Shown: positions 1 through 64,000 of the stretch, piece after piece
Layout: each line of letters begins with the position of its first letter
How positions within the stretch are numbered: the stretch's first letter is position 1
Origin: an uncultured Chitinophagales bacterium
GTDB taxonomy: Bacteria; Bacteroidota; Rhodothermia; Balneolales; CAYWCV01
Direction: 5' to 3'
DNA: 64,000 bases
NCBI GenBank assembly: GCA_964629885.1
Contig: CAZVRJ010000008.1
Span: forward strand, 4,524-68,523
Translations under genes and position numbers: made by a program
Notes under the pieces: generated by a model
Databases searched by the model: none
What the model was told of the DNA's origin: nothing
The model's input: the letters and a program-made list of their open reading frames with translations, nothing else

Positions 1-94
1 TAGGTGAGAATGGACGATGTGAGCAGAATATCCATCAGTACTCAAGTATTGGTGTATGTCGCAGGGCGTGGACTGCCTAAAGATACGAACAATC

Positions 95-1975
95 TTAGTC
101 GGACCCACCCAGTAAACGCAACCCGTTGGCAACCACCAAGAGGGTGCTACCTTCATGACCAACTACGCCAAGTGGCAGCGGCAGATCGAATAGAAAAACC
201 GATGCTACGAGCATGACGATCACACCCATGGCAAATATGATATTCTGCCAAACTACCCGGTGTGCCCTGCGCGAGAGCTTGATCATCCAAGGAAGCTTGA
301 GAAGATCGTCGGAAATAAGTACGACATCGGCCGTTTCGAGAGCCACATCACTTCCGGCAGCGCCCATTGCTATGCCAAGATTACCGCTGGCAAGAGCGGG
401 CGCATCATTCACGCCGTCACCAACCATGGCTACGGGTCCCATGGCAGCCAGTTCCTTGATGATTCCTTCTTTGCTGCCCGGCATAAGTTCTGCACGCACG
501 TCGTCGATGCCCAGCTTGTCGGCAACTGCTTGCGCCACGTACTTGCTGTCGCCCGTAAGCATCAACACTTTTTCGATTCCCAGTGCATGGAGCTGTTCCA
601 ATGCCTCTTTCGCCTCGGGTTTTAACACGTCGGCAAGGGCGATCATCCCCTCAAGTTTGTCATCATTTGCAAGGAAAATTACGGTGTTTCCCTGCTTCTC
701 GAGGTTGGCGGCTTTTTCAGTGACACTTTCCGGCAAGGCTATTCCGCTTTCTGACATAAGTTTTCGGCTGCCAACCCGGACGGTCACACCCTCAATCTCC
801 ACAACTACACCTTTGCCGGTTTCTGACTGGAGGCTGCTCACTTTAGTTAAAACAAGACTTGCCTTCTCGGCCGCCCTAACCACAGCCTGGGCAAGCGGGT
901 GCTCCGACATGTGTTCGGCGCTAGCGGCCAATTGCAAGAGCGAATCTTTGGTCATATCGCCTACAGTTATGACATCCGTCACTTCAGGCCTGCCTTTGGT
1001 CAAAGTCCCGGTCTTGTCCATGGCTACGAACTTAATCGACGCCGCCTGCTCGAGATAGACTCCCCCCTTGAACAGCACGCCTTTCCTGGCGGCATGGGCG
1101 ATGGCCGACAAGATGGTGGCAGGAGTTGATATCACCAAAGCACAGGGTGAGGCTACAACTAGGATGGTCATTGCACGGTAGAAAATGGCATCGAAGGTGC
1201 CCCATTCCAAAAGCCATGGCACAAGGATCAACAAAATGGTGATGATGATCACTCCAGCAGCATAGATAGGCTCAAAGTCGTCGAGAATTCGCTGTGTTTT
1301 TGCCTTGCCGGTACGTGCTTTTTGCACCATCTCCACGATTCTCGACAAGGTTGACTCTCCGACGTTGCGTGTCGTGGTTATTGCGACAGCCCCCAAGGTG
1401 TTCATGGTGCCACCGAATATTTCATCGCCGGGTTGTTTGTCAACCGGAATGCTCTCGCCGGTGATGGCGCTTTGGTCCGCTGCCGTAGATCCCTCCAAGA
1501 CTCTGCCGTCGACCGGAAATCGTTCGCCAGGTCTCACCACGACGACATCGCCAATGGTTACATCCTCCACTTTGACCGACTTTTCGGTACCGTCGGGCTG
1601 ACGCACGTTGGCGGTGTCGGGCCTGAGTTCCATTAGCGCCTCGATGGCCCGATTGCTCTTCTCGAGGGCAAAATCCTGCAGGGCGTTCGACAGGGAGAAC
1701 AGGAACAACAATATTGCACCTTCCATCCACTGATTGATGCTGGCGGCGCCGATGGCGGCCACAATCATGAGCAAATCGATCGAGGCCTTACCCTTCCTGA
1801 TCTCCTCGAAACTCTCTTTTACACCGTAGTATCCGCCGGTTATGTACGATACGATGAACAGCAATCTGGCCACGTTTTCGTCGAACAACCCAAACACCGG
1901 ACCAAGCCAACCAGCCAACAAGGCTAGCAAGCATATCAGCGAGAGCCAGAAAGATTTAGAGTAGATAAGTCTCAT
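95..1975 (-). CDS. P1B-type heavy-metal translocating ATPase, P1B-4-like (no N-terminal metal-binding domain)
   Basis: 626-aa ORF with the DKTGTLT phosphorylation site and GDGVNDAPAL hinge. SPC motif in a TM helix (VVASPCALVISTP) and HEGSTLLVVANGLRLL in the last TM. Short length without an HMA domain. Confidence 0.9.
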   Translation of the reverse strand: MRLIYSKSFWLSLICLLALLAGWLGPVFGLFDENVARLLFIVSYITGGYYGVKESFEEIRKGKASIDLLMIVAAIGAASINQWMEGAILLFLFSLSNALQDFALEKSNRAIEALMELRPDTANVRQPDGTEKSVKVEDVTIGDVVVVRPGERFPVDGRVLEGSTAADQSAITGESIPVDKQPGDEIFGGTMNTLGAVAITTTRNVGESTLSRIVEMVQKARTGKAKTQRILDDFEPIYAAGVIIITILLILVPWLLEWGTFDAIFYRAMTILVVASPCALVISTPATILSAIAHAARKGVLFKGGVYLEQAASIKFVAMDKTGTLTKGRPEVTDVITVGDMTKDSLLQLAASAEHMSEHPLAQAVVRAAEKASLVLTKVSSLQSETGKGVVVEIEGVTVRVGSRKLMSESGIALPESVTEKAANLEKQGNTVIFLANDDKLEGMIALADVLKPEAKEALEQLHALGIEKVLMLTGDSKYVAQAVADKLGIDDVRAELMPGSKEGIIKELAAMGPVAMVGDGVNDAPALASGNLGIAMGAAGSDVALETADVVLISDDLLKLPWMIKLSRRAHRVVWQNIIFAMGVIVMLVASVFLFDLPLPLGVVGHEGSTLLVVANGLRLLGGSD

Positions 1976-2009
1976 AATGAATGATACTCTAATCTACGTG
2001 ATTCGGTTA

Positions 2010-4061
2010 TCATTGCAGCAAAGGAAGTTCAATGGTGAATATGGATCCACCACTTGGGTTGTCGCGCATCACAATGCGTCCACCGTGTGCATTCACGATA
2101 CTACGCGCAATGGAAAGTCCTAAACCGTAGGGTTTTTCGCCACTGGTGCCCGATCGCTTTGCTTTTGTGAATGAATCAAAAATGGTCTCACGCATATCGG
2201 CTGGAACACCAATCCCTTTGTCTACGACCATAATCTCAATCTTTTCATTGTCGTCCACTGCAGATACGACCACATCAGAACCTTTCGGGCTGAATTTTAC
2301 GGCGTTACCGATGAGGTTAAATACGGCCCTCGTGATCTTTTCTGGGTCGATTCGTATCACCTTTTCCTTACCCAATCCATAGTAGACCAGACTTTGACCC
2401 TTTTCTTTTGCCCTGAACTGCATCATTTCTACAATTCGGAATAAAAGCTCATTGATGTCGGTGCTACGTGCGTCAATCTTGATTCGGTCTTCGTCGGCAA
2501 GCGTCAAAATGTCGCCGATGAACCTTTGGGCACTCGTCGTGGCGAAACTGATTTGATTAACAATTTCCTGATTGCCGTCACTTATGGAATCATGTTGAAG
2601 CAGCTGAGTCAAATTTTGAATGGCGCCAAGCGGATTTCGAAGATCGTGAGCCACCATCCACATAATTCTGTCCTTCTCAACGCTAGATTCCTTGAGTTGC
2701 TGCACGGTAAATTCTAGCTCCCGCTTCTGAGTGTTTACCTGGTCGTTGAGCTCGCTAAGCATAATGTGGCTCTTCATCAACTGGCGCCAAGCAAAGTAAA
2801 TGATCAACAGGACTACAATGAACAGGGATATGACAATACTGATACCATACAGCCATAGGGTGCGAATTTCACTATCGGCCCTCAGGCGCTCCAATTCCTT
2901 CTGAGCCAGTGTATAATTGTACTCATTTGAGGCTTCGGTGTTGAACATCATCAAGTTCACCTGCTTTAGCGAATCATCTTTATGATTGTGTAACAAACGG
3001 TCTTCGAGTGCCAGACGATATTCCCCCCGTAGATGATACAGCCTCGATCGGGCGTCGAGCAAGCGTACGATGGTATCAGGATTTGGAAATTGGCTGACAT
3101 AATCTTCGACCTGCTTTAAGAGGGAATCCGCACCAATAATGTCGCCTCTATTCATGTACAACTTTGCTAGGTGTATTCTCGACAGACTGGCATCATTGTT
3201 GTCCCTATCGGGCAGGTTGTTGAACTCAATGCTGCGCTCAAACAGCGGCTCAGCTCGACTTGGCTCTCCGAGGAGTACAAATGACTGTGCCATATTGCCA
3301 TAAATGACCCCCAACGCAATCTCTATGAATGCAGAGTCTACTTCTACGCTAAATCGATTAGTATGTATATAATCGATGGCTTTTTTGTGATAGACCATTG
3401 CACTGTCGAAGACTGCTGCCCTCGCATAGCTGATGGCAATGTCGTCGAGTCGACGCTGCATCCTTGTGAAATGAGCTACTGCGGTATCGCAGTCGTCTAG
3501 GGCGACAATCGACTTTTTGAAATACTCAGCTGCATCGAGGTAGTTCTGTCTGCGATAGAGCACGCCTGCAAAACGGGAATCATATCGGGATATAAGGCAT
3601 TTATCATCCAAGTTCAATCCGATAGTCCTAGCACGCATGTAGAACGTATAAGCCCTGTTGTTCTGGTAGAGATAATTGTTGAAGATGTCGCCCTTGTACA
3701 GGTAAGTCAAGGCTAACTCATTCAGCATGTTCGACTTATGCTCTGAGAACTCAAGGTAGATGATCAGGCTGTCCACGATTTCGAGCGAGCGATCAAAATC
3801 TCGCTTTTCATTACTGAGGTATGCGTCGAATACACGCTTTCTCCAATACTCAACAGGCGACGGTTTTTTCACAGCGGCATAGATCGAATCGACCCTACGC
3901 TGGGCTTCGTCTATGCCATCCCGACCTCTTACGCCTATCAGATTTTGATAGTCTTCTTCGGTGATTGTCTGCAAATATTGCACATTGTCCGAGACTGTGC
4001 ATGACACGGACAGAACGGCTAGCATGGAGACCAAAAGAACACTGCGCAGAACGTAAATCAC
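2010..4061 (-). CDS. TPR-repeat sensor histidine kinase (lipoprotein-like N-terminus, one TM, HisKA + HATPase_c)
   Basis: C-terminal H-box (MWMVAHDLRNPL), N-box (NLIGNAVKF) and G-boxes (DKGIGV, GLGLSIA), with long TPR-like repeats upstream of the TM segment ISIVISLFIVVLLIIYF. The ORF-track start at 4484 reads through a tRNA and a terminator. The likely start is GTG 4061 (MIYVLRSVLLVSMLAVLSVSC); ATG 4025 is the alternative. Confidence 0.8.
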   Translation of the reverse strand: MIYVLRSVLLVSMLAVLSVSCTVSDNVQYLQTITEEDYQNLIGVRGRDGIDEAQRRVDSIYAAVKKPSPVEYWRKRVFDAYLSNEKRDFDRSLEIVDSLIIYLEFSEHKSNMLNELALTYLYKGDIFNNYLYQNNRAYTFYMRARTIGLNLDDKCLISRYDSRFAGVLYRRQNYLDAAEYFKKSIVALDDCDTAVAHFTRMQRRLDDIAISYARAAVFDSAMVYHKKAIDYIHTNRFSVEVDSAFIEIALGVIYGNMAQSFVLLGEPSRAEPLFERSIEFNNLPDRDNNDASLSRIHLAKLYMNRGDIIGADSLLKQVEDYVSQFPNPDTIVRLLDARSRLYHLRGEYRLALEDRLLHNHKDDSLKQVNLMMFNTEASNEYNYTLAQKELERLRADSEIRTLWLYGISIVISLFIVVLLIIYFAWRQLMKSHIMLSELNDQVNTQKRELEFTVQQLKESSVEKDRIMWMVAHDLRNPLGAIQNLTQLLQHDSISDGNQEIVNQISFATTSAQRFIGDILTLADEDRIKIDARSTDINELLFRIVEMMQFRAKEKGQSLVYYGLGKEKVIRIDPEKITRAVFNLIGNAVKFSPKGSDVVVSAVDDNEKIEIMVVDKGIGVPADMRETIFDSFTKAKRSGTSGEKPYGLGLSIARSIVNAHGGRIVMRDNPSGGSIFTIELPLLQ

Positions 4062-4125
4062 GACATCATTTGGAATTTGCTTGAGCTTTAAGACCGTCGT
4101 ATCGATGAATATACCTCCTAGAAAC

Positions 4126-4157
4126 AAAAAAAGCCTCACGAATAGTGAGGCTTTTTT
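4126..4157 (-). terminator. Bidirectional rho-independent terminator-like hairpin downstream of tRNA-Ser
   Basis: A-run 4126-4132, stem GCCTCAC (4133-4139), loop GAATA, stem GTGAGGC (4145-4151), T-run 4152-4157. Confidence 0.7.
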
Positions 4158-4158
4158 G

Positions 4159-4248
4159 CGGAGAGAGAGGGATTCGAACCCTCGGTACCCCTTATGAGGA
4201 TACAACATCTTAGCAGGATGCCGCTTTCGACCACTCAGCCATCTCTCC
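4159..4248 (-). tRNA. tRNA-Ser (anticodon GCT)
   Basis: Reverse complement reads GGAGAGATGGCTGAGTGGTCGAAAGCGGCATCCTGCTAAGATGTTGTATCCTCATAAGGGGTACCGAGGGTTCGAATCCCTCTCTCTCCG. It has a 7-bp acceptor stem GGAGAGA/TCTCTCC, anticodon loop CTGCTAA, a long variable arm, a GGTTCGAATCC T-loop and discriminator G. CCA is not encoded. Confidence 0.95.
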
Positions 4249-4250
4249 GA

Positions 4251-4286
4251 GAACAAGAACAAGAACAAGAGCAAGAGCAAGAGCTG
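4251..4286. repeat. Hexanucleotide tandem array (GAACAA)3(GAGCAA)2GAGCTG
   Basis: Read directly. Six consecutive 6-nt units start 2 nt from the tRNA-Ser 5' end. Confidence 0.9.
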
Positions 4287-4353
4287 ATGCGAGGCCTTGT
4301 CATGTTTTTGTGCAGAAGGTAAAGATATCGCAAAATCGACTTGGGAGCAAGAG

Positions 4354-4920
4354 TCAAGACGAGTGATCGGGGTCGAGAACGTATATTTGTGCCAGATTTC
4401 GCCCTTCTTGGGCATAATCGAGCCCATATCCGAGAACAAACAGCGTCGGGATTTCAAATCCAACGTGGTCGATTTGAACATCATACCGGGTGGCGTCAGG
4501 CTTGTGCAGCAGGGTGATCACGCTAACCGACTCCGGTTTTTGATCTTTTATCTTTTTGAGCAGATAGTCCATCGAGAGACCCGTGTCGATGATATCTTCG
4601 ACCACGATAACATGCCTTCCTTTAATCGCTGCATCGAGCTCCTTGCGCTCTGTGACTTGGCCCGACGACACCTTCTCGTCCCCATAGCTACTCAATTTGT
4701 AGAAATCGACCTCGCATGTGATATGGACATGGCGCATCAAATCGGCTAGAAAGATGAACGACCCGTTCAAAATGCCGATCATGATAGGCTGTTTCCCGGC
4801 ATAGTCCCTATTGATGATGTCGCCCAATTCACTCAAACGGGCGTCAATCTGTTCCTTGCTAATAAACAGTTTGAAGCGTTCTCCGTTGCACAGCACATGG
4901 TCGGGTAAGTTCAAGGCCAT
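4354..4920 (-). CDS. hpt: Hypoxanthine phosphoribosyltransferase
   Basis: 188 aa with PRPP-binding motif VIVVEDIIDTGLS and C-terminal FVLGYGLDYAQEGRNL typical of Hpt. Sits in the conserved tilS-hpt gene pair. Confidence 0.9.
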   Translation of the reverse strand: MALNLPDHVLCNGERFKLFISKEQIDARLSELGDIINRDYAGKQPIMIGILNGSFIFLADLMRHVHITCEVDFYKLSSYGDEKVSSGQVTERKELDAAIKGRHVIVVEDIIDTGLSMDYLLKKIKDQKPESVSVITLLHKPDATRYDVQIDHVGFEIPTLFVLGYGLDYAQEGRNLAQIYVLDPDHSS

Positions 4921-4933
4921 CTGAAGGGACGAT

Positions 4934-6265
4934 TTAGTGATGAATCAAAAAATGGAAGCAATTACTCCCATCGCATGCATGCGATGGGTGAATGCGCCAC
5001 CGTGTCTCATATCCTGGGTGGCTAAATATAACTGCGACAACCGATCCATCCAAGGTCAGAACGTATGCTCGTGACTTGAGACGCCTCGGAACTCCCCATT
5101 CATTGAGGAGGTCGGACACCGATTTGGATCCACCGTCGATACGCAGTTTATCTCCCGTTTCAGGTGCCCTAAGTGTGTAGCTGCCCATATTTGAGCGCAT
5201 CGCAAATCCAAGCCCAATTTCGGGTTTAGATTGAATGGAAATGCTCCCGCAGTCAAACCGTACAAAATCCTCCTGCACATCGGCGGTGGTAAACCGAATG
5301 GTTGAGACATCATCGTGATGCTTTAAGTCGATCACTAGGTGCTCGTGGTCTCTGTGCCAGGCCACCAAATCGTCGAGTTCGACCATCTTTCCCGCCTGAC
5401 TGTCGATCAGCGACAACACCGCTTCAGGCATCGCTTGCCGTACAGGCAAGCCTTTGCGTTCATGGATGCGATGGATGATGGCGGTATTGAGTGGGAAATC
5501 TAGCGTCTGAAGCCACTCAACGGGGATTCTGGATGCATCTCCGAACGGCTTCAACAGTTGGTCGAGCGACATCTGGTAAATCTGCCCGAATTCACCGATT
5601 CTATCCACGTTCGACTTCCACCCAGGATAAAGTCGATCCATTTCCGGAATAAGGTCATTCCTTAGAAAATTTCGTGCGTATATGGATGTCTGATTGCTTT
5701 CGTCATCGCGCCAAACAACGCCATTTTCGTGTGCATACCCTTCGATTTCTGCTCTAGATGTGGCAACCAACGGTCGTATAAACGGATATTCGACCGCAGG
5801 CATGGCATTCCAGTTTGAAGGTGCCGCTCCACGGAGTACCCGCATGATGAGCGTTTCGTACACGTCATCAAGGTTATGACCCAAAAGGATAGCCTCCGAT
5901 CCTGTCTCGTGCATCAACCTATGGAACTGATCTCGTCGGAATTGGCGTGCGATATCCTGAAAGTTGCCGTTTCTATCGGAAGCCGGATCCCAATGCATCA
6001 CTTCACACTGCACACCAAGATGAGAACATGTTCTTTTGACGAGCTCCTCGTCTGCATTCGATGATTCGCCTCGTTTGTGGTAGTTCACATGCAACACATG
6101 AACTCGTAAACTACTTTTGCTCAGAAGATGCAAAAGTACCATGGAGTCGACACCCCCACTCACACCGACCACTACAGCGGAGTCGGGCAACAACTTGGCT
6201 TCGGAGAATAGGATCCTCCTAAAATCAGCTTGGATCAACATAGAGTCTGACTTGCTCATAGGCAT
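4934..6265 (-). CDS. tilS: tRNA(Ile)-lysidine synthetase
   Basis: PP-loop motif VGVSGGVDSMVLLHLL, about 440 aa, located upstream of hpt. The start is uncertain: 6265, 6259 or 6241 all overlap the end of birA. Confidence 0.85.
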   Translation of the reverse strand: MPMSKSDSMLIQADFRRILFSEAKLLPDSAVVVGVSGGVDSMVLLHLLSKSSLRVHVLHVNYHKRGESSNADEELVKRTCSHLGVQCEVMHWDPASDRNGNFQDIARQFRRDQFHRLMHETGSEAILLGHNLDDVYETLIMRVLRGAAPSNWNAMPAVEYPFIRPLVATSRAEIEGYAHENGVVWRDDESNQTSIYARNFLRNDLIPEMDRLYPGWKSNVDRIGEFGQIYQMSLDQLLKPFGDASRIPVEWLQTLDFPLNTAIIHRIHERKGLPVRQAMPEAVLSLIDSQAGKMVELDDLVAWHRDHEHLVIDLKHHDDVSTIRFTTADVQEDFVRFDCGSISIQSKPEIGLGFAMRSNMGSYTLRAPETGDKLRIDGGSKSVSDLLNEWGVPRRLKSRAYVLTLDGSVVAVIFSHPGYETRWRIHPSHACDGSNCFHFLIHH

Positions 6266-7016
6266 ACGTTTGCACGGAGTAATCGTCGTCCATTAGGTGT
6301 AAGTGGCCATTCACATTCACACCTAAAAGCAATCTGGGACCATCTAATTTGACGCCGTCGACATCCACCCCGACTTTCGTACCATATCCGATAAGTCTCT
6401 GATTGATCGCCTTGACCAAATTTGGATCCTTTTGCATCCAACTCTTATTCAAGATTTCAGTTTCGGTTACAATGCTCGCCAAGAGCTTTTCTCGGTCGAG
6501 TGGACGTCCCAATATCTGCGAAAGCGATGCGGCTTCAGGCAGGAATGACGGAAATGAGGACTGATTCACGTTCAGCCCAATCCCTACGATGAACCTGTCG
6601 AGATGGTTACCCATGAAAACAGCCTCGGCTAGTACTCCAGCAACCTTCTTCCCTTCGATGATGAGATCGTTGGGCCATTTGATCTTGGTCTTGAGCTGAA
6701 ATTCTCTTTCAATGACGTTTGCTACTGCGTGAATGCAGGAGAGTGTCAATATAAAGAGGCGATCTTGCGTCTCTGGACGCAGCAGGTAGCTCCAAGTGAG
6801 GTTTGAGCATGGCTCAGAAACCCAGCTTTTCTCATATTGCCCGCGCCCTTTTATTTGACGGTCGGTCAGACATATCAACCCATCGAGTGCCTCACCTGCT
6901 GCACCCGACTTAAGCCAGGTATTTGTTGATTCTAATTCCGGAAACACCACTATCTCCCGGCCAAAAGAGGTATTGCCCAGAAAAGTTAAATAGCGGGAGG
7001 GGTTGAAATCGTCCAT
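6225..7016 (-). CDS. birA: Biotin--[acetyl-CoA-carboxylase] ligase
   Basis: 263 aa with a GRGQ loop (QIKGRGQYEKSW) and the KWPNDL motif. There is no N-terminal HTH, so it is a group I ligase. Confidence 0.85.
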   Translation of the reverse strand: MDDFNPSRYLTFLGNTSFGREIVVFPELESTNTWLKSGAAGEALDGLICLTDRQIKGRGQYEKSWVSEPCSNLTWSYLLRPETQDRLFILTLSCIHAVANVIEREFQLKTKIKWPNDLIIEGKKVAGVLAEAVFMGNHLDRFIVGIGLNVNQSSFPSFLPEAASLSQILGRPLDREKLLASIVTETEILNKSWMQKDPNLVKAINQRLIGYGTKVGVDVDGVKLDGPRLLLGVNVNGHLHLMDDDYSVQTYAYEQVRLYVDPS

Positions 7017-7062
7017 AGGTCAAAATTAGGCTATTCAAGACAACATCCCATAGTCGCAAAAT

Positions 7063-7097
7063 AAAAAAAGCCCCGAACGAATGAATCGCCCGGGGCC
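7063..7097 (-). terminator. Rho-independent terminator after the CBM48 gene
   Basis: The minus strand reads GGCCCCGGGCGATTCATTCGTTCGGGGCTTTTTTT: a GC stem followed by a T-run. Confidence 0.7.
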
Positions 7098-7117
7098 TAA
7101 ACTGAAAAATAGTGCGA

Positions 7118-7414
7118 TCAGTCGACTTTTATGAGGGAATCTTCAGTTCCGAAATCATTCGCAACAAAACCGTCAGCCTGGTCGTCGTTTTCCCAGGTTT
7201 GTTCGTCGATGAAGTAGCGAAAACGGTACTCGCTGCCTGGAGTCATGCGTATTGTAGTGAGCCATTGGTCATTCTTCAGCTCAAGCTTGTTCGCATTGGT
7301 GTCCCAGTTGTTAAAATCGCCTGCGAGCGACACAGAATTTGTGGCTTTATCGGCCGGTAATGCAAAGGTCACTTTGCATACTGTGCGCTTAGGTGTGAAG
7401 TCTTTCGTAATCAT
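7118..7414 (-). CDS. CBM48 / AMPK-beta glycogen-binding-like (early set) domain protein
   Basis: 98 aa. VSLAGDFNNWD...YRFRYFIDEQTWENDDQAD matches the isoamylase N-terminal/AMPK1_CBM pattern. Confidence 0.7.
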   Translation of the reverse strand: MITKDFTPKRTVCKVTFALPADKATNSVSLAGDFNNWDTNANKLELKNDQWLTTIRMTPGSEYRFRYFIDEQTWENDDQADGFVANDFGTEDSLIKVD

Positions 7415-7693
7415 TATAATGCCTGAATGTGTTGTTGATTGAAACAGGTAGCAGTTAGCACACTAGCCTTGGTCAAATATAAGGAAATTTTATTTTTTAA
7501 TAAATAAACGTAATGACCTTTAATATTAAATTAATTTTTGCTTAATACTGAAATATTTTAATATATAAAGCGCTTCCATAAACTTTTCTTCACTATACAA
7601 GGGTTCGACTACCTTAATTAATTTAGCATCACACATATCTGACTATTAATAACTTATGCCCCATTCTAGCACAAACAGCAACAAATAGTATCG

Positions 7694-9439
7694 TCAAATA
7701 CCTTTTGGTGCCAATTCTGATTGCCATTGTTCCGAAATGCGTTCTCTTGCTTCCCTAGTGCTTGCCGACAGCATATCGGACAGCAAGCCTTCAAAGTCGC
7801 TCATCTTGAAGCGTCTAATTACCCTACGGATGTTAGGGATTGACCTCATCGACATACTGAGCTCCGTAACCCCCATGCCGATAAGGCAAGCTGCTGCAAC
7901 GGGCTGCGAAGCCATCTCGCCGCAAACGGAAACCGGAATTCCCGCTTCTGAACCAGCATCTACAATCCAGCGGATGGCCTGAAGTACCGATGGGTGCACG
8001 CTTTCGTACAGGTCTGAAACGAGTGGATTGCCACGGTCGACAGCCAACACATACTGTGTGAGGTCGTTGGTGCCAATGCTAAAAAAATCGGCGTGTTTTG
8101 CAAGGGTGCGGGCGGCAATCGCAGCTGAGGGCACTTCAATCATCATGCCGATTCGAATGCCTCTGTCGTACCTAAGGTTTTGTCGGTCGAAATGTTCCAT
8201 GCGTTCATCGAGAATTCGCCGAAAAACGAGCCATTCGTCGAGCACACTCACCATCGGAAGCATCAGCCGCAATCTGCCTGGGAACTCGGCCGAAACTTGC
8301 AGCATAGCATCAAGTTGAGACTCAAGAATCGATGGTCGGTCGAGCAATAAACGCGCTCCCCTCCATCCGAGATGGGGATTAGATTCACCCGAATCCCTAT
8401 CAGTGAGCTTATCGCCGCCGATGTCGAGTAAGCGGAATGTGACACCACTAGAGCCAGACACAGTTGCCATAGCTTTATAGTATTCCATCTGCGATTGAAC
8501 CAATGCCGATGCCCCGATGGCCATCAACATAGACTCCGTCCTCACCAACCCAATACCCTGCGGCTTAAAGGTCTCCATCAACTCCAACTCAGACTCAAAT
8601 TCCACATTCGCCCTCACATGAATGGGTTTTCCACACACTGTGGATGCGGGCAACAAATCGGCTTCTGTAATCTTGCCTGCCATTTCCAAATGGGAGGCTT
8701 GTTTCTTGAGCTTGGCAACCAGCTTGGTCGAGGGCTTGAGGTAAAGCTTACGATTGTCGGCGTCGATAAGAATCGGGTCGCCGGTTAAAACATGCTTCGT
8801 GAGCTCTTTCACGCCTGCCACGAATGGTATGTTCATCGATGATGCGATGATGGTGACATGCGAGGTTGCCCCACCCTTAGCGGTAGCTGCACCTTGGATG
8901 TACGGCGCGTACTCGAGTAGCTCGGTCGGCGAAATTTCATTAGCAATGAGGATGTTGCCACCAAAGTCTACAGGTGAAGAAACAAAATGCAGATGTCGGT
9001 AGATGCGGTCGCGCAGATCGCGAAGGTCGGCCGTACGCTCCATCATATAGGCGCTGCCAGTCTCCTCTATTCGGCTTATATAGTGCCGGAACACAATTTC
9101 TATCGCATGTTCGGCGGTCTTCGACTCATCCGAAATAGCCCTGTGCAGCTCATTGTTCAACTCTGGATCGTTTAATATTTCGAGCTGGGTATGAATGATG
9201 TTCTTGACATCACTACCTCCGAGTCGCTGTGCTGTAATCAGTAGTGCGGAGAGCTCAGCCGTTGCCTTCTCCTTACTTTGATTGAATCGGATGAGCTCGG
9301 CCTGCGGGTCTTCGCAATACATGCGACCCGAGGCGGTACTTGGGATATCCTCGCCTAATACAAGGGCCGTCCCGATCACAATGCCGCCGGTACCGGCCTT
9401 CCCCTCGAGTATTGCAGGAATTATGGGTGAGCTGTGCAT
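7694..9439 (-). CDS. ptsI: Phosphoenolpyruvate-protein phosphotransferase (PTS Enzyme I)
   Basis: 581 aa with active-site His context GGATSHVTIIASSMNIPFV and C-terminal PEP-utilising motifs FFSIGTNDLTQY and CGEMA. Confidence 0.9.
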   Translation of the reverse strand: MHSSPIIPAILEGKAGTGGIVIGTALVLGEDIPSTASGRMYCEDPQAELIRFNQSKEKATAELSALLITAQRLGGSDVKNIIHTQLEILNDPELNNELHRAISDESKTAEHAIEIVFRHYISRIEETGSAYMMERTADLRDLRDRIYRHLHFVSSPVDFGGNILIANEISPTELLEYAPYIQGAATAKGGATSHVTIIASSMNIPFVAGVKELTKHVLTGDPILIDADNRKLYLKPSTKLVAKLKKQASHLEMAGKITEADLLPASTVCGKPIHVRANVEFESELELMETFKPQGIGLVRTESMLMAIGASALVQSQMEYYKAMATVSGSSGVTFRLLDIGGDKLTDRDSGESNPHLGWRGARLLLDRPSILESQLDAMLQVSAEFPGRLRLMLPMVSVLDEWLVFRRILDERMEHFDRQNLRYDRGIRIGMMIEVPSAAIAARTLAKHADFFSIGTNDLTQYVLAVDRGNPLVSDLYESVHPSVLQAIRWIVDAGSEAGIPVSVCGEMASQPVAAACLIGMGVTELSMSMRSIPNIRRVIRRFKMSDFEGLLSDMLSASTREARERISEQWQSELAPKGI

Positions 9440-9451
9440 GGCTCAGTAAGC

Positions 9452-9718
9452 TCAGACGTCATTGAAACCCAGGCTGAAAAGATCCATGATGGCATTACAT
9501 GCGTCGTTTTCATCTGGACCGTTAAACTCCAGCTCAAGTTCGGCTCCTTGTTCGGCCGCAAGCGTCATTACTCCCAAAATGCTCTTACCATTAACTTTAT
9601 AGCCGTACATGTGTATGAAGAAGTCCGATTTGAACTTTGATGCCAGCTGCACCAACTGAGCCGCAGGCCTGGCGTGGAGCCCGGCAGGATTATGCACTAC
9701 TGCGGTTTTTCGGATCAT
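9452..9718 (-). CDS. ptsH: Phosphocarrier protein HPr
   Basis: 88 aa. His15 is in GLHARPA and Ser46 is in NGKSILGVM. Confidence 0.9.
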   Translation of the reverse strand: MIRKTAVVHNPAGLHARPAAQLVQLASKFKSDFFIHMYGYKVNGKSILGVMTLAAEQGAELELEFNGPDENDACNAIMDLFSLGFNDV

Positions 9719-9894
9719 TCGCGTGGAATTATACTAATATTCTGTGCTGTTATTTCATAAGTAAAATAGCGTACATCTGATTCAAATCAAGAGAGTAGAC
9801 ATTCATTTTTGTAACCATTTTGTTGCTGCCCGGATAAAAGCCCGGATTTTGTTAACTTTGACGTTCTGTAAGCACTAACACAATTCTATTTTTT

Positions 9895-10182
9895 ATGTCG
9901 GTCACAAAAGAAGATGTGGCGTACATCGCCAACCTTGCTCGCCTCCAACCCGATGAGGCCCAGACAGAAACCTTGATGCGCGACATGAATCGCATCTTAA
10001 GCTACATGGAGCAGCTCAATAAAGTCGACACATCCGAAGTGGCGCCGCTCGACCACGTCATTGAAATTCCTCCCGATTATCGTAAAGATGTCGCACTTCC
10101 ACCTCTCGACCACGACAAGGCACTGTCGAATGCACCCGATGCCGACAGCGACTACTTCCGTGTACCAAAGGTAATCGAGTAA
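9895..10182 (+). CDS. gatC: Asp-tRNA(Asn)/Glu-tRNA(Gln) amidotransferase subunit C
   Basis: 95 aa with the typical GatC N-terminus (EDVAYIANLARLQPDEAQ...L.YMEQLNKVDTSEV). Confidence 0.9.
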   Translation: MSVTKEDVAYIANLARLQPDEAQTETLMRDMNRILSYMEQLNKVDTSEVAPLDHVIEIPPDYRKDVALPPLDHDKALSNAPDADSDYFRVPKVIE

Positions 10183-10187
10183 TACGT

Positions 10188-12713
10188 ATGTCAAGAGCAA
10201 GAACAAGTGCAAGTGCCAGAGCAACTGCAAGTGGAACTGTAGGCAACTCGGCCGAGAAACGACCCCTTTTTGATCCCTGGGAAAATATCCCCGATGTGGC
10301 CAAACACGCAGTCTGCTTGGTTGTGCTGATATTGCTTCCGACATTCTTGTTTCCTGATGTTTTTTGGGGAGACAGCCGGTTTGTCGCCCACGACACCATA
10401 CAGTGGCGCGCTTCTGCCGAATCCATTATTGCCGAGCGCAATGCAACTGGCGAAGAGCCCCTATGGGCTGCCAATCAGTTTTCGGGTATGCCCGCTTACT
10501 TGGTGTCCTACAAGAAAAGCGTGCCCAACATCGACAACATCTTGACAATACCCGAGACGCTCTACCCTGCCAGCTTCTTTTGGATACTGATTATCGGGAT
10601 GTACCTCTTTTTGATAAGGCTGGGATTTAGGCCGGCCTCATCGTTGCTTGGTGCAATTCTAGCTGGCTTTTCTACGTATTTACCCATCATTGTTGGAGCG
10701 GGGCACAACTCGAAGTTTGTGGCTCTCAGCTTTATCCCCTGGGTTATGCTTGGATATGCCATGTTGCGCGACCAGGATCGCAACAAATGGCTGGCCGCAT
10801 TTGTGTTTACCGGGGCTTTCATTCTGCAACTCAGGGCAGGACATCCACAGATCACCTATTATTTTATGTGGCTTTTGGGGATCTGGTTCCTTTACGATGC
10901 TTTCAAAGCTTGGAAGGATGGAAACCTGAAGCCATTTGCCGGCGTGGCTATGCTCGTCGTTTTGTCTGGTGTTGTTACCTTGATCGCCAACGCCCAGCCC
11001 TATTGGAGCATCTACGAATATTCGCCCTTCAGCATCCGCGGCGGCGGTGGGGCTGACTCGCCCGGCGGCGCAGGCCTCGATATGGAGTACGCATTCAGAT
11101 GGTCGCAAGGTTGGGGCGAATTGATCACCTTGTTGATTCCGAATGCCTTTGGTGGATCGGCCGCCTACTGGGGGCCCAAATCTGGCACGAGTGGGCCACA
11201 CTACTACGGCGCCATCACCATGGTCTTTTTGTTAATCGGGCTATGGAAATCCGATTTCAAGCTCAAGTGGGTATTCTTTGGCGCCGGAGCCATCACCATG
11301 TTGTTCTCTTTGGGTGAGAATTTCATGGCCTTGAACACCTTCATGTTCAACTACTTCCCACTTTTCAACAAGTTCCGAGCCCCTGAAACCTGGCTTGTGG
11401 TCGCAGGATTCTGCTTCCCTGTTGTGGCCGTTGCAGGTATTGAGTACTTGGCGAAAAAATCTGGGGAGTTAAAGAAGTCAGACTGGTTACCAGCGATGAT
11501 TCCGGTCGCAGTAATTGCCATTGTGGCTGCTTTGGGAAGTGGAACCGTGCTCTCATTCGAAAAGCCAGGTCAGGCAGAACAGTTTATTGAACAACTTGCT
11601 TCAGCCAACCAACTGAGCCCAAGCGACCCCAGAGTACAGCAGCAGGTGAACGATTTTATTGAGACGAATCTCAAACCTGAACGCAAAGCCCTTGCGGAGA
11701 GAGATGGTTTACGGTTTTTGATTATCGTGACCCTTTCGATTGCCGTGTTGATAGGCTTGGCTTTCAGAAAGCTTAGTGCGGGTCCAGCAACATTGATCCT
11801 CGTGCTCATTGCCGGATATGATGTACTCACAGTGGGCCAGCGTTACGCCAACGAAAACAGCATGGCGCCAAAAGATTTTGATGCCCAGCGAACTATTGAG
11901 CAGACACGACGTCCACTCGACACCTGGCTGGCCGAAAATGTTAAAACTGCCGAGCCCTGGTCTTACCGCGTTTTCCCATTGAGCGATAACCCATTCAATA
12001 ACGCACTGCCTTCCTATTTTTATCCATCGTTGGGTGGTTATAGCGGTGCACGCATGGCCATGTACGACGACATTATGTCGCGATCGATTTTCGTCGGCGA
12101 TTTTGGTCTGAACATTGGGCTGATGAATATGCTCAACACCAAATACATCACCTATGGGGCCGAGCTGGAGCTACCGGGTTTTGATCCAGTGCATGAAGTT
12201 GATGGAGTTGTAGTTTACGAAAACACATACGTACTCCCTAAAGCGTGGTTTGTGGATCGAGCAGACGTAGTGTTGAGTAAAGAGAACGCATTGGCACGCA
12301 TCAATCAGTTTACATTCGATCCATCGCGTGAAGCGGTTGTCGAATATGATCGCCTTCTGCCAAACCTTACTGCCGATAGTACCGCCAGTGCAACCGTGAC
12401 CTCGTACTCTGCTCGGCAGATCGACGTACAAGTAAGCCGCACCTCAGGAAGCGGATTGTTGGTGTTGGGTGAACTTTACTACCCAAGAGGCTGGACCGCC
12501 ACTGTCGACGGCGAACCAACCGAAATCTTAAAGACCAATTTTGCGATTCGTGGTGTGGTAGTTCCAGAGGGATCTCATATGGTATCGTTCACATTTGAGC
12601 CAAGTTCGCATTCATCAGGTACGACAATTGCCTGGGTTGGCCACCTTGCTTGGCTGCTGATGGGCGGCATTGCCCTCATGTTCCACCTGCGGAATCCCCG
12701 CAAGCCCGAGTGA
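10188..12713 (+). CDS. YfhO-family polytopic membrane protein (putative glycan/lipid-linked glycosyltransferase)
   Basis: 841 aa with many TM helices across the N-terminal approximately 550 aa and a soluble C-terminal domain plus a final TM, as in YfhO. The start is uncertain: ATG 10188 includes the repeat, while GTG 10296 (MAKHAVCLVVLILL) would leave the repeat intergenic. Confidence 0.75.
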   Translation: MSRARTSASARATASGTVGNSAEKRPLFDPWENIPDVAKHAVCLVVLILLPTFLFPDVFWGDSRFVAHDTIQWRASAESIIAERNATGEEPLWAANQFSGMPAYLVSYKKSVPNIDNILTIPETLYPASFFWILIIGMYLFLIRLGFRPASSLLGAILAGFSTYLPIIVGAGHNSKFVALSFIPWVMLGYAMLRDQDRNKWLAAFVFTGAFILQLRAGHPQITYYFMWLLGIWFLYDAFKAWKDGNLKPFAGVAMLVVLSGVVTLIANAQPYWSIYEYSPFSIRGGGGADSPGGAGLDMEYAFRWSQGWGELITLLIPNAFGGSAAYWGPKSGTSGPHYYGAITMVFLLIGLWKSDFKLKWVFFGAGAITMLFSLGENFMALNTFMFNYFPLFNKFRAPETWLVVAGFCFPVVAVAGIEYLAKKSGELKKSDWLPAMIPVAVIAIVAALGSGTVLSFEKPGQAEQFIEQLASANQLSPSDPRVQQQVNDFIETNLKPERKALAERDGLRFLIIVTLSIAVLIGLAFRKLSAGPATLILVLIAGYDVLTVGQRYANENSMAPKDFDAQRTIEQTRRPLDTWLAENVKTAEPWSYRVFPLSDNPFNNALPSYFYPSLGGYSGARMAMYDDIMSRSIFVGDFGLNIGLMNMLNTKYITYGAELELPGFDPVHEVDGVVVYENTYVLPKAWFVDRADVVLSKENALARINQFTFDPSREAVVEYDRLLPNLTADSTASATVTSYSARQIDVQVSRTSGSGLLVLGELYYPRGWTATVDGEPTEILKTNFAIRGVVVPEGSHMVSFTFEPSSHSSGTTIAWVGHLAWLLMGGIALMFHLRNPRKPE
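10192..10239. repeat. Hexanucleotide tandem array (CAAGAG CAAGAA CAAGTG CAAGTG CCAGAG CAACTG CAAGTG GAACTG)
   Basis: Read directly. Eight units start 4 nt after ATG 10188. In the YfhO ORF frame they translate as RARTSASARATASGT. Confidence 0.9.
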
Positions 12714-12730
12714 CTGGCACTCGCCCGGCT

Positions 12731-14029
12731 ATGTCTAGGAAAGTGCTCATCATCACCTATTACTGGCCTCCTGGGGGTGGATCTGGCGTTCAGCGGTGGC
12801 TTAAATTCAGCAAATATCTCAGAGAATTCGGCTGGGAGCCCATAATTTACACACCCGACAACCCAGAAATGGCCGCTGTCGATACCAGCCTCGACAAAGA
12901 TATTCCAAGTGGCATCACGGTACTGAAGACGCCGATCTTCGAGCCCTACGGTTTCTACAAAGTTCTCACGCGTAGAAAAGAACCGCTCGGGGCTGGGTTT
13001 GTAACCGAGTCGGGGAAAGTGGGCACCCTCGAGTTGATGTCGCGTTGGATAAGGGGAAACTTCTTCATCCCCGACGCACGCAAGTTTTGGATTCGCCCAT
13101 CCGTCAAATTCTTGACCAATTGGCTAAAGAGTAACCCAGTCGATGCCATCGTCAGCACTGGACCACCACACTCCATGCATCTCATTGCTAGGGAAGTAAA
13201 GAAGCATACCGGCTTGCCTTGGTTGGCCGATTTTCGTGATCCTTGGACAAACATCGATTTTTATGATGAACTCAGGCTGAGCCGTCCAGCCGATCGCAAG
13301 CACCATGAGCTGGAGGCATCGGTCGTTAAAGGTGCCGATCGGGTGACCGTGGTCAGTCCTACCATGGAGCGGGAATTTCGCGAAGATCACCTTAGAGACA
13401 TACTGACATTGACCAACGGATTCGACGAAGACGATATCTCTGTCGATAACGTCTTGCCCGTAGACGACGAGCGTTTCGGCATTGCCCACATAGGGACAAT
13501 GAATCCAAGTCGTAACCCAGTTGGACTATGGACGGCGATTTCTGAACTGATCACTAACGATGAGTCGTTGTTGTCGAGCATCAACCTACGCTTGATTGGC
13601 AGGGTCGATCACTCCATAAAAACAGCAGTTCATCAATCTGGGCTTCAGTCGATAACCGATTATATTGAATACGTGCCACACGACCAAGTTGTTGCATGGC
13701 AACAGGGTGCCTCCGTTTTGTTGCTTTTGCTGAACCAATCGAAAAACGCTCACGGTATTCTTCCCGGCAAGTTCTTCGAGTATCTGGCCACTGGAAGGCC
13801 GATACTTTGCCTTGGTCCGACAGACAGCGATGCGGCATCCATCTTAAAAGAAACCTCATCAGGAGTGTGCCTCGATTACGACGACGTATCGGGAATCAAG
13901 TCGTGGATTCTAGACCAACTGGCAAATCAACCAGTCGAGTCGGTTAAATCGGAGAATATCGGTCGCTTTACCCGCCGATCACTTACGGCCAGTCTTGCCG
14001 GAATCCTGGATGATATGATCAAGCAATGA
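12731..14029 (+). CDS. Glycosyltransferase (GT4-like)
   Basis: N-terminus MSRKVLIITYYWPPGGGSGVQRW is typical of GT-B glycosyltransferases. The track start at 12650 overlaps YfhO, so ATG 12731 is preferred. Confidence 0.8.
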   Translation: MSRKVLIITYYWPPGGGSGVQRWLKFSKYLREFGWEPIIYTPDNPEMAAVDTSLDKDIPSGITVLKTPIFEPYGFYKVLTRRKEPLGAGFVTESGKVGTLELMSRWIRGNFFIPDARKFWIRPSVKFLTNWLKSNPVDAIVSTGPPHSMHLIAREVKKHTGLPWLADFRDPWTNIDFYDELRLSRPADRKHHELEASVVKGADRVTVVSPTMEREFREDHLRDILTLTNGFDEDDISVDNVLPVDDERFGIAHIGTMNPSRNPVGLWTAISELITNDESLLSSINLRLIGRVDHSIKTAVHQSGLQSITDYIEYVPHDQVVAWQQGASVLLLLLNQSKNAHGILPGKFFEYLATGRPILCLGPTDSDAASILKETSSGVCLDYDDVSGIKSWILDQLANQPVESVKSENIGRFTRRSLTASLAGILDDMIKQ

Positions 14030-15067
14030 TGTGAGTGCTTCAAGCCTGCGAGTGGATGGAAACCGCTGAGCAATGTTTTGCCGAACAGCAGATGATGATA
14101 TGGATTCATCCTTCATTGCATGCCGGATCAGATCGGCTAGTTTCGCCGGATCTTTGCGTTCGAGAACATACCCTGTATTCCCGATGATAAATGGAATGGC
14201 GGCCACATTTGATCCAATAGGTATGCAACCACATAGCATTGCCTCGCAAAGAGCATTCGGGAATCCCTCCATGAGCGACAGCTGCATATAAAATCGGTGC
14301 CTGTTCAACAGTTCAACAAGCCCATCCCTGTCTGTTACTGGATGAAGTTGAATATTGGGGCTCACATTCTGCAACCAAGAGTTATCGGGATTGGCCCCCA
14401 CCAACGTGAACGATGCTTCCGGTACGCGCCTTGCAACATCCAGAATGAGATCGACTCCCTTTCGAAGGAAAATAGCTTCTGAATCGATGCCTGCAATAAC
14501 TGTGATAAAACTGTTCGGCGGACGATCTTCCTTCTTCAACGGCCACATGTCGGCATCGTACCCATAGTTAACCACCGTGCATGGCGTTGTCACATCTGGG
14601 CAAAAATGCCGGTACCCCTGCCTCGGTGCACCAACCAAGTCGTAACTGTATGCTACGTCGATAAGCGACGCATCGACCGGTGCCAAGAGACTGGCCATTT
14701 TATACGACATCCGTGTGAACCACCCCATTACCCTGCGATTGAAATTTCCGTATCTGATTGCAGGGAATTTTGCTCCATCGGTCCCTGCTATGATCACAAG
14801 GGATGGGAGTTTGAACACTTTGGTCCAAAGGGCGGGCAAGAAAGATACGTAACCGGCAATATGGGTGACTGTTGCCAGTGCACTCGATTGGTGCTTAAAC
14901 AAGAACAACTTCTGCTTGGCAAAGGCCAAGGGGAGCAAATACTTTTTGCTTACATCAAACCGATGCTCCACTACCTGATATCGCTCCGACAGCATGTCGA
15001 TATCGCGCCCAATGAAGGTGCTTTTCTTTACGTAGAAGTAAAGGATTTTGGGCTTGATGGTTTCCAT
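13979..15067 (-). CDS. Glycosyltransferase family 1 (GT4 clan)
   Basis: 362 aa with the C-terminal E-x7-E region SLMEGFPNALCEAMLCGCIPIGSNV. Confidence 0.8.
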   Translation of the reverse strand: METIKPKILYFYVKKSTFIGRDIDMLSERYQVVEHRFDVSKKYLLPLAFAKQKLFLFKHQSSALATVTHIAGYVSFLPALWTKVFKLPSLVIIAGTDGAKFPAIRYGNFNRRVMGWFTRMSYKMASLLAPVDASLIDVAYSYDLVGAPRQGYRHFCPDVTTPCTVVNYGYDADMWPLKKEDRPPNSFITVIAGIDSEAIFLRKGVDLILDVARRVPEASFTLVGANPDNSWLQNVSPNIQLHPVTDRDGLVELLNRHRFYMQLSLMEGFPNALCEAMLCGCIPIGSNVAAIPFIIGNTGYVLERKDPAKLADLIRHAMKDESISSSAVRQNIAQRFPSTRRLEALTSLLDHIIQDSGKTGRK

Positions 15068-15068
15068 A

Positions 15069-15785
15069 TCAGCGCCTGAATCCTCGCAGTATGATGCGCT
15101 GTATCACTCTTGTCACATACGACTTTAGAATCGGCACAGGCACCCCTTCGTGTTTCTTGAAGAGGATGGCCTGATAATCGGCCGGCTGTCTGTACAATGA
15201 ATAGGATTGAAAATGCTCCAACGACAGTCCAACCGATTCGGCATGGCGAATCAATTCGGCAGCAGACAATGATTGGTCGATTATTTGAAGCTTTTCGGGC
15301 TCATGATTTCGGATATAATCTTGATACTTCGGATGTGGAATGTGAATAAATACGTGTCCACCCGGCTTAAGTGCATCCGATATGGTCTTGAATACGCTGT
15401 GGTGTTTGTCGGATGGGATATGCTCGAGCACATCGGGGAACACCACCCAGCTGTAGGTGCGAGTAAGCTTAGCATTCATCATGTCGTCTACCAACAAGTC
15501 CACATGCTTGAACGACTTCAGCCTTTCACTTGCCAGACGGATATTCTCAGGGCTTATGTCTACACCCGTGATGTGACCATCGCGACAGAATTCGGCCATC
15601 AATTGCGAAAGCTGACCAACGCCACATCCGATTTCGAGGATATGAGCATCTTTTGTGAGGCCAAACGATTTGAGCCAATGCAGAATCTTGGCATGTCGGT
15701 CGTTGATGCCAGAAGTGCTCTGATACTTCGAAAATGTATCGTAGTATTCGCTGACTTTGTCGGTATCGTAATGTGACTCGCTCAT
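15069..15785 (-). CDS. Class I SAM-dependent methyltransferase
   Basis: SAM motif I ILEIGCGVGQLS. ATG 15785 (MSESHYD) is preferred over TTG 15794. Confidence 0.8.
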   Translation of the reverse strand: MSESHYDTDKVSEYYDTFSKYQSTSGINDRHAKILHWLKSFGLTKDAHILEIGCGVGQLSQLMAEFCRDGHITGVDISPENIRLASERLKSFKHVDLLVDDMMNAKLTRTYSWVVFPDVLEHIPSDKHHSVFKTISDALKPGGHVFIHIPHPKYQDYIRNHEPEKLQIIDQSLSAAELIRHAESVGLSLEHFQSYSLYRQPADYQAILFKKHEGVPVPILKSYVTRVIQRIILRGFRR

Positions 15786-15854
15786 GGACAACAAGATACG
15801 GTGCTCGGTCGTATATTACCCTTCATTTGAATCATCCATAATGGAAACGACGTT

Positions 15855-17330
15855 TTGGGCATCGTAATTCGACAGAGCTTCTGGAACACGGTGGTTTCGT
15901 ATGCCGGGGTGGTGCTCGGTGCCATCAACGTGATCTGGCTTTTCCCGACCGTATTGGGCGACACCCAGTTTGGGGTTACGCGCCTGTTGCTCTCCGCGTC
16001 GCTCATTGCCGCACAGGTCGCCCAGCTGGGGATGGGTAACGTCACCTTTCGCTTTTTCCCTGCCTTCCAAGATCCCGTTTCGGGTCACAAGGGATTTCTG
16101 AGGATCCTCCTACTGGTTCCATTCATTGGCTTTTTACTGTATCTGGTACTTTTTTTGGGGTTCCGGGAGTCGTTTGCTTCGCTGTTTGCCCAAAATGCTC
16201 CCCTGTTTGTCAGATATGATCTATTTCTGATTCCTTTGGTGCTTTTCACGCTCTATTTCAATGTATTTGACGCGTGGTTGCGATCGGTGTATCGAACGGT
16301 TTCAGGATCTTTTTTGAAGGATGTGGTTCTGCGTCTTCTGCAGATGGGCTCGATCGGTCTGTATTGGGTGGGTCTCGTCGATTTTTACGGTTTTGTGGTG
16401 GCCTTCACGGCCGTGCATGGCATAGTGCTGTTGATGGTTGTGTACTGGACTTGGTACACTGGCGAACTCAAACTAAATCAAGCCTATACACCTCCGTCGC
16501 CCGCTTTAAACCGTGATATTCAGATCTATGCGGGATACGCCATCCTTGGAGGCATTTCTGCCATCGCCATCGCCAACTTAGACTTGCTCATGGTCGGCGC
16601 TTTTCTAGGCGAAGCCAACGCCGGCTACTATGCCATCGCTTTCTTTATCGGCACCTTCATTTCTATACCCGAAAGAAGCATCTCCAAAATCAGTTATCCG
16701 ATCATTGCTCAGGCATTCCAAAATGATGACAAAGATCTGATTGCAAGCGTTTATGCCAAGACCTCGCTGAACCAAATCATTATCGGATTGCTCATTTTTA
16801 TTGGAATCTGGGCCAATGTCCACAACGCCGTTGAGCTATTGCCCGATGGGTTCCTGGTTGCAAAAAACGTAATGATCATCATTAGCGCGGCAAAGCTGAT
16901 CGATATGGCAACCGGAGCTAACAGCATCATTCTGCTGAACTCACCATGGTATAAATTTGACCTCGTTCTCAATGTGATCTTGGTGGTTCTGACCATCGTC
17001 ACAAATCTATTGTTGATCCCGATATTGGGAATCGATGGAGCTGCTTGGGCATCGTTTATTACGATCTCGATCTACAACATCATCAAGTTTGTGTACATCA
17101 AAATAAAATTAGGGATGCAACCGTTCAGGCCTGCCATCGTAAAGGTACTTTTGGCCGGTGCAGTAGCATTTGGAATTTCAGCTGCAATACCAGCCCTTCC
17201 TTCTGTGCTTGTCGATCTTTTGGTTCGGTCGGCAGTGATAACAGCTGTTTATGGCTCCATTATCCTCGTGTGGAAAGCATCGGAAGATGTCGACAAACTA
17301 TGGAAATCCATCCTTGGCAGAATAGGATAA
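15855..17330 (+). CDS. Polysaccharide flippase (Wzx/MOP superfamily)
   Basis: 491 aa with about 12-14 TM helices and the usual N-terminus (IRQSFWNTVVSYAGVVLGAIN). It has an apparent TTG start. Confidence 0.75.
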   Translation: MGIVIRQSFWNTVVSYAGVVLGAINVIWLFPTVLGDTQFGVTRLLLSASLIAAQVAQLGMGNVTFRFFPAFQDPVSGHKGFLRILLLVPFIGFLLYLVLFLGFRESFASLFAQNAPLFVRYDLFLIPLVLFTLYFNVFDAWLRSVYRTVSGSFLKDVVLRLLQMGSIGLYWVGLVDFYGFVVAFTAVHGIVLLMVVYWTWYTGELKLNQAYTPPSPALNRDIQIYAGYAILGGISAIAIANLDLLMVGAFLGEANAGYYAIAFFIGTFISIPERSISKISYPIIAQAFQNDDKDLIASVYAKTSLNQIIIGLLIFIGIWANVHNAVELLPDGFLVAKNVMIIISAAKLIDMATGANSIILLNSPWYKFDLVLNVILVVLTIVTNLLLIPILGIDGAAWASFITISIYNIIKFVYIKIKLGMQPFRPAIVKVLLAGAVAFGISAAIPALPSVLVDLLVRSAVITAVYGSIILVWKASEDVDKLWKSILGRIG

Positions 17331-17366
17331 TTGGGAATTTGGAGTCTTAACTGATATTATTCCGTA

Positions 17367-17945
17367 ATGGCAACTTCTGATACCTACATCCATCCAACGG
17401 CTATCGTAGACGAGCCCTGCGAAATCGGCAGAGGAACAAAAATTTGGCATTGGGTGCATGTGATGGCTGGAGCCATCATCGGCGAGTATTGCGTGCTAGG
17501 CCAAAATGTGTTCGTTGGCGGCAAGGCGGTTCTAGGCAACAATGTTCGGGTACAGAACAACGTTTCCATATACGACAGCGTAATTCTAGAGGATGATGTC
17601 TTCTGCGGTCCGAGCATGGTGTTCACAAACGTGATTAACCCGCGCAGCCACGTGAATCGAAAAGACGAGTATATGGAGACAAGAGTCGGAAAGGGCGCAT
17701 CGATTGGTGCCAACGCGACCATCGTTTGCGGCAACAGCATCGGCGCCTACGCTTTTGTGGGAGCTGGCTCTGTCGTTACCAAGCCTGTGCCAGCCTTTGC
17801 ACTGGTGGTTGGCGTTCCGGCACGGCACGTTGGATGGGTGTCAAAATCGGGCCACCGTCTCTCATTCGACGAGCATGGAACCGCATACTGTCCGGAAACG
17901 GGAGAGAAATATGTGCTGTCGGACGGGAAAGTAAATCCCGCTTGA
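17367..17945 (+). CDS. Hexapeptide-repeat (LbH) sugar N-acetyltransferase, WbpD/WlbB-like
   Basis: 192 aa with left-handed beta-helix repeats ([44 protein letters not shown]). Confidence 0.75.
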
Positions 17946-17985
17946 AACCACACCCGACGTTGAACCCCTCTTTAAAAAGACAAGA

Positions 17986-19230
17986 ATGATCCCACTACTC
18001 GATTTAGATGCCCAGTACAGAGGCATCCGGAAACCCATCCGCAAGGCCATCGACTCGGTGCTCGAGTCGCAACAGTTCATCATGGGCGACCCAGTTCGCG
18101 ACTTCGAGGAAGAGATGCGCAACTACATTGGGGCAAAGCATGCCATAGCGTGCGCATCGGGTAGCGACGCGCTTTTACTGTCGCTCATGGCCATGGACTG
18201 TGGACCCAACGACTTGGTACTTACCACGCCGTATAGCTTTTTCGCAACCGGTGGCGCTGTTGCTCGGCTTGGGGCAACGCCTGTCTTCTTGGACATCGAC
18301 CCATCCGACTACAATTTAGATCCCAACCAGGTCGAAGATTTCCTCAACAAGAAGCACACCTTGGCCAAGCGCCTGTGGACCCGAGGCAAGAAAGTCCGCT
18401 CGATGATACCGGTGCATCTGTACGGCCAGGCCGCACGAATGTCGGAGCTGATGTCGATTGCTGAGAAGCATGGCATCACGATTATTGAAGATGCCGCCCA
18501 AGCCATTGGGGCGACCGTGGATGGAAAGCAGGTCGGAACTATGGGTACATTCGGCTGCTTTAGCTTCTTCCCCAGCAAAAACTTGGGATGCTACGGCGAC
18601 GGTGGACTCGTGACCGTGAACGATGACGATATGGCCGAAAAGGTGCGCATCTTGCGTCTGCACGGCAGTAAACCTAAGTATCACCACAAGTTGGTGGGGA
18701 TCAACAGCAGGCTCGATACTTTGCAGGCTGCCGTTCTTAGAGTTAAACTACCACTGTTGGATGAGTGGACAGATGCCAGACGAAAAGTGGCGCATCGCTA
18801 CAACAAGATGTTCAGCGATGTGGGCGTCGCCACCAGCTGGGACGATCTCGGCTGCGAGGGTAATTGTGGTCACATGGGCGGCAAGAATTGCGCCTTGGCC
18901 AAACAAAAGAACATGGTGGTGATTCCATCCGAAACTACTGGATCGTCCACACGAAACGGCAAGCACATCTACCACCAGTACGTAATACGCACCAGTCGTC
19001 GCGATAATATTGTCAAGGCGCTGAATGAAGCCGAAATAGGCAATGCCATATACTACCCCATTTCGCTGCATGAGCAGGAGTGCTTTGCCCATCTGGGATA
19101 TACCCGTGAGGATTGCCCCGCTTCGCATTGTGCATCACAGCAGACTTTGGCGCTTCCGATCTATCCAGAACTGAAGAAGAAGCAACAGCAAAGAGTGGTA
19201 GACACCATCGTTGAAGTCCTTCAGGGATAA
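17986..19230 (+). CDS. DegT/DnrJ/EryC1/StrS-family sugar aminotransferase (WbpE-like)
   Basis: 414 aa with the PLP-lysine context FSFFPSKNLGCYGDGG and N-terminal IPLLDL...I...ESQQFIMG. It carries an approximately 30-aa Cys-rich insertion. Confidence 0.85.
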   Translation: MIPLLDLDAQYRGIRKPIRKAIDSVLESQQFIMGDPVRDFEEEMRNYIGAKHAIACASGSDALLLSLMAMDCGPNDLVLTTPYSFFATGGAVARLGATPVFLDIDPSDYNLDPNQVEDFLNKKHTLAKRLWTRGKKVRSMIPVHLYGQAARMSELMSIAEKHGITIIEDAAQAIGATVDGKQVGTMGTFGCFSFFPSKNLGCYGDGGLVTVNDDDMAEKVRILRLHGSKPKYHHKLVGINSRLDTLQAAVLRVKLPLLDEWTDARRKVAHRYNKMFSDVGVATSWDDLGCEGNCGHMGGKNCALAKQKNMVVIPSETTGSSTRNGKHIYHQYVIRTSRRDNIVKALNEAEIGNAIYYPISLHEQECFAHLGYTREDCPASHCASQQTLALPIYPELKKKQQQRVVDTIVEVLQG

Positions 19231-19235
19231 GCCAT

Positions 19236-20213
19236 ATGGACGTAGAGGTGATACTTGCTGGGGCGGAACGCTTTGACGAATGGGATGCCTTCGTCGAATC
19301 CCACCCCCAAGGCACCATCTACCACAAAGCGACCTGGTTGCTCGCAGGACCCCACCCGAACACCGGCCTGATTATAGCGCGTGACCAAGCGGATACTCCC
19401 CTTGGTGGCTTCGCGTTCGCAGTAAACACCCGTAATGGGCTCCGTCGCATTCTGAAGCCGGCCCTGACTGCCCGTTTTGGTCCACTCGTTGCCCCTCACC
19501 TGTCGGACGCCGAAAAAAGCCTCGTGCTGGACAAACTGCTGGCAGCTCTGCCGGCGCACGACCTCATCGGACTCTCAAGCACCGACATCCACGATTCCCT
19601 CCTGCTGAAATCAGTGCTCGGTGCATCAGAACGTCGTTACCCAACAAATTTCAAGACATTACCCGACACGCCCGACGAGCTTCTAGCTAGCTATCAAAGC
19701 AACATCCGCCGTAATATCCGGAATGCGCTCAACGAGGGTGGACGCTTTGTGGAGGAGTCTGATCCCGACCTAGCCTATGAGCTCTTCGTGGGAGCGTATC
19801 AAACAAGAGGGGATGCGCCGCGGTTCTCGAAAGAGTACTTTTCTGAGGTGATAGATCACCTTTCGCTGTTCGGAAATGTGACGTTGCCGGGTGTGAGCGA
19901 CCAAAACGGGATGCTCGTGGCCTCGCTGCTGTTGTTCTACGATAGCAAGCGGGCTTTTTACGTGGTGTCGGGTACCGACCGCGAGGCACTGAACGGTAAT
20001 GCGGGCGCCCTTTTGGTGCATTTTGCGCTCCGATTCGCCCAAGACCGAAACTTACTTTTCGATTTCAACGGGTCGAGTATTACCGGAATCAACGGATTTT
20101 TCGAGAAGTTCGGTCCCGATCCTGCTGAGGTGGTGCATCTGCGGAGTGCGAGGACCATCAAGGGGAAAATGGCGCTGTTGTATGAGTCCGTTACAGGGCG
20201 GCACGTCATCTGA
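19236..20213 (+). CDS. FemAB-like / Acetyltransf_6 (GNAT-fold) family protein
   Basis: 325 aa. The N-terminus (WDAFVESHPQGTIYHKATW) and the C-terminal GNAGALLVHFALRFA...FDFNGS resemble FemX/BioF2-like acyl/aminoacyl transferases. Confidence 0.6.
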   Translation: MDVEVILAGAERFDEWDAFVESHPQGTIYHKATWLLAGPHPNTGLIIARDQADTPLGGFAFAVNTRNGLRRILKPALTARFGPLVAPHLSDAEKSLVLDKLLAALPAHDLIGLSSTDIHDSLLLKSVLGASERRYPTNFKTLPDTPDELLASYQSNIRRNIRNALNEGGRFVEESDPDLAYELFVGAYQTRGDAPRFSKEYFSEVIDHLSLFGNVTLPGVSDQNGMLVASLLLFYDSKRAFYVVSGTDREALNGNAGALLVHFALRFAQDRNLLFDFNGSSITGINGFFEKFGPDPAEVVHLRSARTIKGKMALLYESVTGRHVI

Positions 20214-20289
20214 TTTGACTGGTAGGCTGAGATTTCGCACCGACTAAGTGTCGGATTCGCTATCTTTAGGCAAAAATTTACCCTTCTGC

Positions 20290-21549
20290 ATGGCACAGTT
20301 TACGACACACACAGGGATGGTCGACATCCTTCCCGGCGAATCGGAGAAATGGCAATATCTCGAGGGATTAGTACGCGAGGTGGCCCGTAGGTTTCATTTC
20401 AGGGAGATTCGTACGCCGATCATGGAACCCACCGAAATGATCGCACGGGGTGTGGGGCAACTCACCGACATTGTCTCGAAAGAGATGTTTGCGTTCGATC
20501 GTGGCGACGACCATTACGTGCTGCGTCCAGAAGGAACGGCATCTGTTTGCCGCGCGTACATCCAACATCGATTAGATCAACGTGGCGGTGCGCAGCGTCT
20601 GTTTTACATCGGACCCATGTTCAGGGCTGAGCGTCCACAGAAAGGGCGCCAACGTCAGTTCCATCAGTTTGGAGCCGAAATTCTTGGGAGTGCCGATCCC
20701 TTGGCCGATGCCGAGGTAATCGCCTTCATGGCGGAAGTGTACCGACTTGCCGGCATTGCGAACACGACACTTCGCATCAATTCGGTGGGCGACCCTGAGA
20801 GCCGCCAATCGTACAGAGAGGCGCTGATCGCATATTTCAAGCCATTTGAAGCGCAATTGAGCGAGGTATCGCGCACAAGATTGCAGAACAATCCGATGCG
20901 TATCCTCGACTCGAAGGAACCCGAAGATCAGGCATTGGTATCAGATGCGCCCAGCATCATCGATTATTTGAATCAGGATTGCTTGGACCACTACGGCAAG
21001 GTGAAGCAGCACCTCGAGTCGCTGGGAATATCGTACGTGGAGGACCACCGACTCGTTCGTGGACTCGATTACTATACAAAAACGGCATTCGAGCTAACGA
21101 GTCCAGACCTTGGGTCTCAAGATGCCTTGGGTGGCGGCGGCAGGTACGATTTGCTGGTCGAGGAGCTTGGTGGTCAGCCAACCCCGGCGGTGGGGTTTGC
21201 CTCGGGCATGGAGCGGTTCATGATAGCCTGTGAGGCGTTGGAAATCGGGTTGGGAAGCGAACCAAAGGCGGATGTCTACATTGCTTGCCACGGTGAGAAA
21301 GCCCGTTTTTGGGCGGTTACGAAAGCCCAGGAGCTGCGAAATGCCGGTATCAGTACTTTGTACGATACCAGCGGTCGTTCGGTGAAAGCTCAGATGAAAG
21401 AGGCCAACCGTGAAGGGGCAAAATGGACCATCGTCGTGGGCGAAAGCGAGCTCGAGAAGGGAGAATTTGTCCTCCGCAACATGCAAGCCAGCGAAGAGCA
21501 ATCCTTGCCATTTTCTAGCATTAAGTCAATAGTCGTCCCCTCAACTTAA
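20290..21549 (+). CDS. hisS: Histidine--tRNA ligase
   Basis: Class II aaRS motifs (YIGPMFRAERPQKGRQRQFHQFGAE; GGGRYD). ATG 20290 is preferred over GTG 20248. Confidence 0.9.
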   Translation: MAQFTTHTGMVDILPGESEKWQYLEGLVREVARRFHFREIRTPIMEPTEMIARGVGQLTDIVSKEMFAFDRGDDHYVLRPEGTASVCRAYIQHRLDQRGGAQRLFYIGPMFRAERPQKGRQRQFHQFGAEILGSADPLADAEVIAFMAEVYRLAGIANTTLRINSVGDPESRQSYREALIAYFKPFEAQLSEVSRTRLQNNPMRILDSKEPEDQALVSDAPSIIDYLNQDCLDHYGKVKQHLESLGISYVEDHRLVRGLDYYTKTAFELTSPDLGSQDALGGGGRYDLLVEELGGQPTPAVGFASGMERFMIACEALEIGLGSEPKADVYIACHGEKARFWAVTKAQELRNAGISTLYDTSGRSVKAQMKEANREGAKWTIVVGESELEKGEFVLRNMQASEEQSLPFSSIKSIVVPST

Positions 21550-21552
21550 AGA

Positions 21553-21615
21553 CTCTTACTCCTGCTCTTGTTCCTGTTCCTGTTCCTATCCTTCTTCTTT
21601 CTTCTTTCTTCTTTC
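21553..21615. repeat. Polypyrimidine repeat tract: hexamers (CTCTTA CTCCTG CTCTTG TTCCTG TTCCTG TTCCTA TCCTTC) then (CTTCTTT)3
   Basis: Read directly. Only 6 purines occur in 63 nt. The hexamers are the complement orientation of the CAAGAG/CAGGAA units. Confidence 0.9.
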
Positions 21616-21651
21616 AAAAAAGCCCCGAGAGGATTCCCCCGGGGCTTTTTT
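21616..21651. terminator. Bidirectional rho-independent terminator between hisS and the TonB receptor
   Basis: AAAAAAGCCCCG-AGAGGATTCCC-CGGGGCTTTTTT: a GC stem flanked by an A-run and a T-run. Confidence 0.8.
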
Positions 21652-21673
21652 ATTGCGTCTCTCTTAGGGACGA

Positions 21674-24451
21674 TTAAAAGGAGACAGACACGCCGCCGAC
21701 AGCGAACAGGCCGATATCTGGGGTACCTACAAACTGTGGTTTCTTGTTATTCGTCATGTTGTTGACAGTAACTGAACCGCGTACACCTTTGGTGAACTGG
21801 TAGCCCATGTTAACGTCAAGGCTATGGTAGGAATCCAGATTTCCAAACGAGCCATCTGCTCGCTGAGTGGTATAGATACCTGACTGAATTGGGAAGCCAG
21901 CTATGTAACGGAGCCTCACACCCATATCAAAACCGACCTCACGATTGTTGTAGTTACCTCCAATTGTGAACTTATTTTGTGGGGCGTTCAGAAATATGTT
22001 CAGATCCGGATTGCCATCAAGTTCGAGCCACTTGTCTCTGCTCACATATGAATAATTACCCATGAGTGAAACCTTGTCGTTAACGAGATAGTTGAACCCG
22101 AGATCGACACCGTAATATGTGATTTCACCAAAGTTACGGTAAGTCAAGATCACAGCATCACGGCTGAAAGCTTCTGTCGGTGTTACAACACCCAGTGGAA
22201 GTCCACCAAGCGATGTGCCAACATTTGTGCCAATTGCCTGTGCTGTAGCCTGTGCTTGAGCTAATGGCATGCCTTGCGACATTAGTACGTTCGTAAAGAA
22301 CTGTGTAAGGTATTGTGCCATATTCTGGCCACTCATGAACACATTAGGTGTTTCAACGATAAGAGGACCAACAAAATCTTCGGCCTTAGTGCGGTATACG
22401 TCGACGCTGAGCAACAGCTTGTCGTTGATGATGCCTTTATAGCCGACCTCAAATGTGTTATATATCGTAGGATTTATCGGGTCGATGTCGAGAACATCGG
22501 CAACAGGGTCAAATGTGCCGGTAGAAGTGTTCAATTTTGCAAGTGCCATTGCAATGGCTGCATAATTACCGCCGGCTGGATTGGCAGACCCGGGAAGTGG
22601 AGCTTGTGCCATCGCCGGTGCCAAACCGGCAGTTTGTGGATTAGATGCCAATGCAGCACCAACTATCTGGCGAATCAAAGCCCATGTTGCTGCATTCTGT
22701 GTATTCAGATTGAATGCCGGAGCAGTTGGGGCAAAATTGGAAACAAATACAGGACGGCCACCATCGCCTCGCTCAAAACTAAAGCCAGTTGATGGCACGC
22801 CTTGTGCACGAACCTCAAGATTATAGAATCCACCGACCGGTATTCTTGCTGCAAGAAGATCCAAGAAGAGTGCATTTGAACTCGGTGTTGAAAACGACCG
22901 ATTGTAGGTGAATCGGAAGTTTTGATTCTCAATCGGACGGTAAACAATCGCGGCCCTTGGTGAGAATTGTGGATCTTCTAACTTTTCATGCTTATCGGCA
23001 CGGAAAGAGAAGAGCAAATCCAAATTATTAGATGCAGAAAATTTGGTTTGCAAATAGCCCCCAATTTCAGTGAATCCGTCCGAGTCTTCGTTTCGACCAT
23101 TGATGGTACCATCGGTTACAGGCGTTGTCACGATGTAATCGCCACCGTATAGAAAATTGAAGCGGCGCCAGTCAGTACTGTGCTGTAGTTGAGTCACGAA
23201 TTGAGTTGACTTATCGATAATTCCTAAACCAGTTGGTATGATATACGTATCGCCAGAGTTAGACATATTCAAAAATGCCTGTGCAAACCAATTCTTGTAG
23301 GTCACTCGTCCTTGGTAGTACGAGTAAGTCCAGTTGACTGCTTGTCCGGCTCCGAGGCCAGTCAAGTCGATATTATTTGCACTGTTCAAGCCTGCGTTGA
23401 AAATAACATCGAGATCATCGGACGGATTAAAATCAACTCTTGCATCAAAACCAAATTTTTCGATGTTGTAATCGCGGATGCCAATTCGCTTACCGATCTG
23501 AGAATTTGGGTCGCCACCCGATGCCAAGTATTGAGCACGTGCGTTTCTTTCCTGCACCAAATATGGGTCATCATCGGCCACCCGATATTCATCGGCCGTC
23601 AAATATGATCCAGAGAGTTTGAGACCAACTTTATTATTGAAGTTGTGAGCTGATCGGAACTGCCCTTTGAGAAAGCTTTGATTTCCACCATATAGACTCA
23701 CTGTAGTACCAGACGATACCAATGGAGATTTTGTCAGGAAGTTTACTACACCAGAGTTAGCATTTGGACCATAGAGAGCGGCGCCTGGTCCTAAAACAAC
23801 TTCGATACTTTCAATATCGTCATTCACAACTGGAATAAAGTGCATCAAGTTTGCTCTTAGCGACGGCACAGTTGCAATACGATTGTCGGTAAGCATCAGC
23901 AATGACCCAGAAAAGATGTTATTAAAGCCTCTAGTTACTACAGTTGATGAGGCAACACCCTGCTGTGCTATGTCGACTGCTGTGCTACCTTTGATAAAAT
24001 CTGCTGGAGTTGTAGTCGAAATATCCTTTATCTGCTGTGCCGAGATCACCTGAATCGATGATGGCGATTCGGTAACTTTTTCGCGGATTTTGGACGCCGA
24101 CACAACAACCGGGTTCAAGCTCATGCCCGGCATGAGTGCAATATTGAGCTCGGTAGCCTGACCGCTCACAATGACGATGTCTGTGATGCGCTGGTCTGTG
24201 AAACCAACATAACTCACCCGAGCATAATATGTACCAGCTAAAAGACCAGTTATCTCAAATCTGCCCTCAACGTTGGTAACGGTCCCTCTTGATACGGAGG
24301 CATCCGTGGAGGACACCAATATGTTCGCGCCAATAAGGGTCTCACCATTACTTGCATCTGTGATTACCCCCTTTAGGGTACCCTGAGCATGCACGGAGCC
24401 GACCAGCAGAAGCGACACAAGGAAAAACGCTTTGTGTATCAATGTCTTCAT
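21674..24451 (-). CDS. TonB-dependent outer-membrane receptor with N-terminal CarboxypepD_reg domain
   Basis: 925 aa. Signal peptide, then GTLKGVITDASNGETLIGANILV (carboxypeptidase-regulatory-like fold), a plug region, and a C-terminal beta-barrel ending in F. Confidence 0.9.
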   Translation of the reverse strand: MKTLIHKAFFLVSLLLVGSVHAQGTLKGVITDASNGETLIGANILVSSTDASVSRGTVTNVEGRFEITGLLAGTYYARVSYVGFTDQRITDIVIVSGQATELNIALMPGMSLNPVVVSASKIREKVTESPSSIQVISAQQIKDISTTTPADFIKGSTAVDIAQQGVASSTVVTRGFNNIFSGSLLMLTDNRIATVPSLRANLMHFIPVVNDDIESIEVVLGPGAALYGPNANSGVVNFLTKSPLVSSGTTVSLYGGNQSFLKGQFRSAHNFNNKVGLKLSGSYLTADEYRVADDDPYLVQERNARAQYLASGGDPNSQIGKRIGIRDYNIEKFGFDARVDFNPSDDLDVIFNAGLNSANNIDLTGLGAGQAVNWTYSYYQGRVTYKNWFAQAFLNMSNSGDTYIIPTGLGIIDKSTQFVTQLQHSTDWRRFNFLYGGDYIVTTPVTDGTINGRNEDSDGFTEIGGYLQTKFSASNNLDLLFSFRADKHEKLEDPQFSPRAAIVYRPIENQNFRFTYNRSFSTPSSNALFLDLLAARIPVGGFYNLEVRAQGVPSTGFSFERGDGGRPVFVSNFAPTAPAFNLNTQNAATWALIRQIVGAALASNPQTAGLAPAMAQAPLPGSANPAGGNYAAIAMALAKLNTSTGTFDPVADVLDIDPINPTIYNTFEVGYKGIINDKLLLSVDVYRTKAEDFVGPLIVETPNVFMSGQNMAQYLTQFFTNVLMSQGMPLAQAQATAQAIGTNVGTSLGGLPLGVVTPTEAFSRDAVILTYRNFGEITYYGVDLGFNYLVNDKVSLMGNYSYVSRDKWLELDGNPDLNIFLNAPQNKFTIGGNYNNREVGFDMGVRLRYIAGFPIQSGIYTTQRADGSFGNLDSYHSLDVNMGYQFTKGVRGSVTVNNMTNNKKPQFVGTPDIGLFAVGGVSVSF

Positions 24452-24845
24452 AGGATTGTATATGGATTAGTTTTTAGCAGCCTTCTAGACCGTAGGAAGC
24501 GCTTACAGCGACAACACATGCGATAATACAAACTAAACCAACAATTGCGAACAGTCTAAAAATAATTTAGACTACGTATAAACAAGCTTCACCACTTATG
24601 GGGAATCAGTTGGACAAAAAACACCTTTGCTCAGCCATAAGCACATAAACTTGTTACTGCTAGGATGAATTGAATTAAACTAAAAGTTTCGATTTATGCG
24701 GATTTTTATAATTTATTAAAAGCGCTTTTTTATTTCATTTGCATTACTTTGTTAAGTTTTTTTGAATAAATATATTACTAAATATTGCTTTTGGCATCTT
24801 TTGTGTTAAATTCACCGACGTACAACAAAATAAACCAAACCTCTC

Positions 24846-26288
24846 ATGTTCAAATATGTCAAGGCGGTCCTGATCATTGTGCTCCTTTTATTGGGCGCTA
24901 GCCTGGTAAATGGAAAGGAAATAACTCATGCGGCCGATTCTTCGGCCGCTTCCTTTTTGGGCAATAGTGATTCTACCTTGGCACTCACAGCAATCGTAGC
25001 AACGGTCAGCCCAGAAGATGGTGGATCGTATGCAACGATGGAAGATTTCAGAGCTAGCAATGCCTACGTGAAATTCGCACTCGACAACGTCTGGATACTA
25101 TTGTCTGCATTTCTGGTGTTCATCATGCACCTTGGTTTCGCTTCCGTCGAGAGCGGATTCATGCCCGCCAAGAACACGGTGAACGTCATCTACAAGAATC
25201 TTTTCATTCTCACCACAGGCATCCTCACGTACGCCATCGTGGGTTTCAGACTCATGTATCCGGGCGACTTCAACATCATCGACGGCGTGTTGGGCTTCCC
25301 CGGTTTTGGAATCGGATTTAAGCCCGATAACCCTACAGCCTTCCTCACTACCGACTATGGGATGGACATGACCATCTGGAGCGATTTCATTTTTCAGGCG
25401 ATGTTCGCCGCTACTGCAGCAACTATTGTGTCTGGGTCGGTAACCGGCAGGATTAAAATGCCATCCTACATGATTTACACTGGACTCCTTGTTGCTTTTT
25501 GTTATCCGATAACAGGCAGCTGGAAGTGGGGTGCCGGTTGGTTAGACACCATGGGCTTCCATGATTTCGCAGGATCTACCCTAGTGCATGCCGTGGGTGG
25601 CGCCGCCGCATTGGTTGGAGCTTGGATGCTGGGTCCCCGGGTTGGCAAATTCACAAACGGGAAAGCCAACGACATCCCCGGCCACAACCTCCCACTGGCA
25701 ACGATTGGGGTCTTACTTTTATGGTTCGGCTGGTTTGGGTTCAACGGAGGCTCGGTTCTGAGTGCCCAACCCGACGCCATAGGACTCGTTTTGGTGAACA
25801 CTGCCCTTGCAGCTGCTGCCGGATCACTTGCGGCGATGGCCGCTGCCACATTCCTCATGCACAAGATGGATCTGGGAATGGCGCTGAATGGTGTTCTTGG
25901 AGGGCTGGTCGGCATCACTGCCGGCGCAGATTTGATCGACCCGGGCAACGCCATCATCATCGGCGCTCTGTCGGGTGCCTTGGTTGTGGCCTCCATCATT
26001 GCGTTAGAGAAAATTGGAATCGACGACCCTGTTAGCGCCATCTCTGTTCACGGTGTATGTGGCATTTGGGGTACTTTGGCTGTTGGAATATTCGCCGATG
26101 TTTCATTGATAACACAGCTTATCGGCACATTTTCAGTTGTCGGATTCACCATCGTGTTTTCGCTCATCACATTCACAGCCATCAAATTGGCCATCGGAAT
26201 ACGGGCCGATCATGATGCAGAAGTATCAGGAATGGATGCCTATTACCATGGACACACGGCATATCCTGATTTCATGACCAAGAATTAA
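24846..26288 (+). CDS. amt: Ammonium transporter (Amt family)
   Basis: 480 aa with Amt signatures (DFAGSTLVHAVGGAAALVGA; LLWFGWFGFNGGS; VHGVCGIWGTLAVGIF) and an N-terminal signal peptide. Confidence 0.9.
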   Translation: MFKYVKAVLIIVLLLLGASLVNGKEITHAADSSAASFLGNSDSTLALTAIVATVSPEDGGSYATMEDFRASNAYVKFALDNVWILLSAFLVFIMHLGFASVESGFMPAKNTVNVIYKNLFILTTGILTYAIVGFRLMYPGDFNIIDGVLGFPGFGIGFKPDNPTAFLTTDYGMDMTIWSDFIFQAMFAATAATIVSGSVTGRIKMPSYMIYTGLLVAFCYPITGSWKWGAGWLDTMGFHDFAGSTLVHAVGGAAALVGAWMLGPRVGKFTNGKANDIPGHNLPLATIGVLLLWFGWFGFNGGSVLSAQPDAIGLVLVNTALAAAAGSLAAMAAATFLMHKMDLGMALNGVLGGLVGITAGADLIDPGNAIIIGALSGALVVASIIALEKIGIDDPVSAISVHGVCGIWGTLAVGIFADVSLITQLIGTFSVVGFTIVFSLITFTAIKLAIGIRADHDAEVSGMDAYYHGHTAYPDFMTKN

Positions 26289-26368
26289 TTAGGACGACAC
26301 GAACGATAAGGTTCATATATTGGCGTCAATTCATTATTCTCCGTGTATCATTGAATTGAGGAGGAATC

Positions 26369-27664
26369 ATGGATCGTCGCCAATTTTTAAACTCGATTGC
26401 ACTGCCTCTGGCTGCCGTGCCCATCGCTGCCACTTTTAAACCAAGCATGGTCGCCGAGCTACTGCCGGAGATTAAGTCATTTAAAGGGTCGCCAGCTGAA
26501 TTGGCGGCCAACGAAGACCTTTGGTTTCGTGTACAACAGGCTTTCACGGTCGACCGCAGCCTCATCAACTTGAATAACGGTGGGGTGAGTCCGTCGCCAT
26601 CTGTCGTTCAGGACGCCATGAAACGGCATCTCGACTATTCTAACTTGGCACCTGTCTATACCATGTGGGGCGTTTTAGGGCCCCAGCGCGAAACCGTTCG
26701 GCAAAGTATAGCCAGAATGCAGGGAGTTGACGCCGAGGAAATCGCCCTAACACGCAATGCCTCCGAGAGTCTTCAAATTCTGCAACTTGGGTTCGATTTG
26801 AAGCCAGGCGATGAGGTCCTCACCACTACGCAAGACTACCCGAGGATGATTACCACGTTTCAGCAACGCGCACGACGCGAGGGCATCGTGCTCAAGCAAT
26901 TCGACATACCTGCGCCTGCCGAAGACGACGATCTCATCGTATCGTTGTTCGAACGGAATATCACACCCAAGACCAAACTCATCTTGGTCAGCCACATGAT
27001 CTTCATGAATGGCAATATTCTCCCGGTCAAACGGGTGACTGAGCTGGGACGCAGGCGTGGGATTCCAGTGGTCGTAGATGGCGCTCACGCATTTTCTCAC
27101 GCTCCGGGAACCATTGCAGAGCTAGATATCGATTATTATGCCTCAAGCCTCCACAAATGGCTGATGGCACCTCACGGAACCGGACTCCTCTATGTGAGAA
27201 AGAACAAGATTGCAGGAGTCTGGCCGATGATGGCAGCACCCGACCATATGGACGCCGATATCCGCAAATTCGAGGAGATCGGAACCCACCCTGCCGCAAA
27301 CTACTTGGCTATTGCCGAAGCGATCACATTTACCGAGGGAATCGGTCAGGATGTGAAGACCGCAAGACTCGTGTGGCTACGCGACCGTTGGGCTAATGAA
27401 CTTACCAAGTTCGACAGGGTGACGATGCGAACCAGCCTTAAGCCTGGACGTGCAGCTGGTTTGGCCACCGTTGATATTGATGGAGTTGAGCCAACTGCCA
27501 TCGTCAATCATTTGTGGAAAAAGCATCGCATGATCGTGGTGGCAATAAACGAACCTTTCACAAAAGGTGTGCGGGTCGCGCCAAACGTATATACTACACC
27601 AGGCGAAATTGATCGCTTTGTAGAGGCTATGACAGATGTGATCAAAAACGGAATAAAAGCCTGA
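26369..27664 (+). CDS. Tat-signal-bearing class V aminotransferase-fold PLP enzyme (cysteine desulfurase / isopenicillin-N epimerase-like)
   Basis: Twin-arginine motif MDRRQFLNSIALPLAA. PLP-lysine context YYASSLHKWLMAPHGTG. A GAGGAGG Shine-Dalgarno sequence lies upstream. Confidence 0.75.
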   Translation: MDRRQFLNSIALPLAAVPIAATFKPSMVAELLPEIKSFKGSPAELAANEDLWFRVQQAFTVDRSLINLNNGGVSPSPSVVQDAMKRHLDYSNLAPVYTMWGVLGPQRETVRQSIARMQGVDAEEIALTRNASESLQILQLGFDLKPGDEVLTTTQDYPRMITTFQQRARREGIVLKQFDIPAPAEDDDLIVSLFERNITPKTKLILVSHMIFMNGNILPVKRVTELGRRRGIPVVVDGAHAFSHAPGTIAELDIDYYASSLHKWLMAPHGTGLLYVRKNKIAGVWPMMAAPDHMDADIRKFEEIGTHPAANYLAIAEAITFTEGIGQDVKTARLVWLRDRWANELTKFDRVTMRTSLKPGRAAGLATVDIDGVEPTAIVNHLWKKHRMIVVAINEPFTKGVRVAPNVYTTPGEIDRFVEAMTDVIKNGIKA

Positions 27665-27745
27665 TCACTTCAATTTCACTACAAATTGAAGCCTTCTTCT
27701 GTTATCTTGGCAGCAAAAATCATTCCATCAAATACAATCGAGTTC

Positions 27746-28222
27746 ATGAAAGCATTCATTTTTAGTGCAGTGATTCTTCTAGCGTCCTGTGCACCTCAGG
27801 CGCCACAAACTCCATCGGCACAAGAGGCTCAAGCTCCATCGAAAGATGTAATTGCATCGCCGGATGCTCCCGAAGCGATCGGCCCTTACTCTCAGGCTAT
27901 CCGGGTTGGCGACACCGTGTGGCTAGCCGGTCAAATTTCGCTCGACCCAGTTACTGGCGGGATGATAACTGGCAGCATTGAGATTGAAACTCGACAGGTT
28001 ATGGCAAACATTGAAGCTGTGCTTGAGGCTGCTGGACTGAAATTAAAAGATGTGGTTCAAACACAAGTCTATCTGACCGATTTGAACGAGTATCAAACGT
28101 TCAACGCGGTGTATGCAGAGTACTTCCCTACCAATCCCCCAGCTCGCGCAGTTGTGCAGGTTTCGCGCCTGCCGCGCGATGCAAAGGTGGAAATTATGAT
28201 GACTGCCCACCGCACTCGCTAA
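27746..28222 (+). CDS. RidA/YjgF-family protein with lipoprotein signal peptide
   Basis: MKAFIFSAVILLASC lipobox. RidA core (APEAIGPYSQAIRVGDTVWLAGQI...PARAVVQVSRLPRDAKVEI). Confidence 0.85.
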   Translation: MKAFIFSAVILLASCAPQAPQTPSAQEAQAPSKDVIASPDAPEAIGPYSQAIRVGDTVWLAGQISLDPVTGGMITGSIEIETRQVMANIEAVLEAAGLKLKDVVQTQVYLTDLNEYQTFNAVYAEYFPTNPPARAVVQVSRLPRDAKVEIMMTAHRTR

Positions 28223-28232
28223 TGAAAACAGG

Positions 28233-38600: not shown

Positions 38601-40672
38601 AAGAAGGCGTGGCTGAGGTGTCGGCCGTTGAAGATGCACGCAACTATTTGAATACGAAAATCAGCTCTGGCGAACTCGTGTTGCCCGATGGAGTTCGTTA
38701 TGTTTTCTCAGGCAGCTACGAAAACCAAGTAAGGGCTGAGAAGCGGCTTGCGTTCGTCATACCGTTATGTTTGATCTTGATTGTACTGATCCTCTATTTC
38801 CAGTTTAGGTCGGTCGGAACCGCCATGATGATTTTCACGGCCATTGCAATGGCGTTCTCGGGAGGTTTCATCATGGTGTGGCTATATGCCCAGCCATGGT
38901 TCCTTGATTTCAACATATTCGGCACGGAGATGAGGACTTTGTTCCAGATATCGCCCGTCAACTTGAGTGTTGCCGTTTGGGTTGGATTCATCGCCCTTTT
39001 CGGCATTGCCACCGACGATGGTGTGGTGATGGCTACCTACCTTGACCAGACTTTTGCTTCAAGGGTCACAAATACCACAGAGGAAATACGCGCTGCTGTA
39101 CTAGAGGCCGGGCTTAAGCGAATTCGTCCATGTCTTATGACCACTGCCACCACTCTGTTAGCTCTGCTTCCAGTACTTACATCGAGTGGACGCGGTGCCG
39201 ATATTATGATCCCGATGGCGATTCCTGCATTCGGGGGGATGACCGTCGCATTGATCACGCTTTTTGTGGTGCCTGTTCTGTACAGCTGGAAAGCGGAGAG
39301 AACAGCAGGTGCAACTGCAAGATCAGGAGCAACTGCAAGAGCAGGAGCAGGAACGGCATCGATAGGCGAAAAAGATGGTGAAACTAAGGGCGGTGGCAAA
39401 CCACCATTCTTGTCGTTGCTCTTGTTCTTGCCGTTGCTCTTGTTCTTGCTCTCGCCATTGTTCTTGTTCTCGAATCAAGCTAGTGCACAATCACTGCCGT
39501 CATCTCTATGGCAGAAGGCGGTTGAGAATAACCCTCGACTGGAGATATACCGTCAGAATCTTGTATCCCAAGAGGCTCTGAAACGGTCGGTGGGAGCTTG
39601 GCCCAATCTTGAGATCGAGGCCGGCGTGTTAGTCCGCCCGATGGAACTGATGATGGGCGATCAAAGGTTCAGCTTTTCCGTGATGCAGATGCTGCCACGG
39701 ACGGCTGAATTTAAGTACCAACGCGAGGAGATCGATGCCATGTCGGGCGCTGAGCAGGCACTGCTCGATGAGACCTTGCGAATGATTCGCCGCGAGTTGA
39801 CCGAAGCTTGGATCGAACGCGTCGCACTCGAACATGAGATGAACCTCATGGATGATGCCCTCGAGATAATGAACCAGATGCAGTCGGCTGTCCGCGACCG
39901 GGTTTCCACAACAGCAAGCAATTCCGATTGGATTCGTATCGAGATGCGCATCCTCGAAATGGAAGATGTTCACGCTGCCATGGAAGACAAGATCGAAGCG
40001 CTGAACCAGAAGATATGGAGCCTCACAGGCGACAAGCAGCGATCATCCATCCCAATTGCCGATAGTCTTTCGATAGCCAGCTATCGCTTTGCAAGGCAAG
40101 TGCCTGATTTCAGCGACCATCCTGCCGTTCGCATGTTCGATTTCGAGGCCAATGCTGCGATAGCGCGTGCAAGGATGACGGAATCGATGCTGCGCCCGAT
40201 GTTTGGGATTGGCGTACAGTACACTCCTATCAAACCGAGGGAGTCTATGGGTGAGCGAACAAGTGGTGGCGATATGATTATGCCAATGTTCACCTTAAGC
40301 GTGCCGACATCTCGCGATAAGGTAAGAGCGCTATCGGAGGCATCGCGATCAGAGTCGCTCAGTATCCAGCGGGCTAAAGAAGACAAAATAGCTGAGCTTC
40401 AAATTCAGTGGGCCAAAGCCATATCAGAGCTCCAGCAAGCCGAGCGCAACCTCATCACAGCCAGTCGACAAAGAGCATTGTCGAAGGAATTGTACGATAA
40501 CGAGCTTGTTCAATTCCAAACCGGAATGGGTAACCTCGACATGCTGCTCGACATCCAAGAGAGTTGGGTCGGGTATCGCATGAAATCGCTCGAAGCAACC
40601 ATGCGTCAGCGAATGGCCTTCGCCATGCTAGAAGAACTTCAACCTTCCATTACAGGGAGCACAAACCAATGA
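35675..40672 (+). CDS. CusA/CzcA-family heavy-metal RND efflux pump, continuous in frame with a TolC-like outer-membrane factor (1665-aa ORF)
   Basis: The first approximately 1205 aa have RND topology (12 TM helices, two large periplasmic loops, HME-type sequence). No stop codon occurs before the OMF-like C-terminal approximately 395 aa. The junction is made of hexamer repeats. Confidence 0.8.
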   Translation: MLQSIIRFFLDQKLVTVLFAGLLIAWGLSTAPFKWDVPFLPSDPVPVDAIPDIGENQQIVYTEWMGRSPQDVEDQITYPLTSTLLGLPGVKSIRSTSMFGFSSIYVIFEDNVDYYWSRTRILEKINALPADLLPTSVQPRLGPDATALGQVYWYTLEVLDQDGNLVQGVWDLHELRSIQDFQVKPALNATPGVSEVASVGGYVMEYQVDLDPSSLRLYNISVMDVMNAIRASNQDVGANTLEINQVEYLVRGLGYIRSVADLEESVITERNNVPIRIADVGRVNIGPAPRGERGILDRDGVEVTGGVVVARYGDNPMQVIEALKERIALLEPGLPQRTLEDGRTVKVSIVPFYDRSVLIRETLGTLNDAISLQILITIIVILVMVRNLRASIMISVILPIAVLMTFILMRYFSVDANIVALSGIAIAIGTLVDLGIILSENVLRHKDEASEGEPLRDIIYRASVEVAPAILTAVSTTIVSFLPVFTLQAAEGKLFTPLAWTKTFALVAAVVITLTMLPALAHALLGMRIKRGESGAKSQAGPIERYGLWLAVVVVSIFLTAAWLPLGVQVGLLVNLLFVALILAIVLGGFYLFLKYYPTLLAWCLENKLKFLSIPAVIILFGAMIWLGFPRVFGFVAKAGDSVGMNVRVTAPWSFMAHSFPGLGKEFMPSLDEGAFLLMPTVMPHAGVEISREYLSRLDRLVTAIPEVETVVGKAGRAESALDPAPLSMFENVILYKPEFKTDADGRKLRFKIDDEGNFVTDDRGELIPDNRGQYYRQWRDHIRTPDDIWQEIVTATTLPGITSAPKLQPIETRLVMLQTGMRAPMGIKVYGPDLETIEAFSIELEAQLKEVPSLKEASVFAERSVGKPYLEIKLDRPAMARYGIMVAEVQEVIEVAVGGMPLTTTVEGRERYNIRARFARDFRDSPESLEGILIPTMMGSQIPLGQIAEITYRRGPMMIRGEDTFLTGYVLFDRQEGVAEVSAVEDARNYLNTKISSGELVLPDGVRYVFSGSYENQVRAEKRLAFVIPLCLILIVLILYFQFRSVGTAMMIFTAIAMAFSGGFIMVWLYAQPWFLDFNIFGTEMRTLFQISPVNLSVAVWVGFIALFGIATDDGVVMATYLDQTFASRVTNTTEEIRAAVLEAGLKRIRPCLMTTATTLLALLPVLTSSGRGADIMIPMAIPAFGGMTVALITLFVVPVLYSWKAERTAGATARSGATARAGAGTASIGEKDGETKGGGKPPFLSLLLFLPLLLFLLSPLFLFSNQASAQSLPSSLWQKAVENNPRLEIYRQNLVSQEALKRSVGAWPNLEIEAGVLVRPMELMMGDQRFSFSVMQMLPRTAEFKYQREEIDAMSGAEQALLDETLRMIRRELTEAWIERVALEHEMNLMDDALEIMNQMQSAVRDRVSTTASNSDWIRIEMRILEMEDVHAAMEDKIEALNQKIWSLTGDKQRSSIPIADSLSIASYRFARQVPDFSDHPAVRMFDFEANAAIARARMTESMLRPMFGIGVQYTPIKPRESMGERTSGGDMIMPMFTLSVPTSRDKVRALSEASRSESLSIQRAKEDKIAELQIQWAKAISELQQAERNLITASRQRALSKELYDNELVQFQTGMGNLDMLLDIQESWVGYRMKSLEATMRQRMAFAMLEELQPSITGSTNQ
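39305..39352. repeat. Hexamer array, purine-rich orientation (GCAGGT GCAACT GCAAGA TCAGGA GCAACT GCAAGA GCAGGA GCAGGA), with 18-nt super-period
   Basis: Read directly. It translates as AGATARSGATARAGAG in the long ORF. Confidence 0.9.
39407..39472. repeat. Hexamer array, complementary orientation (11 x NNCTTG: TTCTTG TCGTTG CTCTTG TTCTTG CCGTTG CTCTTG TTCTTG CTCTCG CCATTG TTCTTG TTCTCG)
   Basis: Read directly. It translates as FLSLLLFLPLLLFLLSPLFLFS. An 18-nt unit (TCGTTGCTCTTGTTCTTG) is repeated with one mismatch. Confidence 0.9.
39410..40672 (+). CDS. TolC-family outer-membrane efflux factor module (possible separate gene with TTG start inside the repeat)
   Basis: After the hydrophobic stretch and an ASA-Q cleavage-like site, the sequence QSLPSSLWQKAVENNPRLE... 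resembles the N-terminus of mature OMFs. The approximately 395-aa size fits TolC-like proteins. No ATG or GTG is available in frame, so the start is speculative. Confidence 0.45.
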   Translation: MSLLLFLPLLLFLLSPLFLFSNQASAQSLPSSLWQKAVENNPRLEIYRQNLVSQEALKRSVGAWPNLEIEAGVLVRPMELMMGDQRFSFSVMQMLPRTAEFKYQREEIDAMSGAEQALLDETLRMIRRELTEAWIERVALEHEMNLMDDALEIMNQMQSAVRDRVSTTASNSDWIRIEMRILEMEDVHAAMEDKIEALNQKIWSLTGDKQRSSIPIADSLSIASYRFARQVPDFSDHPAVRMFDFEANAAIARARMTESMLRPMFGIGVQYTPIKPRESMGERTSGGDMIMPMFTLSVPTSRDKVRALSEASRSESLSIQRAKEDKIAELQIQWAKAISELQQAERNLITASRQRALSKELYDNELVQFQTGMGNLDMLLDIQESWVGYRMKSLEATMRQRMAFAMLEELQPSITGSTNQ

Positions 40673-42402
40673 GAACCGAAACATCATCATTTAGCCTACA
40701 GAACAAGAATTGGAGAAAGTGGGCAGTTTACGCAGGAATCCTGATACTTGGATTGATTGGCGGACGCCTGATATGGGGTGGTGGCGACCCTCACGCCGGT
40801 CACGACCATGCTACGACCGAAGATGGAGAGATTATTTGGACTTGCTCGATGCACCCACAAATTCGCGAAGATGGTCCGGGAAAATGCCCCCTTTGTGGCA
40901 TGGATCTGACCCCGCTGAGCGCATCGGGTGGATCTGGAGCCGATGCAGGTATCATACGGTTATCGGCTAACGAGCTCAATTTGGCAGGAGTTAGGACTAC
41001 CAGGGTCGGCGGTGCGTCGTCCGACGGAACCATCATGCTAACCGGTCGAATAACCCCCGACGAACGACTTCGTGCGGTGCTTACTGCCCACATTGGCGGA
41101 CGCATCGAAAACTTGATGGTTGACTTCACGGGCAGCAGGGTCTATGCCGGCCAGATATTGGCCGAAATCTATTCGCCGGAGCTCCTTAATGCTCAACAGG
41201 AACTGCGTCAGATGTACCAGTTCCGCGAGCAGCAACCATCCCTTTACAAGGCCACCCGCGATAAAATCGCCCTTTGGAAGTTCTCTGAGAGTGAAATCGA
41301 CGCGATGGCCACCTCAGCTGAAATCAAGGCCGTAGTGCCGGTAAGGGCAGAGCGCAGTGGTGTGGTTACGGCGCTAAATGCCAGGAAAGGTATGTACGTA
41401 GAACGCGGCGAAATGCTCATGGAAATCGACGACCTTAGCTCCGTCTGGGTGATATTAGATGCCTTTGAGCAGGACCTATCTCGCGTGAGGATTGGGCAAA
41501 CTATGGAAATCGTGGCTGATGCCCACCCGGGAGACACATTCAAAGCATCGGTGAGGTTCATCGATCCTATGCTGAATCCAGAAACCCGCACCGTGGCGAT
41601 CCGTGCTGAGCTCAATAACCCAGGAAACAAACTGAAACCCGACATGCTGGTACGGGCACGTCTTCAGCAAGGCGGGAATCGAAGCGAAGTGCTAACCATT
41701 CCAGCCACAGCAGTGCTGTGGACTGGGAACCGTTCGGTGGTTTACGTTAAAGAACCGGGAAGTGACCACGACGGTAGTGGATTTCGAATGGTGGATGTTA
41801 CCCTGGGTCCAAGAACCGGAAACTCCTACGAAATAAAAAAGGGTCTCTCATCTGGCGATGAGGTCGTAACTCATGCGGCTTTCACCATCGACTCGGCCGC
41901 TCAGCTCATGGGAATGGAGAGCATGATGAGCCAGCGCATCCAACGTGCCGCCGAAGATGAGGCTCTTCAGAAGTCCATCGTGCAGGCCGTGAAGCCTTAC
42001 TTAGATCTGAAGGACGCCTTGGTTGCATCCGACAACGGCTTGGCTGCCACCAAAGCCCGTGAAGTTGTGACGGCTTGGGAACGTTTCACCACCAATCCAC
42101 AAAATGAAGATGAATTGGAGATGTGGAGTACCATGAAATCGTCGGTGCTGAACGGTGCTCGCAGTACAGCCAGCTCGACGGATCTGGAAAAGCGCCGAGC
42201 TGATTTTGAAATCCTAAGTGATGCGCTCATTGCTCTCATCGACAGGTATGGAATTTCTGGCACCACGCTTTACAAGCAGTATTGTCCAATGGCCTTTGAC
42301 GATAAAGGATCCTATTGGATCAGTACCGAACGCCAGATTCGCAATCCGTACTTTGGGTCCATGATGTTGTCATGCGGAGAAGTGCGTGGAACTTGGGAAT
42401 AG
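40669..42402 (+). CDS. Efflux RND periplasmic adaptor (CusB/CzcB-like MFP) with N-terminal Cys4 metal-binding domain and C-terminal DUF3347-like region
   Basis: The ATG 40669 overlaps the upstream stop (ATGA). TM anchor, CSMHPQIREDGPGKCPLCGMDL motif, HlyD-like barrel-sandwich region, and a C-terminal helical region (VKPYLDLKDALVASD). Confidence 0.85.
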   Translation: MRTETSSFSLQNKNWRKWAVYAGILILGLIGGRLIWGGGDPHAGHDHATTEDGEIIWTCSMHPQIREDGPGKCPLCGMDLTPLSASGGSGADAGIIRLSANELNLAGVRTTRVGGASSDGTIMLTGRITPDERLRAVLTAHIGGRIENLMVDFTGSRVYAGQILAEIYSPELLNAQQELRQMYQFREQQPSLYKATRDKIALWKFSESEIDAMATSAEIKAVVPVRAERSGVVTALNARKGMYVERGEMLMEIDDLSSVWVILDAFEQDLSRVRIGQTMEIVADAHPGDTFKASVRFIDPMLNPETRTVAIRAELNNPGNKLKPDMLVRARLQQGGNRSEVLTIPATAVLWTGNRSVVYVKEPGSDHDGSGFRMVDVTLGPRTGNSYEIKKGLSSGDEVVTHAAFTIDSAAQLMGMESMMSQRIQRAAEDEALQKSIVQAVKPYLDLKDALVASDNGLAATKAREVVTAWERFTTNPQNEDELEMWSTMKSSVLNGARSTASSTDLEKRRADFEILSDALIALIDRYGISGTTLYKQYCPMAFDDKGSYWISTERQIRNPYFGSMMLSCGEVRGTWE

Positions 42403-42424
42403 AACTGTCGAGCCATTTTAACTA

Positions 42425-43087
42425 TTAGGTGCAGTGATTGACCTGAAAGGGTGTCACCACTTTATGCTTGTGGTTGCTCATTCTATGAACGTATAAAGAT
42501 ATCAAGCTGGCAATCGCCACGGCATAAAGTGTCCACAGATAAACGTTGAGTAATAAGCCCTCTGACCAATCAGGCCCAGTAAGATGGGTGTGGATTGCTG
42601 CCAACGTGATCCAGATGATGGATGTTCTGTGAATCCACCTCCATAGAGTTGGAACGCCATGAATAATGGTTGCCGACATGGTGATTGCCAATCCATAAAA
42701 TCCGTAGATGCCGATGTTCACTTCCCATCGGCGGTGAAACGGTAAAAGGGACATGAATGCGCGGTAGAGGTCGTCTGGCAAAAATCTAGCTGTCAATAGC
42801 AGTGCATGCGCTAATGCCAAGAAGACCACTACAAGCCCAAGCTGGTGGTGCAGGCAAAGTCTCTGACCTTTGGTACCGATCATCTTGTCGATCGGCTTCC
42901 AAGATGCCAAAAGGATCACCGAAATCACAAAAAGCGACATCGACAAATATCCGGTCAGATTTGATAAGGTTGTCCATGGTTCGACGGCGTGTCGGCTGGG
43001 TTCGCTGGTAGCCAGTAGCCGTAATGGTATCACAACGAGTGCGATTGCCCAAACAAGGGCGGTGCGCGAAAGCGCAGGAGATTTCAT
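42425..43087 (-). CDS. Ferric-reductase-like transmembrane domain protein (MsrQ/YedZ-like heme-binding membrane protein)
   Basis: 220 aa with about 6 TM helices and conserved-looking His residues inside TM helices (LHHQLGLVVVFLALAH; IHGV; AAIHTH). Confidence 0.55.
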   Translation of the reverse strand: MKSPALSRTALVWAIALVVIPLRLLATSEPSRHAVEPWTTLSNLTGYLSMSLFVISVILLASWKPIDKMIGTKGQRLCLHHQLGLVVVFLALAHALLLTARFLPDDLYRAFMSLLPFHRRWEVNIGIYGFYGLAITMSATIIHGVPTLWRWIHRTSIIWITLAAIHTHLTGPDWSEGLLLNVYLWTLYAVAIASLISLYVHRMSNHKHKVVTPFQVNHCT

Positions 43088-43134
43088 GTAGCCTCCAGTA
43101 AATGTTGTTCCTCCTTAGACGCGTAACTCCCCTA

Positions 43135-43206
43135 CTTGTTCTTGTTCTCGCTCTTGTTCTTGCTCTTGCTCTTGTTCTTGTTCTCGCTCTCGCTCTCGTC
43201 TCGTCT
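43135..43206. repeat. Hexamer array (CTTGTT CTTGTT CTCGCT CTTGTT CTTGCT CTTGCT CTTGTT CTTGTT CTCGCT CTCGCT CTCGTC TCGTCT)
   Basis: Read directly. About 12 units lie in the divergent intergenic region between 43087 (-) and 43320 (+). Confidence 0.9.
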
Positions 43207-43319
43207 TGCTAAATATTGTAAAACCCAAGCAACTGTCCTCTCGGTTTCTCATATTGTGGGCACGTGATCACCATAGCGGCTATGCACGTTGGCCGTGTCA
43301 GTCATAAAACCATCCAAAT

Positions 43320-45716
43320 ATGAAAAACATCTACCATAGAATGGTGAGGGGGCTCGTCGTTGCCGGCTGTCTGCTCCTTGCACCAATTGTAATTAATGCC
43401 CAGGATACGGGTAATTTTGAATTGGCTGAGAGATTCTCGGCATCGAATGTAACTCAAAAAGTAGGCAGCACCAGCATCTCGGCTCAGTGGCTGAAAGATG
43501 CCGACAAATTTTGGTACCAGTGGAATGATGGTGACGGCCGCCGCTGGATGTACATCGACGTTGCAAAGAAAATCAAGCGCCCTTTGTTCAATCAGGAAGA
43601 CCTAGCGGCACAGTTAAGCGAGCAGTTCAACAAGGGAATCACAGCAACGGATCTCCCGCTCCGCAATTTTCGCTTTGATGAGGATAAGAAGCTCTTCTCA
43701 TTTCATGTTGACAGTATCCAGTTCACCTACCATGCCGACCGGATGGAGCTCATCAAGGGCGACTCCTTAAAACGCGTGCCGACTGAACCTTGGGCAAATT
43801 ACTCGCCAGATAGTACATGGATCGCTTTTGCTCGCAGCCACAACTTGTTTGTGATGCGTGCCGACGACCCAGATAGCACCGAAATCCAACTCACAACTGA
43901 TGGTGAGCGTTGGTTCAGCTATCAAGCCAGCCAGGGCGACACCGTGACAACCCGTCGTCTTCGTGCAAATGCACGGTGGTTCGAAGACAGCAAGAAGATG
44001 ATGGTTAAGCGCCAAGATTTCCGTAAAGTCGGTGATCTTTGGGTCATCAACACACTTGGCAACAACCGCCCTACCCTAAACACCTATAAGTATGCGATGC
44101 CGGGCGAGAAGGAACACTATGTAGACCATCTTGAAATCTTTGACCCAAACACCAAGTCGAAGGTTAAAATCAAGGCCGAAAAATGGCCAGATCAATCGAT
44201 TGGCGGAACCTACTTCGGCAGCGGTGGTGGTGTATTCATAACAAAGAAATCAGATTATGTTTATTTCTTGCGTCGTAACCGAACATGGGACGAAATTGAT
44301 GTCTGCAAGGCAAACACAGCGACCGGCGAGGTTCAAGCTCTATGGTCTGAAACAAGCAAGCCTTACTTCAACACGCGCTATGCACAGTTGGCCATCATCA
44401 ACGAGGGCCAGGAATTCCTTTGGTGGAGCGAGCGCACGGGTTGGGGACAGCTCTACCGCTACGATGCCAACGGCAATCTGAAGAATAGGATCACAAACGG
44501 CCACTTTATGGTAGGCGACATTGCCCGCATCGACACCACCGCACAGACCATTTACTTTTCTGGTTTTGGCCGTGAGCAGGGAGCCCATCCATACTATGCA
44601 AATTATTATAAGATCAAGTTTGATGGCTCCGGCATGAAGCACCTCACCCCAGAGGATGCCAACCACACATTCAGCATGTCGCAAACGAACAAATTTTTCG
44701 TAAGCAACTACTCTCGTGTAGATCTCCCAACAAAATCGGTCCTCCGCGATAGTGAGGGTCGAGTGATTATGGATCTCGAGGCAGTAAACATGGCCCGTCT
44801 CGACGAAATCGGATATAAACTACCCGAAGTATTCAAGGTGAAGGCTGCCGATAACGTGACCGACGTATACGGTGTAATGTGGAAGCCGATCGATTTCGAC
44901 CCGAATAAGAAGTATCCGATCATCACGTATGTGTATCCTGGTCCACAGACCGAGCCATTCCCGATCCCATTCTCTATCGGTGGTAACGCTGGTCGATCGA
45001 AATCCCTCGCACAAGTTGGCTTCATCGTGATCGCGATCGGGAACCGCGGTGGAAACCCGATCCGTCATAAGGCATACCATCAGTATGGCTACGACAACCT
45101 GCGAGATTACGCGCTTGCCGACAACAAGTATGGTATTGAGCAGTTGGCTGCACGCCACAGCTTCATCGACATCAACCGTGTTGGTATTTATGGTCACTCG
45201 GGCGGTGGATTCATGAGCTCGGCAGCCATTTTGAGCTACCCTGACTTTTATAAAGTAGCGGTATCGTCGGCCGGTAACCACGACAACAACATCTACAACA
45301 TCTGGTGGGGCGAAGTGCACCACGGCGTTAAGGCGACTACACGCAAGGTCAAAGAAAAAGACGAGAACGGTGTTGAGCGCGAAGTAGAGCGCACAACCTT
45401 TAGTTCGCGCATTCCGACTAACGCTCAGATTGCACCCAACTTGAAGGGCCGCTTGTTGCTCGTACACGGCGAGGTAGACAATAACGTGCACCCTGCCAAT
45501 ACGTACCGTCTAGCTGAGGCTCTGATCCGTGCCGGCAAGAAGTTTGAGATGATCATCTTCCCTGGCGCCGCTCACGGCTTTACAGGTCACTACGGCGCTT
45601 ATTTCGAGTACCGCATGTTCGACTACTTTGCAGAGCACCTCTTGGGTGATTATCGTCCGAATGTCGAATTCGTGATGCCGCGAACAGGCGGTGGAGCAGG
45701 CGGAAACGACGACTGA
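43320..45716 (+). CDS. S9-family serine peptidase, dipeptidyl-peptidase IV-like (beta-propeller + alpha/beta hydrolase)
   Basis: 798 aa with a signal peptide, nucleophile elbow GIYGHSGGGFMS and a C-terminal VHGEVDNNVH / AHGF catalytic region. Confidence 0.85.
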   Translation: MKNIYHRMVRGLVVAGCLLLAPIVINAQDTGNFELAERFSASNVTQKVGSTSISAQWLKDADKFWYQWNDGDGRRWMYIDVAKKIKRPLFNQEDLAAQLSEQFNKGITATDLPLRNFRFDEDKKLFSFHVDSIQFTYHADRMELIKGDSLKRVPTEPWANYSPDSTWIAFARSHNLFVMRADDPDSTEIQLTTDGERWFSYQASQGDTVTTRRLRANARWFEDSKKMMVKRQDFRKVGDLWVINTLGNNRPTLNTYKYAMPGEKEHYVDHLEIFDPNTKSKVKIKAEKWPDQSIGGTYFGSGGGVFITKKSDYVYFLRRNRTWDEIDVCKANTATGEVQALWSETSKPYFNTRYAQLAIINEGQEFLWWSERTGWGQLYRYDANGNLKNRITNGHFMVGDIARIDTTAQTIYFSGFGREQGAHPYYANYYKIKFDGSGMKHLTPEDANHTFSMSQTNKFFVSNYSRVDLPTKSVLRDSEGRVIMDLEAVNMARLDEIGYKLPEVFKVKAADNVTDVYGVMWKPIDFDPNKKYPIITYVYPGPQTEPFPIPFSIGGNAGRSKSLAQVGFIVIAIGNRGGNPIRHKAYHQYGYDNLRDYALADNKYGIEQLAARHSFIDINRVGIYGHSGGGFMSSAAILSYPDFYKVAVSSAGNHDNNIYNIWWGEVHHGVKATTRKVKEKDENGVEREVERTTFSSRIPTNAQIAPNLKGRLLLVHGEVDNNVHPANTYRLAEALIRAGKKFEMIIFPGAAHGFTGHYGAYFEYRMFDYFAEHLLGDYRPNVEFVMPRTGGGAGGNDD

Positions 45717-45751
45717 TTTATCCATGTGATCCAAGAGATCAAGGGCATAGA

Positions 45752-45786
45752 GGGCATCAGGTTCCATACTTGATGCCCTTTTTTTT
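45752..45786 (+). terminator. Rho-independent terminator after the peptidase gene
   Basis: GGGCATCA-GGTTCCATACT-TGATGCCC followed by T8. Confidence 0.8.
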
Positions 45787-45816
45787 GATGCCCCTGTTAG
45801 CTTGGATGCTCCGGTT

Positions 45817-46578
45817 CTACATCGCTTGCTTCAAGCCGTCGACAATATCCTTGTAAGTGACTCCGCTCTCGATGGTCACAATCATCGGCTTGCCCAGCAG
45901 TAGCTTGTATTTGCCACCAAAATATCGATGGATTTCAGACAAGTGGTCTCGGTTGATGATGAACGCCCGATGGACCTGAACAAACTGTATGGGCAACGAT
46001 TCAGTCAACTTTGTGAGCGACGTGTCGATTGGATACTCTTTCTTATCGCGGGTGACCAGATACACCAGTTTGTCTTTCGCTTCAAAGTGAGTGATATCGT
46101 CGTATCGCACAAAAAGCGTTCGATCACCCACGGTGACCGGATACGAAACAGGCTTGGGCTGATGGCGGAGGGAGCTTGCGAGTTCTAAAAGAGCCTGCAA
46201 AGGTGCTTTCGTATCTGCGCTAGACGTGTCGGGCAATCGCTGAAGCGCGTCGGCAAGTCGTTTAGCATCTACAGGTTTCAGCAGATAATCAACGGCCTTG
46301 TGTTCAAAAGCCTTGTATGCGTAGTCGGAATATGCCGTCGAGAAAATAATGTGTGGCACGTGGTGAATGCCGCTCAGAATGTCGAAGGCGTCACCATCGC
46401 CAAGCCGCACATCCAAGAAGACAAGGTCGGGTTGTAGCTCATCAATTTTTGACACAGATTCTGCGACACTGCCACATTCAGCGATAATGTGGATCTGGGT
46501 GTGGGCCTGAAGCTGCCGAGCAAGGCGCTCACGTGCCAAGTGCTCATCATCGACGATCAAGGTCCGCACGGTTTTCAT
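45817..46578 (-). CDS. LytR/AlgR-family response regulator (REC + LytTR DNA-binding domain)
   Basis: REC domain with TLIVDDE and DLVFLDVRL. C-terminal LytTR pattern (ITHFEAKDKLVYLVT...VHRAFIIN). Confidence 0.9.
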   Translation of the reverse strand: MKTVRTLIVDDEHLARERLARQLQAHTQIHIIAECGSVAESVSKIDELQPDLVFLDVRLGDGDAFDILSGIHHVPHIIFSTAYSDYAYKAFEHKAVDYLLKPVDAKRLADALQRLPDTSSADTKAPLQALLELASSLRHQPKPVSYPVTVGDRTLFVRYDDITHFEAKDKLVYLVTRDKKEYPIDTSLTKLTESLPIQFVQVHRAFIINRDHLSEIHRYFGGKYKLLLGKPMIVTIESGVTYKDIVDGLKQAM

Positions 46579-47726
46579 TGGCGTGGAGATTTATTCTTGA
46601 GTGAAACCACGACCGCCTTATCAGGTGGGTTCTTGAAATCCAATTCATATGCATCCGGATAGCAGAGCTCAAGTGTGTCGGATACGCTCTGCAGGCCAAA
46701 GCCACCTGGGATGGGGCTAGGGAATGGACCGCCATTGTCGCTCACCGTCAGTACGAGACAACCGTGGTTAACTTTGGCATCGACGTCGACCTGCACCGCT
46801 GATCCATCGTTCGGGCGACCATGTATCACGGCATTCTCGACGATTGGTTGCATCAGGAAGCGTGGCATCTTCCATGCTGCCGCCTCTTCGCTTACCGTCA
46901 GGTGATAGTTCAACTTATCACCAAAGCGCGTTTTTTCGATGTCGAGATAGGTGCGCAGCAAGTCGATGGCCTCATGGACCAATACTGGCCCTTCGCCTTG
47001 CCTGTCGAGAAGCTCACGAAACATACGGGCCAGATCAAGGCTCATCTTTTCGGCTGCCTCAGGATTGGATGAAATCTGCGACGCCAAGGAATTTAGCGAG
47101 TTATACAGGAAATGTGGGTTCAGCCGTGCCTGGATGGCCTGGAGGCGGGCTCGGTCGGCCGAGGCTCGGAGCTGCTCCATCTCCCTGTTTCGTTCGGCCT
47201 GCTCCGTACGTGTACCCAGCTCTTGGAAATTGCTCAGCAAACGCATGAATGCAACGACGTTTGCGATGACAAGAATAATGTACAGGTCAATATATGCGAA
47301 CGCTGAAAAGATACCGGTCGCATTCCATACTAAGTCATCACCAAGAAGTAGGTGGTTCACAATATTGCTAGCAAAAAAGCCGGCTGTGCATCCCACATTA
47401 ATTGCGACGTATTCTATGAGTTGACGATAGTCAAATCTACTCACCTGCTTGTATAATGCCTGAGCAGCCCTAAGTGCCAACAAAGCAAAGACGCCAGAGG
47501 CAATAGCGGAACTTGATGTCTCATTAAATATCTCGGACAACTCGTCGGCATCTCCGATGAATATGGCCATTACCATCGAAAAAAACAGCGTAAGGACAAG
47601 CATTCGTCCTAATTGGTTCCAGATCGACATGGTAGAGCCGGATCGATACAGGGGCAAGGCCACGTAGATCATAAGTCCAATAAGGGCGAACCCGATGGCA
47701 TAAATGAAATAAGGTAGAATTTCCAT
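46575..47726 (-). CDS. LytS/YehU-type sensor histidine kinase (His_kinase PF06580-like)
   Basis: Multi-TM N-terminus, the motif LQARLNPHFLYNSLNSL, and a C-terminal HATPase. It overlaps the response-regulator gene by 4 nt. Confidence 0.85.
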   Translation of the reverse strand: MEILPYFIYAIGFALIGLMIYVALPLYRSGSTMSIWNQLGRMLVLTLFFSMVMAIFIGDADELSEIFNETSSSAIASGVFALLALRAAQALYKQVSRFDYRQLIEYVAINVGCTAGFFASNIVNHLLLGDDLVWNATGIFSAFAYIDLYIILVIANVVAFMRLLSNFQELGTRTEQAERNREMEQLRASADRARLQAIQARLNPHFLYNSLNSLASQISSNPEAAEKMSLDLARMFRELLDRQGEGPVLVHEAIDLLRTYLDIEKTRFGDKLNYHLTVSEEAAAWKMPRFLMQPIVENAVIHGRPNDGSAVQVDVDAKVNHGCLVLTVSDNGGPFPSPIPGGFGLQSVSDTLELCYPDAYELDFKNPPDKAVVVSLKNKSPRQ

Positions 47727-47885
47727 AACAGCGAAGTTAGATTAAAGGATGGTTCGCTGCAAAGAAACGGACAACTACATGCAAAAGATTGAATTTTCCG
47801 ACGAATGGCCGATTTGAGCCGACGAACTGATCGAAATGATCACTTTGTTGCCCTCGATGCCCTCGATCACACGGATGCCCCGGTT

Positions 47886-49601
47886 CTACTGCCCTATCAT
47901 CATCTTTAGCTCCTCGATGCGCATAGAGAGCTCGGAACGGTCCATGTCGCGGTACTCTTCGGGCAGCAGATCTTTGCTTGTGCATTCCATGACGGCACAA
48001 AGTGTCTGAAGTTCTACTTCCTCCGGGTAGTTTGGCGGCAAGAAATCGGCAAAGGTGTAATTAAGGACATCCAATGTAACATTGGCAAGCCCTAAGCTTG
48101 CTGCACGGAATTTCGCACGGGTCAAGGCGGCCTCCATGTCGGCGCCGCTGAAACGAACAGCCCCTTTCTTGATGAGCTCGGGTATTTCGTCGGTGTCGGT
48201 AGCCAACGATGTCTTCTTCTTCATGGCCGTGTACAGTTCAATCCGCTCCTCCTCGGTTGATGGCGGAAACAGGGCAAGGTGCTCTTCGGCTCGGCCCTGA
48301 CGCTTCAAATCGACGGGCATGAGGTCGGGTCGGGCCGTCATTAGGAACCACATGATGCGTCCACGATTTTCGGTATTGCTCATGAATTGAGCTATCTGCG
48401 CGAAAACACGGCTAGAAACCCCGCTGTCGCCCGATGCATTCCTATCGCCGAGGTAAGCGTCTGCTTCGTCGATCATAACGGCCACAGGCGCCATTGCCGT
48501 GAGCAAATTCAAGATCTTCTCGAGATTTCCTTCAGTGACTCCCTGCCATTGCGACCTGAAATTCTTGAGCTTCACCATCGGCACACCAACCTCTGATGCG
48601 AAACATGTTACGATGAACGTCTTACCGGTTCCAACTGGACCGCATACAAGGTAACCCATCGGTAGCACGTCGCCACGACCTTGCTTGAGCGCATTTGCCG
48701 CCTCACGAAGGTGACGCTTAACCTTGGCATGCCCGGCCACATAGTCGAGGTTAAAACGCGTCTGAACAAATTCGAGCAAGCCATAGGCTTCGGCTTCGAT
48801 CAACTCTTTCTTATTTCTGATTAATGAGTCGAATGTAATGGGCTGCTTGTTCTCCTTGGCAGAAGCCATAACCGCCTGGAGGTTGACAAAACTCAGACCG
48901 GCGGTCTGCTGTGCCAATACTTCCATCGGCACGGTGCAGAATGAATTGTATTCTTCCTCAGAGCCGTATGCCCGAATAAAACTTGATCGCTCCTCGATGC
49001 TGGGCAATTCCACACGTAATGCAGTCGTATATGGATTTTGGACCAGCTGCCTGTTCAAGTCGGACAAATTCTCGGTCAACATCACCAACGAAAAGTCAGC
49101 GTTTAAAAACATCGGATCATGGCTCCATCGCAGCAGATACACTAATGCGTTGCGGTCTTCAGCACTGGCCGAACCTCCTTCGTTTACCGGCACGATGGTC
49201 TCGGTGTAATCGATGATCACAGCAATACTTTTGCCATCCGACACCCGCATCCGAAAGTAGTTCTCCATCAGTGTGAACACACGAACAGGATCCTTCGGCA
49301 TCTTTCCGGCATACTCGGTGCCCATGAGGGTGTCGAAACCGCTTACAGCCCTATTAAAATCGGTCATAGATGCTTTGTCGCGAAACTGAACGCCACTCGC
49401 TCTGTCGTAATACAACACGATGTCGCGACCACCGAACAGCTCGTCGGACAAAAAGTTTCGCATTCGCAGGTATTCTGGTTTACCTGCTGGTGAGTACTGC
49501 ACGTAGTCTCTTACGTTTCCGTGCAGAACAAATTGATTGATGGTCTTACTGAAATACTTACGGGCAAATTCACGCGCCCAGTTTGGGTAATGATCGAGCA
49601 T
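47886..49601 (-). CDS. AAA+ ATPase with degenerate N-terminal AAA-like module (Ycf46-like architecture)
   Basis: Walker A GPVGTGKT, Walker B VAVMIDEAD and an arginine-finger region in the C-terminal half. The N-terminal approximately 290 aa lack a P-loop. Confidence 0.75.
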   Translation of the reverse strand: MLDHYPNWAREFARKYFSKTINQFVLHGNVRDYVQYSPAGKPEYLRMRNFLSDELFGGRDIVLYYDRASGVQFRDKASMTDFNRAVSGFDTLMGTEYAGKMPKDPVRVFTLMENYFRMRVSDGKSIAVIIDYTETIVPVNEGGSASAEDRNALVYLLRWSHDPMFLNADFSLVMLTENLSDLNRQLVQNPYTTALRVELPSIEERSSFIRAYGSEEEYNSFCTVPMEVLAQQTAGLSFVNLQAVMASAKENKQPITFDSLIRNKKELIEAEAYGLLEFVQTRFNLDYVAGHAKVKRHLREAANALKQGRGDVLPMGYLVCGPVGTGKTFIVTCFASEVGVPMVKLKNFRSQWQGVTEGNLEKILNLLTAMAPVAVMIDEADAYLGDRNASGDSGVSSRVFAQIAQFMSNTENRGRIMWFLMTARPDLMPVDLKRQGRAEEHLALFPPSTEEERIELYTAMKKKTSLATDTDEIPELIKKGAVRFSGADMEAALTRAKFRAASLGLANVTLDVLNYTFADFLPPNYPEEVELQTLCAVMECTSKDLLPEEYRDMDRSELSMRIEELKMMIGQ

Positions 49602-49671
49602 ATCGGATGTGTGACGTCAATGGATGTTTGATCCAATTTAACGCATAGTCCGCATTAAGGTTGCATCAAAA

Positions 49672-50949
49672 TCAATCCATTTTTATGACACGAACCGTAT
49701 CGATGCGGGTCGGAGTAGCCTTAGTGATAATAAATTTGAAACGCTCAATCATGATTTCCTCATTAACCTTCGGGATTCTGCCTAAGTTGAAGGTAATGTG
49801 ACCTGTCAAGGTTTCGTAATCATTGCTGTGCCGTTTAAATTTTAGCTCAGGAAACCTCTCTTCAACATCTTCGAGGTAGGCCATGCCACCAACAATCCAT
49901 GTGTTGTCGTTCATCTTCTTGATGACCACATCTTCGGTGTCGTACTCGTCCTGAATGTCGCCAACCACTTCTTCGAGAAGGTCCTCGATGGTGATAAGAC
50001 CTGCAGTACCACCATATTCATCGATCACAACGGCCATATTGTCCTTACTGCGCCTAAACTCGGCTAATAGGTCCTTAGATTTTCTAGATGATGGCACAAG
50101 CTTGATAGGACGGATGATTTCGGACAAGCTTTGTGGTCGGTCGAACAGATCGTAAGCATAAACCAAGCCAATGATATTGTCGATCGACTCATCGTAGACA
50201 GGAAGCTTAGAGAATCCGGTACTAACAAACTTCTTAAGCACCTCAGGTATCCCAGCGGTGCGCTCAACGGCCTGAATTTCAGTACGGGTAATCATGGATT
50301 CCTTGACCCGCATGCCAGACAGTTTAAGGACGTTAGTCAATATCTCGGTCTCCTCCTTATCAATGTCGCTATGGCCACCATCTTCTGCGATTTCGTGCAA
50401 TAGTAGCTCGATATCCTGCCGGCGAAAAAGCTGCTCGACTTGATTAGTCTCAATTTTCAGTAATCTGATGATAGTGCGTGATGCTGTATCGGCAACCCAT
50501 ACCAACGGTTTCAAGACGATTCCCACAAAACGGAGAACAGGTGTCATCATCGGAAACATGACATCGGCATGTACTCGAAAAAGTGCCTTTGGGAGGATCT
50601 CGCCAAAAATGAGGATCACGATGGATGCAATGGTGGTTTGAATCACCATCACTGTGAGCTCGCTAGGAGTCGCTCCAAGTACCGCGTCGTACAGATTTGC
50701 GATAGGTACTGTCAGAAAGAGGGTCATGAACGTCGCATAAAGCACGTTCACGATGTTGTTGCCTATCAGGGTGGTAGATAGGAACGCCTCCGGATTCTTA
50801 ATGAAATACTGAATGAAGGAGGATGTCGGTCCATTTTGGCGAACTTTCAGCTCTAACTTGAGGCGATTCGCCGTAACGTATGCAATCTCCGAGCCGGAGA
50901 AAAAGCTACTCAATACGATTGTAACCAGGATCAGAAGCCACTCATTCAT
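49672..50949 (-). CDS. CNNM/TlyC-family (hemolysin-like) membrane protein: DUF21 + CBS pair + CorC_HlyC
   Basis: 425 aa. N-terminal 4-TM DUF21 pattern (SGSEIAYV), a CBS region, and C-terminal AVVIDEYGGTAGLITIEDLLEEVVGDI. Confidence 0.85.
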   Translation of the reverse strand: MNEWLLILVTIVLSSFFSGSEIAYVTANRLKLELKVRQNGPTSSFIQYFIKNPEAFLSTTLIGNNIVNVLYATFMTLFLTVPIANLYDAVLGATPSELTVMVIQTTIASIVILIFGEILPKALFRVHADVMFPMMTPVLRFVGIVLKPLVWVADTASRTIIRLLKIETNQVEQLFRRQDIELLLHEIAEDGGHSDIDKEETEILTNVLKLSGMRVKESMITRTEIQAVERTAGIPEVLKKFVSTGFSKLPVYDESIDNIIGLVYAYDLFDRPQSLSEIIRPIKLVPSSRKSKDLLAEFRRSKDNMAVVIDEYGGTAGLITIEDLLEEVVGDIQDEYDTEDVVIKKMNDNTWIVGGMAYLEDVEERFPELKFKRHSNDYETLTGHITFNLGRIPKVNEEIMIERFKFIITKATPTRIDTVRVIKMD

Positions 50950-50952
50950 GGG

Positions 50953-52269
50953 TTATAGCAGCATTTCGGTGTGTGCCAAAGGCAAGCTAACGGTAAAGGT
51001 AGTACCTTTGCCATACTCGCTTTGAAAGGAGATTATACCTTCATTCACTTCGATGTATTCCTTGGCTAACATGATTCCCAATCCCATTCCCTTCTCATTG
51101 TTTGTGCCATACGTAACTGTTGCCGAACCCGAAAATAGTTTGGCAGCCTCCTCTTGCTTGATGCCAACACCATTGTCTACAATCTTAAGGATCACAAAAT
51201 CGTCGTCAGAGTCAGTGAATATATCAACAGATCCATTATTCCGCGTGAACTTTATGGCATTATTGATGAGGTTGCGAAGTGCAATGGAAACTAAGTCGGG
51301 ATCGGCATACACTTTCTGATCTGTATTCTTGTGAATCGTGACAGTAATCCCTTTGTGCTGAGCAATCGGGTCGTGAACCTTGATAATTTCTTCAAGCGTA
51401 GATATCAAATTGAACGATTTGGGATGCGCCTTCATGCCCTGCATTTGCCCTTTCGACCAAGTGACCAAATTGTTGAGCATCGCTGAAGTGCTCCGCGTCT
51501 GCTCAAGTAGCTGCTTCTGCACTTCGTTCCTCTTCTCTGTGTCCAAATTCATCTTGTTTAACATTTCGAGATATGTCTGAATAGATGAAAGTGGGCTACG
51601 CAAGTCATGCGAGATAATCGACAAGAGTTTGGACTTGTCCTGATTCAGTCGCTCCAGTTCCTGATTCTGCTTATCGATCTCTATAGCTCTTGCCAATGCA
51701 ATTTCCTTCTCCTTGTCGAGATTCTGCCTCAGGTAAAAAGTGATGAAATAGATGAATACAATACTGACGAGGTAGCTTGTAATCAGGTCAAAATACCTCG
51801 AAATAGGATTATCGTAAGAATTTGGAATCACGTTTGGCATCACGAACTCAAACGTCAATAGAAATGACGGAACAGCAAGGTGCATCCAAACCCATACCCA
51901 CTGATACTTTTCCGTAGAGGTAGCAATCAGAAGCTGAAAGGTCAAGAAGAACAGAAATACCGTCGGGCCAATAGATCCTGAGTTTGCAAAGAAGTTGAAG
52001 GTCATCAAGCCGTAACTTCCGAGTGCATAAACAAGAATTGCAGCAGTGTGCTTCCGATAAACTCGGGACAAGGTATGGACCCCAACTAAACCGACTAGGG
52101 CCAGTAAAAGGGTCCGCACCACCAATTCTAGCCCAATCACCGAATTAATTGGCAGAATAGCCAACAAAAGGACGATTGAAATACCTAAAATCGCATGAAG
52201 CCCACGTGTTTCAAGTGTGAATTCATCACTACTACCAACCCACCATTCCCAAAATTTGGCTAAACGCAT
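50953..52269 (-). CDS. Sensor histidine kinase with polytopic (about 6-7 TM) N-terminal sensor
   Basis: H-box ISHDLRSPL, N-box NLINNAIKFT and G-boxes DNGVGI/GMGLGIMLA. Confidence 0.85.
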   Translation of the reverse strand: MRLAKFWEWWVGSSDEFTLETRGLHAILGISIVLLLAILPINSVIGLELVVRTLLLALVGLVGVHTLSRVYRKHTAAILVYALGSYGLMTFNFFANSGSIGPTVFLFFLTFQLLIATSTEKYQWVWVWMHLAVPSFLLTFEFVMPNVIPNSYDNPISRYFDLITSYLVSIVFIYFITFYLRQNLDKEKEIALARAIEIDKQNQELERLNQDKSKLLSIISHDLRSPLSSIQTYLEMLNKMNLDTEKRNEVQKQLLEQTRSTSAMLNNLVTWSKGQMQGMKAHPKSFNLISTLEEIIKVHDPIAQHKGITVTIHKNTDQKVYADPDLVSIALRNLINNAIKFTRNNGSVDIFTDSDDDFVILKIVDNGVGIKQEEAAKLFSGSATVTYGTNNEKGMGLGIMLAKEYIEVNEGIISFQSEYGKGTTFTVSLPLAHTEMLL

Positions 52270-52407
52270 CGGATCACGTTGACATCTGATTTTTCATTCA
52301 ATATATCATATAAAATACGGAAATTGCATCGTAACACTTTAAAGTGTAGTATCAGGTCTGACAATTTATCGTCCATTATAACGCCAAAAAACACATTTGA
52401 GGCAAAG

Positions 52408-53229
52408 ATGCACTTAACACGAATCTACATATTGTTAGCCTTTGTCCTGACAGCCTGCAACGGCGCGTCAAAACATGACGACACTTCCATAACTGACCTG
52501 TTTAATCAAGGCTCATGGGTCGACCTAACACACTCCTTCAATTCGAACACCCTCTATTGGCCAACGGCCGACAACTTCAAAAAGGACACCGTTTTTGTAG
52601 GCATTACCGACAACGGCTTTTATTATCAAGCGTTCAACCTGTTTGCAGCCGAGCATGGTGGGACACATATAGATGCCCCCATTCACTTTTCGGAGGGTAA
52701 AAAGACCGCAGATGAAATCCCACTTTCATCGTTGATGGGTCCTGTTGCAAACCTGGATGTCGTTGACTCAGCCACCGTAAACCGTAACTATCAAATCACA
52801 GTCGACGACATTTTACGTTGGGAATCTGAGAATGGCGTAACTGTCGATCGTCACGTGTTATTCGCAAACACCGGTTCTTCTAAGTTCTGGCCCGACCCCG
52901 TAGCATACATGGGAACGGACAAAAAAGGATTGGTCGGAGTGCTTTCCCTTTCGTTTCCGGGTTTGCATCCCGATGCAGCCAAATGGCTCACCGAAGAGCG
53001 CGACATCATTGCTTTTGGAATTGATACACCGTCGATCGACTATGGCCAGTCTAAGCTATTCGAGACACACCGGCATTTGTTCGCGGCCAACATTCCAGGG
53101 TTTGAAAATGTAGCAAACCTTGACCAGCTGCCTGCCAAAGGCGCTTACGTCATAGCATTGCCGATGAAGGTTGAGCGTGGCAGTGGTGCACCGGCCAGAA
53201 TTATTGCCTGGGTTCCGAACCAACCGTAA
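52408..53229 (+). CDS. Cyclase-family protein (kynurenine formamidase-like) with lipoprotein signal
   Basis: MHLTRIYILLAFVLTAC lipobox and the HGGTHIDAPIHF metal motif. ATG 52408 is preferred over the track start. Confidence 0.8.
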   Translation: MHLTRIYILLAFVLTACNGASKHDDTSITDLFNQGSWVDLTHSFNSNTLYWPTADNFKKDTVFVGITDNGFYYQAFNLFAAEHGGTHIDAPIHFSEGKKTADEIPLSSLMGPVANLDVVDSATVNRNYQITVDDILRWESENGVTVDRHVLFANTGSSKFWPDPVAYMGTDKKGLVGVLSLSFPGLHPDAAKWLTEERDIIAFGIDTPSIDYGQSKLFETHRHLFAANIPGFENVANLDQLPAKGAYVIALPMKVERGSGAPARIIAWVPNQP

Positions 53230-53243
53230 GTGCCCACATAGCC

Positions 53244-54026
53244 TTATTCGCCCTTAAAAGAGGGTTTCTCTTTGGCGAGAAACGCCCTTGTGCCCTCTTT
53301 GAAATCGGCTGTGCCACAAAGGTTCGCAAACAGGTCGGCTTCAGTCTCATAACCTTCTTCGGGCGATTCGTCGGCAGCAATGATGGCCTTGATGGCAGCG
53401 GCAACCGCCAAAGGAGCACGTTTTAGTATGCTGCTTAGAATGGATCGGGCTTCGTCCAACCCAGCACCCACATCGACAAGCCTGTTTACTAGCCCCATGT
53501 TGTAAGCTTGCTCAGCCTTCGCTGGGTTACCAGTGAGAATCATCTCCATAGCGCGACCTTGACCTATCAGCCTAGACAAGCGCTGTGTCCCACCATAGCC
53601 TGGAATTAAGCCAAGAGTGACCTCGGGCAATCCGAATACGGCATTGCCACCCGCAACCCGTAAATGGCATGCTAGTGCAAGTTCACAACCACCGCCGAGG
53701 GCATATCCTTCCACGACGGCTACAAATGGCTTGGGGCTTCTAGCAATGCGCATGAATACAGCTTGACCATTGGTGGCCAAAGCATGTCCAGTTTCCTCGT
53801 TGAGGCTAGAAAGTTCTGCGATGTCGGCACCGGCAACAAAAGCCTTTTCACCTGCACCTGAAACGATCACTGCCCGCACTGACCTGTCGACGATAAGATC
53901 TTCGACAGCGTGGTCGATCTCTTTCATGACCTGCGCATTGAGAGCATTCAGCTTGTCTGGACGATTTATGGTGATTACAGCGATGCCTTCGGGCGAACGC
54001 TCTACGATAAGTGTGTTGTAATTCAT
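53244..54026 (-). CDS. Enoyl-CoA hydratase/isomerase (crotonase) family protein
   Basis: ITINRPDKLNALN, VSGAGEKAFVAGADI and GYALGGGCELALACHLRVA motifs. ATG at 54026. Confidence 0.9.
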   Translation of the reverse strand: MNYNTLIVERSPEGIAVITINRPDKLNALNAQVMKEIDHAVEDLIVDRSVRAVIVSGAGEKAFVAGADIAELSSLNEETGHALATNGQAVFMRIARSPKPFVAVVEGYALGGGCELALACHLRVAGGNAVFGLPEVTLGLIPGYGGTQRLSRLIGQGRAMEMILTGNPAKAEQAYNMGLVNRLVDVGAGLDEARSILSSILKRAPLAVAAAIKAIIAADESPEEGYETEADLFANLCGTADFKEGTRAFLAKEKPSFKGE

Positions 54027-54030
54027 AATC

Positions 54031-54900
54031 TTAAGATGATTCTCGTGCTCTTGTAGCGCCAAGTCGGGATTCAGAGTCCCCGCCGTTGTTGCCTAAATCG
54101 ATTTCGTCGAGCATGCTAATGCTAGGCAACATATCGGCTTCGACTTCCTCCATCAGAGTGGCTGTCTCCTCAACCTCGATAAGTAGGTTATCGAGCTGGA
54201 ATCCTATCTCCTCAGGGTTGTTCATCGTCATCGACTGCTCATAAACGTAGCGTACTGCATCTTCGATGGTCTCGAGCTGCGTTTCAGCTATGGCGAATTT
54301 TTCCCTTGCAGTCTTGAATCGCTCAAGACGCTTGTTGAGGATATTTATTCTGCGGGCCTTGATGCTGCGCAACTTCTCGGATGTCGACTCTTCCATTTCC
54401 TGCCGCTCATTTCGAATTTCATCGGCTACCTTGGTTTCGGTAGACGAGCGCAAGTACATCTCATACTTTCGGAACATATCCAATAAGTTGAGATAGTTTG
54501 AGAGAAGTCCGTCAATCTTGTTGTTGATACTGTCGAGCAAACCTTGTGAGGTGTATGGCAATTTCTGAAAGTTATCCTTGATCAGCTTGCTGAGGTGTTT
54601 AAGCACCAAAAACCGTTGTTGGCTTTCGCGATCCAAACCTTGGAACACCGTGGTGTTCTCTTCGGCCTTTTTGCGCTCGCGGGCTTTGCGTGCATCGACA
54701 GACTTGCGAAAATTCGGCAAATTTGGAACTGTCCCCAGATACATGAGCTCCATGCCGAAGGCCAGCGAGAAGATGACGGTCGGAAACATCCATACATCGT
54801 TCAGAAAAAACGATGTAGTCGTAGCTACGATAAGCAACAGCAGGTTGAGCGGATGCAGGAATGCTTCTCTAGTGTAATTTGTGCCTTTTTCTTCGGCCAT
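54031..54900 (-). CDS. Membrane-anchored coiled-coil protein (2 TM + long helical cytoplasmic region), function unknown
   Basis: 289 aa with two TM helices near the N-terminus, followed by heptad-rich charged sequence. It lies in the same orientation downstream of the pspA-like gene. Confidence 0.6.
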   Translation of the reverse strand: MAEEKGTNYTREAFLHPLNLLLLIVATTTSFFLNDVWMFPTVIFSLAFGMELMYLGTVPNLPNFRKSVDARKARERKKAEENTTVFQGLDRESQQRFLVLKHLSKLIKDNFQKLPYTSQGLLDSINNKIDGLLSNYLNLLDMFRKYEMYLRSSTETKVADEIRNERQEMEESTSEKLRSIKARRINILNKRLERFKTAREKFAIAETQLETIEDAVRYVYEQSMTMNNPEEIGFQLDNLLIEVEETATLMEEVEADMLPSISMLDEIDLGNNGGDSESRLGATRARESS

Positions 54901-54918
54901 TCGTTTTTCTGATCAGTA

Positions 54919-55395
54919 CTAGTTATCGGATTGTGGACGACCGAGCGATTTGCTGCTTGTGTTCGGGCTGAGTGGATTTGAAAGCGAATCGTTCTCGGAT
55001 GGCTTCTTGCCCAGAGTTTTCTGAGCAGGATGATTGGCAGCCTGTTCCTCTATGGCATCGTTGAGCATGCCCAACTCCATCTTCATTTGCTTCAGCGTTT
55101 CGGAAGCCCTTTGCTTACGCAGTGTCTCTTCGTCGGCTGGACTAACATGGTCGTCGGCATCGGCCGACTCCATTGCCATATCGAGTTTAGCCTCTGCGAT
55201 GAAGACCTTTTCACGAACCTTGTCGAGCGCCTCGTCGAATTGATCTATAAGACCTTGAGGATTGATTTGTTGAACTGCATTCGTGATTTTTTTTACACGC
55301 TCTGCCTCGGCGAGCTTGTTCTTAAGCTCTCGTATTTTGAGGTAATGCGCCTTGTATTCCTCTTTGAGTCGATTGCGTTCTTCTTCTCCGCTCAT
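54919..55395 (-). CDS. Coiled-coil protein, possibly a short PspA-related helical fragment
   Basis: 158 aa, highly charged and helical. LIDQFDEALDKVREKVFIAEAKLDMA resembles the FER.E.K....EA.AE segment of PspA/IM30. Confidence 0.5.
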   Translation of the reverse strand: MSGEEERNRLKEEYKAHYLKIRELKNKLAEAERVKKITNAVQQINPQGLIDQFDEALDKVREKVFIAEAKLDMAMESADADDHVSPADEETLRKQRASETLKQMKMELGMLNDAIEEQAANHPAQKTLGKKPSENDSLSNPLSPNTSSKSLGRPQSDN

Positions 55396-55406
55396 GCTTG
55401 CGTCGA

Positions 55407-56159
55407 TTAGGTTGTTTTCGTCTTGCCTAGCGACTTGCCACCCTCCGTGTCGGAACCTTCTGTTTCTTTGTCGAGAAGCGGTTTGGTGGTCTCAGTCTCC
55501 GTGTTCATTTCAAGCTTGAACTGCTTCACGAGCTCACTGGCGCGCAAACGCTCGGCATCCACTTCGATCTCCATAGTCTTGGTATCGATGCTATCGAGGG
55601 CAATCTCCATGCGAGCTTCGTTCTTGGCGGTCTGCTCGTTGATGCGATTGAGCATCTCATCGTGAGTCTGATCCATACCGCCAACCTCAAATTGCTCGAG
55701 CGTGTCGGCAATCTTGGCCTGCCAAGCAGCGCGCTCGCTCGCACGAAGGGCCTCACGAGCCTCACGGATTTTACGATCTTTCTCACGCATGAAAATCTTC
55801 TTGACTTGGATCGCCTTTTCGTAAGCTTTCTTGGCGAAATCAAGCTGCTCAGATATGGAACCAAGTTGCTCCCTGCTCTTCTCGAGCTGCAATGCGTAGG
55901 TTTCTGCAATGTCGTCCCTGCCGGCATTGATGGCGCTCTTGATCTTGCTGGTAAGCTCAGTTATGCTCTTGGTGTACTTGTCGTGCTCCTTTTGCAGAAG
56001 AATCACGTTTGCACGAACAGTCGCGATGTTTTCGTTCATCCGCGGAACCTGATCGTTCAGTTCGCGAATGTTCTGCTCAAGAATAAGTTTGGGATCTTCG
56101 ATGCTGCTTACTAATCCACCAAAGAGGGATTTTAATGCACGAACAAATCGTTTCCACAT
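55407..56159 (-). CDS. PspA/IM30 (Vipp1) family protein
   Basis: 250 aa. The N-terminus MWKRFVRALKSLFGGLVSSIEDPKLILEQNIRELNDQV is typical of PspA, with coiled coil throughout. Confidence 0.85.
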   Translation of the reverse strand: MWKRFVRALKSLFGGLVSSIEDPKLILEQNIRELNDQVPRMNENIATVRANVILLQKEHDKYTKSITELTSKIKSAINAGRDDIAETYALQLEKSREQLGSISEQLDFAKKAYEKAIQVKKIFMREKDRKIREAREALRASERAAWQAKIADTLEQFEVGGMDQTHDEMLNRINEQTAKNEARMEIALDSIDTKTMEIEVDAERLRASELVKQFKLEMNTETETTKPLLDKETEGSDTEGGKSLGKTKTT

Positions 56160-56345
56160 AGTGCCGATAGATTATGATGTGAAGTTTGACGGTAGATTTC
56201 GCCGGTTATGGATATCTATGATGAATATACCTTTTTGAACATTGTCATGCATACCAACTTTACTGACTGCATGATCATCTGAACGATGGTTTTGTTGTGA
56301 CAATACCTATGTGTACAGATTTTTTCGCAAAATGTTACAATTAGA

Positions 56346-57500
56346 TCAAAAATCCCTGAAAAGATCTAAAAGCGGCCAAGCTGAAGATGGAAAGATTTGG
56401 CGGCTTGTGTCCCGATACTCATCGCGATACGGTAGTTTCGTGCGCAGGTGCCGAAATTCCCGAAGCCTTTCTTCTGAAGTAGGGAGCTTGATGCTAGCTC
56501 TGAGACTCCGGTCGTGGTCTAAGAAATCATCAATTAATCGACTTGGCAATAGTTCGCCACCAATGTCCAAAATTTCGTCAATAGAAGGCTTTGGGGTTAC
56601 ATCCGTGTAGAGTTTTGGTCGAACGACATCATCTGGCATTGACGTTTTTCCACTTTCCAAGCTCATCATCATGTGTGCTACTGCCAACTCAGTTGCCTGC
56701 CGTTTTGATCTGTTCGAATATCCGGCAATGTGCGGTGTTCCGACGATGGACATTTCGAGCAGTGTTTCATTGACTGCGGGCTCGTGTTGCCACACATCAA
56801 TGATTGCATCGTCCAGATAGCCTCCGTTTAATGCCGAGATAACGGCATCCTCGTCGGCCACACCACCCCTTGACGCTTGGATGAGTAATGTGCGGTGTCT
56901 AGAGAATAGCTTATTAGAGTCCAGCCATCCTTTGGTCACCCACTTTCCGGTCTCGGTGAGCGGTGTGTGAAGCGTCAAAATCTCGCAATCTAAAACGTCG
57001 TCGAGTGTCGCAGTATAAAAGTCTGGCTCTCTGAGAGAACGGGGTGGGTCGTAGGTCACTACTTGGATCCCTAGTTCATGGGCCAGATTGGCAACGGCAG
57101 TTCCAACGAAACCAACACCAACAATGCCAAGCCTCTTGTCAGCAAATCTCCATCCCCTCTTTTGTGCTGTGTAGATTGCTGTTGTAAGGACGTACTCCGC
57201 CACAGCTTGGGCATTGCAACCGGCAGCAGAACCGACGGCAATTCCTTTCTCGCTCAGCCATGGAATGTCAATGTGGTCATATCCGGCGCTTGCCGTGCCA
57301 ACCCATTTCAGATTCTGGGTTTCTCGTAGAGATTTGGCATTCACTTTTGTGACGGTACGCACCAAGAGCGCATCGCAATCACCTGCATCGGTGGGTAATC
57401 CTAGGTCTGGATCGAATGTTGAAAGCTCTATCGTGTCGGGAATCGACTCCCTAAGTAGATAAATGTGCTTGTCTGCCAGCAGCCGGAATGTCGGTTTCAT
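56346..57500 (-). CDS. pdxB: 4-phosphoerythronate dehydrogenase
   Basis: 384 aa, co-linear by eye with E. coli PdxB (ALLVRTVTKVN; GTASAGYDHID; GIVGVGFVG; HTPL; HIAGYS) and with a C-terminal dimerisation region. Confidence 0.9.
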   Translation of the reverse strand: MKPTFRLLADKHIYLLRESIPDTIELSTFDPDLGLPTDAGDCDALLVRTVTKVNAKSLRETQNLKWVGTASAGYDHIDIPWLSEKGIAVGSAAGCNAQAVAEYVLTTAIYTAQKRGWRFADKRLGIVGVGFVGTAVANLAHELGIQVVTYDPPRSLREPDFYTATLDDVLDCEILTLHTPLTETGKWVTKGWLDSNKLFSRHRTLLIQASRGGVADEDAVISALNGGYLDDAIIDVWQHEPAVNETLLEMSIVGTPHIAGYSNRSKRQATELAVAHMMMSLESGKTSMPDDVVRPKLYTDVTPKPSIDEILDIGGELLPSRLIDDFLDHDRSLRASIKLPTSEERLREFRHLRTKLPYRDEYRDTSRQIFPSSAWPLLDLFRDF

Positions 57501-58000
57501 CCAACTCTTTTACGACGTCTGAGTGCCATTGGTTTATCTAACAACTCACTGACGATGATGGCTTGACGCAGAGCTCCAGGCTGGCGCAAAGCCAATGCAG
57601 TAGGGGAAGGTGGCTTTACCTTCTTTACCATTAATAAATCCTCAATATCCCATCTTTCCTTCTTGTCGGCATCCTTCTTAGCCTGTTTGCGTTTCTTGGC
57701 CATCATTGGATCCACGTACTCGCTGTCGGCCCTGTGCGTTTGTGGCTTCGGCTGACCGACTAGGTCGCTTAAGTCACCGCTCAATATTCTTCCCAAGACG
57801 TCAAGCGCTGATGGCTGCGTATTTTTAGATGGGGCCGATTCTACTTCATCAAGCTCTCTCTCAAGCACTTCGGCTGGGATGTAGTCCAATTCCTCGCCTT
57901 GTTTTTTAGGCGCATTTTGCTTGTTCTTGTTTCGCTGACCGGCCAACAAAGAAAAAAGGCCAATTGCGATGGCTATGACGATGGTTAAGAGATCATCCAT
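57497..58000 (-). CDS. Hypothetical single-pass membrane protein, Lys/Glu-rich
   Basis: 167 aa with N-terminal TM IVIAIAIGLFSLLAG. It overlaps the pdxB start by 4 nt (ATGA). No motif was recognised. Confidence 0.55.
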   Translation of the reverse strand: MDDLLTIVIAIAIGLFSLLAGQRNKNKQNAPKKQGEELDYIPAEVLERELDEVESAPSKNTQPSALDVLGRILSGDLSDLVGQPKPQTHRADSEYVDPMMAKKRKQAKKDADKKERWDIEDLLMVKKVKPPSPTALALRQPGALRQAIIVSELLDKPMALRRRKRVG

Positions 58001-58020
58001 AATTATCCAGCTTTCGTTGG

Positions 58021-60273
58021 TTATCTCCAGTACTTGATGTTTACCGTTTGCCCCTGGGAGTTCTTGACTTCGAGATTAAGTACTGCACCCCCACCTGCAT
58101 CAAAGTGGCAGATTTTGATCGGATGCAATCCATACTCAAACGCAAGTCTCACCGATTTAGTTGCGGCACTGTGTAGTCCGTCGTTGTCGATCTCCACAAG
58201 CCCGTCGACCCAAAGTATGGAACCATCGTCAGACGTCAAAGAGATAGTGTAAACACCATCGAACGGAATTTCCATATAACCCGTCAATATCTGAGCATAA
58301 GGCCCAGTAACTCCTTCGGGCAGTGCAGGTACATCTAATGTGCTGGTTTGATGTGTCAACTCAGGGTTGAGGGCAGAGCATCGGCTTATTGATACGGGAT
58401 ATAATTTTCTATCCAACCCGGGCGTTTGCCCAGACCGCTGAAGACCGGGGATCATTTGGAGGTGTTTCACCTCTAGTTCACGCACATCCGATCTGCGTCC
58501 TGTCGACGTGACCGACACGACCCTTACAGTTGCCATGGCGCCATCCATTAGCGGAATTCGTTGACTGATGGATGGATGGCAGTAGGCGTCTTCGCTTGGA
58601 TCAGTGCCATCGAGGGTATATTGCAGACATCCGCCAAAATGCGCGGCTTCGAGTTGCACCACAGCTTCGTCGGCCAGTGTTTGGATCGGAGAAAAACCGA
58701 TCGGGTCGGGGATTCGGTAGTTTACATTAAACTGATCAAGCATTTGGTACCGAGGACGCACTCGTCTCTGAAAGTCTGCGAAATCACGCTGGTGCTCTGG
58801 CGACCACACCCGTTCTGCGAGTGCCATCATGCGCGGAAAGGCCATGTATTCAACGTGATCGGCCGTTTTCATGTACTCGGTCCACATATTCGCTTGGGCA
58901 CCCATTACATGATGCCTGCGCGATGGATCCAACGATTCTGGTATTGGATCATAGGCATACACTTTCTCGATTGGACTAAACCCGCCAATTGCCAACGGCT
59001 CCTTGCTGGGCTCGGCTTGATAGTGATCAAAATAAAGTGCAAAGCCAGGCGACATGACAACATTGTGTCCATGGCTAGCTGCCTCAATACCACCAGCCTC
59101 GCCACGCCACGACATGACAGCTGCGTTCGGTGCAAGGCCACCTTCGAGGATTTCGTCCCAACCGATGAGCAGTCGGTCGCGGTTATTCAGGAATTTCTCG
59201 ATCCTTCGGATGAACCAACTTTGAAGCTCGTCTTCGTCTTTGAGTCCTTCACGTTTCATGATAGCCTGCGCCTCGTCCGACTCTCTCCACCTTCGTTTGG
59301 GCACTTCGTCGCCACCGATATGGATGTATCTGGATGGGAACAAATTGAGCACCTCGTCGAGTACCGTTTCCAAAAACTCGAATGTGTTTTCTGTTGGGCA
59401 AAATACATCTTCGAAGACACCCCATGTGGTAGCCACTTCAAAAGGTCCTGGGGTACAAGCAAACTCTGGATATGCCGCCAAGGCTGCCAAAGCATGACCG
59501 GGCATCTCAATTTCGGGTACGACCGTGATGTGACGCTCAGCTGCGTAGGCAACAACCTCACGAATTTCATCTTGGGTGTAGAAACCACCATGTGAAATTC
59601 CATCACCAATGTATGGATTGAAATTCTTAGCCACCATCGTTTCCTTGCGCCATGCACCAATCTCTGTCAATTTTGGATAGGCCTTAATTTCGATGCGCCA
59701 TCCTTGGTCTTCGGTAAGGTGCCAATGGAAGGTGTTCATTTTGAAGCGGGACATCAAATCGATGTATTTTTTCACAAATTCGACTGATCTGAAATGGCGA
59801 GCTACATCCAAATGCATCCCTCTCCACCTAAACCTCGGATAGTCTTCGATGCGGGCGTGTGTCAGTTGTGGTTGTTGTCCCGCCGAAATGAGCTGCACAA
59901 ATGTTTGTGTGCCGTAAAAGACTCCGGCTGGATCTCCAGCTATGGTCACACCTGAATCGTAGGCGTCGAGGGTGTAATACTCTGATTTGCCAGTGCTCGG
60001 CGAAATTACAAGGCGAACAAAAGCCGAGCCAGGGTCATTAACGATCGAAGATTCAACGCCGTGAATCAGCATGAGTGATTCGACCAAGAGCTCTGCAGCT
60101 GGTCGTAAAGATTGATCGGCTACATATATACCCAAGTTACCCCGAAGCATGCTGGTGGTGCCATCCGATTGCACCGATACTGGCATTGGCACCAGGGCTG
60201 GAGATTGTGGTTGTGCCACGCATGCAGCTGTGGATACAAAAAAAAGAATCCATGAAAGAAGTTGCCTTTTCAT
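58021..60273 (-). CDS. GH20 beta-N-acetylhexosaminidase with C-terminal PA14-like domain
   Basis: Signal peptide. GH20 catalytic region (FHWHLTEDQGWR; YIHIGGDEV). The C-terminal approximately 140 aa match a PA14 pattern (GYMEIPFDGVYTISLTSDDGSILWVDG). Confidence 0.9.
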   Translation of the reverse strand: MKRQLLSWILFFVSTAACVAQPQSPALVPMPVSVQSDGTTSMLRGNLGIYVADQSLRPAAELLVESLMLIHGVESSIVNDPGSAFVRLVISPSTGKSEYYTLDAYDSGVTIAGDPAGVFYGTQTFVQLISAGQQPQLTHARIEDYPRFRWRGMHLDVARHFRSVEFVKKYIDLMSRFKMNTFHWHLTEDQGWRIEIKAYPKLTEIGAWRKETMVAKNFNPYIGDGISHGGFYTQDEIREVVAYAAERHITVVPEIEMPGHALAALAAYPEFACTPGPFEVATTWGVFEDVFCPTENTFEFLETVLDEVLNLFPSRYIHIGGDEVPKRRWRESDEAQAIMKREGLKDEDELQSWFIRRIEKFLNNRDRLLIGWDEILEGGLAPNAAVMSWRGEAGGIEAASHGHNVVMSPGFALYFDHYQAEPSKEPLAIGGFSPIEKVYAYDPIPESLDPSRRHHVMGAQANMWTEYMKTADHVEYMAFPRMMALAERVWSPEHQRDFADFQRRVRPRYQMLDQFNVNYRIPDPIGFSPIQTLADEAVVQLEAAHFGGCLQYTLDGTDPSEDAYCHPSISQRIPLMDGAMATVRVVSVTSTGRRSDVRELEVKHLQMIPGLQRSGQTPGLDRKLYPVSISRCSALNPELTHQTSTLDVPALPEGVTGPYAQILTGYMEIPFDGVYTISLTSDDGSILWVDGLVEIDNDGLHSAATKSVRLAFEYGLHPIKICHFDAGGGAVLNLEVKNSQGQTVNIKYWR

Positions 60274-60343
60274 GGATTCATAATAAAGAATCGTGATCGA
60301 TTATGCTACTGGAGCATATGCCCAGAAGTCTTGGAGGCTGACG

Positions 60344-60769
60344 TTATTCTACCTTTTTGGCCTCGGCTACTTTGCTTACTTTCTTGCCTGAGAGTATGAA
60401 CGGCATGCTAAGAGCGGTGAGTACCCCCACCATCATCACGAACTCGACAATAAGGTAGTACGGATTCCGTGCGAAAAACTCAATCAGCATGATGAGCCTT
60501 GAAAAGAAGAGAATCAGGTAGAGCATGAAGAACCCCAGCACAAATCCGAGTGTATGAGCAGGCGACATTCCGAGTATACCGCCCTCGCGTTGACTCAGTC
60601 GTGAGAAATAGACTGGGATTCCAAGCATCACCGTTGTGTAGACGATGCTCAACATAAAACCACCAAGGTCAAATGCACGTTCAAGAATAAAAGAAAGAAC
60701 CAACTGTTTACCGACGATGATGACTAAACCTCCAACTAGGCAGAGACGAATCAAATTGGACAGACTCAT
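60344..60769 (-). CDS. Small 4-TM membrane protein, paralog 1 of a three-member local family
   Basis: 141 aa. Shares F..Y(L/I)(L/I)LF..RL.....(F/Y)(F/Y)A.......(V/L)EF....... P(F/V) with the ORFs at 60829..61281 and 62225..62716. Confidence 0.7.
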   Translation of the reverse strand: MSLSNLIRLCLVGGLVIIVGKQLVLSFILERAFDLGGFMLSIVYTTVMLGIPVYFSRLSQREGGILGMSPAHTLGFVLGFFMLYLILFFSRLIMLIEFFARNPYYLIVEFVMMVGVLTALSMPFILSGKKVSKVAEAKKVE

Positions 60770-60828
60770 TAAGTCTCCAGGGTGTGAGTGTGAAAATTAA
60801 AAAAAATGCAGACATGCTGATTATCACA

Positions 60829-61281
60829 TCAAGTTTCTTTCGCAGTATCATCGTAATCGTCGTCATCAAAGTTGATCTTCCTAATGATGAAGGGTATGAA
60901 CAGGAAGATTGCAACGATGGCGATGATAGGAAACTCGAGCATCAACAGGAACGGCTTTTCGGCGTACATGTCGATGAAGATGATCAGTCGCATTACAAAG
61001 AGCAGGAGATAGAGCGCGAAAACGCTCATAGCTATCGGAACCGTGTAGAACTCAACCTTGGGTTGTTGCTTCCTCTCGACGAATTTACTTATAGTCTTGT
61101 TTTCGGTACTTTTCCAATATCCGATGGCTAATATTGTACCAAATACAAGTGCTAAAAAAGTGTCTCTAATATTCGATTCAATAGCATCGTCAACTGAAAA
61201 ATTGGTAAATATGAAGTGTTTTATCAATAGAATGATAAGACAACAAACATAAATCCCGACAACAACAAGCTTGCGTTGCAT
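60829..61281 (-). CDS. Small 4-TM membrane protein, paralog 2 (acidic C-terminal tail)
   Basis: 150 aa. ALYLLLFVMRLIIFIDMYAEKPFLLMLEF aligns with the other two paralogs. Tail is NFDDDDYDD. Confidence 0.7.
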   Translation of the reverse strand: MQRKLVVVGIYVCCLIILLIKHFIFTNFSVDDAIESNIRDTFLALVFGTILAIGYWKSTENKTISKFVERKQQPKVEFYTVPIAMSVFALYLLLFVMRLIIFIDMYAEKPFLLMLEFPIIAIVAIFLFIPFIIRKINFDDDDYDDTAKET

Positions 61282-61308
61282 ACATGGTTGTGCTGAGGGA
61301 GCTAGTTA

Positions 61309-62094
61309 TTAACCAACCTCGATTACATCAGTCGTGCATTTTTCAACGCAGCTCCAGAGGTAGCCAAGTTCAATTGAGTATTGGATGGCATATACTCCTG
61401 CAGATAGGATCACGCAAGTCTGAGCAAATGCACCTGTGAGTCCACATCCACCGAGCGCGGCGGCCAAAAGCACGGATGCAAAAGTTGACTGAACCACGAA
61501 ATTCTCGTAGCAGATCAAATTGCATGGGTTCGTGTCGTTAATACCGTTTTCAGCGATGTGCTTTGCAACGAGTGCGCCAAAGGTTTGGTCTACGAACGCT
61601 TTGATCTCTGCTTCGCTCTTACCCACGAGGCTTGGGTTTTCTTCAAGAACCATGTCGCCAATCGCCATCATTTTGTAGAAAAATTCCTGACCAAGCGGAT
61701 TCTTGGCTGCGACCGATTTCATCATGATGTCAAGATCGGATGAGCCAAGGTCGGTCCGGTTGAATCGAGCATTAGCTGAGGCATTGCTTTTGGCGCGCAG
61801 TGACGCGTTAGAGCTGTTTGTAAACTTCTGAAATTCTTCAACTTGAAGCTTGAACTCGCGGGATTTCGCTTGAGCTTCCCTTGCTTTGACGTCGTTCAGA
61901 ATCGACTCAAACATTTCGCCAGAAGTACTAAATTGAGTCGAAACCTTAGCGGCTTTGTCGAGGAAAGACTCGTTGTCGATTGGTGGTTCTGGAGTATTAA
62001 CCATCTCGGAACACGCTGGCAGCATGAGCCCGACGATAAGCAACCAAGCCGTAAGCTTGGCGAAAGATGTCTTGTGGAAGTTGGTGATTGACAT
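61309..62094 (-). CDS. Lipoprotein with helical N-terminal region and Cys-rich hydrophobic C-terminal domain, unknown family
   Basis: 261 aa. Signal plus LMLPAC lipobox. The last approximately 75 aa contain 6 Cys (CNLIC, GGCG, QTC, SC, EKC) and the Gly/Ala-rich hydrophobic stretch SVLLAAALGGCGLTGAFAQTCVILSAGVYAI. Confidence 0.7.
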   Translation of the reverse strand: MSITNFHKTSFAKLTAWLLIVGLMLPACSEMVNTPEPPIDNESFLDKAAKVSTQFSTSGEMFESILNDVKAREAQAKSREFKLQVEEFQKFTNSSNASLRAKSNASANARFNRTDLGSSDLDIMMKSVAAKNPLGQEFFYKMMAIGDMVLEENPSLVGKSEAEIKAFVDQTFGALVAKHIAENGINDTNPCNLICYENFVVQSTFASVLLAAALGGCGLTGAFAQTCVILSAGVYAIQYSIELGYLWSCVEKCTTDVIEVG

Positions 62095-62224
62095 GTTACC
62101 TCGGATGTTAGTTTATGAAGTCGCTGCTGGACATCAAGCTCTGACTATAATCATTATTTTTGTTATAGCCAAATTTTGGTTGATTTTTACGGTTGTGCAC
62201 CATAGTGTTAGTGGATCTGACCAA

Positions 62225-62716
62225 TTATGCCTCAACCTCTTGTTGATTACCATGTTTGAATACTGGGTACACAAGTGCAACAAGAATGAGGGCCATAAAT
62301 AAAAACTCGAGTGTAAGCATGGTCGAGTTACCGGCATAGTACTCCATCATCATAAACAGTCTGGCTATGAACAGGAGTATGTAGAACATGAATACCGTAA
62401 AGGCTATCGCAAATCCCAACATTCGGGATGGAGCAGCCTTAACCTTCACCGTATCCGCTTTTTTGACGAAATAGATAGGAATTGAAATCATACAAACCGT
62501 CAGCACTAAGTTGATGATTGCATGCACAAGGTCAAGACTCCAGCCGTCGACTCCCGAAAGGACGTAGTATTTGGCAGCGATGGTTATAAAAGCCACCACC
62601 ACTAACACAATCGCCAAGTTTTTTCGAATAGTCTGCACTTGCAATAAGTTCCGCGTGAGTTGGTTGACCGAATTCCGTTCTATACCGCCGACACTTACAT
62701 TAGAGTATCTTAACAA
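62225..62716 (-). CDS. Small 4-TM membrane protein, paralog 3
   Basis: 163 aa. FMFYILLFIARLFMMMEYYAGNSTMLTLEF aligns with paralogs 1 and 2. The TTG start at 62716 is uncertain. Confidence 0.65.
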   Translation of the reverse strand: MLRYSNVSVGGIERNSVNQLTRNLLQVQTIRKNLAIVLVVVAFITIAAKYYVLSGVDGWSLDLVHAIINLVLTVCMISIPIYFVKKADTVKVKAAPSRMLGFAIAFTVFMFYILLFIARLFMMMEYYAGNSTMLTLEFLFMALILVALVYPVFKHGNQQEVEA

Positions 62717-63057
62717 TTTTTATCGAAAAATAAAAATTTTCCAATAATTAATCGTTTGATGGCTCAATAATACACTGCAATCCACACATATTATATCACA
62801 TTTTCAGCAAAAACGCCTTTATATCGATTTAATTGTTATAAAATTTTAAGATTAGGACTATGTTTGTTCGTAATCTTGTCTTTTTCTAATATAGCCACAC
62901 CTCAAATTGCACAACACCAATTATTTATAATTCAATGATTTCAGTGCTTTAGGTGCTTCAGCTACATTTTTCAAAGCAGTTTTCAACTTGATTACATGCC
63001 GAAAATGTGCGTACTTAGGAGTCAAAGTTCACGATCATCGAATGAGTTACATACTAT

Positions 63058-64000
63058 ATGCAAAAGAATGGCCTTGGGGTCTTCGAATTGACCGATCGGC
63101 TACGTAGAGCCGCTTACATCGAAAAATTATCCATTAAGCACGACTCTGGATGGTTCATCTCTGCTCCTGCCTATGAAGTAAAGCACAAGCTTGGATATCA
63201 TGCATGGAATCATGCAGAGCACGTTCGTTGGATCAAGGACCGGCTCATGTTTTTGCGTGGTGGCAAATCGGAGGTTAACGTCGATCCCTCCCTGGCTGCT
63301 TGGGTCGATGCAGCTTTACATGCACCCGACCAGTGGTCCTATATAAGAGGTCAATATCTGGGTGTAAAGAGTGCCTTGCTGAGTTTTTACCGAGAGAGTC
63401 TCAGCTTGGCCGATCCGAGCGCCAATGCTGCCGACCGTTCATTGTTCAAACGACTCATTCCTGAAATTGAGGAGCAGATAGCATGGGCCGAGGAAATTCT
63501 GGAGTTGGATCCAAATCCGACAGCTTCAAAAGGATGGACTAGGGATCTGATCGACATCCTCGACCATATCGGTGGAATAACGTGTGCAAATGCCCGACCG
63601 GTTGGAGAACTTGAGCTACCAGCGCATAGTTTTCGGTTGTCAGACGAAATTCTATTCGACGACCGAATCGCCAACACAGCGCTCATGCCTCACGAGGAAA
63701 AACTCAAGCTACCGCACAGAGAGGCCGTTATCGAGCAGTTTCGCATTTTTTTCAATGAGGCATACGCTGCAGCCATGGCAGCCAGTGTTGTGTTTGAGGC
63801 CTACGAAAAGAACATGGACTTCAATTTCATCCATGATTTCACCCGGCAGTTTTGGGATGAAGTCCGTCATTCCGAATTCGGTGCTGTTCGATTAAAGGAA
63901 CTTGGCGAGGAGCCAGACCGCGTTAACCAAATTCTGTATAAATACAGTATGTCGATGCCCTTACTTCATCGTGTGGCATATTTGACGATGATGCTCGAGC
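63058..64000 (+). CDS. Partial ORF (5' portion, runs off the window), ferritin-like / DUF455-like protein
   Basis: This ORF is not in the supplied track because it has no stop. Hand translation from ATG 63058 is open for 314 codons (MQKNGLGVFELTDRL...FFNEAYAAAMAASVVFEAY...FTRQFWDEVRHSEFGAVRLKELG). It follows a TGA at 63043-63045. An ExxH motif suggests a di-iron ferritin-like fold. Confidence 0.7.
   Translation, partial: MQKNGLGVFELTDRLRRAAYIEKLSIKHDSGWFISAPAYEVKHKLGYHAWNHAEHVRWIKDRLMFLRGGKSEVNVDPSLAAWVDAALHAPDQWSYIRGQYLGVKSALLSFYRESLSLADPSANAADRSLFKRLIPEIEEQIAWAEEILELDPNPTASKGWTRDLIDILDHIGGITCANARPVGELELPAHSFRLSDEILFDDRIANTALMPHEEKLKLPHREAVIEQFRIFFNEAYAAAMAASVVFEAYEKNMDFNFIHDFTRQFWDEVRHSEFGAVRLKELGEEPDRVNQILYKYSMSMPLLHRVAYLTMMLE

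Follow-up and report, generated by a model that had tools for sequence, protein, structure and literature searches.

Tandem arrays built on a shared five-base core at gene boundaries in a Balneolales genome and its relatives

The arrays and the genes they adjoin

We have analysed ~64 kb of this genome (a single stretch of 64,000 nt, here called the window) together with orthologous stretches of its relatives. A sequence-only reading of the window had listed seven blocks of related tandem repeats, and every block was recovered by Tandem Repeats Finder (TRF) and by direct reading. The blocks are made of short units set head to tail without spacers, with periods of 6 and 7 nt and 4.4-11 copies by TRF. 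Their units combine a common core, TCTYG on one strand and CRAGA on the other, with 1-2 spacer bases, and the core recurs every 6 or 7 nt; this core supports the earlier view of one related family present in both orientations. The hexanucleotide period had been taken as the defining trait, which it is not, since one and the same site switches between periods 6 and 7. All six frames of the common units are free of stop codons; the (GATAACT)n array described below does contain stops. Assignment of the host to the FCB group is supported, with Balneolales closest (60-65% identity on one protein).

Array 1 (4250-4285, minus strand; 5.5-6 units, 96% matches by TRF) reads (GAACAA)3(GAGCAA)3 on the plus strand and YTCTTG on the strand of the neighbouring tRNA-Ser(GCT) gene (4158-4248, minus strand), whose mature 5' end lies 1-2 nt downstream of the array. 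One ORF has been called straight through the tRNA gene and array 1. A proto-array of 2-3 units, GGGAGCAAGAGTCAAGACGAG (4343-4365, minus strand), spans the stop codon of a phosphoribosyltransferase gene (4354-4920, minus strand; Pfam Pribosyltran). Array 2 (10192-10239, plus strand; CAAGAG/CAAGTG/CAACTG) is degenerate, with 75% matches by TRF, and runs CAAGAG CAAGAA CAAGTG CAAGTG CCAGAG CAACTG CAAGTG GAACTG directly 3' of the ATG at 10188 of a YfhO-like ORF and 5 nt past the gatC stop; its translation is SRARTSASARATASGT. Four of five YfhO-like homologues begin ~30 residues later than the window ORF, which suggests that array 2 may encode an N-terminal extension or, if GTG 10296 is the true start, would sit in the 5' UTR. 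A search with the YfhO-like N-terminus returned no close relatives (best match, 43% identity), and array 2 is therefore not traceable between species.

Array 3 (21553-21615, plus strand) begins 3 nt past the hisS stop codon (21547-21549) with seven YTCYTG hexamers (CTCTTG/TTCCTG, 21553-21591), continues as (TTCTTCT)3.4 at 21592-21615, and ends at a bidirectional intrinsic terminator (21616-21651). The heptamer block (32933-33048, plus strand) consists of (ACGAGAC)11 at 32933-33009 and (GATAACT)4.4 at 33012-33048, and its end lies 4 nt upstream of the start codon (ATG, 33053) of a glyoxalase/VOC gene. Among deposited calls of the glyoxalase, one exceeds the rest by ~100 residues, probably through extension across the heptamer block. 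Array 6 (43135-43209, plus strand; ~12 units of CTTGTT/CTTGCT/CTCGCT) occupies the divergent spacer between a ferric-reductase-like gene (42425-43087, minus strand) and a DPP IV/S9 peptidase gene (43320-45716, plus strand), where it adjoins a conserved block, CTTGCTAAATATTGTAAAA. Arrays 4 and 5 are treated in the next section. A sigma-70 promoter and terminator scan near the arrays gave nothing above shuffled sequence, and the lineage may use other promoter types. An Rfam search matched only the tRNA, and exact-protein look-ups of HisS, the glyoxalase, the ferric-reductase-like protein, and P0121 gave no matches.

The arrays exceed chance expectation. In-phase runs of at least three units with at most one mismatch to CAAGA number six in the window, whereas 100 dinucleotide-preserving shuffles average 0.64 such runs (maximum 3), and shuffled sequence is essentially free of TRF arrays of period 5-8. 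All seven loci fall within the 21.6% of the window that is intergenic or no more than 90 nt from a gene end (p ~2e-5), in keeping with the proposed confinement to gene boundaries. The density had also been called unusual, and indeed reaches 14.6 arrays per 100 kb in the clade compared to 3.9 in Balneolaceae loci and 3.2 in outgroup loci, a comparison that is partly biased because several clade loci were fetched via array-bearing genes. In loci from Balneola and Gracilimonas, heptamer arrays are again found close to the DPP IV gene. We considered and rejected a Balneolaceae-wide heptamer phenomenon: the Balneolaceae density is no different from that of the outgroups, and the recurring heptamers are thus no evidence for an order-wide system.

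Two candidate explanations for the choice of unit were likewise rejected. Background k-mer abundance is not its source, as CTCTTG ranks 627 of 2080 in the window and GTCTCG ranks 1816. Freedom from stop codons does not account for it either, since by our estimate about half of hexamer units are stop-free on both strands, and since (GATAACT)n contains stops. A scan of metagenome contigs for TCTTGYTCTTGYTCTTGYTCTTG found at least 120 loci, with GC from 18% to 71%; among the matches listed, none is akin to the window apart from the repeat itself, and these matches are uninformative on distribution within this lineage.

The czcA/czcC junction

Arrays 4 and 5 lie inside a joint CzcA-CzcC ORF (35675-40672, plus strand; 1665 aa) and join its Pfam ACR_tran and OEP domains; as read from the sequence, it is a fusion of RND pump and outer membrane factor, with both domains in one ORF, from which either a single polypeptide or a CzcC with an internal start may be made. 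Array 4 (39305-39352, plus strand; GCAAGA/GCAGGA/GCAACT units) reads GCAGGT GCAACT GCAAGA TCAGGA GCAACT GCAAGA GCAGGA GCAGGA, and its translation, AGATARSGATARAGAG, forms the C-terminal tail of the CzcA/CusA-type RND pump. Array 5 (39407-39472, plus strand; YTCTTG/CCGTTG units) is inverted relative to array 4 and starts TTCTTG TCGTTG CTCTTG TTCTTG CCGTTG CTCTTG; its translation, FLSLLLFLPLLLFLLSPLFLFS, forms the hydrophobic core of the signal peptide of CzcC, an outer-membrane efflux protein. Other fusions of an RND pump to an outer membrane factor occur at ~30% identity, for example in Saprospiraceae (P0011-P0024).

The two genes share one ORF in the window, L209, L195, and L199-L204, and are separate in L046, L190, L191, and L196/L197; in L209 and L200 the array-coded CzcC core begins with an in-frame ATG. 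Close relatives (79-93% identity, an overall value for a query that also included the CzcA C-terminus) have Leu/Phe/Pro low-complexity signal-peptide cores, and the signal peptides of more distant relatives (P0008 at 59%, and L046) are of the ordinary kind. Array 4 ranges among relatives from almost none (L190) to ~8 units. A swap of whole alleles is seen between the window, where the junction is built of hexamers (115 nt), and L209, where it is built of heptamers (79 nt; GCGAGAC/GCGAGAA in place of array 4), the two being 99.4% identical on either side of it; L199 and L200, 96.8% identical overall, differ here by indels of 15 and 6 nt. The sequence-only reading had supposed that a 6-nt unit keeps length changes in frame. 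A conspecific strain and a sister species both carry 7-nt units at this site within the ORF, and it is therefore not the 6-nt unit that preserves the frame.

Arrays 4 and 5 could pair as a hairpin of -83 kcal/mol in the window (z = -6.4) and of -94 kcal/mol in L196 (z = -4.5), where the czcA stop and czcC start would be enclosed; the potential is weak in L209 (z = -2.8) and L190 (z = -1.8). In a cross-genome matrix, the mean duplex energy of the two arms is -55.8 kcal/mol within genomes and -53.2 kcal/mol between genomes. This matrix reveals no within-genome co-variation of the arms beyond family complementarity, and selection for the hairpin is thus not supported. The 55-nt centre between the arrays aligns (as protein, by eye) with the native N-terminal region of stand-alone CzcC.

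Variation among relatives and its explanation

Variation in copy number between strains had been predicted and was found at array 1, which has 6 units in the window, 9 in L192, and 11 in L194 between near-identical flanks, and which is the sole sizeable indel within a 20 kb alignment at 97.5% identity. Unit-number polymorphism with conserved flanks, as in a VNTR, is thus present both here and at the czcA/czcC junction. The pure array 1 varies, while the degenerate array 2 is invariant in four assemblies; the proto-array GGGAGCAAGAGTCAAGACGAG is identical in L192 and L194. L196 has arrays at the same five sites, yet with other units, copy numbers, and periods, and L195, L190, L191, and L039 likewise have differing arrays at the sites covered, save for the glyoxalase site of L195. 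Sister species lack arrays at two sites.

The L196 ortholog of array 3 has the same hexamer count with four units substituted and one heptamer more. Upstream of the glyoxalase gene, L196 carries (CGAGACG)3 followed by (CCTAGTC/CCTGATC)6, L195 has no array, and the L199/L200 species has merely a 35-nt spacer. The DPP IV spacer holds 14 hexamers in L039 and heptamers (NTCTCGN) in L195, L190, and L196; in L199/L200 there is no array but only a seed, CCGTTCTTGCTAAAG, and L046 has none. In more distant relatives an approximately 1-1.5-copy seed, GTTCTTGCT, stands beside the conserved block, and arrays are absent. At coding sites, comparison with homologues places the arrays at non-conserved protein termini.

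In our view the arrays rather likely represent hypermutable simple-sequence repeats (microsatellites or VNTRs) of a family specific to this lineage, driven by slippage, tolerated at gene boundaries, mostly neutral, and occasionally co-opted. Their variation in length and allele is observed directly, as is their origin in place, at one site (DPP IV), out of a short native seed; we infer the slippage mechanism, the escape from repair, and the neutrality. Arrays would grow, shrink, and be remodelled by slipped-strand mispairing during replication, and also by recombination within and between arrays, and loops of 6-7 nt would be expected to evade MutS-dependent mismatch repair. In Haemophilus influenzae, as summarised in PMC12721329, dinucleotide tracts become unstable when mutS is lost, and tetranucleotide tracts when polI is lost. 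The arrays would persist only where selection tolerates added sequence, namely in intergenic spacers, UTRs, a tRNA leader, and extreme protein termini or linkers. Because the common units are stop-free in six frames, an array that enters an ORF is translated as a low-complexity peptide: YTCTTG read as Leu/Phe/Pro supplies the hydrophobic core of the CzcC signal peptide, and GCAAGA read as Ala/Arg/Gly/Thr the CzcA tail and, on the YfhO-like protein, the putative N-terminal extension. The joint czcA-czcC ORF probably arose by a deletion between the two inverted arrays. For the most part the arrays are probably neutral passengers, whose effects on UTR length, RNA hairpins, gene fusion, and ORF calling are incidental. 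Several findings speak against neutral, independent slippage: the same 5-nt core is kept at 6-7 unlinked sites in 6- and 7-nt versions, array hexamers are not over-represented elsewhere in the window, and array 3 has the same hexamer count in the window and L196. Persistence at the same sites across species with ~90% protein identity could be a sign of selection.

Such persistence would also suit selected contingency or "rheostat" loci, in which repeat number tunes expression or mRNA processing from 5' UTRs, promoter regions, or intercistronic regions. Four arrays directly precede a start codon or a tRNA 5' end, the long hairpin spans the czcA/czcC junction in the window and L196, and there are precedents in the pyrimidine-rich heptamer of the hmw 5' UTR (PMC12721329) and in STRR hairpins (PMC2670836); judged by position, the arrays in UTRs and promoter regions would be compatible with graded effects, and whole-hexamer changes cannot shift a reading frame. 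We nevertheless regard this reading as unlikely: the flanked genes (tRNA-Ser, YfhO-like, hisS 3' end, glyoxalase, czcAC, DPP IV) have no common theme, arrays run both with and against transcription, one of them is in a 3' UTR, two sites are array-free in sister species, the hairpin is weak in two genomes and its arms do not co-vary, and a free-living environmental lineage has no obvious need for host-type phase variation. Fur binds GATAAT arrays, and TRAP and HutP are ring-shaped RNA-binding proteins that read NAG repeats. The shared TCTYG/CRAGA core might by analogy reflect a dedicated trans-acting factor, whether a tandem-hexamer-binding protein, a ring-shaped NAG-repeat RNA-binding protein, or a sequence-specific nicking or repeat-generating activity that seeds and homogenises arrays. 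The core is kept across unlinked sites, lineages, and the 6/7-nt period change while all else turns over, unit choice is unaccounted for by background k-mer frequency, and the rare variant GCAACTGCAAG is common to arrays 2 and 4, 29 kb apart. Yet no candidate factor was found, the spread over both orientations, 3' UTRs, and coding regions fits a single binding function poorly, a 6-7 bp spacing is short for tandem binding on double-stranded DNA, and conversion between hexamer and heptamer by a 1-nt indel that spreads through an array would keep the core without any factor, all of which makes such a factor improbable. We give similarly little credence to a view of the arrays not as passive microsatellites but as the outcome of a sequence-directed process, peculiar to this lineage, in which a factor might recognise, seed, or homogenise TCTYG/CRAGA repeats at gene boundaries; were it true, they would represent dispersed regulatory or structural elements of a new class in Balneolota, and the process would also generate new protein termini, signal peptides, and gene fusions.

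Known dispersed elements differ in form. CRISPR arrays have repeats of 23-55 nt, unique spacers, a leader, and cas genes; REP/BIME elements are imperfect palindromes of 20-40 nt in genomes that often encode a RAYT transposase; MITE and IS copies have defined lengths, terminal inverted repeats, and target-site duplications. The sequence-only reading had set all three aside, and rightly so: the units are 6-7 nt without spacers, and Pfam scans found no cas domains; the units are non-palindromic, only the 4/5 pair is inverted, and no Y1 transposase occurs in the ORFs checked. A dispersed family in both orientations, with one array adjoining a tRNA gene and arrays 4 and 5 forming an inverted pair around a 55-nt centre, might still evoke remnants or termini of a MITE, an IS, or integrated foreign DNA. 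That origin is largely refuted: direct reading around the arrays reveals no shared flanks, no terminal inverted repeats outside them, and no target duplications, array length differs at every site, orthologous sites combine constant flanks with changing content, the 4/5 centre matches native CzcC sequence, and the DPP IV site preserves an in-place seed. The earlier statement that no transposase is nearby also holds for the ORFs checked (~36 window ORFs by Pfam and ~11 more from precomputed gene calls on related contigs, leaving aside four small ORFs at 60.3-63.7 kb), which have no transposase, integrase, or reverse transcriptase domains. Repeats misassemble readily, and the source is a metagenome, so an assembly or sequencing artefact had to be considered; it is refuted by the recurrence of the same arrays in six or more assemblies made independently, from separate samples and with separate pipelines (JGI, NCBI MAGs, Logan), among them JGI assemblies L192, L193, L194, and L209 and NCBI MAGs L195 and L196, with the same or different copy numbers, consistent flanks, and biologically structured differences.

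With these arrays, a free-living lineage of the FCB group is seen to carry a family of 6/7-nt microsatellites that is both dense and hypervariable; in a literature search on tandem repeats in Balneolaceae we found no description of such repeats. They offer a direct case of microsatellite uptake into coding sequence, with an array-coded stretch in place of an ordinary signal-peptide core, and, in bridging two efflux genes, a concrete example of repeats making new protein termini and fusions. They are also ready strain-typing (VNTR) markers for the lineage in metagenomes, and they mislead gene callers, as at the tRNA/array 1 ORF and the over-long glyoxalase call.

Comparison with known repeat systems

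In the (ATCTTTC)n tracts of hmw1A/hmw2A, the repeat forms part of the transcribed 5' UTR and folds with a purine-rich arm into a long hairpin, upon which the transcribed repeats are cut by RNase III (PMC12721329). The window arrays resemble these in having pyrimidine-rich units of 6-7 nt just upstream of a gene in strain-variable number, and, at arrays 4 and 5, in the possible pairing of pyrimidine and purine arms. They differ in that hmw comprises two paralogous Haemophilus loci with demonstrated expression control and RNase III cleavage, whereas the arrays occupy at least six unrelated loci, some in a 3' UTR or within an ORF, and most have no visible hairpin partner. The CT-rich (CTCTT)n repeat of Neisseria opa genes encodes the hydrophobic core of a signal peptide and varies by slipped-strand events (PMC3745409). 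Array 5 similarly encodes the hydrophobic core of the CzcC signal peptide; however, the opa unit is 5 nt, so that each change shifts the frame and turns the gene on or off, whereas whole-hexamer changes in array 5 stay in frame, as do all alleles seen, and alter just the core's length and composition. Array 5 is not expected to act as an on/off switch.

Generic VNTRs share with the arrays their short tandem units, whole-unit indels between strains, scarcity in gene interiors, and lower stability of pure than of interrupted tracts; they differ in density (~14 per 100 kb here, compared to 3-4 in related and outgroup loci) and in lacking a single unit core common to many unlinked sites. The nearest match to the overall pattern of lineage-specific, dispersed, hairpin-capable tandem units is the cyanobacterial STRR family, intergenic or intercistronic tandem heptamers that form hairpins, for example between hupS and hupL (PMC2670836). 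The window arrays belong to another phylum, have other units, switch period between 6 and 7, are also translated inside coding sequence, and have documented strain-level copy-number variation; they are an analogue of STRR, not a member. The unexplained conservation of their core across sites parallels the long-standing question of the role of STRR. The arrays had been presented as an undescribed kind of element, a claim that does not stand: they act as ordinary hypermutable simple-sequence repeats (VNTRs), with analogues in hmw, STRR, and opa, and are a known kind of element in an unusual form rather than a new genetic system.

Arrays at gene boundaries

The sequence-only reading had listed seven blocks of short tandem repeats, and Tandem Repeats Finder (TRF) together with direct reading recovers every one of them; both the observation and the pattern stand. 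With few exceptions, units of either length are built on one 5-nt core, TCTYG (CRAGA on the other strand), with one or two variable bases after it. Six in-phase runs of three or more core-type units occur, where dinucleotide-preserving shuffles would give 0.64, and shuffled sequence contains essentially no TRF arrays of period 5–8. The claimed confinement to gene boundaries also holds: when genes are modelled from ORFs, Pfam hits, and the gene calls of related contigs, intergenic sequence and sequence within 90 nt of a gene end make up 22% of the window and contain 7/7 loci (p ~2e-5). Density of period 5–8 arrays is 14.6 per 100 kb in the clade vs 3.9 in Balneolaceae (~790 kb of loci) and 3.2 in outgroup loci (~400 kb), a comparison somewhat biased by ascertainment, since array-bearing genes had served to retrieve several of the clade loci.

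The DPP IV-like protein beside array 6 is 92% identical to that of two MAGs (“uncultured Chitinophagales” at NCBI) and 85% to that of a third, with next-best matches at 60–65% in Balneolaceae (Balneola, Gracilimonas, Rhodohalobacter); these matches place the lineage, which is uncultured, in the FCB group, with Balneolales nearest. The window's species is also present in contigs of three JGI metagenomes at 97.5–99.4% nucleotide identity. All of these carry the arrays, which rules out the assembly artefact raised by the first reading.

Array 1 (4250–4285, GAACAA/GAGCAA) begins 1–2 nt upstream of the 5′ terminus of mature tRNA-Ser(GCT), and the preceding gene, for a phosphoribosyltransferase, has a proto-array of 2–3 units across its stop codon. 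Array 3 (YTCYTG at 21553–21591, then (TTCTTCT)3.4 at 21592–21615) starts 3 nt past the hisS stop and reaches a bidirectional intrinsic terminator, while the heptamer block ((ACGAGAC)11 at 32933–33009, then (GATAACT)4.4 at 33012–33048) ends 4 nt short of a glyoxalase/VOC gene, which starts with ATG. Array 6 (43135–43209, CTTGTT/CTTGCT/CTCGCT) occupies part of a divergent spacer and adjoins a conserved block, CTTGCTAAATATTGTAAAA. Downstream of array 6 (43203–43275) are two conserved non-coding blocks, CTTGCTAAATATTGTAAAA..CAAGCA and a perfect 8-bp palindrome, GTGATCAC (43264–43271), which probably serve the DPP IV gene as its promoter or operator; both are conserved in the related contigs L195, L196, L190, L039, and L199, and the first also in L046.

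Other features of the window are two paralogous TPR-containing histidine kinases (2010–4100 and 30890–32872), one directly beside array 1 and the other directly beside the heptamer block, and a MutS-family paralogue (28233–30044; 603 aa, called at 417–603 aa across relatives) that has domains III and V only, without the mismatch-binding domain. The first reading had stated that no transposase is nearby, and transposase, integrase, reverse transcriptase, and cas domains are absent from every ORF checked, a set that comprises all but four small ORFs at 60.3–63.7 kb.

Arrays translated within genes

The common units contain a stop codon in no frame, so that short spread into ORFs, and translation, is possible. 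ORF calls are lengthened by these stop-free arrays. A histidine-kinase ORF (2010–4484, minus strand) extends across the tRNA-Ser and array 1, as does the JGI call on contig L192, and the glyoxalase call P0122 has 259 aa vs 155 aa, probably through extension across the heptamer block. Array 2 (10192–10239, degenerate CAAGAG/CAAGTG/CAACTG) follows the start ATG for a YfhO-like membrane protein, 5 nt beyond the gatC stop. Since 4/5 homologues begin ~30 residues later, it either encodes a Ser/Arg/Ala/Thr extension of the N-terminus or lies in the 5′ UTR, should the real start be GTG 10296.

Arrays 4 (39305–39352, GCAAGA/GCAGGA/GCAACT) and 5 (39407–39472, YTCTTG/CCGTTG) are located within a 1665-aa ORF (35675–40672) in which an outer-membrane efflux (OEP) domain comes after an RND domain of AcrB/CzcA type. 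Array 4 encodes all of the CzcA tail, AGATARSGATARAGAG, and array 5 encodes the whole hydrophobic core of the CzcC signal peptide, FLSLLLFLPLLLFLLSPLFLFS, which is followed by NQASA|Q. Close CzcC relatives, with 79–93% overall identity to the query, have Leu/Phe/Pro low-complexity cores of differing length; in P0008 (59%) and L046, which are more distant, the cores are normal. The 85% relative L046 terminates czcA at ...YSWVAERRLRKGANA* and has a separate czcC with an ordinary signal peptide. The two genes are also separate in L190, L191, and L196 (junction ...FNEGDL* / MILMNSIGK...KGKP), where the CzcA tail array ranges from almost nothing to ~8 units. Between arrays 4 and 5, the window's centre, SIGEKDGETKGGGKPP, can be aligned to the N-terminal region of CzcC where that protein stands alone. 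We infer from this that a deletion joining the tail array to that region is the best explanation of the fusion. Fused ORFs are found in the window, L209, L195, and L199–L204, and are lacking in some other related species. The fused ORF may yield one polypeptide or a separately started CzcC: an in-frame ATG stands exactly at the start of the array-coded core in L209 and L200, and in-frame TTG codons occur within the array. Unrelated CusA–OEP fusions, at ~30% identity, occur in other Bacteroidota such as Saprospiraceae (P0011–P0024).

Variation and origin of the arrays

The first reading had proposed comparing copy number between strains, and a difference is found: against 6 units in the window, array 1 has 9 in L192 and 11 in L194 (both JGI assemblies), with near-identical flanks, and it is the only sizeable length difference in a 20-kb alignment at 97.5% identity. 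Degenerate array 2 is identical in four assemblies. Pure repeat tracts are usually unstable and interrupted tracts stable, a rule that this pair matches. Whole alleles can differ as well. The JGI contig L209 is 99.4% identical to the window on either side of the czcA/czcC junction and has an entirely different junction allele, with GCGAGAC/GCGAGAA heptamers and another centre (79 nt vs 115 nt in the window). In a second species, L199 and L200 (96.8% overall identity) differ there by indels of 15 and 6 nt, along with many substitutions.

Between species, the MAG contig L196 (~91% protein identity) has arrays at 5/5 orthologous sites, with units and copy numbers unlike those of the window. The spacer beside the DPP IV gene holds 12 hexamers in the window, 14 in L039, and heptamers (NTCTCGN) in L195, L190, and L196. 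The L199/L200 species has no array there, only CCGTTCTTGCTAAAG, equal to 1.5 unit copies, beside the conserved block; L046 likewise has only GCTTGCT. This comparison shows that the array arose in place out of a native seed, and that arrays at a single site can change between periods 6 and 7.

Arrays 4 and 5 are inverted copies of one family, and a long RNA hairpin enclosing the czcA stop and czcC start is predicted in L196 (−94 kcal/mol, z = −4.5). A long hairpin is also predicted in the window (−83 kcal/mol, z = −6.4), but it is weak in L209 (z = −2.8) and L190 (z = −1.8). A cross-genome duplex-energy matrix gives no sign of co-variation between the arms (−55.8 kcal/mol within vs −53.2 between genomes), a result that gives no support to selection for the hairpin. 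That the family has one regulatory or binding function is hard to maintain, as the flanked genes lack a common theme and the arrays are in mixed orientation to transcription.

We moderately favor an origin of the arrays by slipped-strand mispairing and recombination within arrays, because of the whole-unit changes, the purity-dependent stability, the conserved flanks, the seed at an ancestral site, and the lack of mobile-element features. On this reading, mispairing and intra-array recombination would alter array length and content, loops of 6–7 nt are expected to evade MutS, and purifying selection would spare arrays only at gene boundaries. In H. influenzae, loss of mutS destabilizes dinucleotide tracts and loss of polI destabilizes tetranucleotide tracts (summarized in PMC12721329). 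The same core is present at unlinked sites and is retained through period changes, while array k-mers are not over-represented elsewhere in the window; a dedicated trans-acting process behind the arrays seems to us improbable. The rare variant GCAACTGCAAG, common to arrays 2 and 4, which are 29 kb apart, hints at ectopic exchange or a shared bias.

Relation to known repeat systems

The arrays fall outside the definitions of CRISPR and REP/BIME, as the first reading held, and outside that of a MITE. They do fit the definition of bacterial SSR/VNTR loci, and the first reading's implication of an undescribed kind of element is accordingly set aside. What is new here is a dense, lineage-specific microsatellite family of mixed 6/7-nt period, partly incorporated into coding sequence.

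Repeats of comparable form appeared in other retrieved loci. Unrelated metagenome contigs of 62–66% GC, L142 (1474–1597 and 3514–3876) and L143 (4879–4962), have inverted hexamer arrays of the form (CTCTTG)n(ATCTTA)n-loop-(TAAGAT)n(CAAGAG)n, the architecture of arrays 4 and 5, as intergenic hairpins, the L143 copy right after a stop codon; L142 also has inverted GAAATCC/GGATTTC heptamer arrays with 240 nt between them. The 36% GC metagenome contig L175 has 26 different hexamer/pentamer tandem arrays in ~7 kb (5048–11966). A Balneola sp. chromosome (OZ260081.1; L032, 8700–9290) has three tandem copies of a ~258-nt unit upstream of a small gene, each with a degenerate heptamer array (ATTATTC/CTTGTTC/AATATTC) and GC-rich hairpins; the same heptamer unit (TTCATTA and its rotations) is found again close to the DPP IV gene at seven loci of Balneola and Gracilimonas.

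Among described systems, the cyanobacterial STRR (PMC2670836) are analogues of the window's arrays, which are not members of that family. The predicted hairpin of arrays 4 and 5 resembles both the STRR hairpin between hupS and hupL and the hairpin in the 5′ UTR of Haemophilus hmw (PMC12721329), and the intergenic arrays resemble the hmw heptamer tract, (ATCTTTC)n. Array 5, in a signal peptide, is similar to the CTCTT coding repeat of Neisseria opa (PMC3745409) but, unlike it, is incapable of switching reading frame.

Follow-up and report, generated by a model that had tools for sequence, protein, structure and literature searches.

In an uncultured Chitinophagales bacterium (GCA_964629885.1 CAZVRJ010000008.1:4524-68523), an RND efflux pump and its outer-membrane factor (OMF) are encoded as a single 1665-aa protein, and this fusion is conserved among relatives and recurs in unrelated lineages. 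The preferred explanation, with a probability of roughly 0.7, is that the pump and its cognate OMF are made as one polyprotein, a genuine and heritable fusion that would be processed by signal peptidase I. Positions are counted in the window, i.e., the whole 64-kb stretch of DNA that was analyzed (Table 1). Tripartite efflux pumps are textbook three-gene machines, from which a natural pump-channel polyprotein departs. To our knowledge, every described tripartite system consists of three separate polypeptides. A natural RND-OMF fusion is not mentioned in the part available to us of the 2021 Chem Rev article that reviews tripartite systems, and such a fusion is apparently so far undescribed.

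As the initial annotation had claimed, the CusA-like frame runs on without a stop codon into the OMF and reads ...VPVLYSWKAER / TAGATARSGATARAGAGTASIGEKDGETKGGGK / PPFLSLLLFLPLLLFLLSPLFLFSNQASA / QSLPSSLWQKAVENNPRLE... The RND moiety (aa 1-1208) is followed by a 34-aa linker, a 29-aa Leu/Phe-rich segment ending in A-S-A, and a 394-aa OMF. The same protein contains both Pfam ACR_tran (PF00873, E = 2e-166, on the RND half) and OEP (E = 3e-19, in two stretches of the OMF half), and an identical 1665-aa product is on record from an NCBI 75,853-bp contig (P0454). Between 39299 and 39487 there is no in-frame ATG or GTG, only TTG codons, and the nearest ATG (39375) lies in another frame, where it opens a 68-aa ORF; both points had been made initially and hold. 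The ATG of the adaptor gene and the stop of the polyprotein share 4 nt, an arrangement also found in the related loci L001-L003 and L005.

Table 1. Features of the fused pump-channel locus, in window coordinates.
Feature	Coordinates	Strand	Basis
RND-linker-signal segment-OMF polyprotein, single ORF, 1665 aa + stop	35675..40672	+	ORF list, translation
RND moiety, CusA/CzcA-type heavy-metal efflux (putative), aa 1-1208	35675..39298	+	CusA alignment, unfused-ortholog ends, hydropathy
Hydrophilic, probably cytoplasmic linker, aa 1209-1242, RTAGATARSGATARAGAGTASIGEKDGETKGGGK, net charge +3	39299..39400	+	Ortholog comparison
Array 1, purine-rich 18-nt/6-nt tandem repeat (AGCAGGAGCAACTGCAAG), 5' hairpin arm	39304..39352	+	Tandem Repeats Finder, periods 18 and 6
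Spacer between arrays, 54 nt, hairpin loop with a small local stem at 39392-39405	39353..39406	+	Tandem Repeats Finder, folding
Internal signal-peptide-like segment, aa 1243-1271, PPFLSLLLFLPLLLFLLSPLFLFS-NQASA	39401..39487	+	Hydropathy, ortholog alignment
Array 2, pyrimidine-rich TTCTTG/CTCTTG, Leu/Phe h-region, 3' hairpin arm	39407..39470	+	Tandem Repeats Finder, periods 6, 12, 18, 24
Long imperfect RNA/DNA hairpin (predicted), array 1 + array 2	39292..39480	+	Folding
Mature OMF (predicted), 394 aa, TolC/CusC fold	39488..40669	+	AF2 model, Foldseek, Pfam OEP
CusB-like membrane fusion (adaptor) protein gene	40669..42402	+	Pfam HlyD_D23, HMBD, DUF3347

More than 20 independent assemblies (JGI, Logan, and NCBI) contain fused orthologs, 1646-1665 aa in length. 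Five of them (P0001-P0005; 1646-1659 aa, 86-98% identical) come from separate JGI/Logan assemblies with the synteny of the window, their 90% clusters hold about 15 more full-length fused copies, and P0419 is another fused fragment. Between fused lineages dS is saturated (>2) at a nucleotide identity of 75-79%; the RND half has a dN/dS of 0.02-0.03 and the OMF half one of 0.04-0.06. Strong purifying selection acts on both, and the value for the OMF half indicates that this half is functional. Independent fusions of the same build are present in at least six unrelated lineages (L035, P0152, P0183, P0151/P0450, P0182, and P0250); the OMF tree does not settle how many times fusion took place. L035 is a Balneolales MAG. 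The marine P0183 family is present in dozens of assemblies and comprises 51 cluster members; many copies are 1704 aa long, one of them being from Tara Oceans.

Related genomes, to which the initial annotation had looked for a decision between one gene and two, show both arrangements: the frame is continuous in the more than 20 assemblies, whereas the close relatives L091 and L092 have a stop/start overlap (ATGA). L006 and L008 likewise have two genes, and in all four loci the OMF begins with an ordinary signal peptide; the h- and c-regions of this peptide align to the fused segment. In the unfused close relatives the RND stop overlaps the OMF ATG, and the OMF has its own n-region of about 23 aa (MILMNSIGK...), which the fused alleles lack. 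The RND of L092 is 96% identical to that of the window, with matching synteny, and unfused members share the same 90% cluster as fused ones. Since such close relatives keep two genes, the junction is polymorphic and the fusion may be selectively neutral rather than advantageous.

The RND half matches E. coli CusA (4dnt, 3k07) up to CusA residue 1043 of 1054, at VPVLYS (phmmer, E = 1e-39); this alignment took in the C-terminal 342 aa only, and the predicted topology follows from homology to CusA TM8-12. The C-terminus of CusA is cytoplasmic, as established by its structure (PDB 3K07). In the window, the RND half ends ...VPVLYSWKAE past the last transmembrane helix, and unfused orthologs stop 10-29 aa beyond that point. 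VPVLYSWKAER had been read as the end of a 12th helix, a count that needs correction: unlike CusA-type systems, this RND subfamily carries an extra pair of hydrophobic segments (aa 545-598, by hydropathy), so that the pump probably has 14 transmembrane helices and any helix added by the fusion would be the 15th. In CusA/CzcA-type permeases, the substrate class is defined by a methionine triad for Cu(I)/Ag(I) (M573/M623/M672 in CusA) or by CzcA-type proton-relay residues. The label "copper/silver" comes from JGI annotations of homologs, and the substrate class of this pump is thus putative.

The AF2 model of the OMF half (pLDDT 82.6) contains helices of about 70 residues and β-strands, and depicts a complete TolC-type protomer. 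With this model, Foldseek returns full-length matches to OprN, OprJ, SilC, CusC (3pik, TMq 0.78), and TolC at E values of about 1e-13 to 1e-14, which span about 400 columns with TMq 0.72-0.80 and begin at residue 1; a sequence-only PDB search with the OMF gave no matches. The OMF has no N-terminal Sec signal peptide of its own, there being no independent start and the signal-like segment lying internally. Whereas CusC has a lipobox Cys, no Cys follows the cleavage motif here.

The linker is hypervariable among orthologs (22-34 aa) and in frame every time. The whole junction stretch (43-63 aa) is fully turned over between orthologs, always in frame, and in L001-L005 ends in A-[ST]-A/Q[SP]LP, where the slash marks the putative cut. 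In the window, the linker looks like the C-terminal tail of the L092 RND (AGARARARTRAGAGVEIGTGFNEGDLK, then the stop) followed by the last part of the n-region of the L092 OMF. The segment after the linker contains one of the protein's most hydrophobic 19-aa stretches (KD 2.59), and in FLSLLLFLPLLLFLLSPLFLFS-NQ-A-S-A/Q it has the h-region and the c-region with Ala at -3 and -1 expected of a signal peptidase I site, with a predicted cut between 39487 and 39488. It is homologous in position to the ends of the signal peptides in unfused OMFs (..NALS/QPLP, ..TVQS/QPLP, ..VYA/QPLP), and the same h- and c-regions, ending ...A/QPLP, occur in the unfused orthologs L092/P0420+P0452, L091/P0422, P0451, and P0453. 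The earlier proposal that a repeat encodes a signal-peptide-like segment is therefore sustained, array 2 coding for the Leu/Phe h-region. So is the motif of a signal-peptidase-like site ahead of what appears to be the mature TolC-family N-terminus, where the OMF model begins. A conventional signal peptide is N-terminal with a short positive n-region, whereas 1242 residues precede this segment; the last 10 residues of the linker, next to the h-region, carry little charge (net +1 to -1), and the h-region itself, of about 22 aa, is long and contains prolines. Signal peptidase probably frees the OMF from the pump, given the A-x-A motif, the homology to real signal peptides, and the geometric inability of an uncleaved OMF to reach the outer membrane.

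According to the proposed mechanism, the last transmembrane helix of the pump would leave the chain in the cytoplasm, where the linker would represent the old RND tail plus a leftover of the OMF signal-peptide n-region. The former OMF h-region would insert as an additional transmembrane helix in the inside-to-outside direction, bringing the OMF to the periplasm via SecYEG in the manner of the pump's own two periplasmic loops of about 300 aa. A cut by signal peptidase I at A-S-A/QSLP would free an ordinary mature OMF for BAM-dependent outer-membrane assembly, and both the linker and the extra helix would stay on the C-terminal end of the pump. The probable origin is an ancestral ATGA overlap from which a deletion of 3n+2 nt took both the stop and the start together with about 18 codons. 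Such a fusion would free OMF synthesis from re-initiation, in an organism with little use of Shine-Dalgarno sites, and fix a 1:1 ratio. A genuine RND-OMF fusion with an internal signal peptide, one of the explanations raised initially, is strongly supported by its recurrence, by selection, and by the homologous signal segment.

The junction also includes two hexamer arrays, which are, as had been noted, inverted, partly complementary, and 54 nt apart (Tandem Repeats Finder, inverted-repeat search). The inverted arms (repeats I1-I5) are 33-40 nt long and 78-85% complementary, and the array-1 unit is unique in the window except for its inverted partner, with 0 matches expected from shuffles. Folding of the region bears out the suggested long imperfect mRNA hairpin (-85.6 kcal/mol; z = -5.6 against dinucleotide shuffles and -4.8 against a stricter control with codons shuffled within each half). 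The hairpin is also predicted in L001 (z -3.3) and in the unfused L092 (z -3.5), which has the same inverted arrays and whose loop carries the stop/start overlap. A significant hairpin is absent in L002, L005, L091, and L003/L004 (z -0.3 to -1.8), as well as in the outgroups L006 and L008 and the independent fusions L035 and L093.

It is rather improbable that the arrays constitute a functional RNA or DNA element (for ribosome slowing, mRNA stability, or junction deletions and rearrangements) to which the fusion is secondary. Register-specific hairpins beyond composition in the window, L001, and L092 would fit such an element, as would the unit types of the two arms, which change together (GCAAC/GTTGC in the window vs. 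GCAAG/CTTGC in L092), and the shorter window loop, which is consistent with a 59-nt hairpin-stimulated deletion relative to L092. However, the hairpin is missing from the other loci named above, and purine-rich charged codons facing pyrimidine-rich Leu/Phe codons pair by composition alone (shuffled folding means of -45 to -61 kcal/mol in L003-L005). There is also no terminator tail and no Rfam 15 family at the gathering threshold. An intrinsic terminator scan found only a small local stem of 5-6 bp at about 39389-39406 and no T-run after the large hairpin, for which a terminator or attenuator identity was rejected. Sub-threshold Rfam scores go to the miRNA precursors MIR6462 (29 bits vs. 96) and MIR847 (25 vs. 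184), which are generic long-hairpin look-alikes.

The idea that the arrays are what joins pump and OMF does not hold, as L035 and L093 are fused without arrays or hairpin and the unfused L092 has both; being lineage-specific and missing from other fusions, arrays and hairpin are unneeded for fusion. The arrays probably represent slippage-prone low-complexity coding, with (A/R/T/G)n and (L/F)n codons that are reverse complements by chance. Their length would shift in multiples of 6, so that the frame survives, and the hairpin would not underlie the fusion but be a modulator or by-product specific to the lineage. A wider reading, considered somewhat probable, is that a pump-channel polyprotein split by signal peptidase I, with the pump keeping the "signal peptide" as a helix, has arisen in at least seven Bacteroidota/Balneolales-like lineages; that unfused alleles coexist in one population-level clade; and that the inverted arrays may make the linker and promote the stop/start deletion.

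Also rather improbable is the view that the OMF comes mainly from internal initiation at the hydrophobic segment (TTG, or ATG/GTG in relatives), the fusion being a tolerated by-product of a lost stop. In-frame TTG codons are available from 39410, and relatives have an in-frame ATG (L001, L005) or GTG (L002) at the h-region start, with G-rich Shine-Dalgarno-like strings upstream (AAGGAGG in L004, GGGGGAGGA in L005, GAGGTGAT in L002); the unfused relatives indicate that an independent OMF is viable. However, start codon type and position vary among relatives, the sole in-frame Met of the P0183 family is Ile in one member (P0439), a signal peptide made in this way would have no n-region, and the start site would be buried in the -86 kcal/mol hairpin. 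Shine-Dalgarno sequences of at least 5 nt are found in 3/37 window genes vs. a 4.4% background; because the genome hardly uses them, the similar strings are probably just Lys/Gly codons and independent TTG initiation is unlikely. With the upstream stop missing, any ribosome reaching the end of the RND continues into the OMF in any case. Non-canonical initiation, also offered initially, is thus unlikely as the main route, and some independent OMF translation may occur from the in-frame ATG, GTG, or TTG at the h-region start.

Long hydrophobic segments can serve as uncleaved anchors, and the h-region length in the window can disfavor signal peptidase. An uncleaved fusion, in which the segment permanently tethers the OMF in the inner membrane as a periplasmic cap or a non-functional remnant, is nevertheless very improbable. 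Going by established OMF structures, the outer membrane is more than 100 Å away, and the modeled protomer, complete with β-barrel strands, would work only there. Further, the mature OMF begins right after A-S-A with zero spacer, the Ala pair at -3/-1 is conserved in L001-L005 despite linker turnover, an equally long h-region lies in the normal signal peptide of L092, and the dN/dS of the OMF half is that of a functional protein. An artefact of sequencing or assembly, or else a recent inactivating indel, in a genome with two genes can practically be dismissed despite the repetitive, hairpin-forming junction of a metagenome-assembled contig, the close two-gene relatives, and a window that differs from L001 solely in a cassette (121 nt vs. 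85 nt), since different pipelines independently assembled the fused layout more than 20 times (once as the identical product), the fusion is kept across saturated-dS lineages with a constrained OMF half, the arms are imperfect unlike those of fold-back chimeras, and independent non-repetitive fusions exist; this refutes the indel or assembly error proposed initially.

The polyprotein can be compared with several known systems. As in CusCBA, SilCBA, and CzcCBA, the locus has all three components in synteny, the RND resembling CusA, the OMF resembling CusC/SilC, and the adaptor carrying CusB-type domains and a heavy-metal-binding domain. By contrast with these systems, RND and OMF form one ORF and the genes run in the order RND-OMF-MFP. 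FbcH, the cytochrome b-c1 polyprotein of Bradyrhizobium japonicum, is said to be cleaved into two complex subunits, in experimental work attributed to Thony-Meyer and colleagues in 1991. It likewise combines a polytopic inner-membrane protein, an internal signal peptide, and an exported partner in one ORF. However, its product stays at the inner membrane, whereas the window OMF must go on to the outer membrane, and its cleavage is reported from experiment, whereas that in the window is predicted. In Staphylococcus aureus LtaS, SpsB, a signal peptidase of type I, cuts between the final transmembrane helix and the extracytoplasmic domain (PMC12260438), a precedent for signal peptidase I parting a polytopic protein from an exported domain. 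There, cleavage inactivates a single enzyme and does not part two proteins, and the host is Gram-positive with no outer membrane. Judged from its sequence, the window ORF appears to have the FbcH-like and LtaS-like layout of a polytopic part ending in the cytoplasm, an h-region with a cleavage site, and an exported partner. Thermus SecDF is a single chain and a natural RND-superfamily fusion, according to one section of a review (PMC8277102 section 5.7.6.3). Adjacent genes of one machine have merged into one polypeptide here too, but SecD and SecF are both inner-membrane proteins that stay joined, with no cross-compartment partner and no processing.

If the polyprotein reading is true, the C-terminus of a 14-helix inner-membrane protein can serve to deliver an outer-membrane protein with a β-barrel and an α-barrel, polyproteins of diderm bacteria can be processed by signal peptidase I, and an additional helix at the C-terminus is tolerated or exploited by an RND pump. 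Fused and unfused alleles in genes that are 96% identical offer a natural experiment on co-translational stoichiometry, local pump-channel assembly, and expression without re-initiation in bacteria lacking Shine-Dalgarno sites. The JGI Pfam column lists PF00873 alone for 4/5 fused matches; pipelines name such proteins "CusA" and overlook the OMF, so that their operons can seem channel-less.

Window positions 39281-39490 proved to be as the initial annotation had described them, well beyond chance: a single frame (see table) stays open past ...VPVLYSWKAE without a stop and continues through RTAGATARSGATARAGAGTASIGEKDGETKGGGK, PPFLSLLLFLPLLLFLLSPLFLFS and NQASA into QSLPSSLWQKAVENNPRLE.... Pfam recognizes both halves of the product (ACR_tran at E = 2e-166; OEP, in two stretches, at E = 3e-19). 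The alignment of the RND part with E. coli CusA ends precisely at VPVLYS (CusA residue 1043 of 1054), and therefore the pump domain ends at approximately aa 1205; by homology with the solved CusA structure, the chain that follows would lie on the cytoplasmic side. When the PDB was searched with the C-terminal 394 aa, by phmmer or as a 7-sequence profile, no outer-membrane factor (OMF) was returned. An AlphaFold2 model of this part (pLDDT 82.6, pTM 0.73) matches the folds of OprN, OprJ, SilC, CusC (3pik, TMq 0.78), OprM and TolC over some 400 columns (E ~1e-13 to 1e-14), and as modeled it is a complete OMF protomer beginning at Gln1272. By hydropathy, the segment spanning aa 1243-1266 ranks among the most hydrophobic stretches of the protein, and N-Q-A-S-A, a canonical -3/-1 motif, comes directly after it. 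The same profile reveals an extra hydrophobic stretch of ~54 aa between the canonical TM6 and TM7 (aa 545-598, window 37307-37468), which probably forms two transmembrane segments. This CusA-like RND subfamily (1218-1276 aa) thus probably has 14 helices, not 12, and the helix added by the fusion would be the 15th.

Features of the window and fused proteins belonging to other clusters
Feature	Position in window	Strand	Description
Fused ORF	35675..40672	+	single frame, 1665 aa
CusB-type adaptor gene	40669-42402	+	overlaps fused ORF stop by 4 nt
Array 1	39304-39352	+	Tandem Repeats Finder, period 18/6
Array 2	39407-39470	+	Tandem Repeats Finder, period 6/12/18/24; 54 nt from array 1
P0152			1511 aa; 2.6-Mb NCBI contig
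P0183			1704 aa; cluster n=51; many full-length copies (ENA, Logan, NCBI, JGI, Tara Oceans)
P0151/P0450			1637 aa; fused
P0182, P0250			fragments across the junction

The ORF, the predicted fold and the conservation agree with the initial annotation's proposal of a genuine fusion carrying an internal signal peptide, for which we infer the topology and the cleavage. The last RND helix would leave the chain in the cytoplasm, so that the hydrophobic segment would have to insert from the inside to the outside. Such insertion would move the OMF through SecYEG, through which the large periplasmic loops of the pump itself also pass; signal peptidase I would then cleave at ASA/Q (slashes mark putative cleavage sites), and the linker and the extra helix would stay on the pump. 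Cleavage would be required for function, since the motif leads straight into the OMF, and a TolC-type protomer works only in the outer membrane. The B. japonicum cytochrome b-c1 precursor FbcH is reportedly a polyprotein cut by signal peptidase, and a literature search on it returned nothing directly relevant. A precedent is also found in S. aureus LtaS/SpsB, where a type I signal peptidase separates a polytopic protein from its exported domain (PMC12260438).

Alternatively, the OMF could be initiated independently at a TTG codon. As the initial annotation pointed out, ATG and GTG are both missing from this frame at the junction (confirmed between 39299 and 39487), and the ATG at 39375 lies in a different frame; that ATG starts a 68-aa ORF. 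Initiation at TTG is unlikely as the main route: the candidate start codons vary among orthologs and sit within the hairpin formed by the arrays, the resulting signal peptide would have no n-region, and a Shine-Dalgarno (SD) match of at least 5 nt precedes only 3 of the 37 genes in the window, against a background of 4.4%. The SD-like G-rich strings at the junction were considered as an internal ribosome-binding site but discarded as the principal route, since this genome makes no use of SD sequences. Scarce SD usage, seen here over 37 gene starts, is usual for Bacteroidota-like translation initiation and raises the importance of a stop/start overlap, or of a fusion, for OMF expression.

A search of 5.8 billion proteins recovered five homologs fused in the same way (1653, 1646, 1657, 1659, and 1648 aa; 98-86% identical), which stem from separate JGI and Logan assemblies. 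Their contigs share with the window the gene order glyoxalase, DJ-1, carbonic anhydrase, DUF8199, fused gene, adaptor, ferric-reductase-like, DPP-IV. The 90% clusters of these homologs add ~15 full-length fused copies, with in-frame length variants (1655/1657 aa and 1648/1651 aa), and include the window's own 1665-aa product (P0454, from an NCBI contig of 75,853 bp); P0419 is an additional fused fragment. With the exception of the pair formed by the window and L001, the locus of one of the five, the fused lineages are 75-79% identical in DNA and saturated in synonymous divergence (dS > 2); dN/dS values are 0.02-0.03 for the RND portion and 0.04-0.06 for the OMF portion. The linker, consisting of 22-34 hydrophilic and 19-29 hydrophobic residues, is nearly wholly turned over among them; it is in frame throughout and ends in A-[ST]-A/Q[SP]LP in all five orthologs (L001-L005). 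One ORF encoding a complete pump and a complete channel has thus been kept in frame over a long evolutionary time. An indel or assembly error, the remaining option of the initial annotation, is excluded by the presence of the fusion in independent assemblies, the saturated dS, the low dN/dS indicating selection on both halves, and the in-frame turnover of the linker. In four of the five homologs (P0001, P0003-P0005) the precomputed Pfam annotation gives only PF00873, and the source annotations call them merely CusA/SilA; with the OMF half invisible in annotation, operons of this kind would look channel-less.

When 1.84 billion representatives were scanned in full by HMMER with a junction-spanning query, other fused architectures fell into separate 50% clusters (see table). 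Among 80 RND-OMF loci in GTDB species genomes, one is fused (L035, from a Balneolales MAG); this distant locus is the sole case, and the window-type fusion was found in no species representative scanned. The independent fusions share a common layout, in which a basic RND tail is followed by a hydrophobic segment of 15-20 aa, a small-x-small/Q motif and the OMF. In the P0183 family, the sole in-frame Met before the hydrophobic (h-) region is replaced by Ile in P0439. At the loci of this family (L093/L094, 3001-8115) the 1704-aa fusion is followed by a CusB-like adaptor, an arrangement that recurs in dozens of assemblies of marine origin, Tara Oceans among them. The representative library also holds P0258 (1347 aa), in which an RND cut around TM10 joins the middle of an OMF, without the last helices and the signal segment; it departs from the orderly fusions and probably represents either a pseudogene formed by deletion or an assembly chimera. 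The RND-OMF fusion is real, recurrent and mechanistically interesting.

Unfused relatives indicate how the fusion may have arisen. In the outgroups L006/P0006 and L008/P0011 the RND proteins (1218 aa) are 86% and 80% identical, and the OMFs are separate proteins of 439 or 416 aa, whose genes overlap the RND gene by ATGA or start 35 nt after it; their ordinary N-terminal signal peptide ends in ..NALS/QPLP or ..TVQS/QPLP. Inside the clade, the unfused locus L092 encodes an RND of 1235 aa, 95.7% identical to that of the window, which ends in AGARARARTRAGAGVEIGTGFNEGDLK; the TGA stop overlaps the start codon (ATG) of an OMF gene whose product starts MILMNSIGKHIDNYGQIAKIKGKPVLALALPLPLLLL...VYA/QPLP. 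L091, P0421, P0423, P0451, and P0453 resemble L092. Sequence comparison shows homology between the internal h/c-region of the fusion and real signal peptides. In the window, the linker (AGATARSGATARAGAG..IGEKDGE followed by TKGGGKPP-FLSLL) resembles a composite of two L092 pieces, the tail of its RND and the last part of its OMF n-region (KIKGKPV-LALA), and the L092 segment that is missing from the window measures ~59 nt (3n+2), the exact length that aligns both frames. A single deletion of ~59 nt from an L092-like state would therefore merge them. The out-of-frame ATG at 39375 and the TGA at 39379 (ATGGTGA) were considered as a relic stop/start overlap, which needs two frameshifts; this reading was rejected because frame +1 from that ATG yields no OMF-like sequence and, judging by the relatives, a single deletion accounts for the junction.

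The window and L001 are near-identical (dS 0.016-0.05) except for one junction cassette, which is sharply bounded, non-homologous and in frame (window 39303-39423, 121 nt; L001 7629-7713, 85 nt). P0451, P0452, and P0453 are unfused, yet fall in the same 90% cluster as fused members. Together these observations suggest swapping or recombination of junction alleles, of which the comparison of the window, L001 and L092 distinguishes at least three (two fused types and one unfused) in genes at least 95% identical. In a neighbor-joining tree of the OMF, fused and unfused forms are interspersed, with internal bootstrap support (2-33%) too low to put the lineages in order. The coexistence of unfused with fused alleles suggests that the two states are functionally equivalent, and hence that the fusion brings no new function.

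The arrays are inverted and partly complementary, as first noticed in the initial annotation, with arms of 33-40 nt that are 78-85% complementary in a repeat search. The array-1 unit is absent from the rest of the window except for its inverted partner (chance expectation, 0 matches). The long imperfect hairpin envisaged there also holds, folding at -85.6 kcal/mol (z -5.6 relative to dinucleotide shuffles; z -4.8 relative to codon shuffles confined to each half). The codons of array 1 (GCA AGA / GCA GGA / GCA ACT) and array 2 (CTC TTG / TTC TTG) form reverse-complementary hexamer families, and part of the pairing is compositional, because charged and small residues take purine-rich codons and Leu/Phe pyrimidine-rich ones; shuffled controls of L003-L005 still reach -45 to -61 kcal/mol. 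The excess that depends on register is pronounced in the window (z -4.8), in L001 (z -3.3) and in L092, which is unfused (z -3.5; -88.4 kcal/mol); it is weak or absent in L002, L003, L004, L005, L091, and the outgroups. The junctions of the independent fusions are non-repetitive and form no hairpin (z +0.9 in L035 and +0.85 in L093). At L092 (3742-3980) the same inverted arrays enclose the RND stop, the SD-like GAGGGGGA and the OMF ATG in the loop, so the hairpin either predates the fusion or arose independently.

Neither a terminator tail nor a promoter nor a match to an Rfam family was found in the hairpin region; sub-threshold scores to the plant miRNA precursors MIR6462 and MIR847 at 39300-39445 (+), 25-29 bits against gathering thresholds of 96-184, reflect nothing but a long hairpin. 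A conserved regulatory hairpin was rejected as a general feature, being missing in half of the fused orthologs and in all independent fusions. Given these absences and the restriction of the folding excess to some loci, the arrays are a lineage-specific, slippage-prone encoding of the linker and h-region, in which length shifts by multiples of 6 leave the frame intact. The fusion does not need them. The hairpin may still serve some function, or may have favored the deletion in its loop that gave rise to the fusion.

The system matches the CusCBA/CzcCBA type of tripartite pump in every component, but RND and OMF, which are separate in these and all described systems, here form one polypeptide. 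No natural RND-OMF fusion is reported in the available part of the 2021 review in Chem Rev on tripartite systems, nor was one found in an outer-membrane protein fusion survey or in full-text literature searches; such absence is no proof, and the fusion is apparently not previously described. The adaptor combines an N-terminal heavy-metal-binding domain (HMBD), a CusB core and a C-terminal DUF3347. Downstream of it, a gene for a ferric-reductase-like membrane protein is conserved (42425-43087, -), and a small DUF8199 gene (~130 aa; 35188-35601, +), without a match in NCBIfam, is conserved directly upstream of the RND in L001 and L003-L005. The close relatives of the window's PtsI (68-86% identical) are all in metagenome contigs and its best named matches (36-39%) are from Balneolales, Balneolaceae, Cyclonatronaceae and Fodinibius; the host belongs to an uncultured lineage close to Balneolales.

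Follow-up and report, generated by a model that had tools for sequence, protein, structure and literature searches.

Pore-forming colicins carry a hydrophobic hairpin within a helical bundle (PMC2585860). Halocin C8 is made as a 283-aa precursor, the C-terminal 76 aa of which are the toxin (bioRxiv 10.64898/2026.07.27.741052). The immunity proteins against membrane ionophore toxins are very hydrophobic, membrane-localised and highly polymorphic (PMC11630599). The locus compared with these systems here belongs to an uncultured Chitinophagales bacterium and lies in a window of 64,000 nucleotides, the whole stretch of DNA that was analysed. It comprises three genes for small four-TM (4-TM) paralogs, P3, P2 and P1, and one gene for a Cys-rich protein, LP. 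The preferred reading, with a probability of roughly 45%, is that the products of the four genes form a hetero-oligomer in the inner membrane that is specific to this lineage, possibly of envelope upkeep or substrate handling. The features of the locus are as follows.

Start at 63058, plus strand: DUF455 gene, divergent from P3.
62639..63057, minus strand: divergent AT-rich intergenic region of 419 nt between P3 and the DUF455 gene, from an alignment of six loci.
62225..62638, minus strand: P3, 137-aa 4-TM paralog with a GTG start, from the ORF list.
62303..62395, minus strand: TM3-loop-TM4 signature of P3, VFMFYILLFIARLFMMMEYYAGNSTMLTLEF, with R93, E99 and E111.
61309..62094, minus strand: LP, 261 aa, with an N-terminal signal or anchor, a predicted periplasmic all-helical domain and a C-terminal hydrophobic hairpin, probably Cys-stapled.
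62011..62094, minus strand: LP residues 1-28, a putative signal peptide or TM anchor, ending in L-P-A-C (Cys28).
61312..61530, minus strand: LP residues 189-261, a predicted long helical hairpin (helices 190-216 and 222-260).
60829..61281, minus strand: P2, a 4-TM paralog of 150 aa; its loop 2 is rich in Lys and its C-terminal tail is acidic.
60931..61023, minus strand: TM3-loop-TM4 signature of P2, VFALYLLLFVMRLIIFIDMYAEKPFLLMLEF, with R98, D104 and E116.
60344..60769, minus strand: P1, intact at the locus studied, a 4-TM paralog of 141 aa whose C-terminal tail is rich in Lys.
60440..60532, minus strand: TM3-loop-TM4 signature of P1, FFMLYLILFFSRLIMLIEFFARNPYYLIVEF, with R91, E97 and E109.
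58021..60273, minus strand: GH20 beta-N-acetylhexosaminidase with a PA14 domain, assigned by Pfam.

The first-pass annotation had described four co-oriented genes, and all four ORFs indeed lie on the minus strand; the window holds exactly three paralog copies and a single LP. Its sizes for LP (261 aa), P2 (150 aa) and P1 (141 aa) stand, while the 163 aa given for P3 must be corrected to 137 aa. The longer version relied on a TTG at 62716 that is not kept in relatives, whereas the GTG at 62638 is. Alignments of the orthologues and of their upstream regions show P3 proteins of 136-137 aa with a GTG or ATG start at the matching place. The 26 extra upstream codons sit in an intergenic block that is conserved at the DNA level yet contains indels, and the 163-aa protein is therefore an artefact of the ORF caller.

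The paralogy proposed for P1, P2 and P3 is far above chance. BLASTP returned E-values of 2e-19 for P3-P1, 2e-9 for P2-P1 and 4e-8 for P3-P2, and the corresponding Smith-Waterman z-scores, obtained against 1000 composition-preserving shuffles, were 21, 12 and 10. P1 is thus the nearest paralog of P3 (33% identity). The shared TM3/TM4 signatures, previously aligned by eye, were recovered at residues 82-112 of P3, 87-117 of P2 and 80-110 of P1, and are among the best-conserved parts of the paralogs. Hydropathy plots give four TM-like segments in each protein, with only three windows above the threshold in P2, the TM2 of which is weaker. By the positive-inside rule, an identical N-in/C-in topology is predicted for 20 of 20 family members. 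The invariant intramembrane charges are a Lys in TM1, an Arg and an Asp/Glu in TM3, and a Glu opening TM4, and in this topology they (K21, R91, D/E97 and E109) would fall within the half of the bilayer that faces the periplasm. A single-chain model of a paralog was poor (pTM 0.34). An internal 2+2 duplication within the paralogs was considered and found unsupported (hhalign local P=0.018 across 16 columns). In the paralog tree, the proteins fall into three orthologous groups that match gene position, with bootstraps of 71, 100 and 100. As these groups are fixed in position, the triplication must be older than the split between two deep lineages of the clade, A and B, and each copy has been kept since. 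The fastest-evolving member is P2.

Orthologues of LP form eleven clusters of 43-100% identity. The AF2 model (pLDDT 74, pTM 0.74) consists of helices throughout. The label "lipoprotein" attached to this protein is only probable: the N-terminus is signal-like, with a Lys-containing n-region, a 12-residue h-region and Cys28, all invariant, but the lipobox is non-canonical. It reads LPAC or LPSC, and the Pro at position -2, present in both lineages, falls outside the pattern [LVI][ASTVI][GAS]C. No twin-arginine motif is present in the LP N-terminus (MSITNFHKTSFAKLTAW). No other segment of LP is as well conserved as residues 1-28, an uncommon trait in a signal that is cut off. Column conservation averages 0.93 here, 0.83 in the hairpin and 0.72-0.75 in the helical domain, and residues 1-28 retain 54% identity to an orthologue that is 43% identical overall. 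Other lipobox-like N-termini within the window read LASC, VAAC and TAAC.

LP has seven Cys, six of them within its last 71 residues in the pattern C191-x3-C195 ... C217-x9-C227 ... C249-x3-C253. These six are invariant across the 11 LP orthologues, and the pairs are placed where an antiparallel hairpin would juxtapose them. The hydrophobic tip of the hairpin covers residues 205-237 approximately, with a KD hydropathy of 1.5-1.8; the hairpin is rich in A/G/S/T, and its strictly hydrophobic runs of 12-16 residues per helix are too short for a bilayer. A thiol-based relay could be imagined from these features, in which the Cys of LP, at periplasm-side twin C-x3-C motifs and the tip pair C217/C227, bind and pass on a thiophilic metal, or move reducing equivalents across or along the membrane, while the paralogs act as scaffold or channel, loosely as in MerT/MerF or CcdA/DsbD. 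The invariance of the six Cys among orthologues as distant as 43%, their position at both ends of the hairpin and the intramembrane charges of the paralogs would suit such a role, as would the N-P-C motif of LP, which we take to resemble the Pro-Cys motifs of thiol transporters. The nested C-x3-C ... C-x9-C ... C-x3-C spacing is, however, what is expected from structural disulfides stapling an antiparallel hairpin. The alignment shows no conserved Cys in the paralogs, and no gene for a Mer, CcdA/DsbD or thioredoxin-like protein, a metallochaperone or a reductase was found in the operon or by profile. A relay of this kind is thus highly improbable.

The statement that none of the four proteins belongs to a known family holds in every search run. 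Neither the four proteins nor the separate N- and C-terminal domains of LP match a family in Pfam, NCBIfam, PADLOC (no family for any of the four at E<=1) or PHROGs, and profile searches of PDB sequences gave no match. Foldseek found no match of the LP model in PDB (best E 0.9) or BFVD, and the best 50 PDB matches contain no colicin; for the low-confidence paralog model, its results (E>6) are meaningless. No colicin, halocin C8, saposin or other toxin/immunity family was matched at E<=10 in Pfam and NCBIfam. This includes TIGR04449 (halocin_C8_dom) in NCBIfam, searched with full LP and with residues 183-261 alone; the Pfam models SapB_1 and SapB_2 do not match LP either. No small 4-TM family (SMR, GtrA, DoxX, MAPEG, MARVEL, FtsK_4TM etc.) scored above its curated threshold with the paralogs, and the SMR and EamA profiles of Pfam were unmatched. 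The best paralog score, for FtsK_4TM with P1 only (E 0.0048), is 17 bits against a cut-off of 23.1 and is taken as chance; the rest have E>0.04. LptM signal-plus-lipobox models matched the stretch "LLAAALGGCG" inside the LP hairpin, also by chance, owing to its lipobox-like composition. When 1.84 billion proteins were searched exhaustively by profile, only 8 representatives were recovered, every one from this cluster, and a GTDB species scan found two MAGs only. Family members occur nowhere outside exactly this gene set, and no phage, plasmid or IMG/VR relatives were found. The cluster is absent at 50 metagenome loci with GH20 homologues of 39-56% identity, a collection that contains no close relatives.

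All contigs recovered come from uncultured Chitinophagales, and each of them shows the gene order DUF455, P3-LP-P2-P1-GH20 and onwards. The GH20 gene lies 70 nt downstream of P1, is co-oriented with it and adjoins it at every locus, including those of lineage B. Because of this adjacency at all loci, the cluster and GH20 are likely to be co-transcribed. The gaps between the cluster genes are short (27-130 nt) and without terminator-like sites, and no such site was found on the minus strand of the P1-GH20 gap. Upstream, the 419-nt region is the probable promoter and 5' UTR of the cluster; six aligned loci, including lineage B, share a conserved block in it at about 62695-62747. The intergenic regions lack the Bacteroidota-type box TAnnTTTG, and a sigma-70 scan gave no more sites than expected from shuffles. 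A riboswitch or RNA leader was dismissed, as an Rfam scan of the intergenic DNA matched no family at E<=1. No coherent pathway emerges from the Pfam assignments of the other genes in the operon, which encode GH20, a TM protein of 167 aa and a PdxB-like dehydrogenase. A PspA gene lies 4 kb downstream, with three unrelated genes and a 186-nt gap in between.

The first-pass annotation had left a choice between a toxin/immunity module and a new envelope module, the second of which is now the better-supported half. It had also asked whether the cluster is accessory, with universal conservation in the lineage counting against toxin/immunity. P3-LP-P2-P1 occupies one site, flanked by DUF455 and GH20, in 11 of 11 contigs spanning all four positions. 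This fixed order extends over both deep lineages, the LPs of which are only 43% identical. Presence in every contig of the clade that spans the locus weakens the toxin/immunity reading. The reported AT-richness is real (GC 0.39-0.45 against 0.49), but in GC3 the four genes (0.50-0.54) match their neighbours (0.49-0.61), which gives no sign of foreign origin. The low GC stems instead from proteins rich in Phe/Ile/Leu/Met and from the 419-nt AT-rich intergenic region. Horizontal acquisition was rejected on the native GC3, the syntenic flanks and the absence of mobile-element relatives.

Purifying selection acts on all four genes (dN/dS 0.03-0.18), with values of 0.04-0.13 for P3, 0.03-0.08 for LP and 0.04-0.18 for P2. 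In one sublineage, P1 is a decaying pseudogene, remnants of which persist in L061/L062 and L067/L068. Selection continues there after the loss (LP 0.08, P2 0.15-0.18), which may be tolerable because the retained P3 is the closest paralog of P1. It might be argued that the four genes have no joint function and are independent, weakly constrained membrane proteins, with redundant paralogs, held together by inherited order. Synteny across the clade covers the whole neighbourhood for more than 20 kb rather than the cluster alone, P1 can be lost, and divergence is rapid: between the lineages, cluster proteins are 33-47% identical, against 63-91% for most neighbours. Such dN/dS values are nevertheless not those of weak constraint, all three paralog lineages have been kept since before the A/B split, the gaps are short and free of terminator-like sites, and the family is confined to exactly this gene set, so that mere cohabitation appears very unlikely.

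A more serious alternative is that LP is a membrane-active, bacteriocin-like toxin, secreted or tethered by a lipid, and the 4-TM paralogs are inner-membrane immunity proteins that bind its hairpin in the producing cell. The stapled hairpin of ~72 aa would enter the cytoplasmic membrane of competing cells and make it permeable, perhaps once freed by proteolysis, like halocin C8. The helical domain and hydrophobic Cys-rich C-terminal hairpin of LP recall halocin C8 and the pore-forming colicins, the family is tiny and lineage-restricted, and hydrophobic, polymorphic membrane immunity proteins are known for ionophore toxins (PMC11630599). Variation among close genomes points the same way. Pairs of them show deeply diverged recombination tracts over LP-P2-P1(-GH20), and one sublineage has lost P1. 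Two genomes with P3 96% and LP 94% identical share only 58% identity in P2; between L064 and L004, P2 is 58% and P1 61% identical. The mosaic tracts also take in GH20 and h167, however, and are thus not paralog-specific. Within such a tract, where dS is saturated, the amino acids of the LP hairpin are kept: L064 and L004 differ by 6 aa changes in 60 residues although dS is 1.7. With a dN/dS of 0.03, the hairpin is under the strongest purifying selection. A constant hairpin while P2 and P1 change by 40% is the opposite of co-diversification between a cognate toxin and its immunity protein.

The paralogs, moreover, are ancient, fixed orthologous groups. No array-like presence/absence or copy-number variation was found in the 11 contigs, in which the sole variation is the one pseudogenised P1 lineage. 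No transporter, lysis, export, regulator, T6SS/CDI or T9SS-CTD delivery element is adjacent to the cluster. The lack of toxin/immunity family and Foldseek matches, the single chromosomal site with native GC3 in all relatives recovered, and the best-conserved N-terminal anchor, more in keeping with a protein that stays in the membrane than with a toxin that is released, also speak against killing, and we consider a toxin/immunity function rather unlikely. Should LP be a toxin after all, the module would stand for a new class of bacteriocin/immunity systems in Bacteroidota. LP as the founder of such a class, with P3, P2 and P1 as dedicated immunity proteins, is quite unlikely. LP would then be a membrane-tethered precursor with the ~72-aa triple-disulfide hydrophobic helical hairpin as its permeabilising warhead, a design that would be convergent with halocin C8 and saposin-like peptides, and the LP3'-P2-P1 allele tracts and the loss of P1 would be footprints of an intraspecific arms race. 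A secreted protein flanked by several small, diverged membrane paralogs does not suffice on its own to call an immunity array; synteny, paralog orthology and dN/dS point elsewhere here.

The hetero-oligomer is favoured by the fixed composition and order of the cluster, the ancient and retained paralogs and the purifying selection in all four genes. The parts predicted to meet the membrane (the first 28 aa of LP, its hairpin and the TM3-TM4 signature) are the best conserved, and the uniform predicted topology, the design of the hairpin and the native GC3 without mobile relatives agree with a resident assembly. In such a complex, P1, P2 and P3 would be N-in/C-in 4-TM subunits with their invariant charges in the periplasmic half-bilayer. 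An N-terminal lipid or TM anchor would tie LP to the inner membrane on its outer face. Three disulfides, one nested within the other, probably close the LP hairpin, two of them at the base (C191-C253 and C195-C249) and one at the tip (C217-C227). The short hydrophobic tip may insert in the periplasmic leaflet and dock on the conserved TM3-loop-TM4 face common to the paralogs. The complex would be produced from one operon along with the periplasmic GH20 hexosaminidase, and its role would most likely be envelope upkeep or membrane-associated substrate handling rather than killing. Counted against the hetero-oligomer are the poor paralog model, the rapid divergence of the cluster proteins, which rank among the fastest-evolving of the neighbourhood, the lack of a coherent operon pathway and the diverged tracts over LP-P2-P1(-GH20), a pattern often seen at conflict loci. 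That one sublineage does without P1 speaks against a machine in which all four parts are strictly required.

Among known systems, pore-forming colicins (A/E1/Ia) with their 3-4-TM immunity proteins (Cai, Cei) resemble the cluster in that a helical protein with a hydrophobic Ala/Gly-rich hairpin, like LP, is encoded adjacent to small polytopic inner-membrane proteins that would meet the hairpin in the membrane. The pore-forming domain of the colicins (Pfam Colicin) is a 10-helix bundle. LP differs in having no sequence or fold match to them, no receptor-binding or translocation domain and no adjacent lysis/release gene, and in possessing an N-terminal anchor/lipobox and six putatively structural Cys. 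Instead of one cognate immunity gene there are three ancient paralogs, and the module sits on the chromosome, is inherited vertically and occurs in all relatives recovered.

The halocin C8 precursor, ProC8, is similar to LP in size (283 and 261 aa), is likewise exported, and has a hydrophobic, Cys-rich stretch of the last ~72-76 residues after a helical N-terminal domain. Its two domains are an N-terminal HalI immunity domain and the C-terminal 76-aa Cys-rich halocin (TIGR04449), and LP does not match the latter model at E<=10. The halocin has 10 Cys, against 6 in the hairpin of LP. The signal of LP is of the Sec/lipobox type and that of ProC8 of the Tat type; halR, halU and ABC transporter genes are not nearby, and separate 4-TM proteins are present here. 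CDI ionophore toxins and their CdiI proteins also pair a hydrophobic helical membrane-inserting domain with very hydrophobic, strain-polymorphic membrane proteins (PMC11630599). The cluster has no CdiA/CdiB, VENN motif or entry domain, and whereas toxin and immunity co-vary in CDI, LP is conserved here and only P2 and P1 vary.

A helical, lipid-interacting module of ~65-75 residues with six nested Cys is typical of saposin-like proteins (NK-lysin, amoebapores, saposins), and the predicted LP hairpin resembles it. In saposins, two Cys lie near each terminus and two flank a central turn. The nested order in LP is compatible with the saposin pairing C1-C6, C2-C5 and C3-C4, but its spacing is C-x3-C/x21/x9/x21/C-x3-C, against C-x2-C/~x27/x10/~x24/C-x5-C. 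According to AF2, the LP hairpin has two long helices in place of four or five, its centre is far more hydrophobic, and it is part of a bacterial protein, in which it is joined to an anchored helical domain. It would represent a rare bacterial helical hairpin with twin C-x3-C staples at the membrane surface.

Paired SMR transporters (EbrAB) and ArnE/ArnF offer a parallel for the paralogs, being co-encoded 4-TM paralogs of ~110-150 aa that function as hetero-oligomers and have conserved intramembrane charges. The charges here are Lys (TM1), Arg and Asp/Glu (TM3) and Glu (TM4), whereas SMR proteins have a Glu in TM1; three paralogs, all predicted in one orientation, are accompanied by an unrelated Cys-hairpin subunit. 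Newness in these comparisons denotes the lack of a detectable relative or analogue rather than a demonstrated new mechanism. If the complex forms, it would be a kind of small inner-membrane assembly not seen before, in which three 4-TM paralogs that have diverged from one another join a hairpin subunit stapled by disulfides, and which is confined to one uncultured Chitinophagales clade.

Four minus-strand ORFs follow one another in the order P3, LP, P2 and P1, as the first-pass annotation had described in claiming four co-oriented genes, three of them paralogous. P3, P2 and P1 are small proteins with four transmembrane (TM) segments. LP carries an N-terminal signal or anchor, a helical domain and a C-terminal Cys-rich hydrophobic hairpin.

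62716/62638..62225, minus strand, P3 (alternative TTG and GTG starts)
62094..61309, minus strand, LP (261 aa)
61281..60829, minus strand, P2 (150 aa)
60769..60344, minus strand, P1 (141 aa)

The genes are separated by 130, 27 and 59 nt, and a GH20 hexosaminidase gene follows 70 nt after P1. Paralogy is confirmed by BLASTP (P3-P1, E 2e-19 with 33% identity across 129 aa; P2-P1, E 2e-9; P3-P2, E 4e-8) and by Smith-Waterman scores lying 21, 12 and 10 SD, respectively, over 1000 composition-preserving shuffles. With the family profile, the 64-kb window holds exactly three paralog copies and one LP. The motif quoted in the annotation was located in the TM3-loop-TM4 region of the paralogs. Its 163-aa version of P3, starting at TTG 62716, has to be corrected to 137 aa from GTG 62638; the orthologues have 136-137 aa, and the 26 added codons lie in an intergenic block that is conserved as DNA, with indels.

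The stretch is AT-rich, as had been noted (GC 0.39-0.45 vs 0.49), but this is no sign of foreign DNA because the GC3 of the four genes (0.50-0.54) matches that of neighbouring genes (0.49-0.61). A foreign context is often predicted for a toxin/immunity system, in which LP would be the toxin and the paralogs its immunity proteins, and none was seen. Such a system also predicts an accessory, variable array and a delivery route, neither of which was seen at the locus. Gene order is constant in every locus-covering contig, with a divergent DUF455 gene on one side of P3-LP-P2-P1 and the genes for GH20, a 167-aa protein, a PdxB-like protein and PspA on the other. Eleven contigs span all four gene positions, belonging to two deep clades, lineage A (the window, L001, L006, L058, L059, L063 and L069-L071) and lineage B (L004 and the 81-kb L064). 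All eleven have the cluster at the same site and in the same order, so that accessory presence or absence among relatives was not seen.

62990-63057, minus-strand numbering, second conserved intergenic block (AAGTACGCACATTTTCGGCATGTAATCAAGTTG), near the DUF455 start at 63058
62695-62747, minus strand, strongly conserved AT-rich block (TTATTGGAAAATTTTTATTTTTCGATAAAAATTGTTAAGATACTCTAATGTA) upstream of P3, recognisable even in lineage B
57497-58000, minus strand, 167-aa protein, Lys/Arg-rich after a single N-terminal TM helix, no Pfam match
56346-57500, minus strand, fast-evolving PdxB-like 2-hydroxyacid dehydrogenase
55407-56159, minus strand, PspA/IM30 gene, 4 kb downstream of the cluster

The AT-rich block, which overlaps the spurious TTG-start extension and has no match in Rfam, is likely the P3-upstream promoter or 5' UTR; the second block is presumably the DUF455 promoter or leader. 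The cluster is probably co-transcribed with the GH20/PA14 gene, whose product, a secreted hexosaminidase, is a constant neighbour and the module's only contextual lead. The stop of the 167-aa gene overlaps the PdxB-like start by 4 nt, and both genes appear to share the cluster's transcription unit. That the four genes have no joint function is considered improbable. Conservation of PspA/IM30 is extreme, at 95-99% among lineage A sequences and 87-90% between these and lineage B; next come the genes for two conserved proteins of unknown function (158 and 289 aa). In relatives, a gene for a large T9SS-cargo protein (Por_Secre_tail; L058:519-3149, L063:1576-3939, L064:2801-5428) precedes the cluster by a few kb and forms another variable spot, whose product ranges from 787 to 876 aa and is replaced in L001 by a tail-less 783-aa protein. 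The GH20 gene of L001, an NCBI MAG contig (9844-10275 and 10190-11944), is interrupted by a run of N (masked sequence or scaffold gap), and the 584-aa call is therefore an artefact and not a shorter enzyme. The largest ORF in the listed part of the window encodes 1665 aa (35675-40672, plus strand).

Identity between lineages A and B, by gene product
Meth_synt_2, 90-91%
PspA, 87-90%
DUF455, 85-87%
h288, 80-82%
GH20, 61-72%
P1, 46-49%
PdxB-like, 46-48%
LP, 43-44%
P3, 33-37%
167/171-aa protein, 32-39%
P2, 28-34%

The module is thus among the region's fast-evolving genes, though not alone. In a neighbour-joining tree, the paralogs cluster by gene position (bootstraps 71, 100 and 100); the triplication thus predates the split between the lineages, and each copy was kept. 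Where dS is measurable, dN/dS is 0.03-0.08 for LP, 0.04-0.13 for P3, 0.04-0.18 for P2 and 0.05-0.11 for P1. All four are real genes under constraint.

Among 20 paralog family members, K21, Y84, L87, F88, R91, L92, A100, L106, E109, F110, L120 and P123 (P1 numbering) are among the invariant residues, and an acidic residue occupies position 97 throughout. By hydropathy, the paralogs have four TM segments each. Basic residues prevail at the N-terminus and in loop 2 (mean K/R +2.0 and +4.6), acidic ones in loop 1 (+0.3/-2.2), from which the positive-inside rule predicts an N-in/C-in topology. K21, R91, D/E97 and E109 would then lie in the periplasmic leaflet. Loop 2 of P2 is Lys-rich and its tail acidic; the tail of P1 is Lys-rich.

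The best-conserved segment of LP is its signal-peptide-like N-terminus.

62011-62094, minus strand, LP residues 1-28

Mean column conservation reaches 0.93 here, and identity is 54% to an orthologue that is only 43% identical overall; S2, F6, K13, A16, W17, L19, I20, G22, L25, P26 and C28 are invariant. Such conservation is uncommon for a cleaved signal. That LP is a lipoprotein is only probable, as the lipobox is non-canonical in both lineages (L-P-A-C, Pro at -2). Given this lipobox and the strong conservation, LP may retain the segment as a membrane anchor.

The AlphaFold2 (AF2) model of LP, built with 11 orthologues, is all helical (pLDDT 74, pTM 0.74), with residues 1-39 at low confidence, helices at 44-183 and a long hairpin of 190-216 and 222-260. 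Six cysteines are invariant (C191-x3-C195, C217, C227 and C249-x3-C253). The antiparallel hairpin would pair C191 with C253 and C195 with C249 at its base and C217 with C227 at its turn, and these three putative disulfides would imply a periplasmic location for LP. A thiol or metal relay is the least probable of the readings considered. The strictly hydrophobic stretches of the hairpin, approximately FASVLLAAALGG and AFAQTCVILSAGVYAI, each cover 12-16 residues, many of them small, and their Kyte-Doolittle hydropathy is below that of the paralog TMs (1.5-1.8 vs 2.1-2.8); a half-membrane or protein-embedded tip therefore seems a better fit than two full TM spans. Around residues 205-221 (window 61440-61490), an internal LLAAALGGCG, conserved as L-A/G-G/A-C in all orthologues, resembles a second lipobox. 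It weakly matches LptM signal-plus-lipobox models (E 0.013-0.47), which probably reflects composition.

In design, LP resembles colicin-type hydrophobic hairpins (PMC2585860), the halocin C8 precursor ProC8, and membrane ionophore toxins, whose immunity proteins are polymorphic and sit in the membrane (PMC11630599). Two features of the locus, a lost P1 and mosaic diverged tracts, likewise favour toxin/immunity. One sublineage of lineage A, found in four samples, carries P1 as a decaying pseudogene.

L061:4423-4580, L062:1823-1980 and L067/L068:6454-6703, P1 remnants orthologous to window 60344-60769

The L061 remnant of ~40 codons matches P1 residues 30-72 (E 9e-14) and lacks the start and TM3-TM4; L068, 94.6% identical to L061 in DNA, has a longer 5' remnant with frameshifts and stop codons. 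A 3' deletion common to these contigs, with one and the same junction in L061 and L068, removed TM3-TM4, and L061 has since lost the 5' end. P3, LP and P2 are intact in this sublineage, and purifying selection persists (dN/dS 0.08 for LP, 0.15-0.18 for P2).

L064:9800-10760 vs L004:1320-2290, diverged tract (LP codon ~200 to P1 codon ~80, all of P2 included)

Inside this tract dS is saturated, and P2 and P1 are only 58% and 61% identical, as against 96% for P3, 94% for LP and 88% for the GH20 N-terminus (dS 0.17-0.48). Between L061 and L068, dS is 0-0.04 for DUF455, P3, the 167-aa gene and PdxB, but 0.43 for LP, 0.52 for P2 and 0.25 for GH20. Between L058 and L063, the flanks show dS of 0.33-0.57, and the span of P3 through the 167-aa gene shows 0.9-1.3, LP excepted (0.54); between L001 and L006, dS is uniform. 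These patterns indicate allele exchange by recombination in the segment from P3 to the 167-aa gene, with chimeric metagenome assembly as a caveat. However, the diverged tracts extend beyond the paralogs, and the predicted co-variation of toxin and immunity was not seen: changes in P2 and P1 are not mirrored in the LP hairpin, which differs in the L064/L004 tract at just 6 of 60 residues (dN/dS 0.03). The candidate "warhead" is the most constrained element.

With array, co-variation, delivery and foreign context all unseen, the toxin/immunity half of the earlier proposal of "toxin/immunity or new envelope module" is unlikely, and a membrane assembly fits better. At a probability of roughly 45%, the four genes encode a lineage-specific inner-membrane hetero-oligomer; P3, P2, P1 and LP would be its subunits. 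This assembly is favoured because the gene order is fixed in all contigs, the paralogs are ancient and each retained, conservation peaks in the membrane-embedded parts of each of the four proteins, every paralog has a common charged motif in the predicted periplasmic leaflet, and the tip of the LP hairpin is rich in small residues. The loss of P1 would fit, provided that its closest paralog, P3, can take its place.

The annotation recognised no known family for any of the four, and the searches agree. The four proteins and the separate LP domains gave no above-threshold match in Pfam, NCBIfam, PADLOC or PHROGs, and profile searches of PDB sequences gave none. Foldseek returned at best E 0.9 (PDB) and 0.36 (BFVD) for the LP model; for the paralog model, which is poor (pTM 0.34), the matches (E>6) are meaningless. 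Among 5.8 billion clustered proteins, 15 relative clusters were found for P1 and 11 for LP, and the three-paralog profile gave 31 matches, all at E<1e-29 and none weaker. Searched exhaustively by HMMER with the paralogs, 1.84 billion representatives yielded only eight proteins, every one a cluster member. One P2-orthologue fragment (P0042, JGI, 124 aa) bears the source name "cobalamin synthase", for which its sequence offers no support. LP occurs in only two of 185,579 GTDB species representatives, both MAGs labelled "uncultured Chitinophagales bacterium". No relatives were found in IMG/VR, PLSDB or GenBank phages, and 50 other metagenome loci with GH20 homologues (39-56% identity) have no cluster genes upstream.

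As no relative or analogue is detectable by sequence or fold, the module fits no known kind, which is a statement of classification and not evidence of a new mechanism. Metagenomes commonly hold orphan membrane gene sets. The features that place this one above the average are its ancient triple paralogy, a hairpin putatively stapled by twin C-x3-C motifs, a hyper-conserved candidate N-terminal anchor and apparent locus-specific allele exchange.
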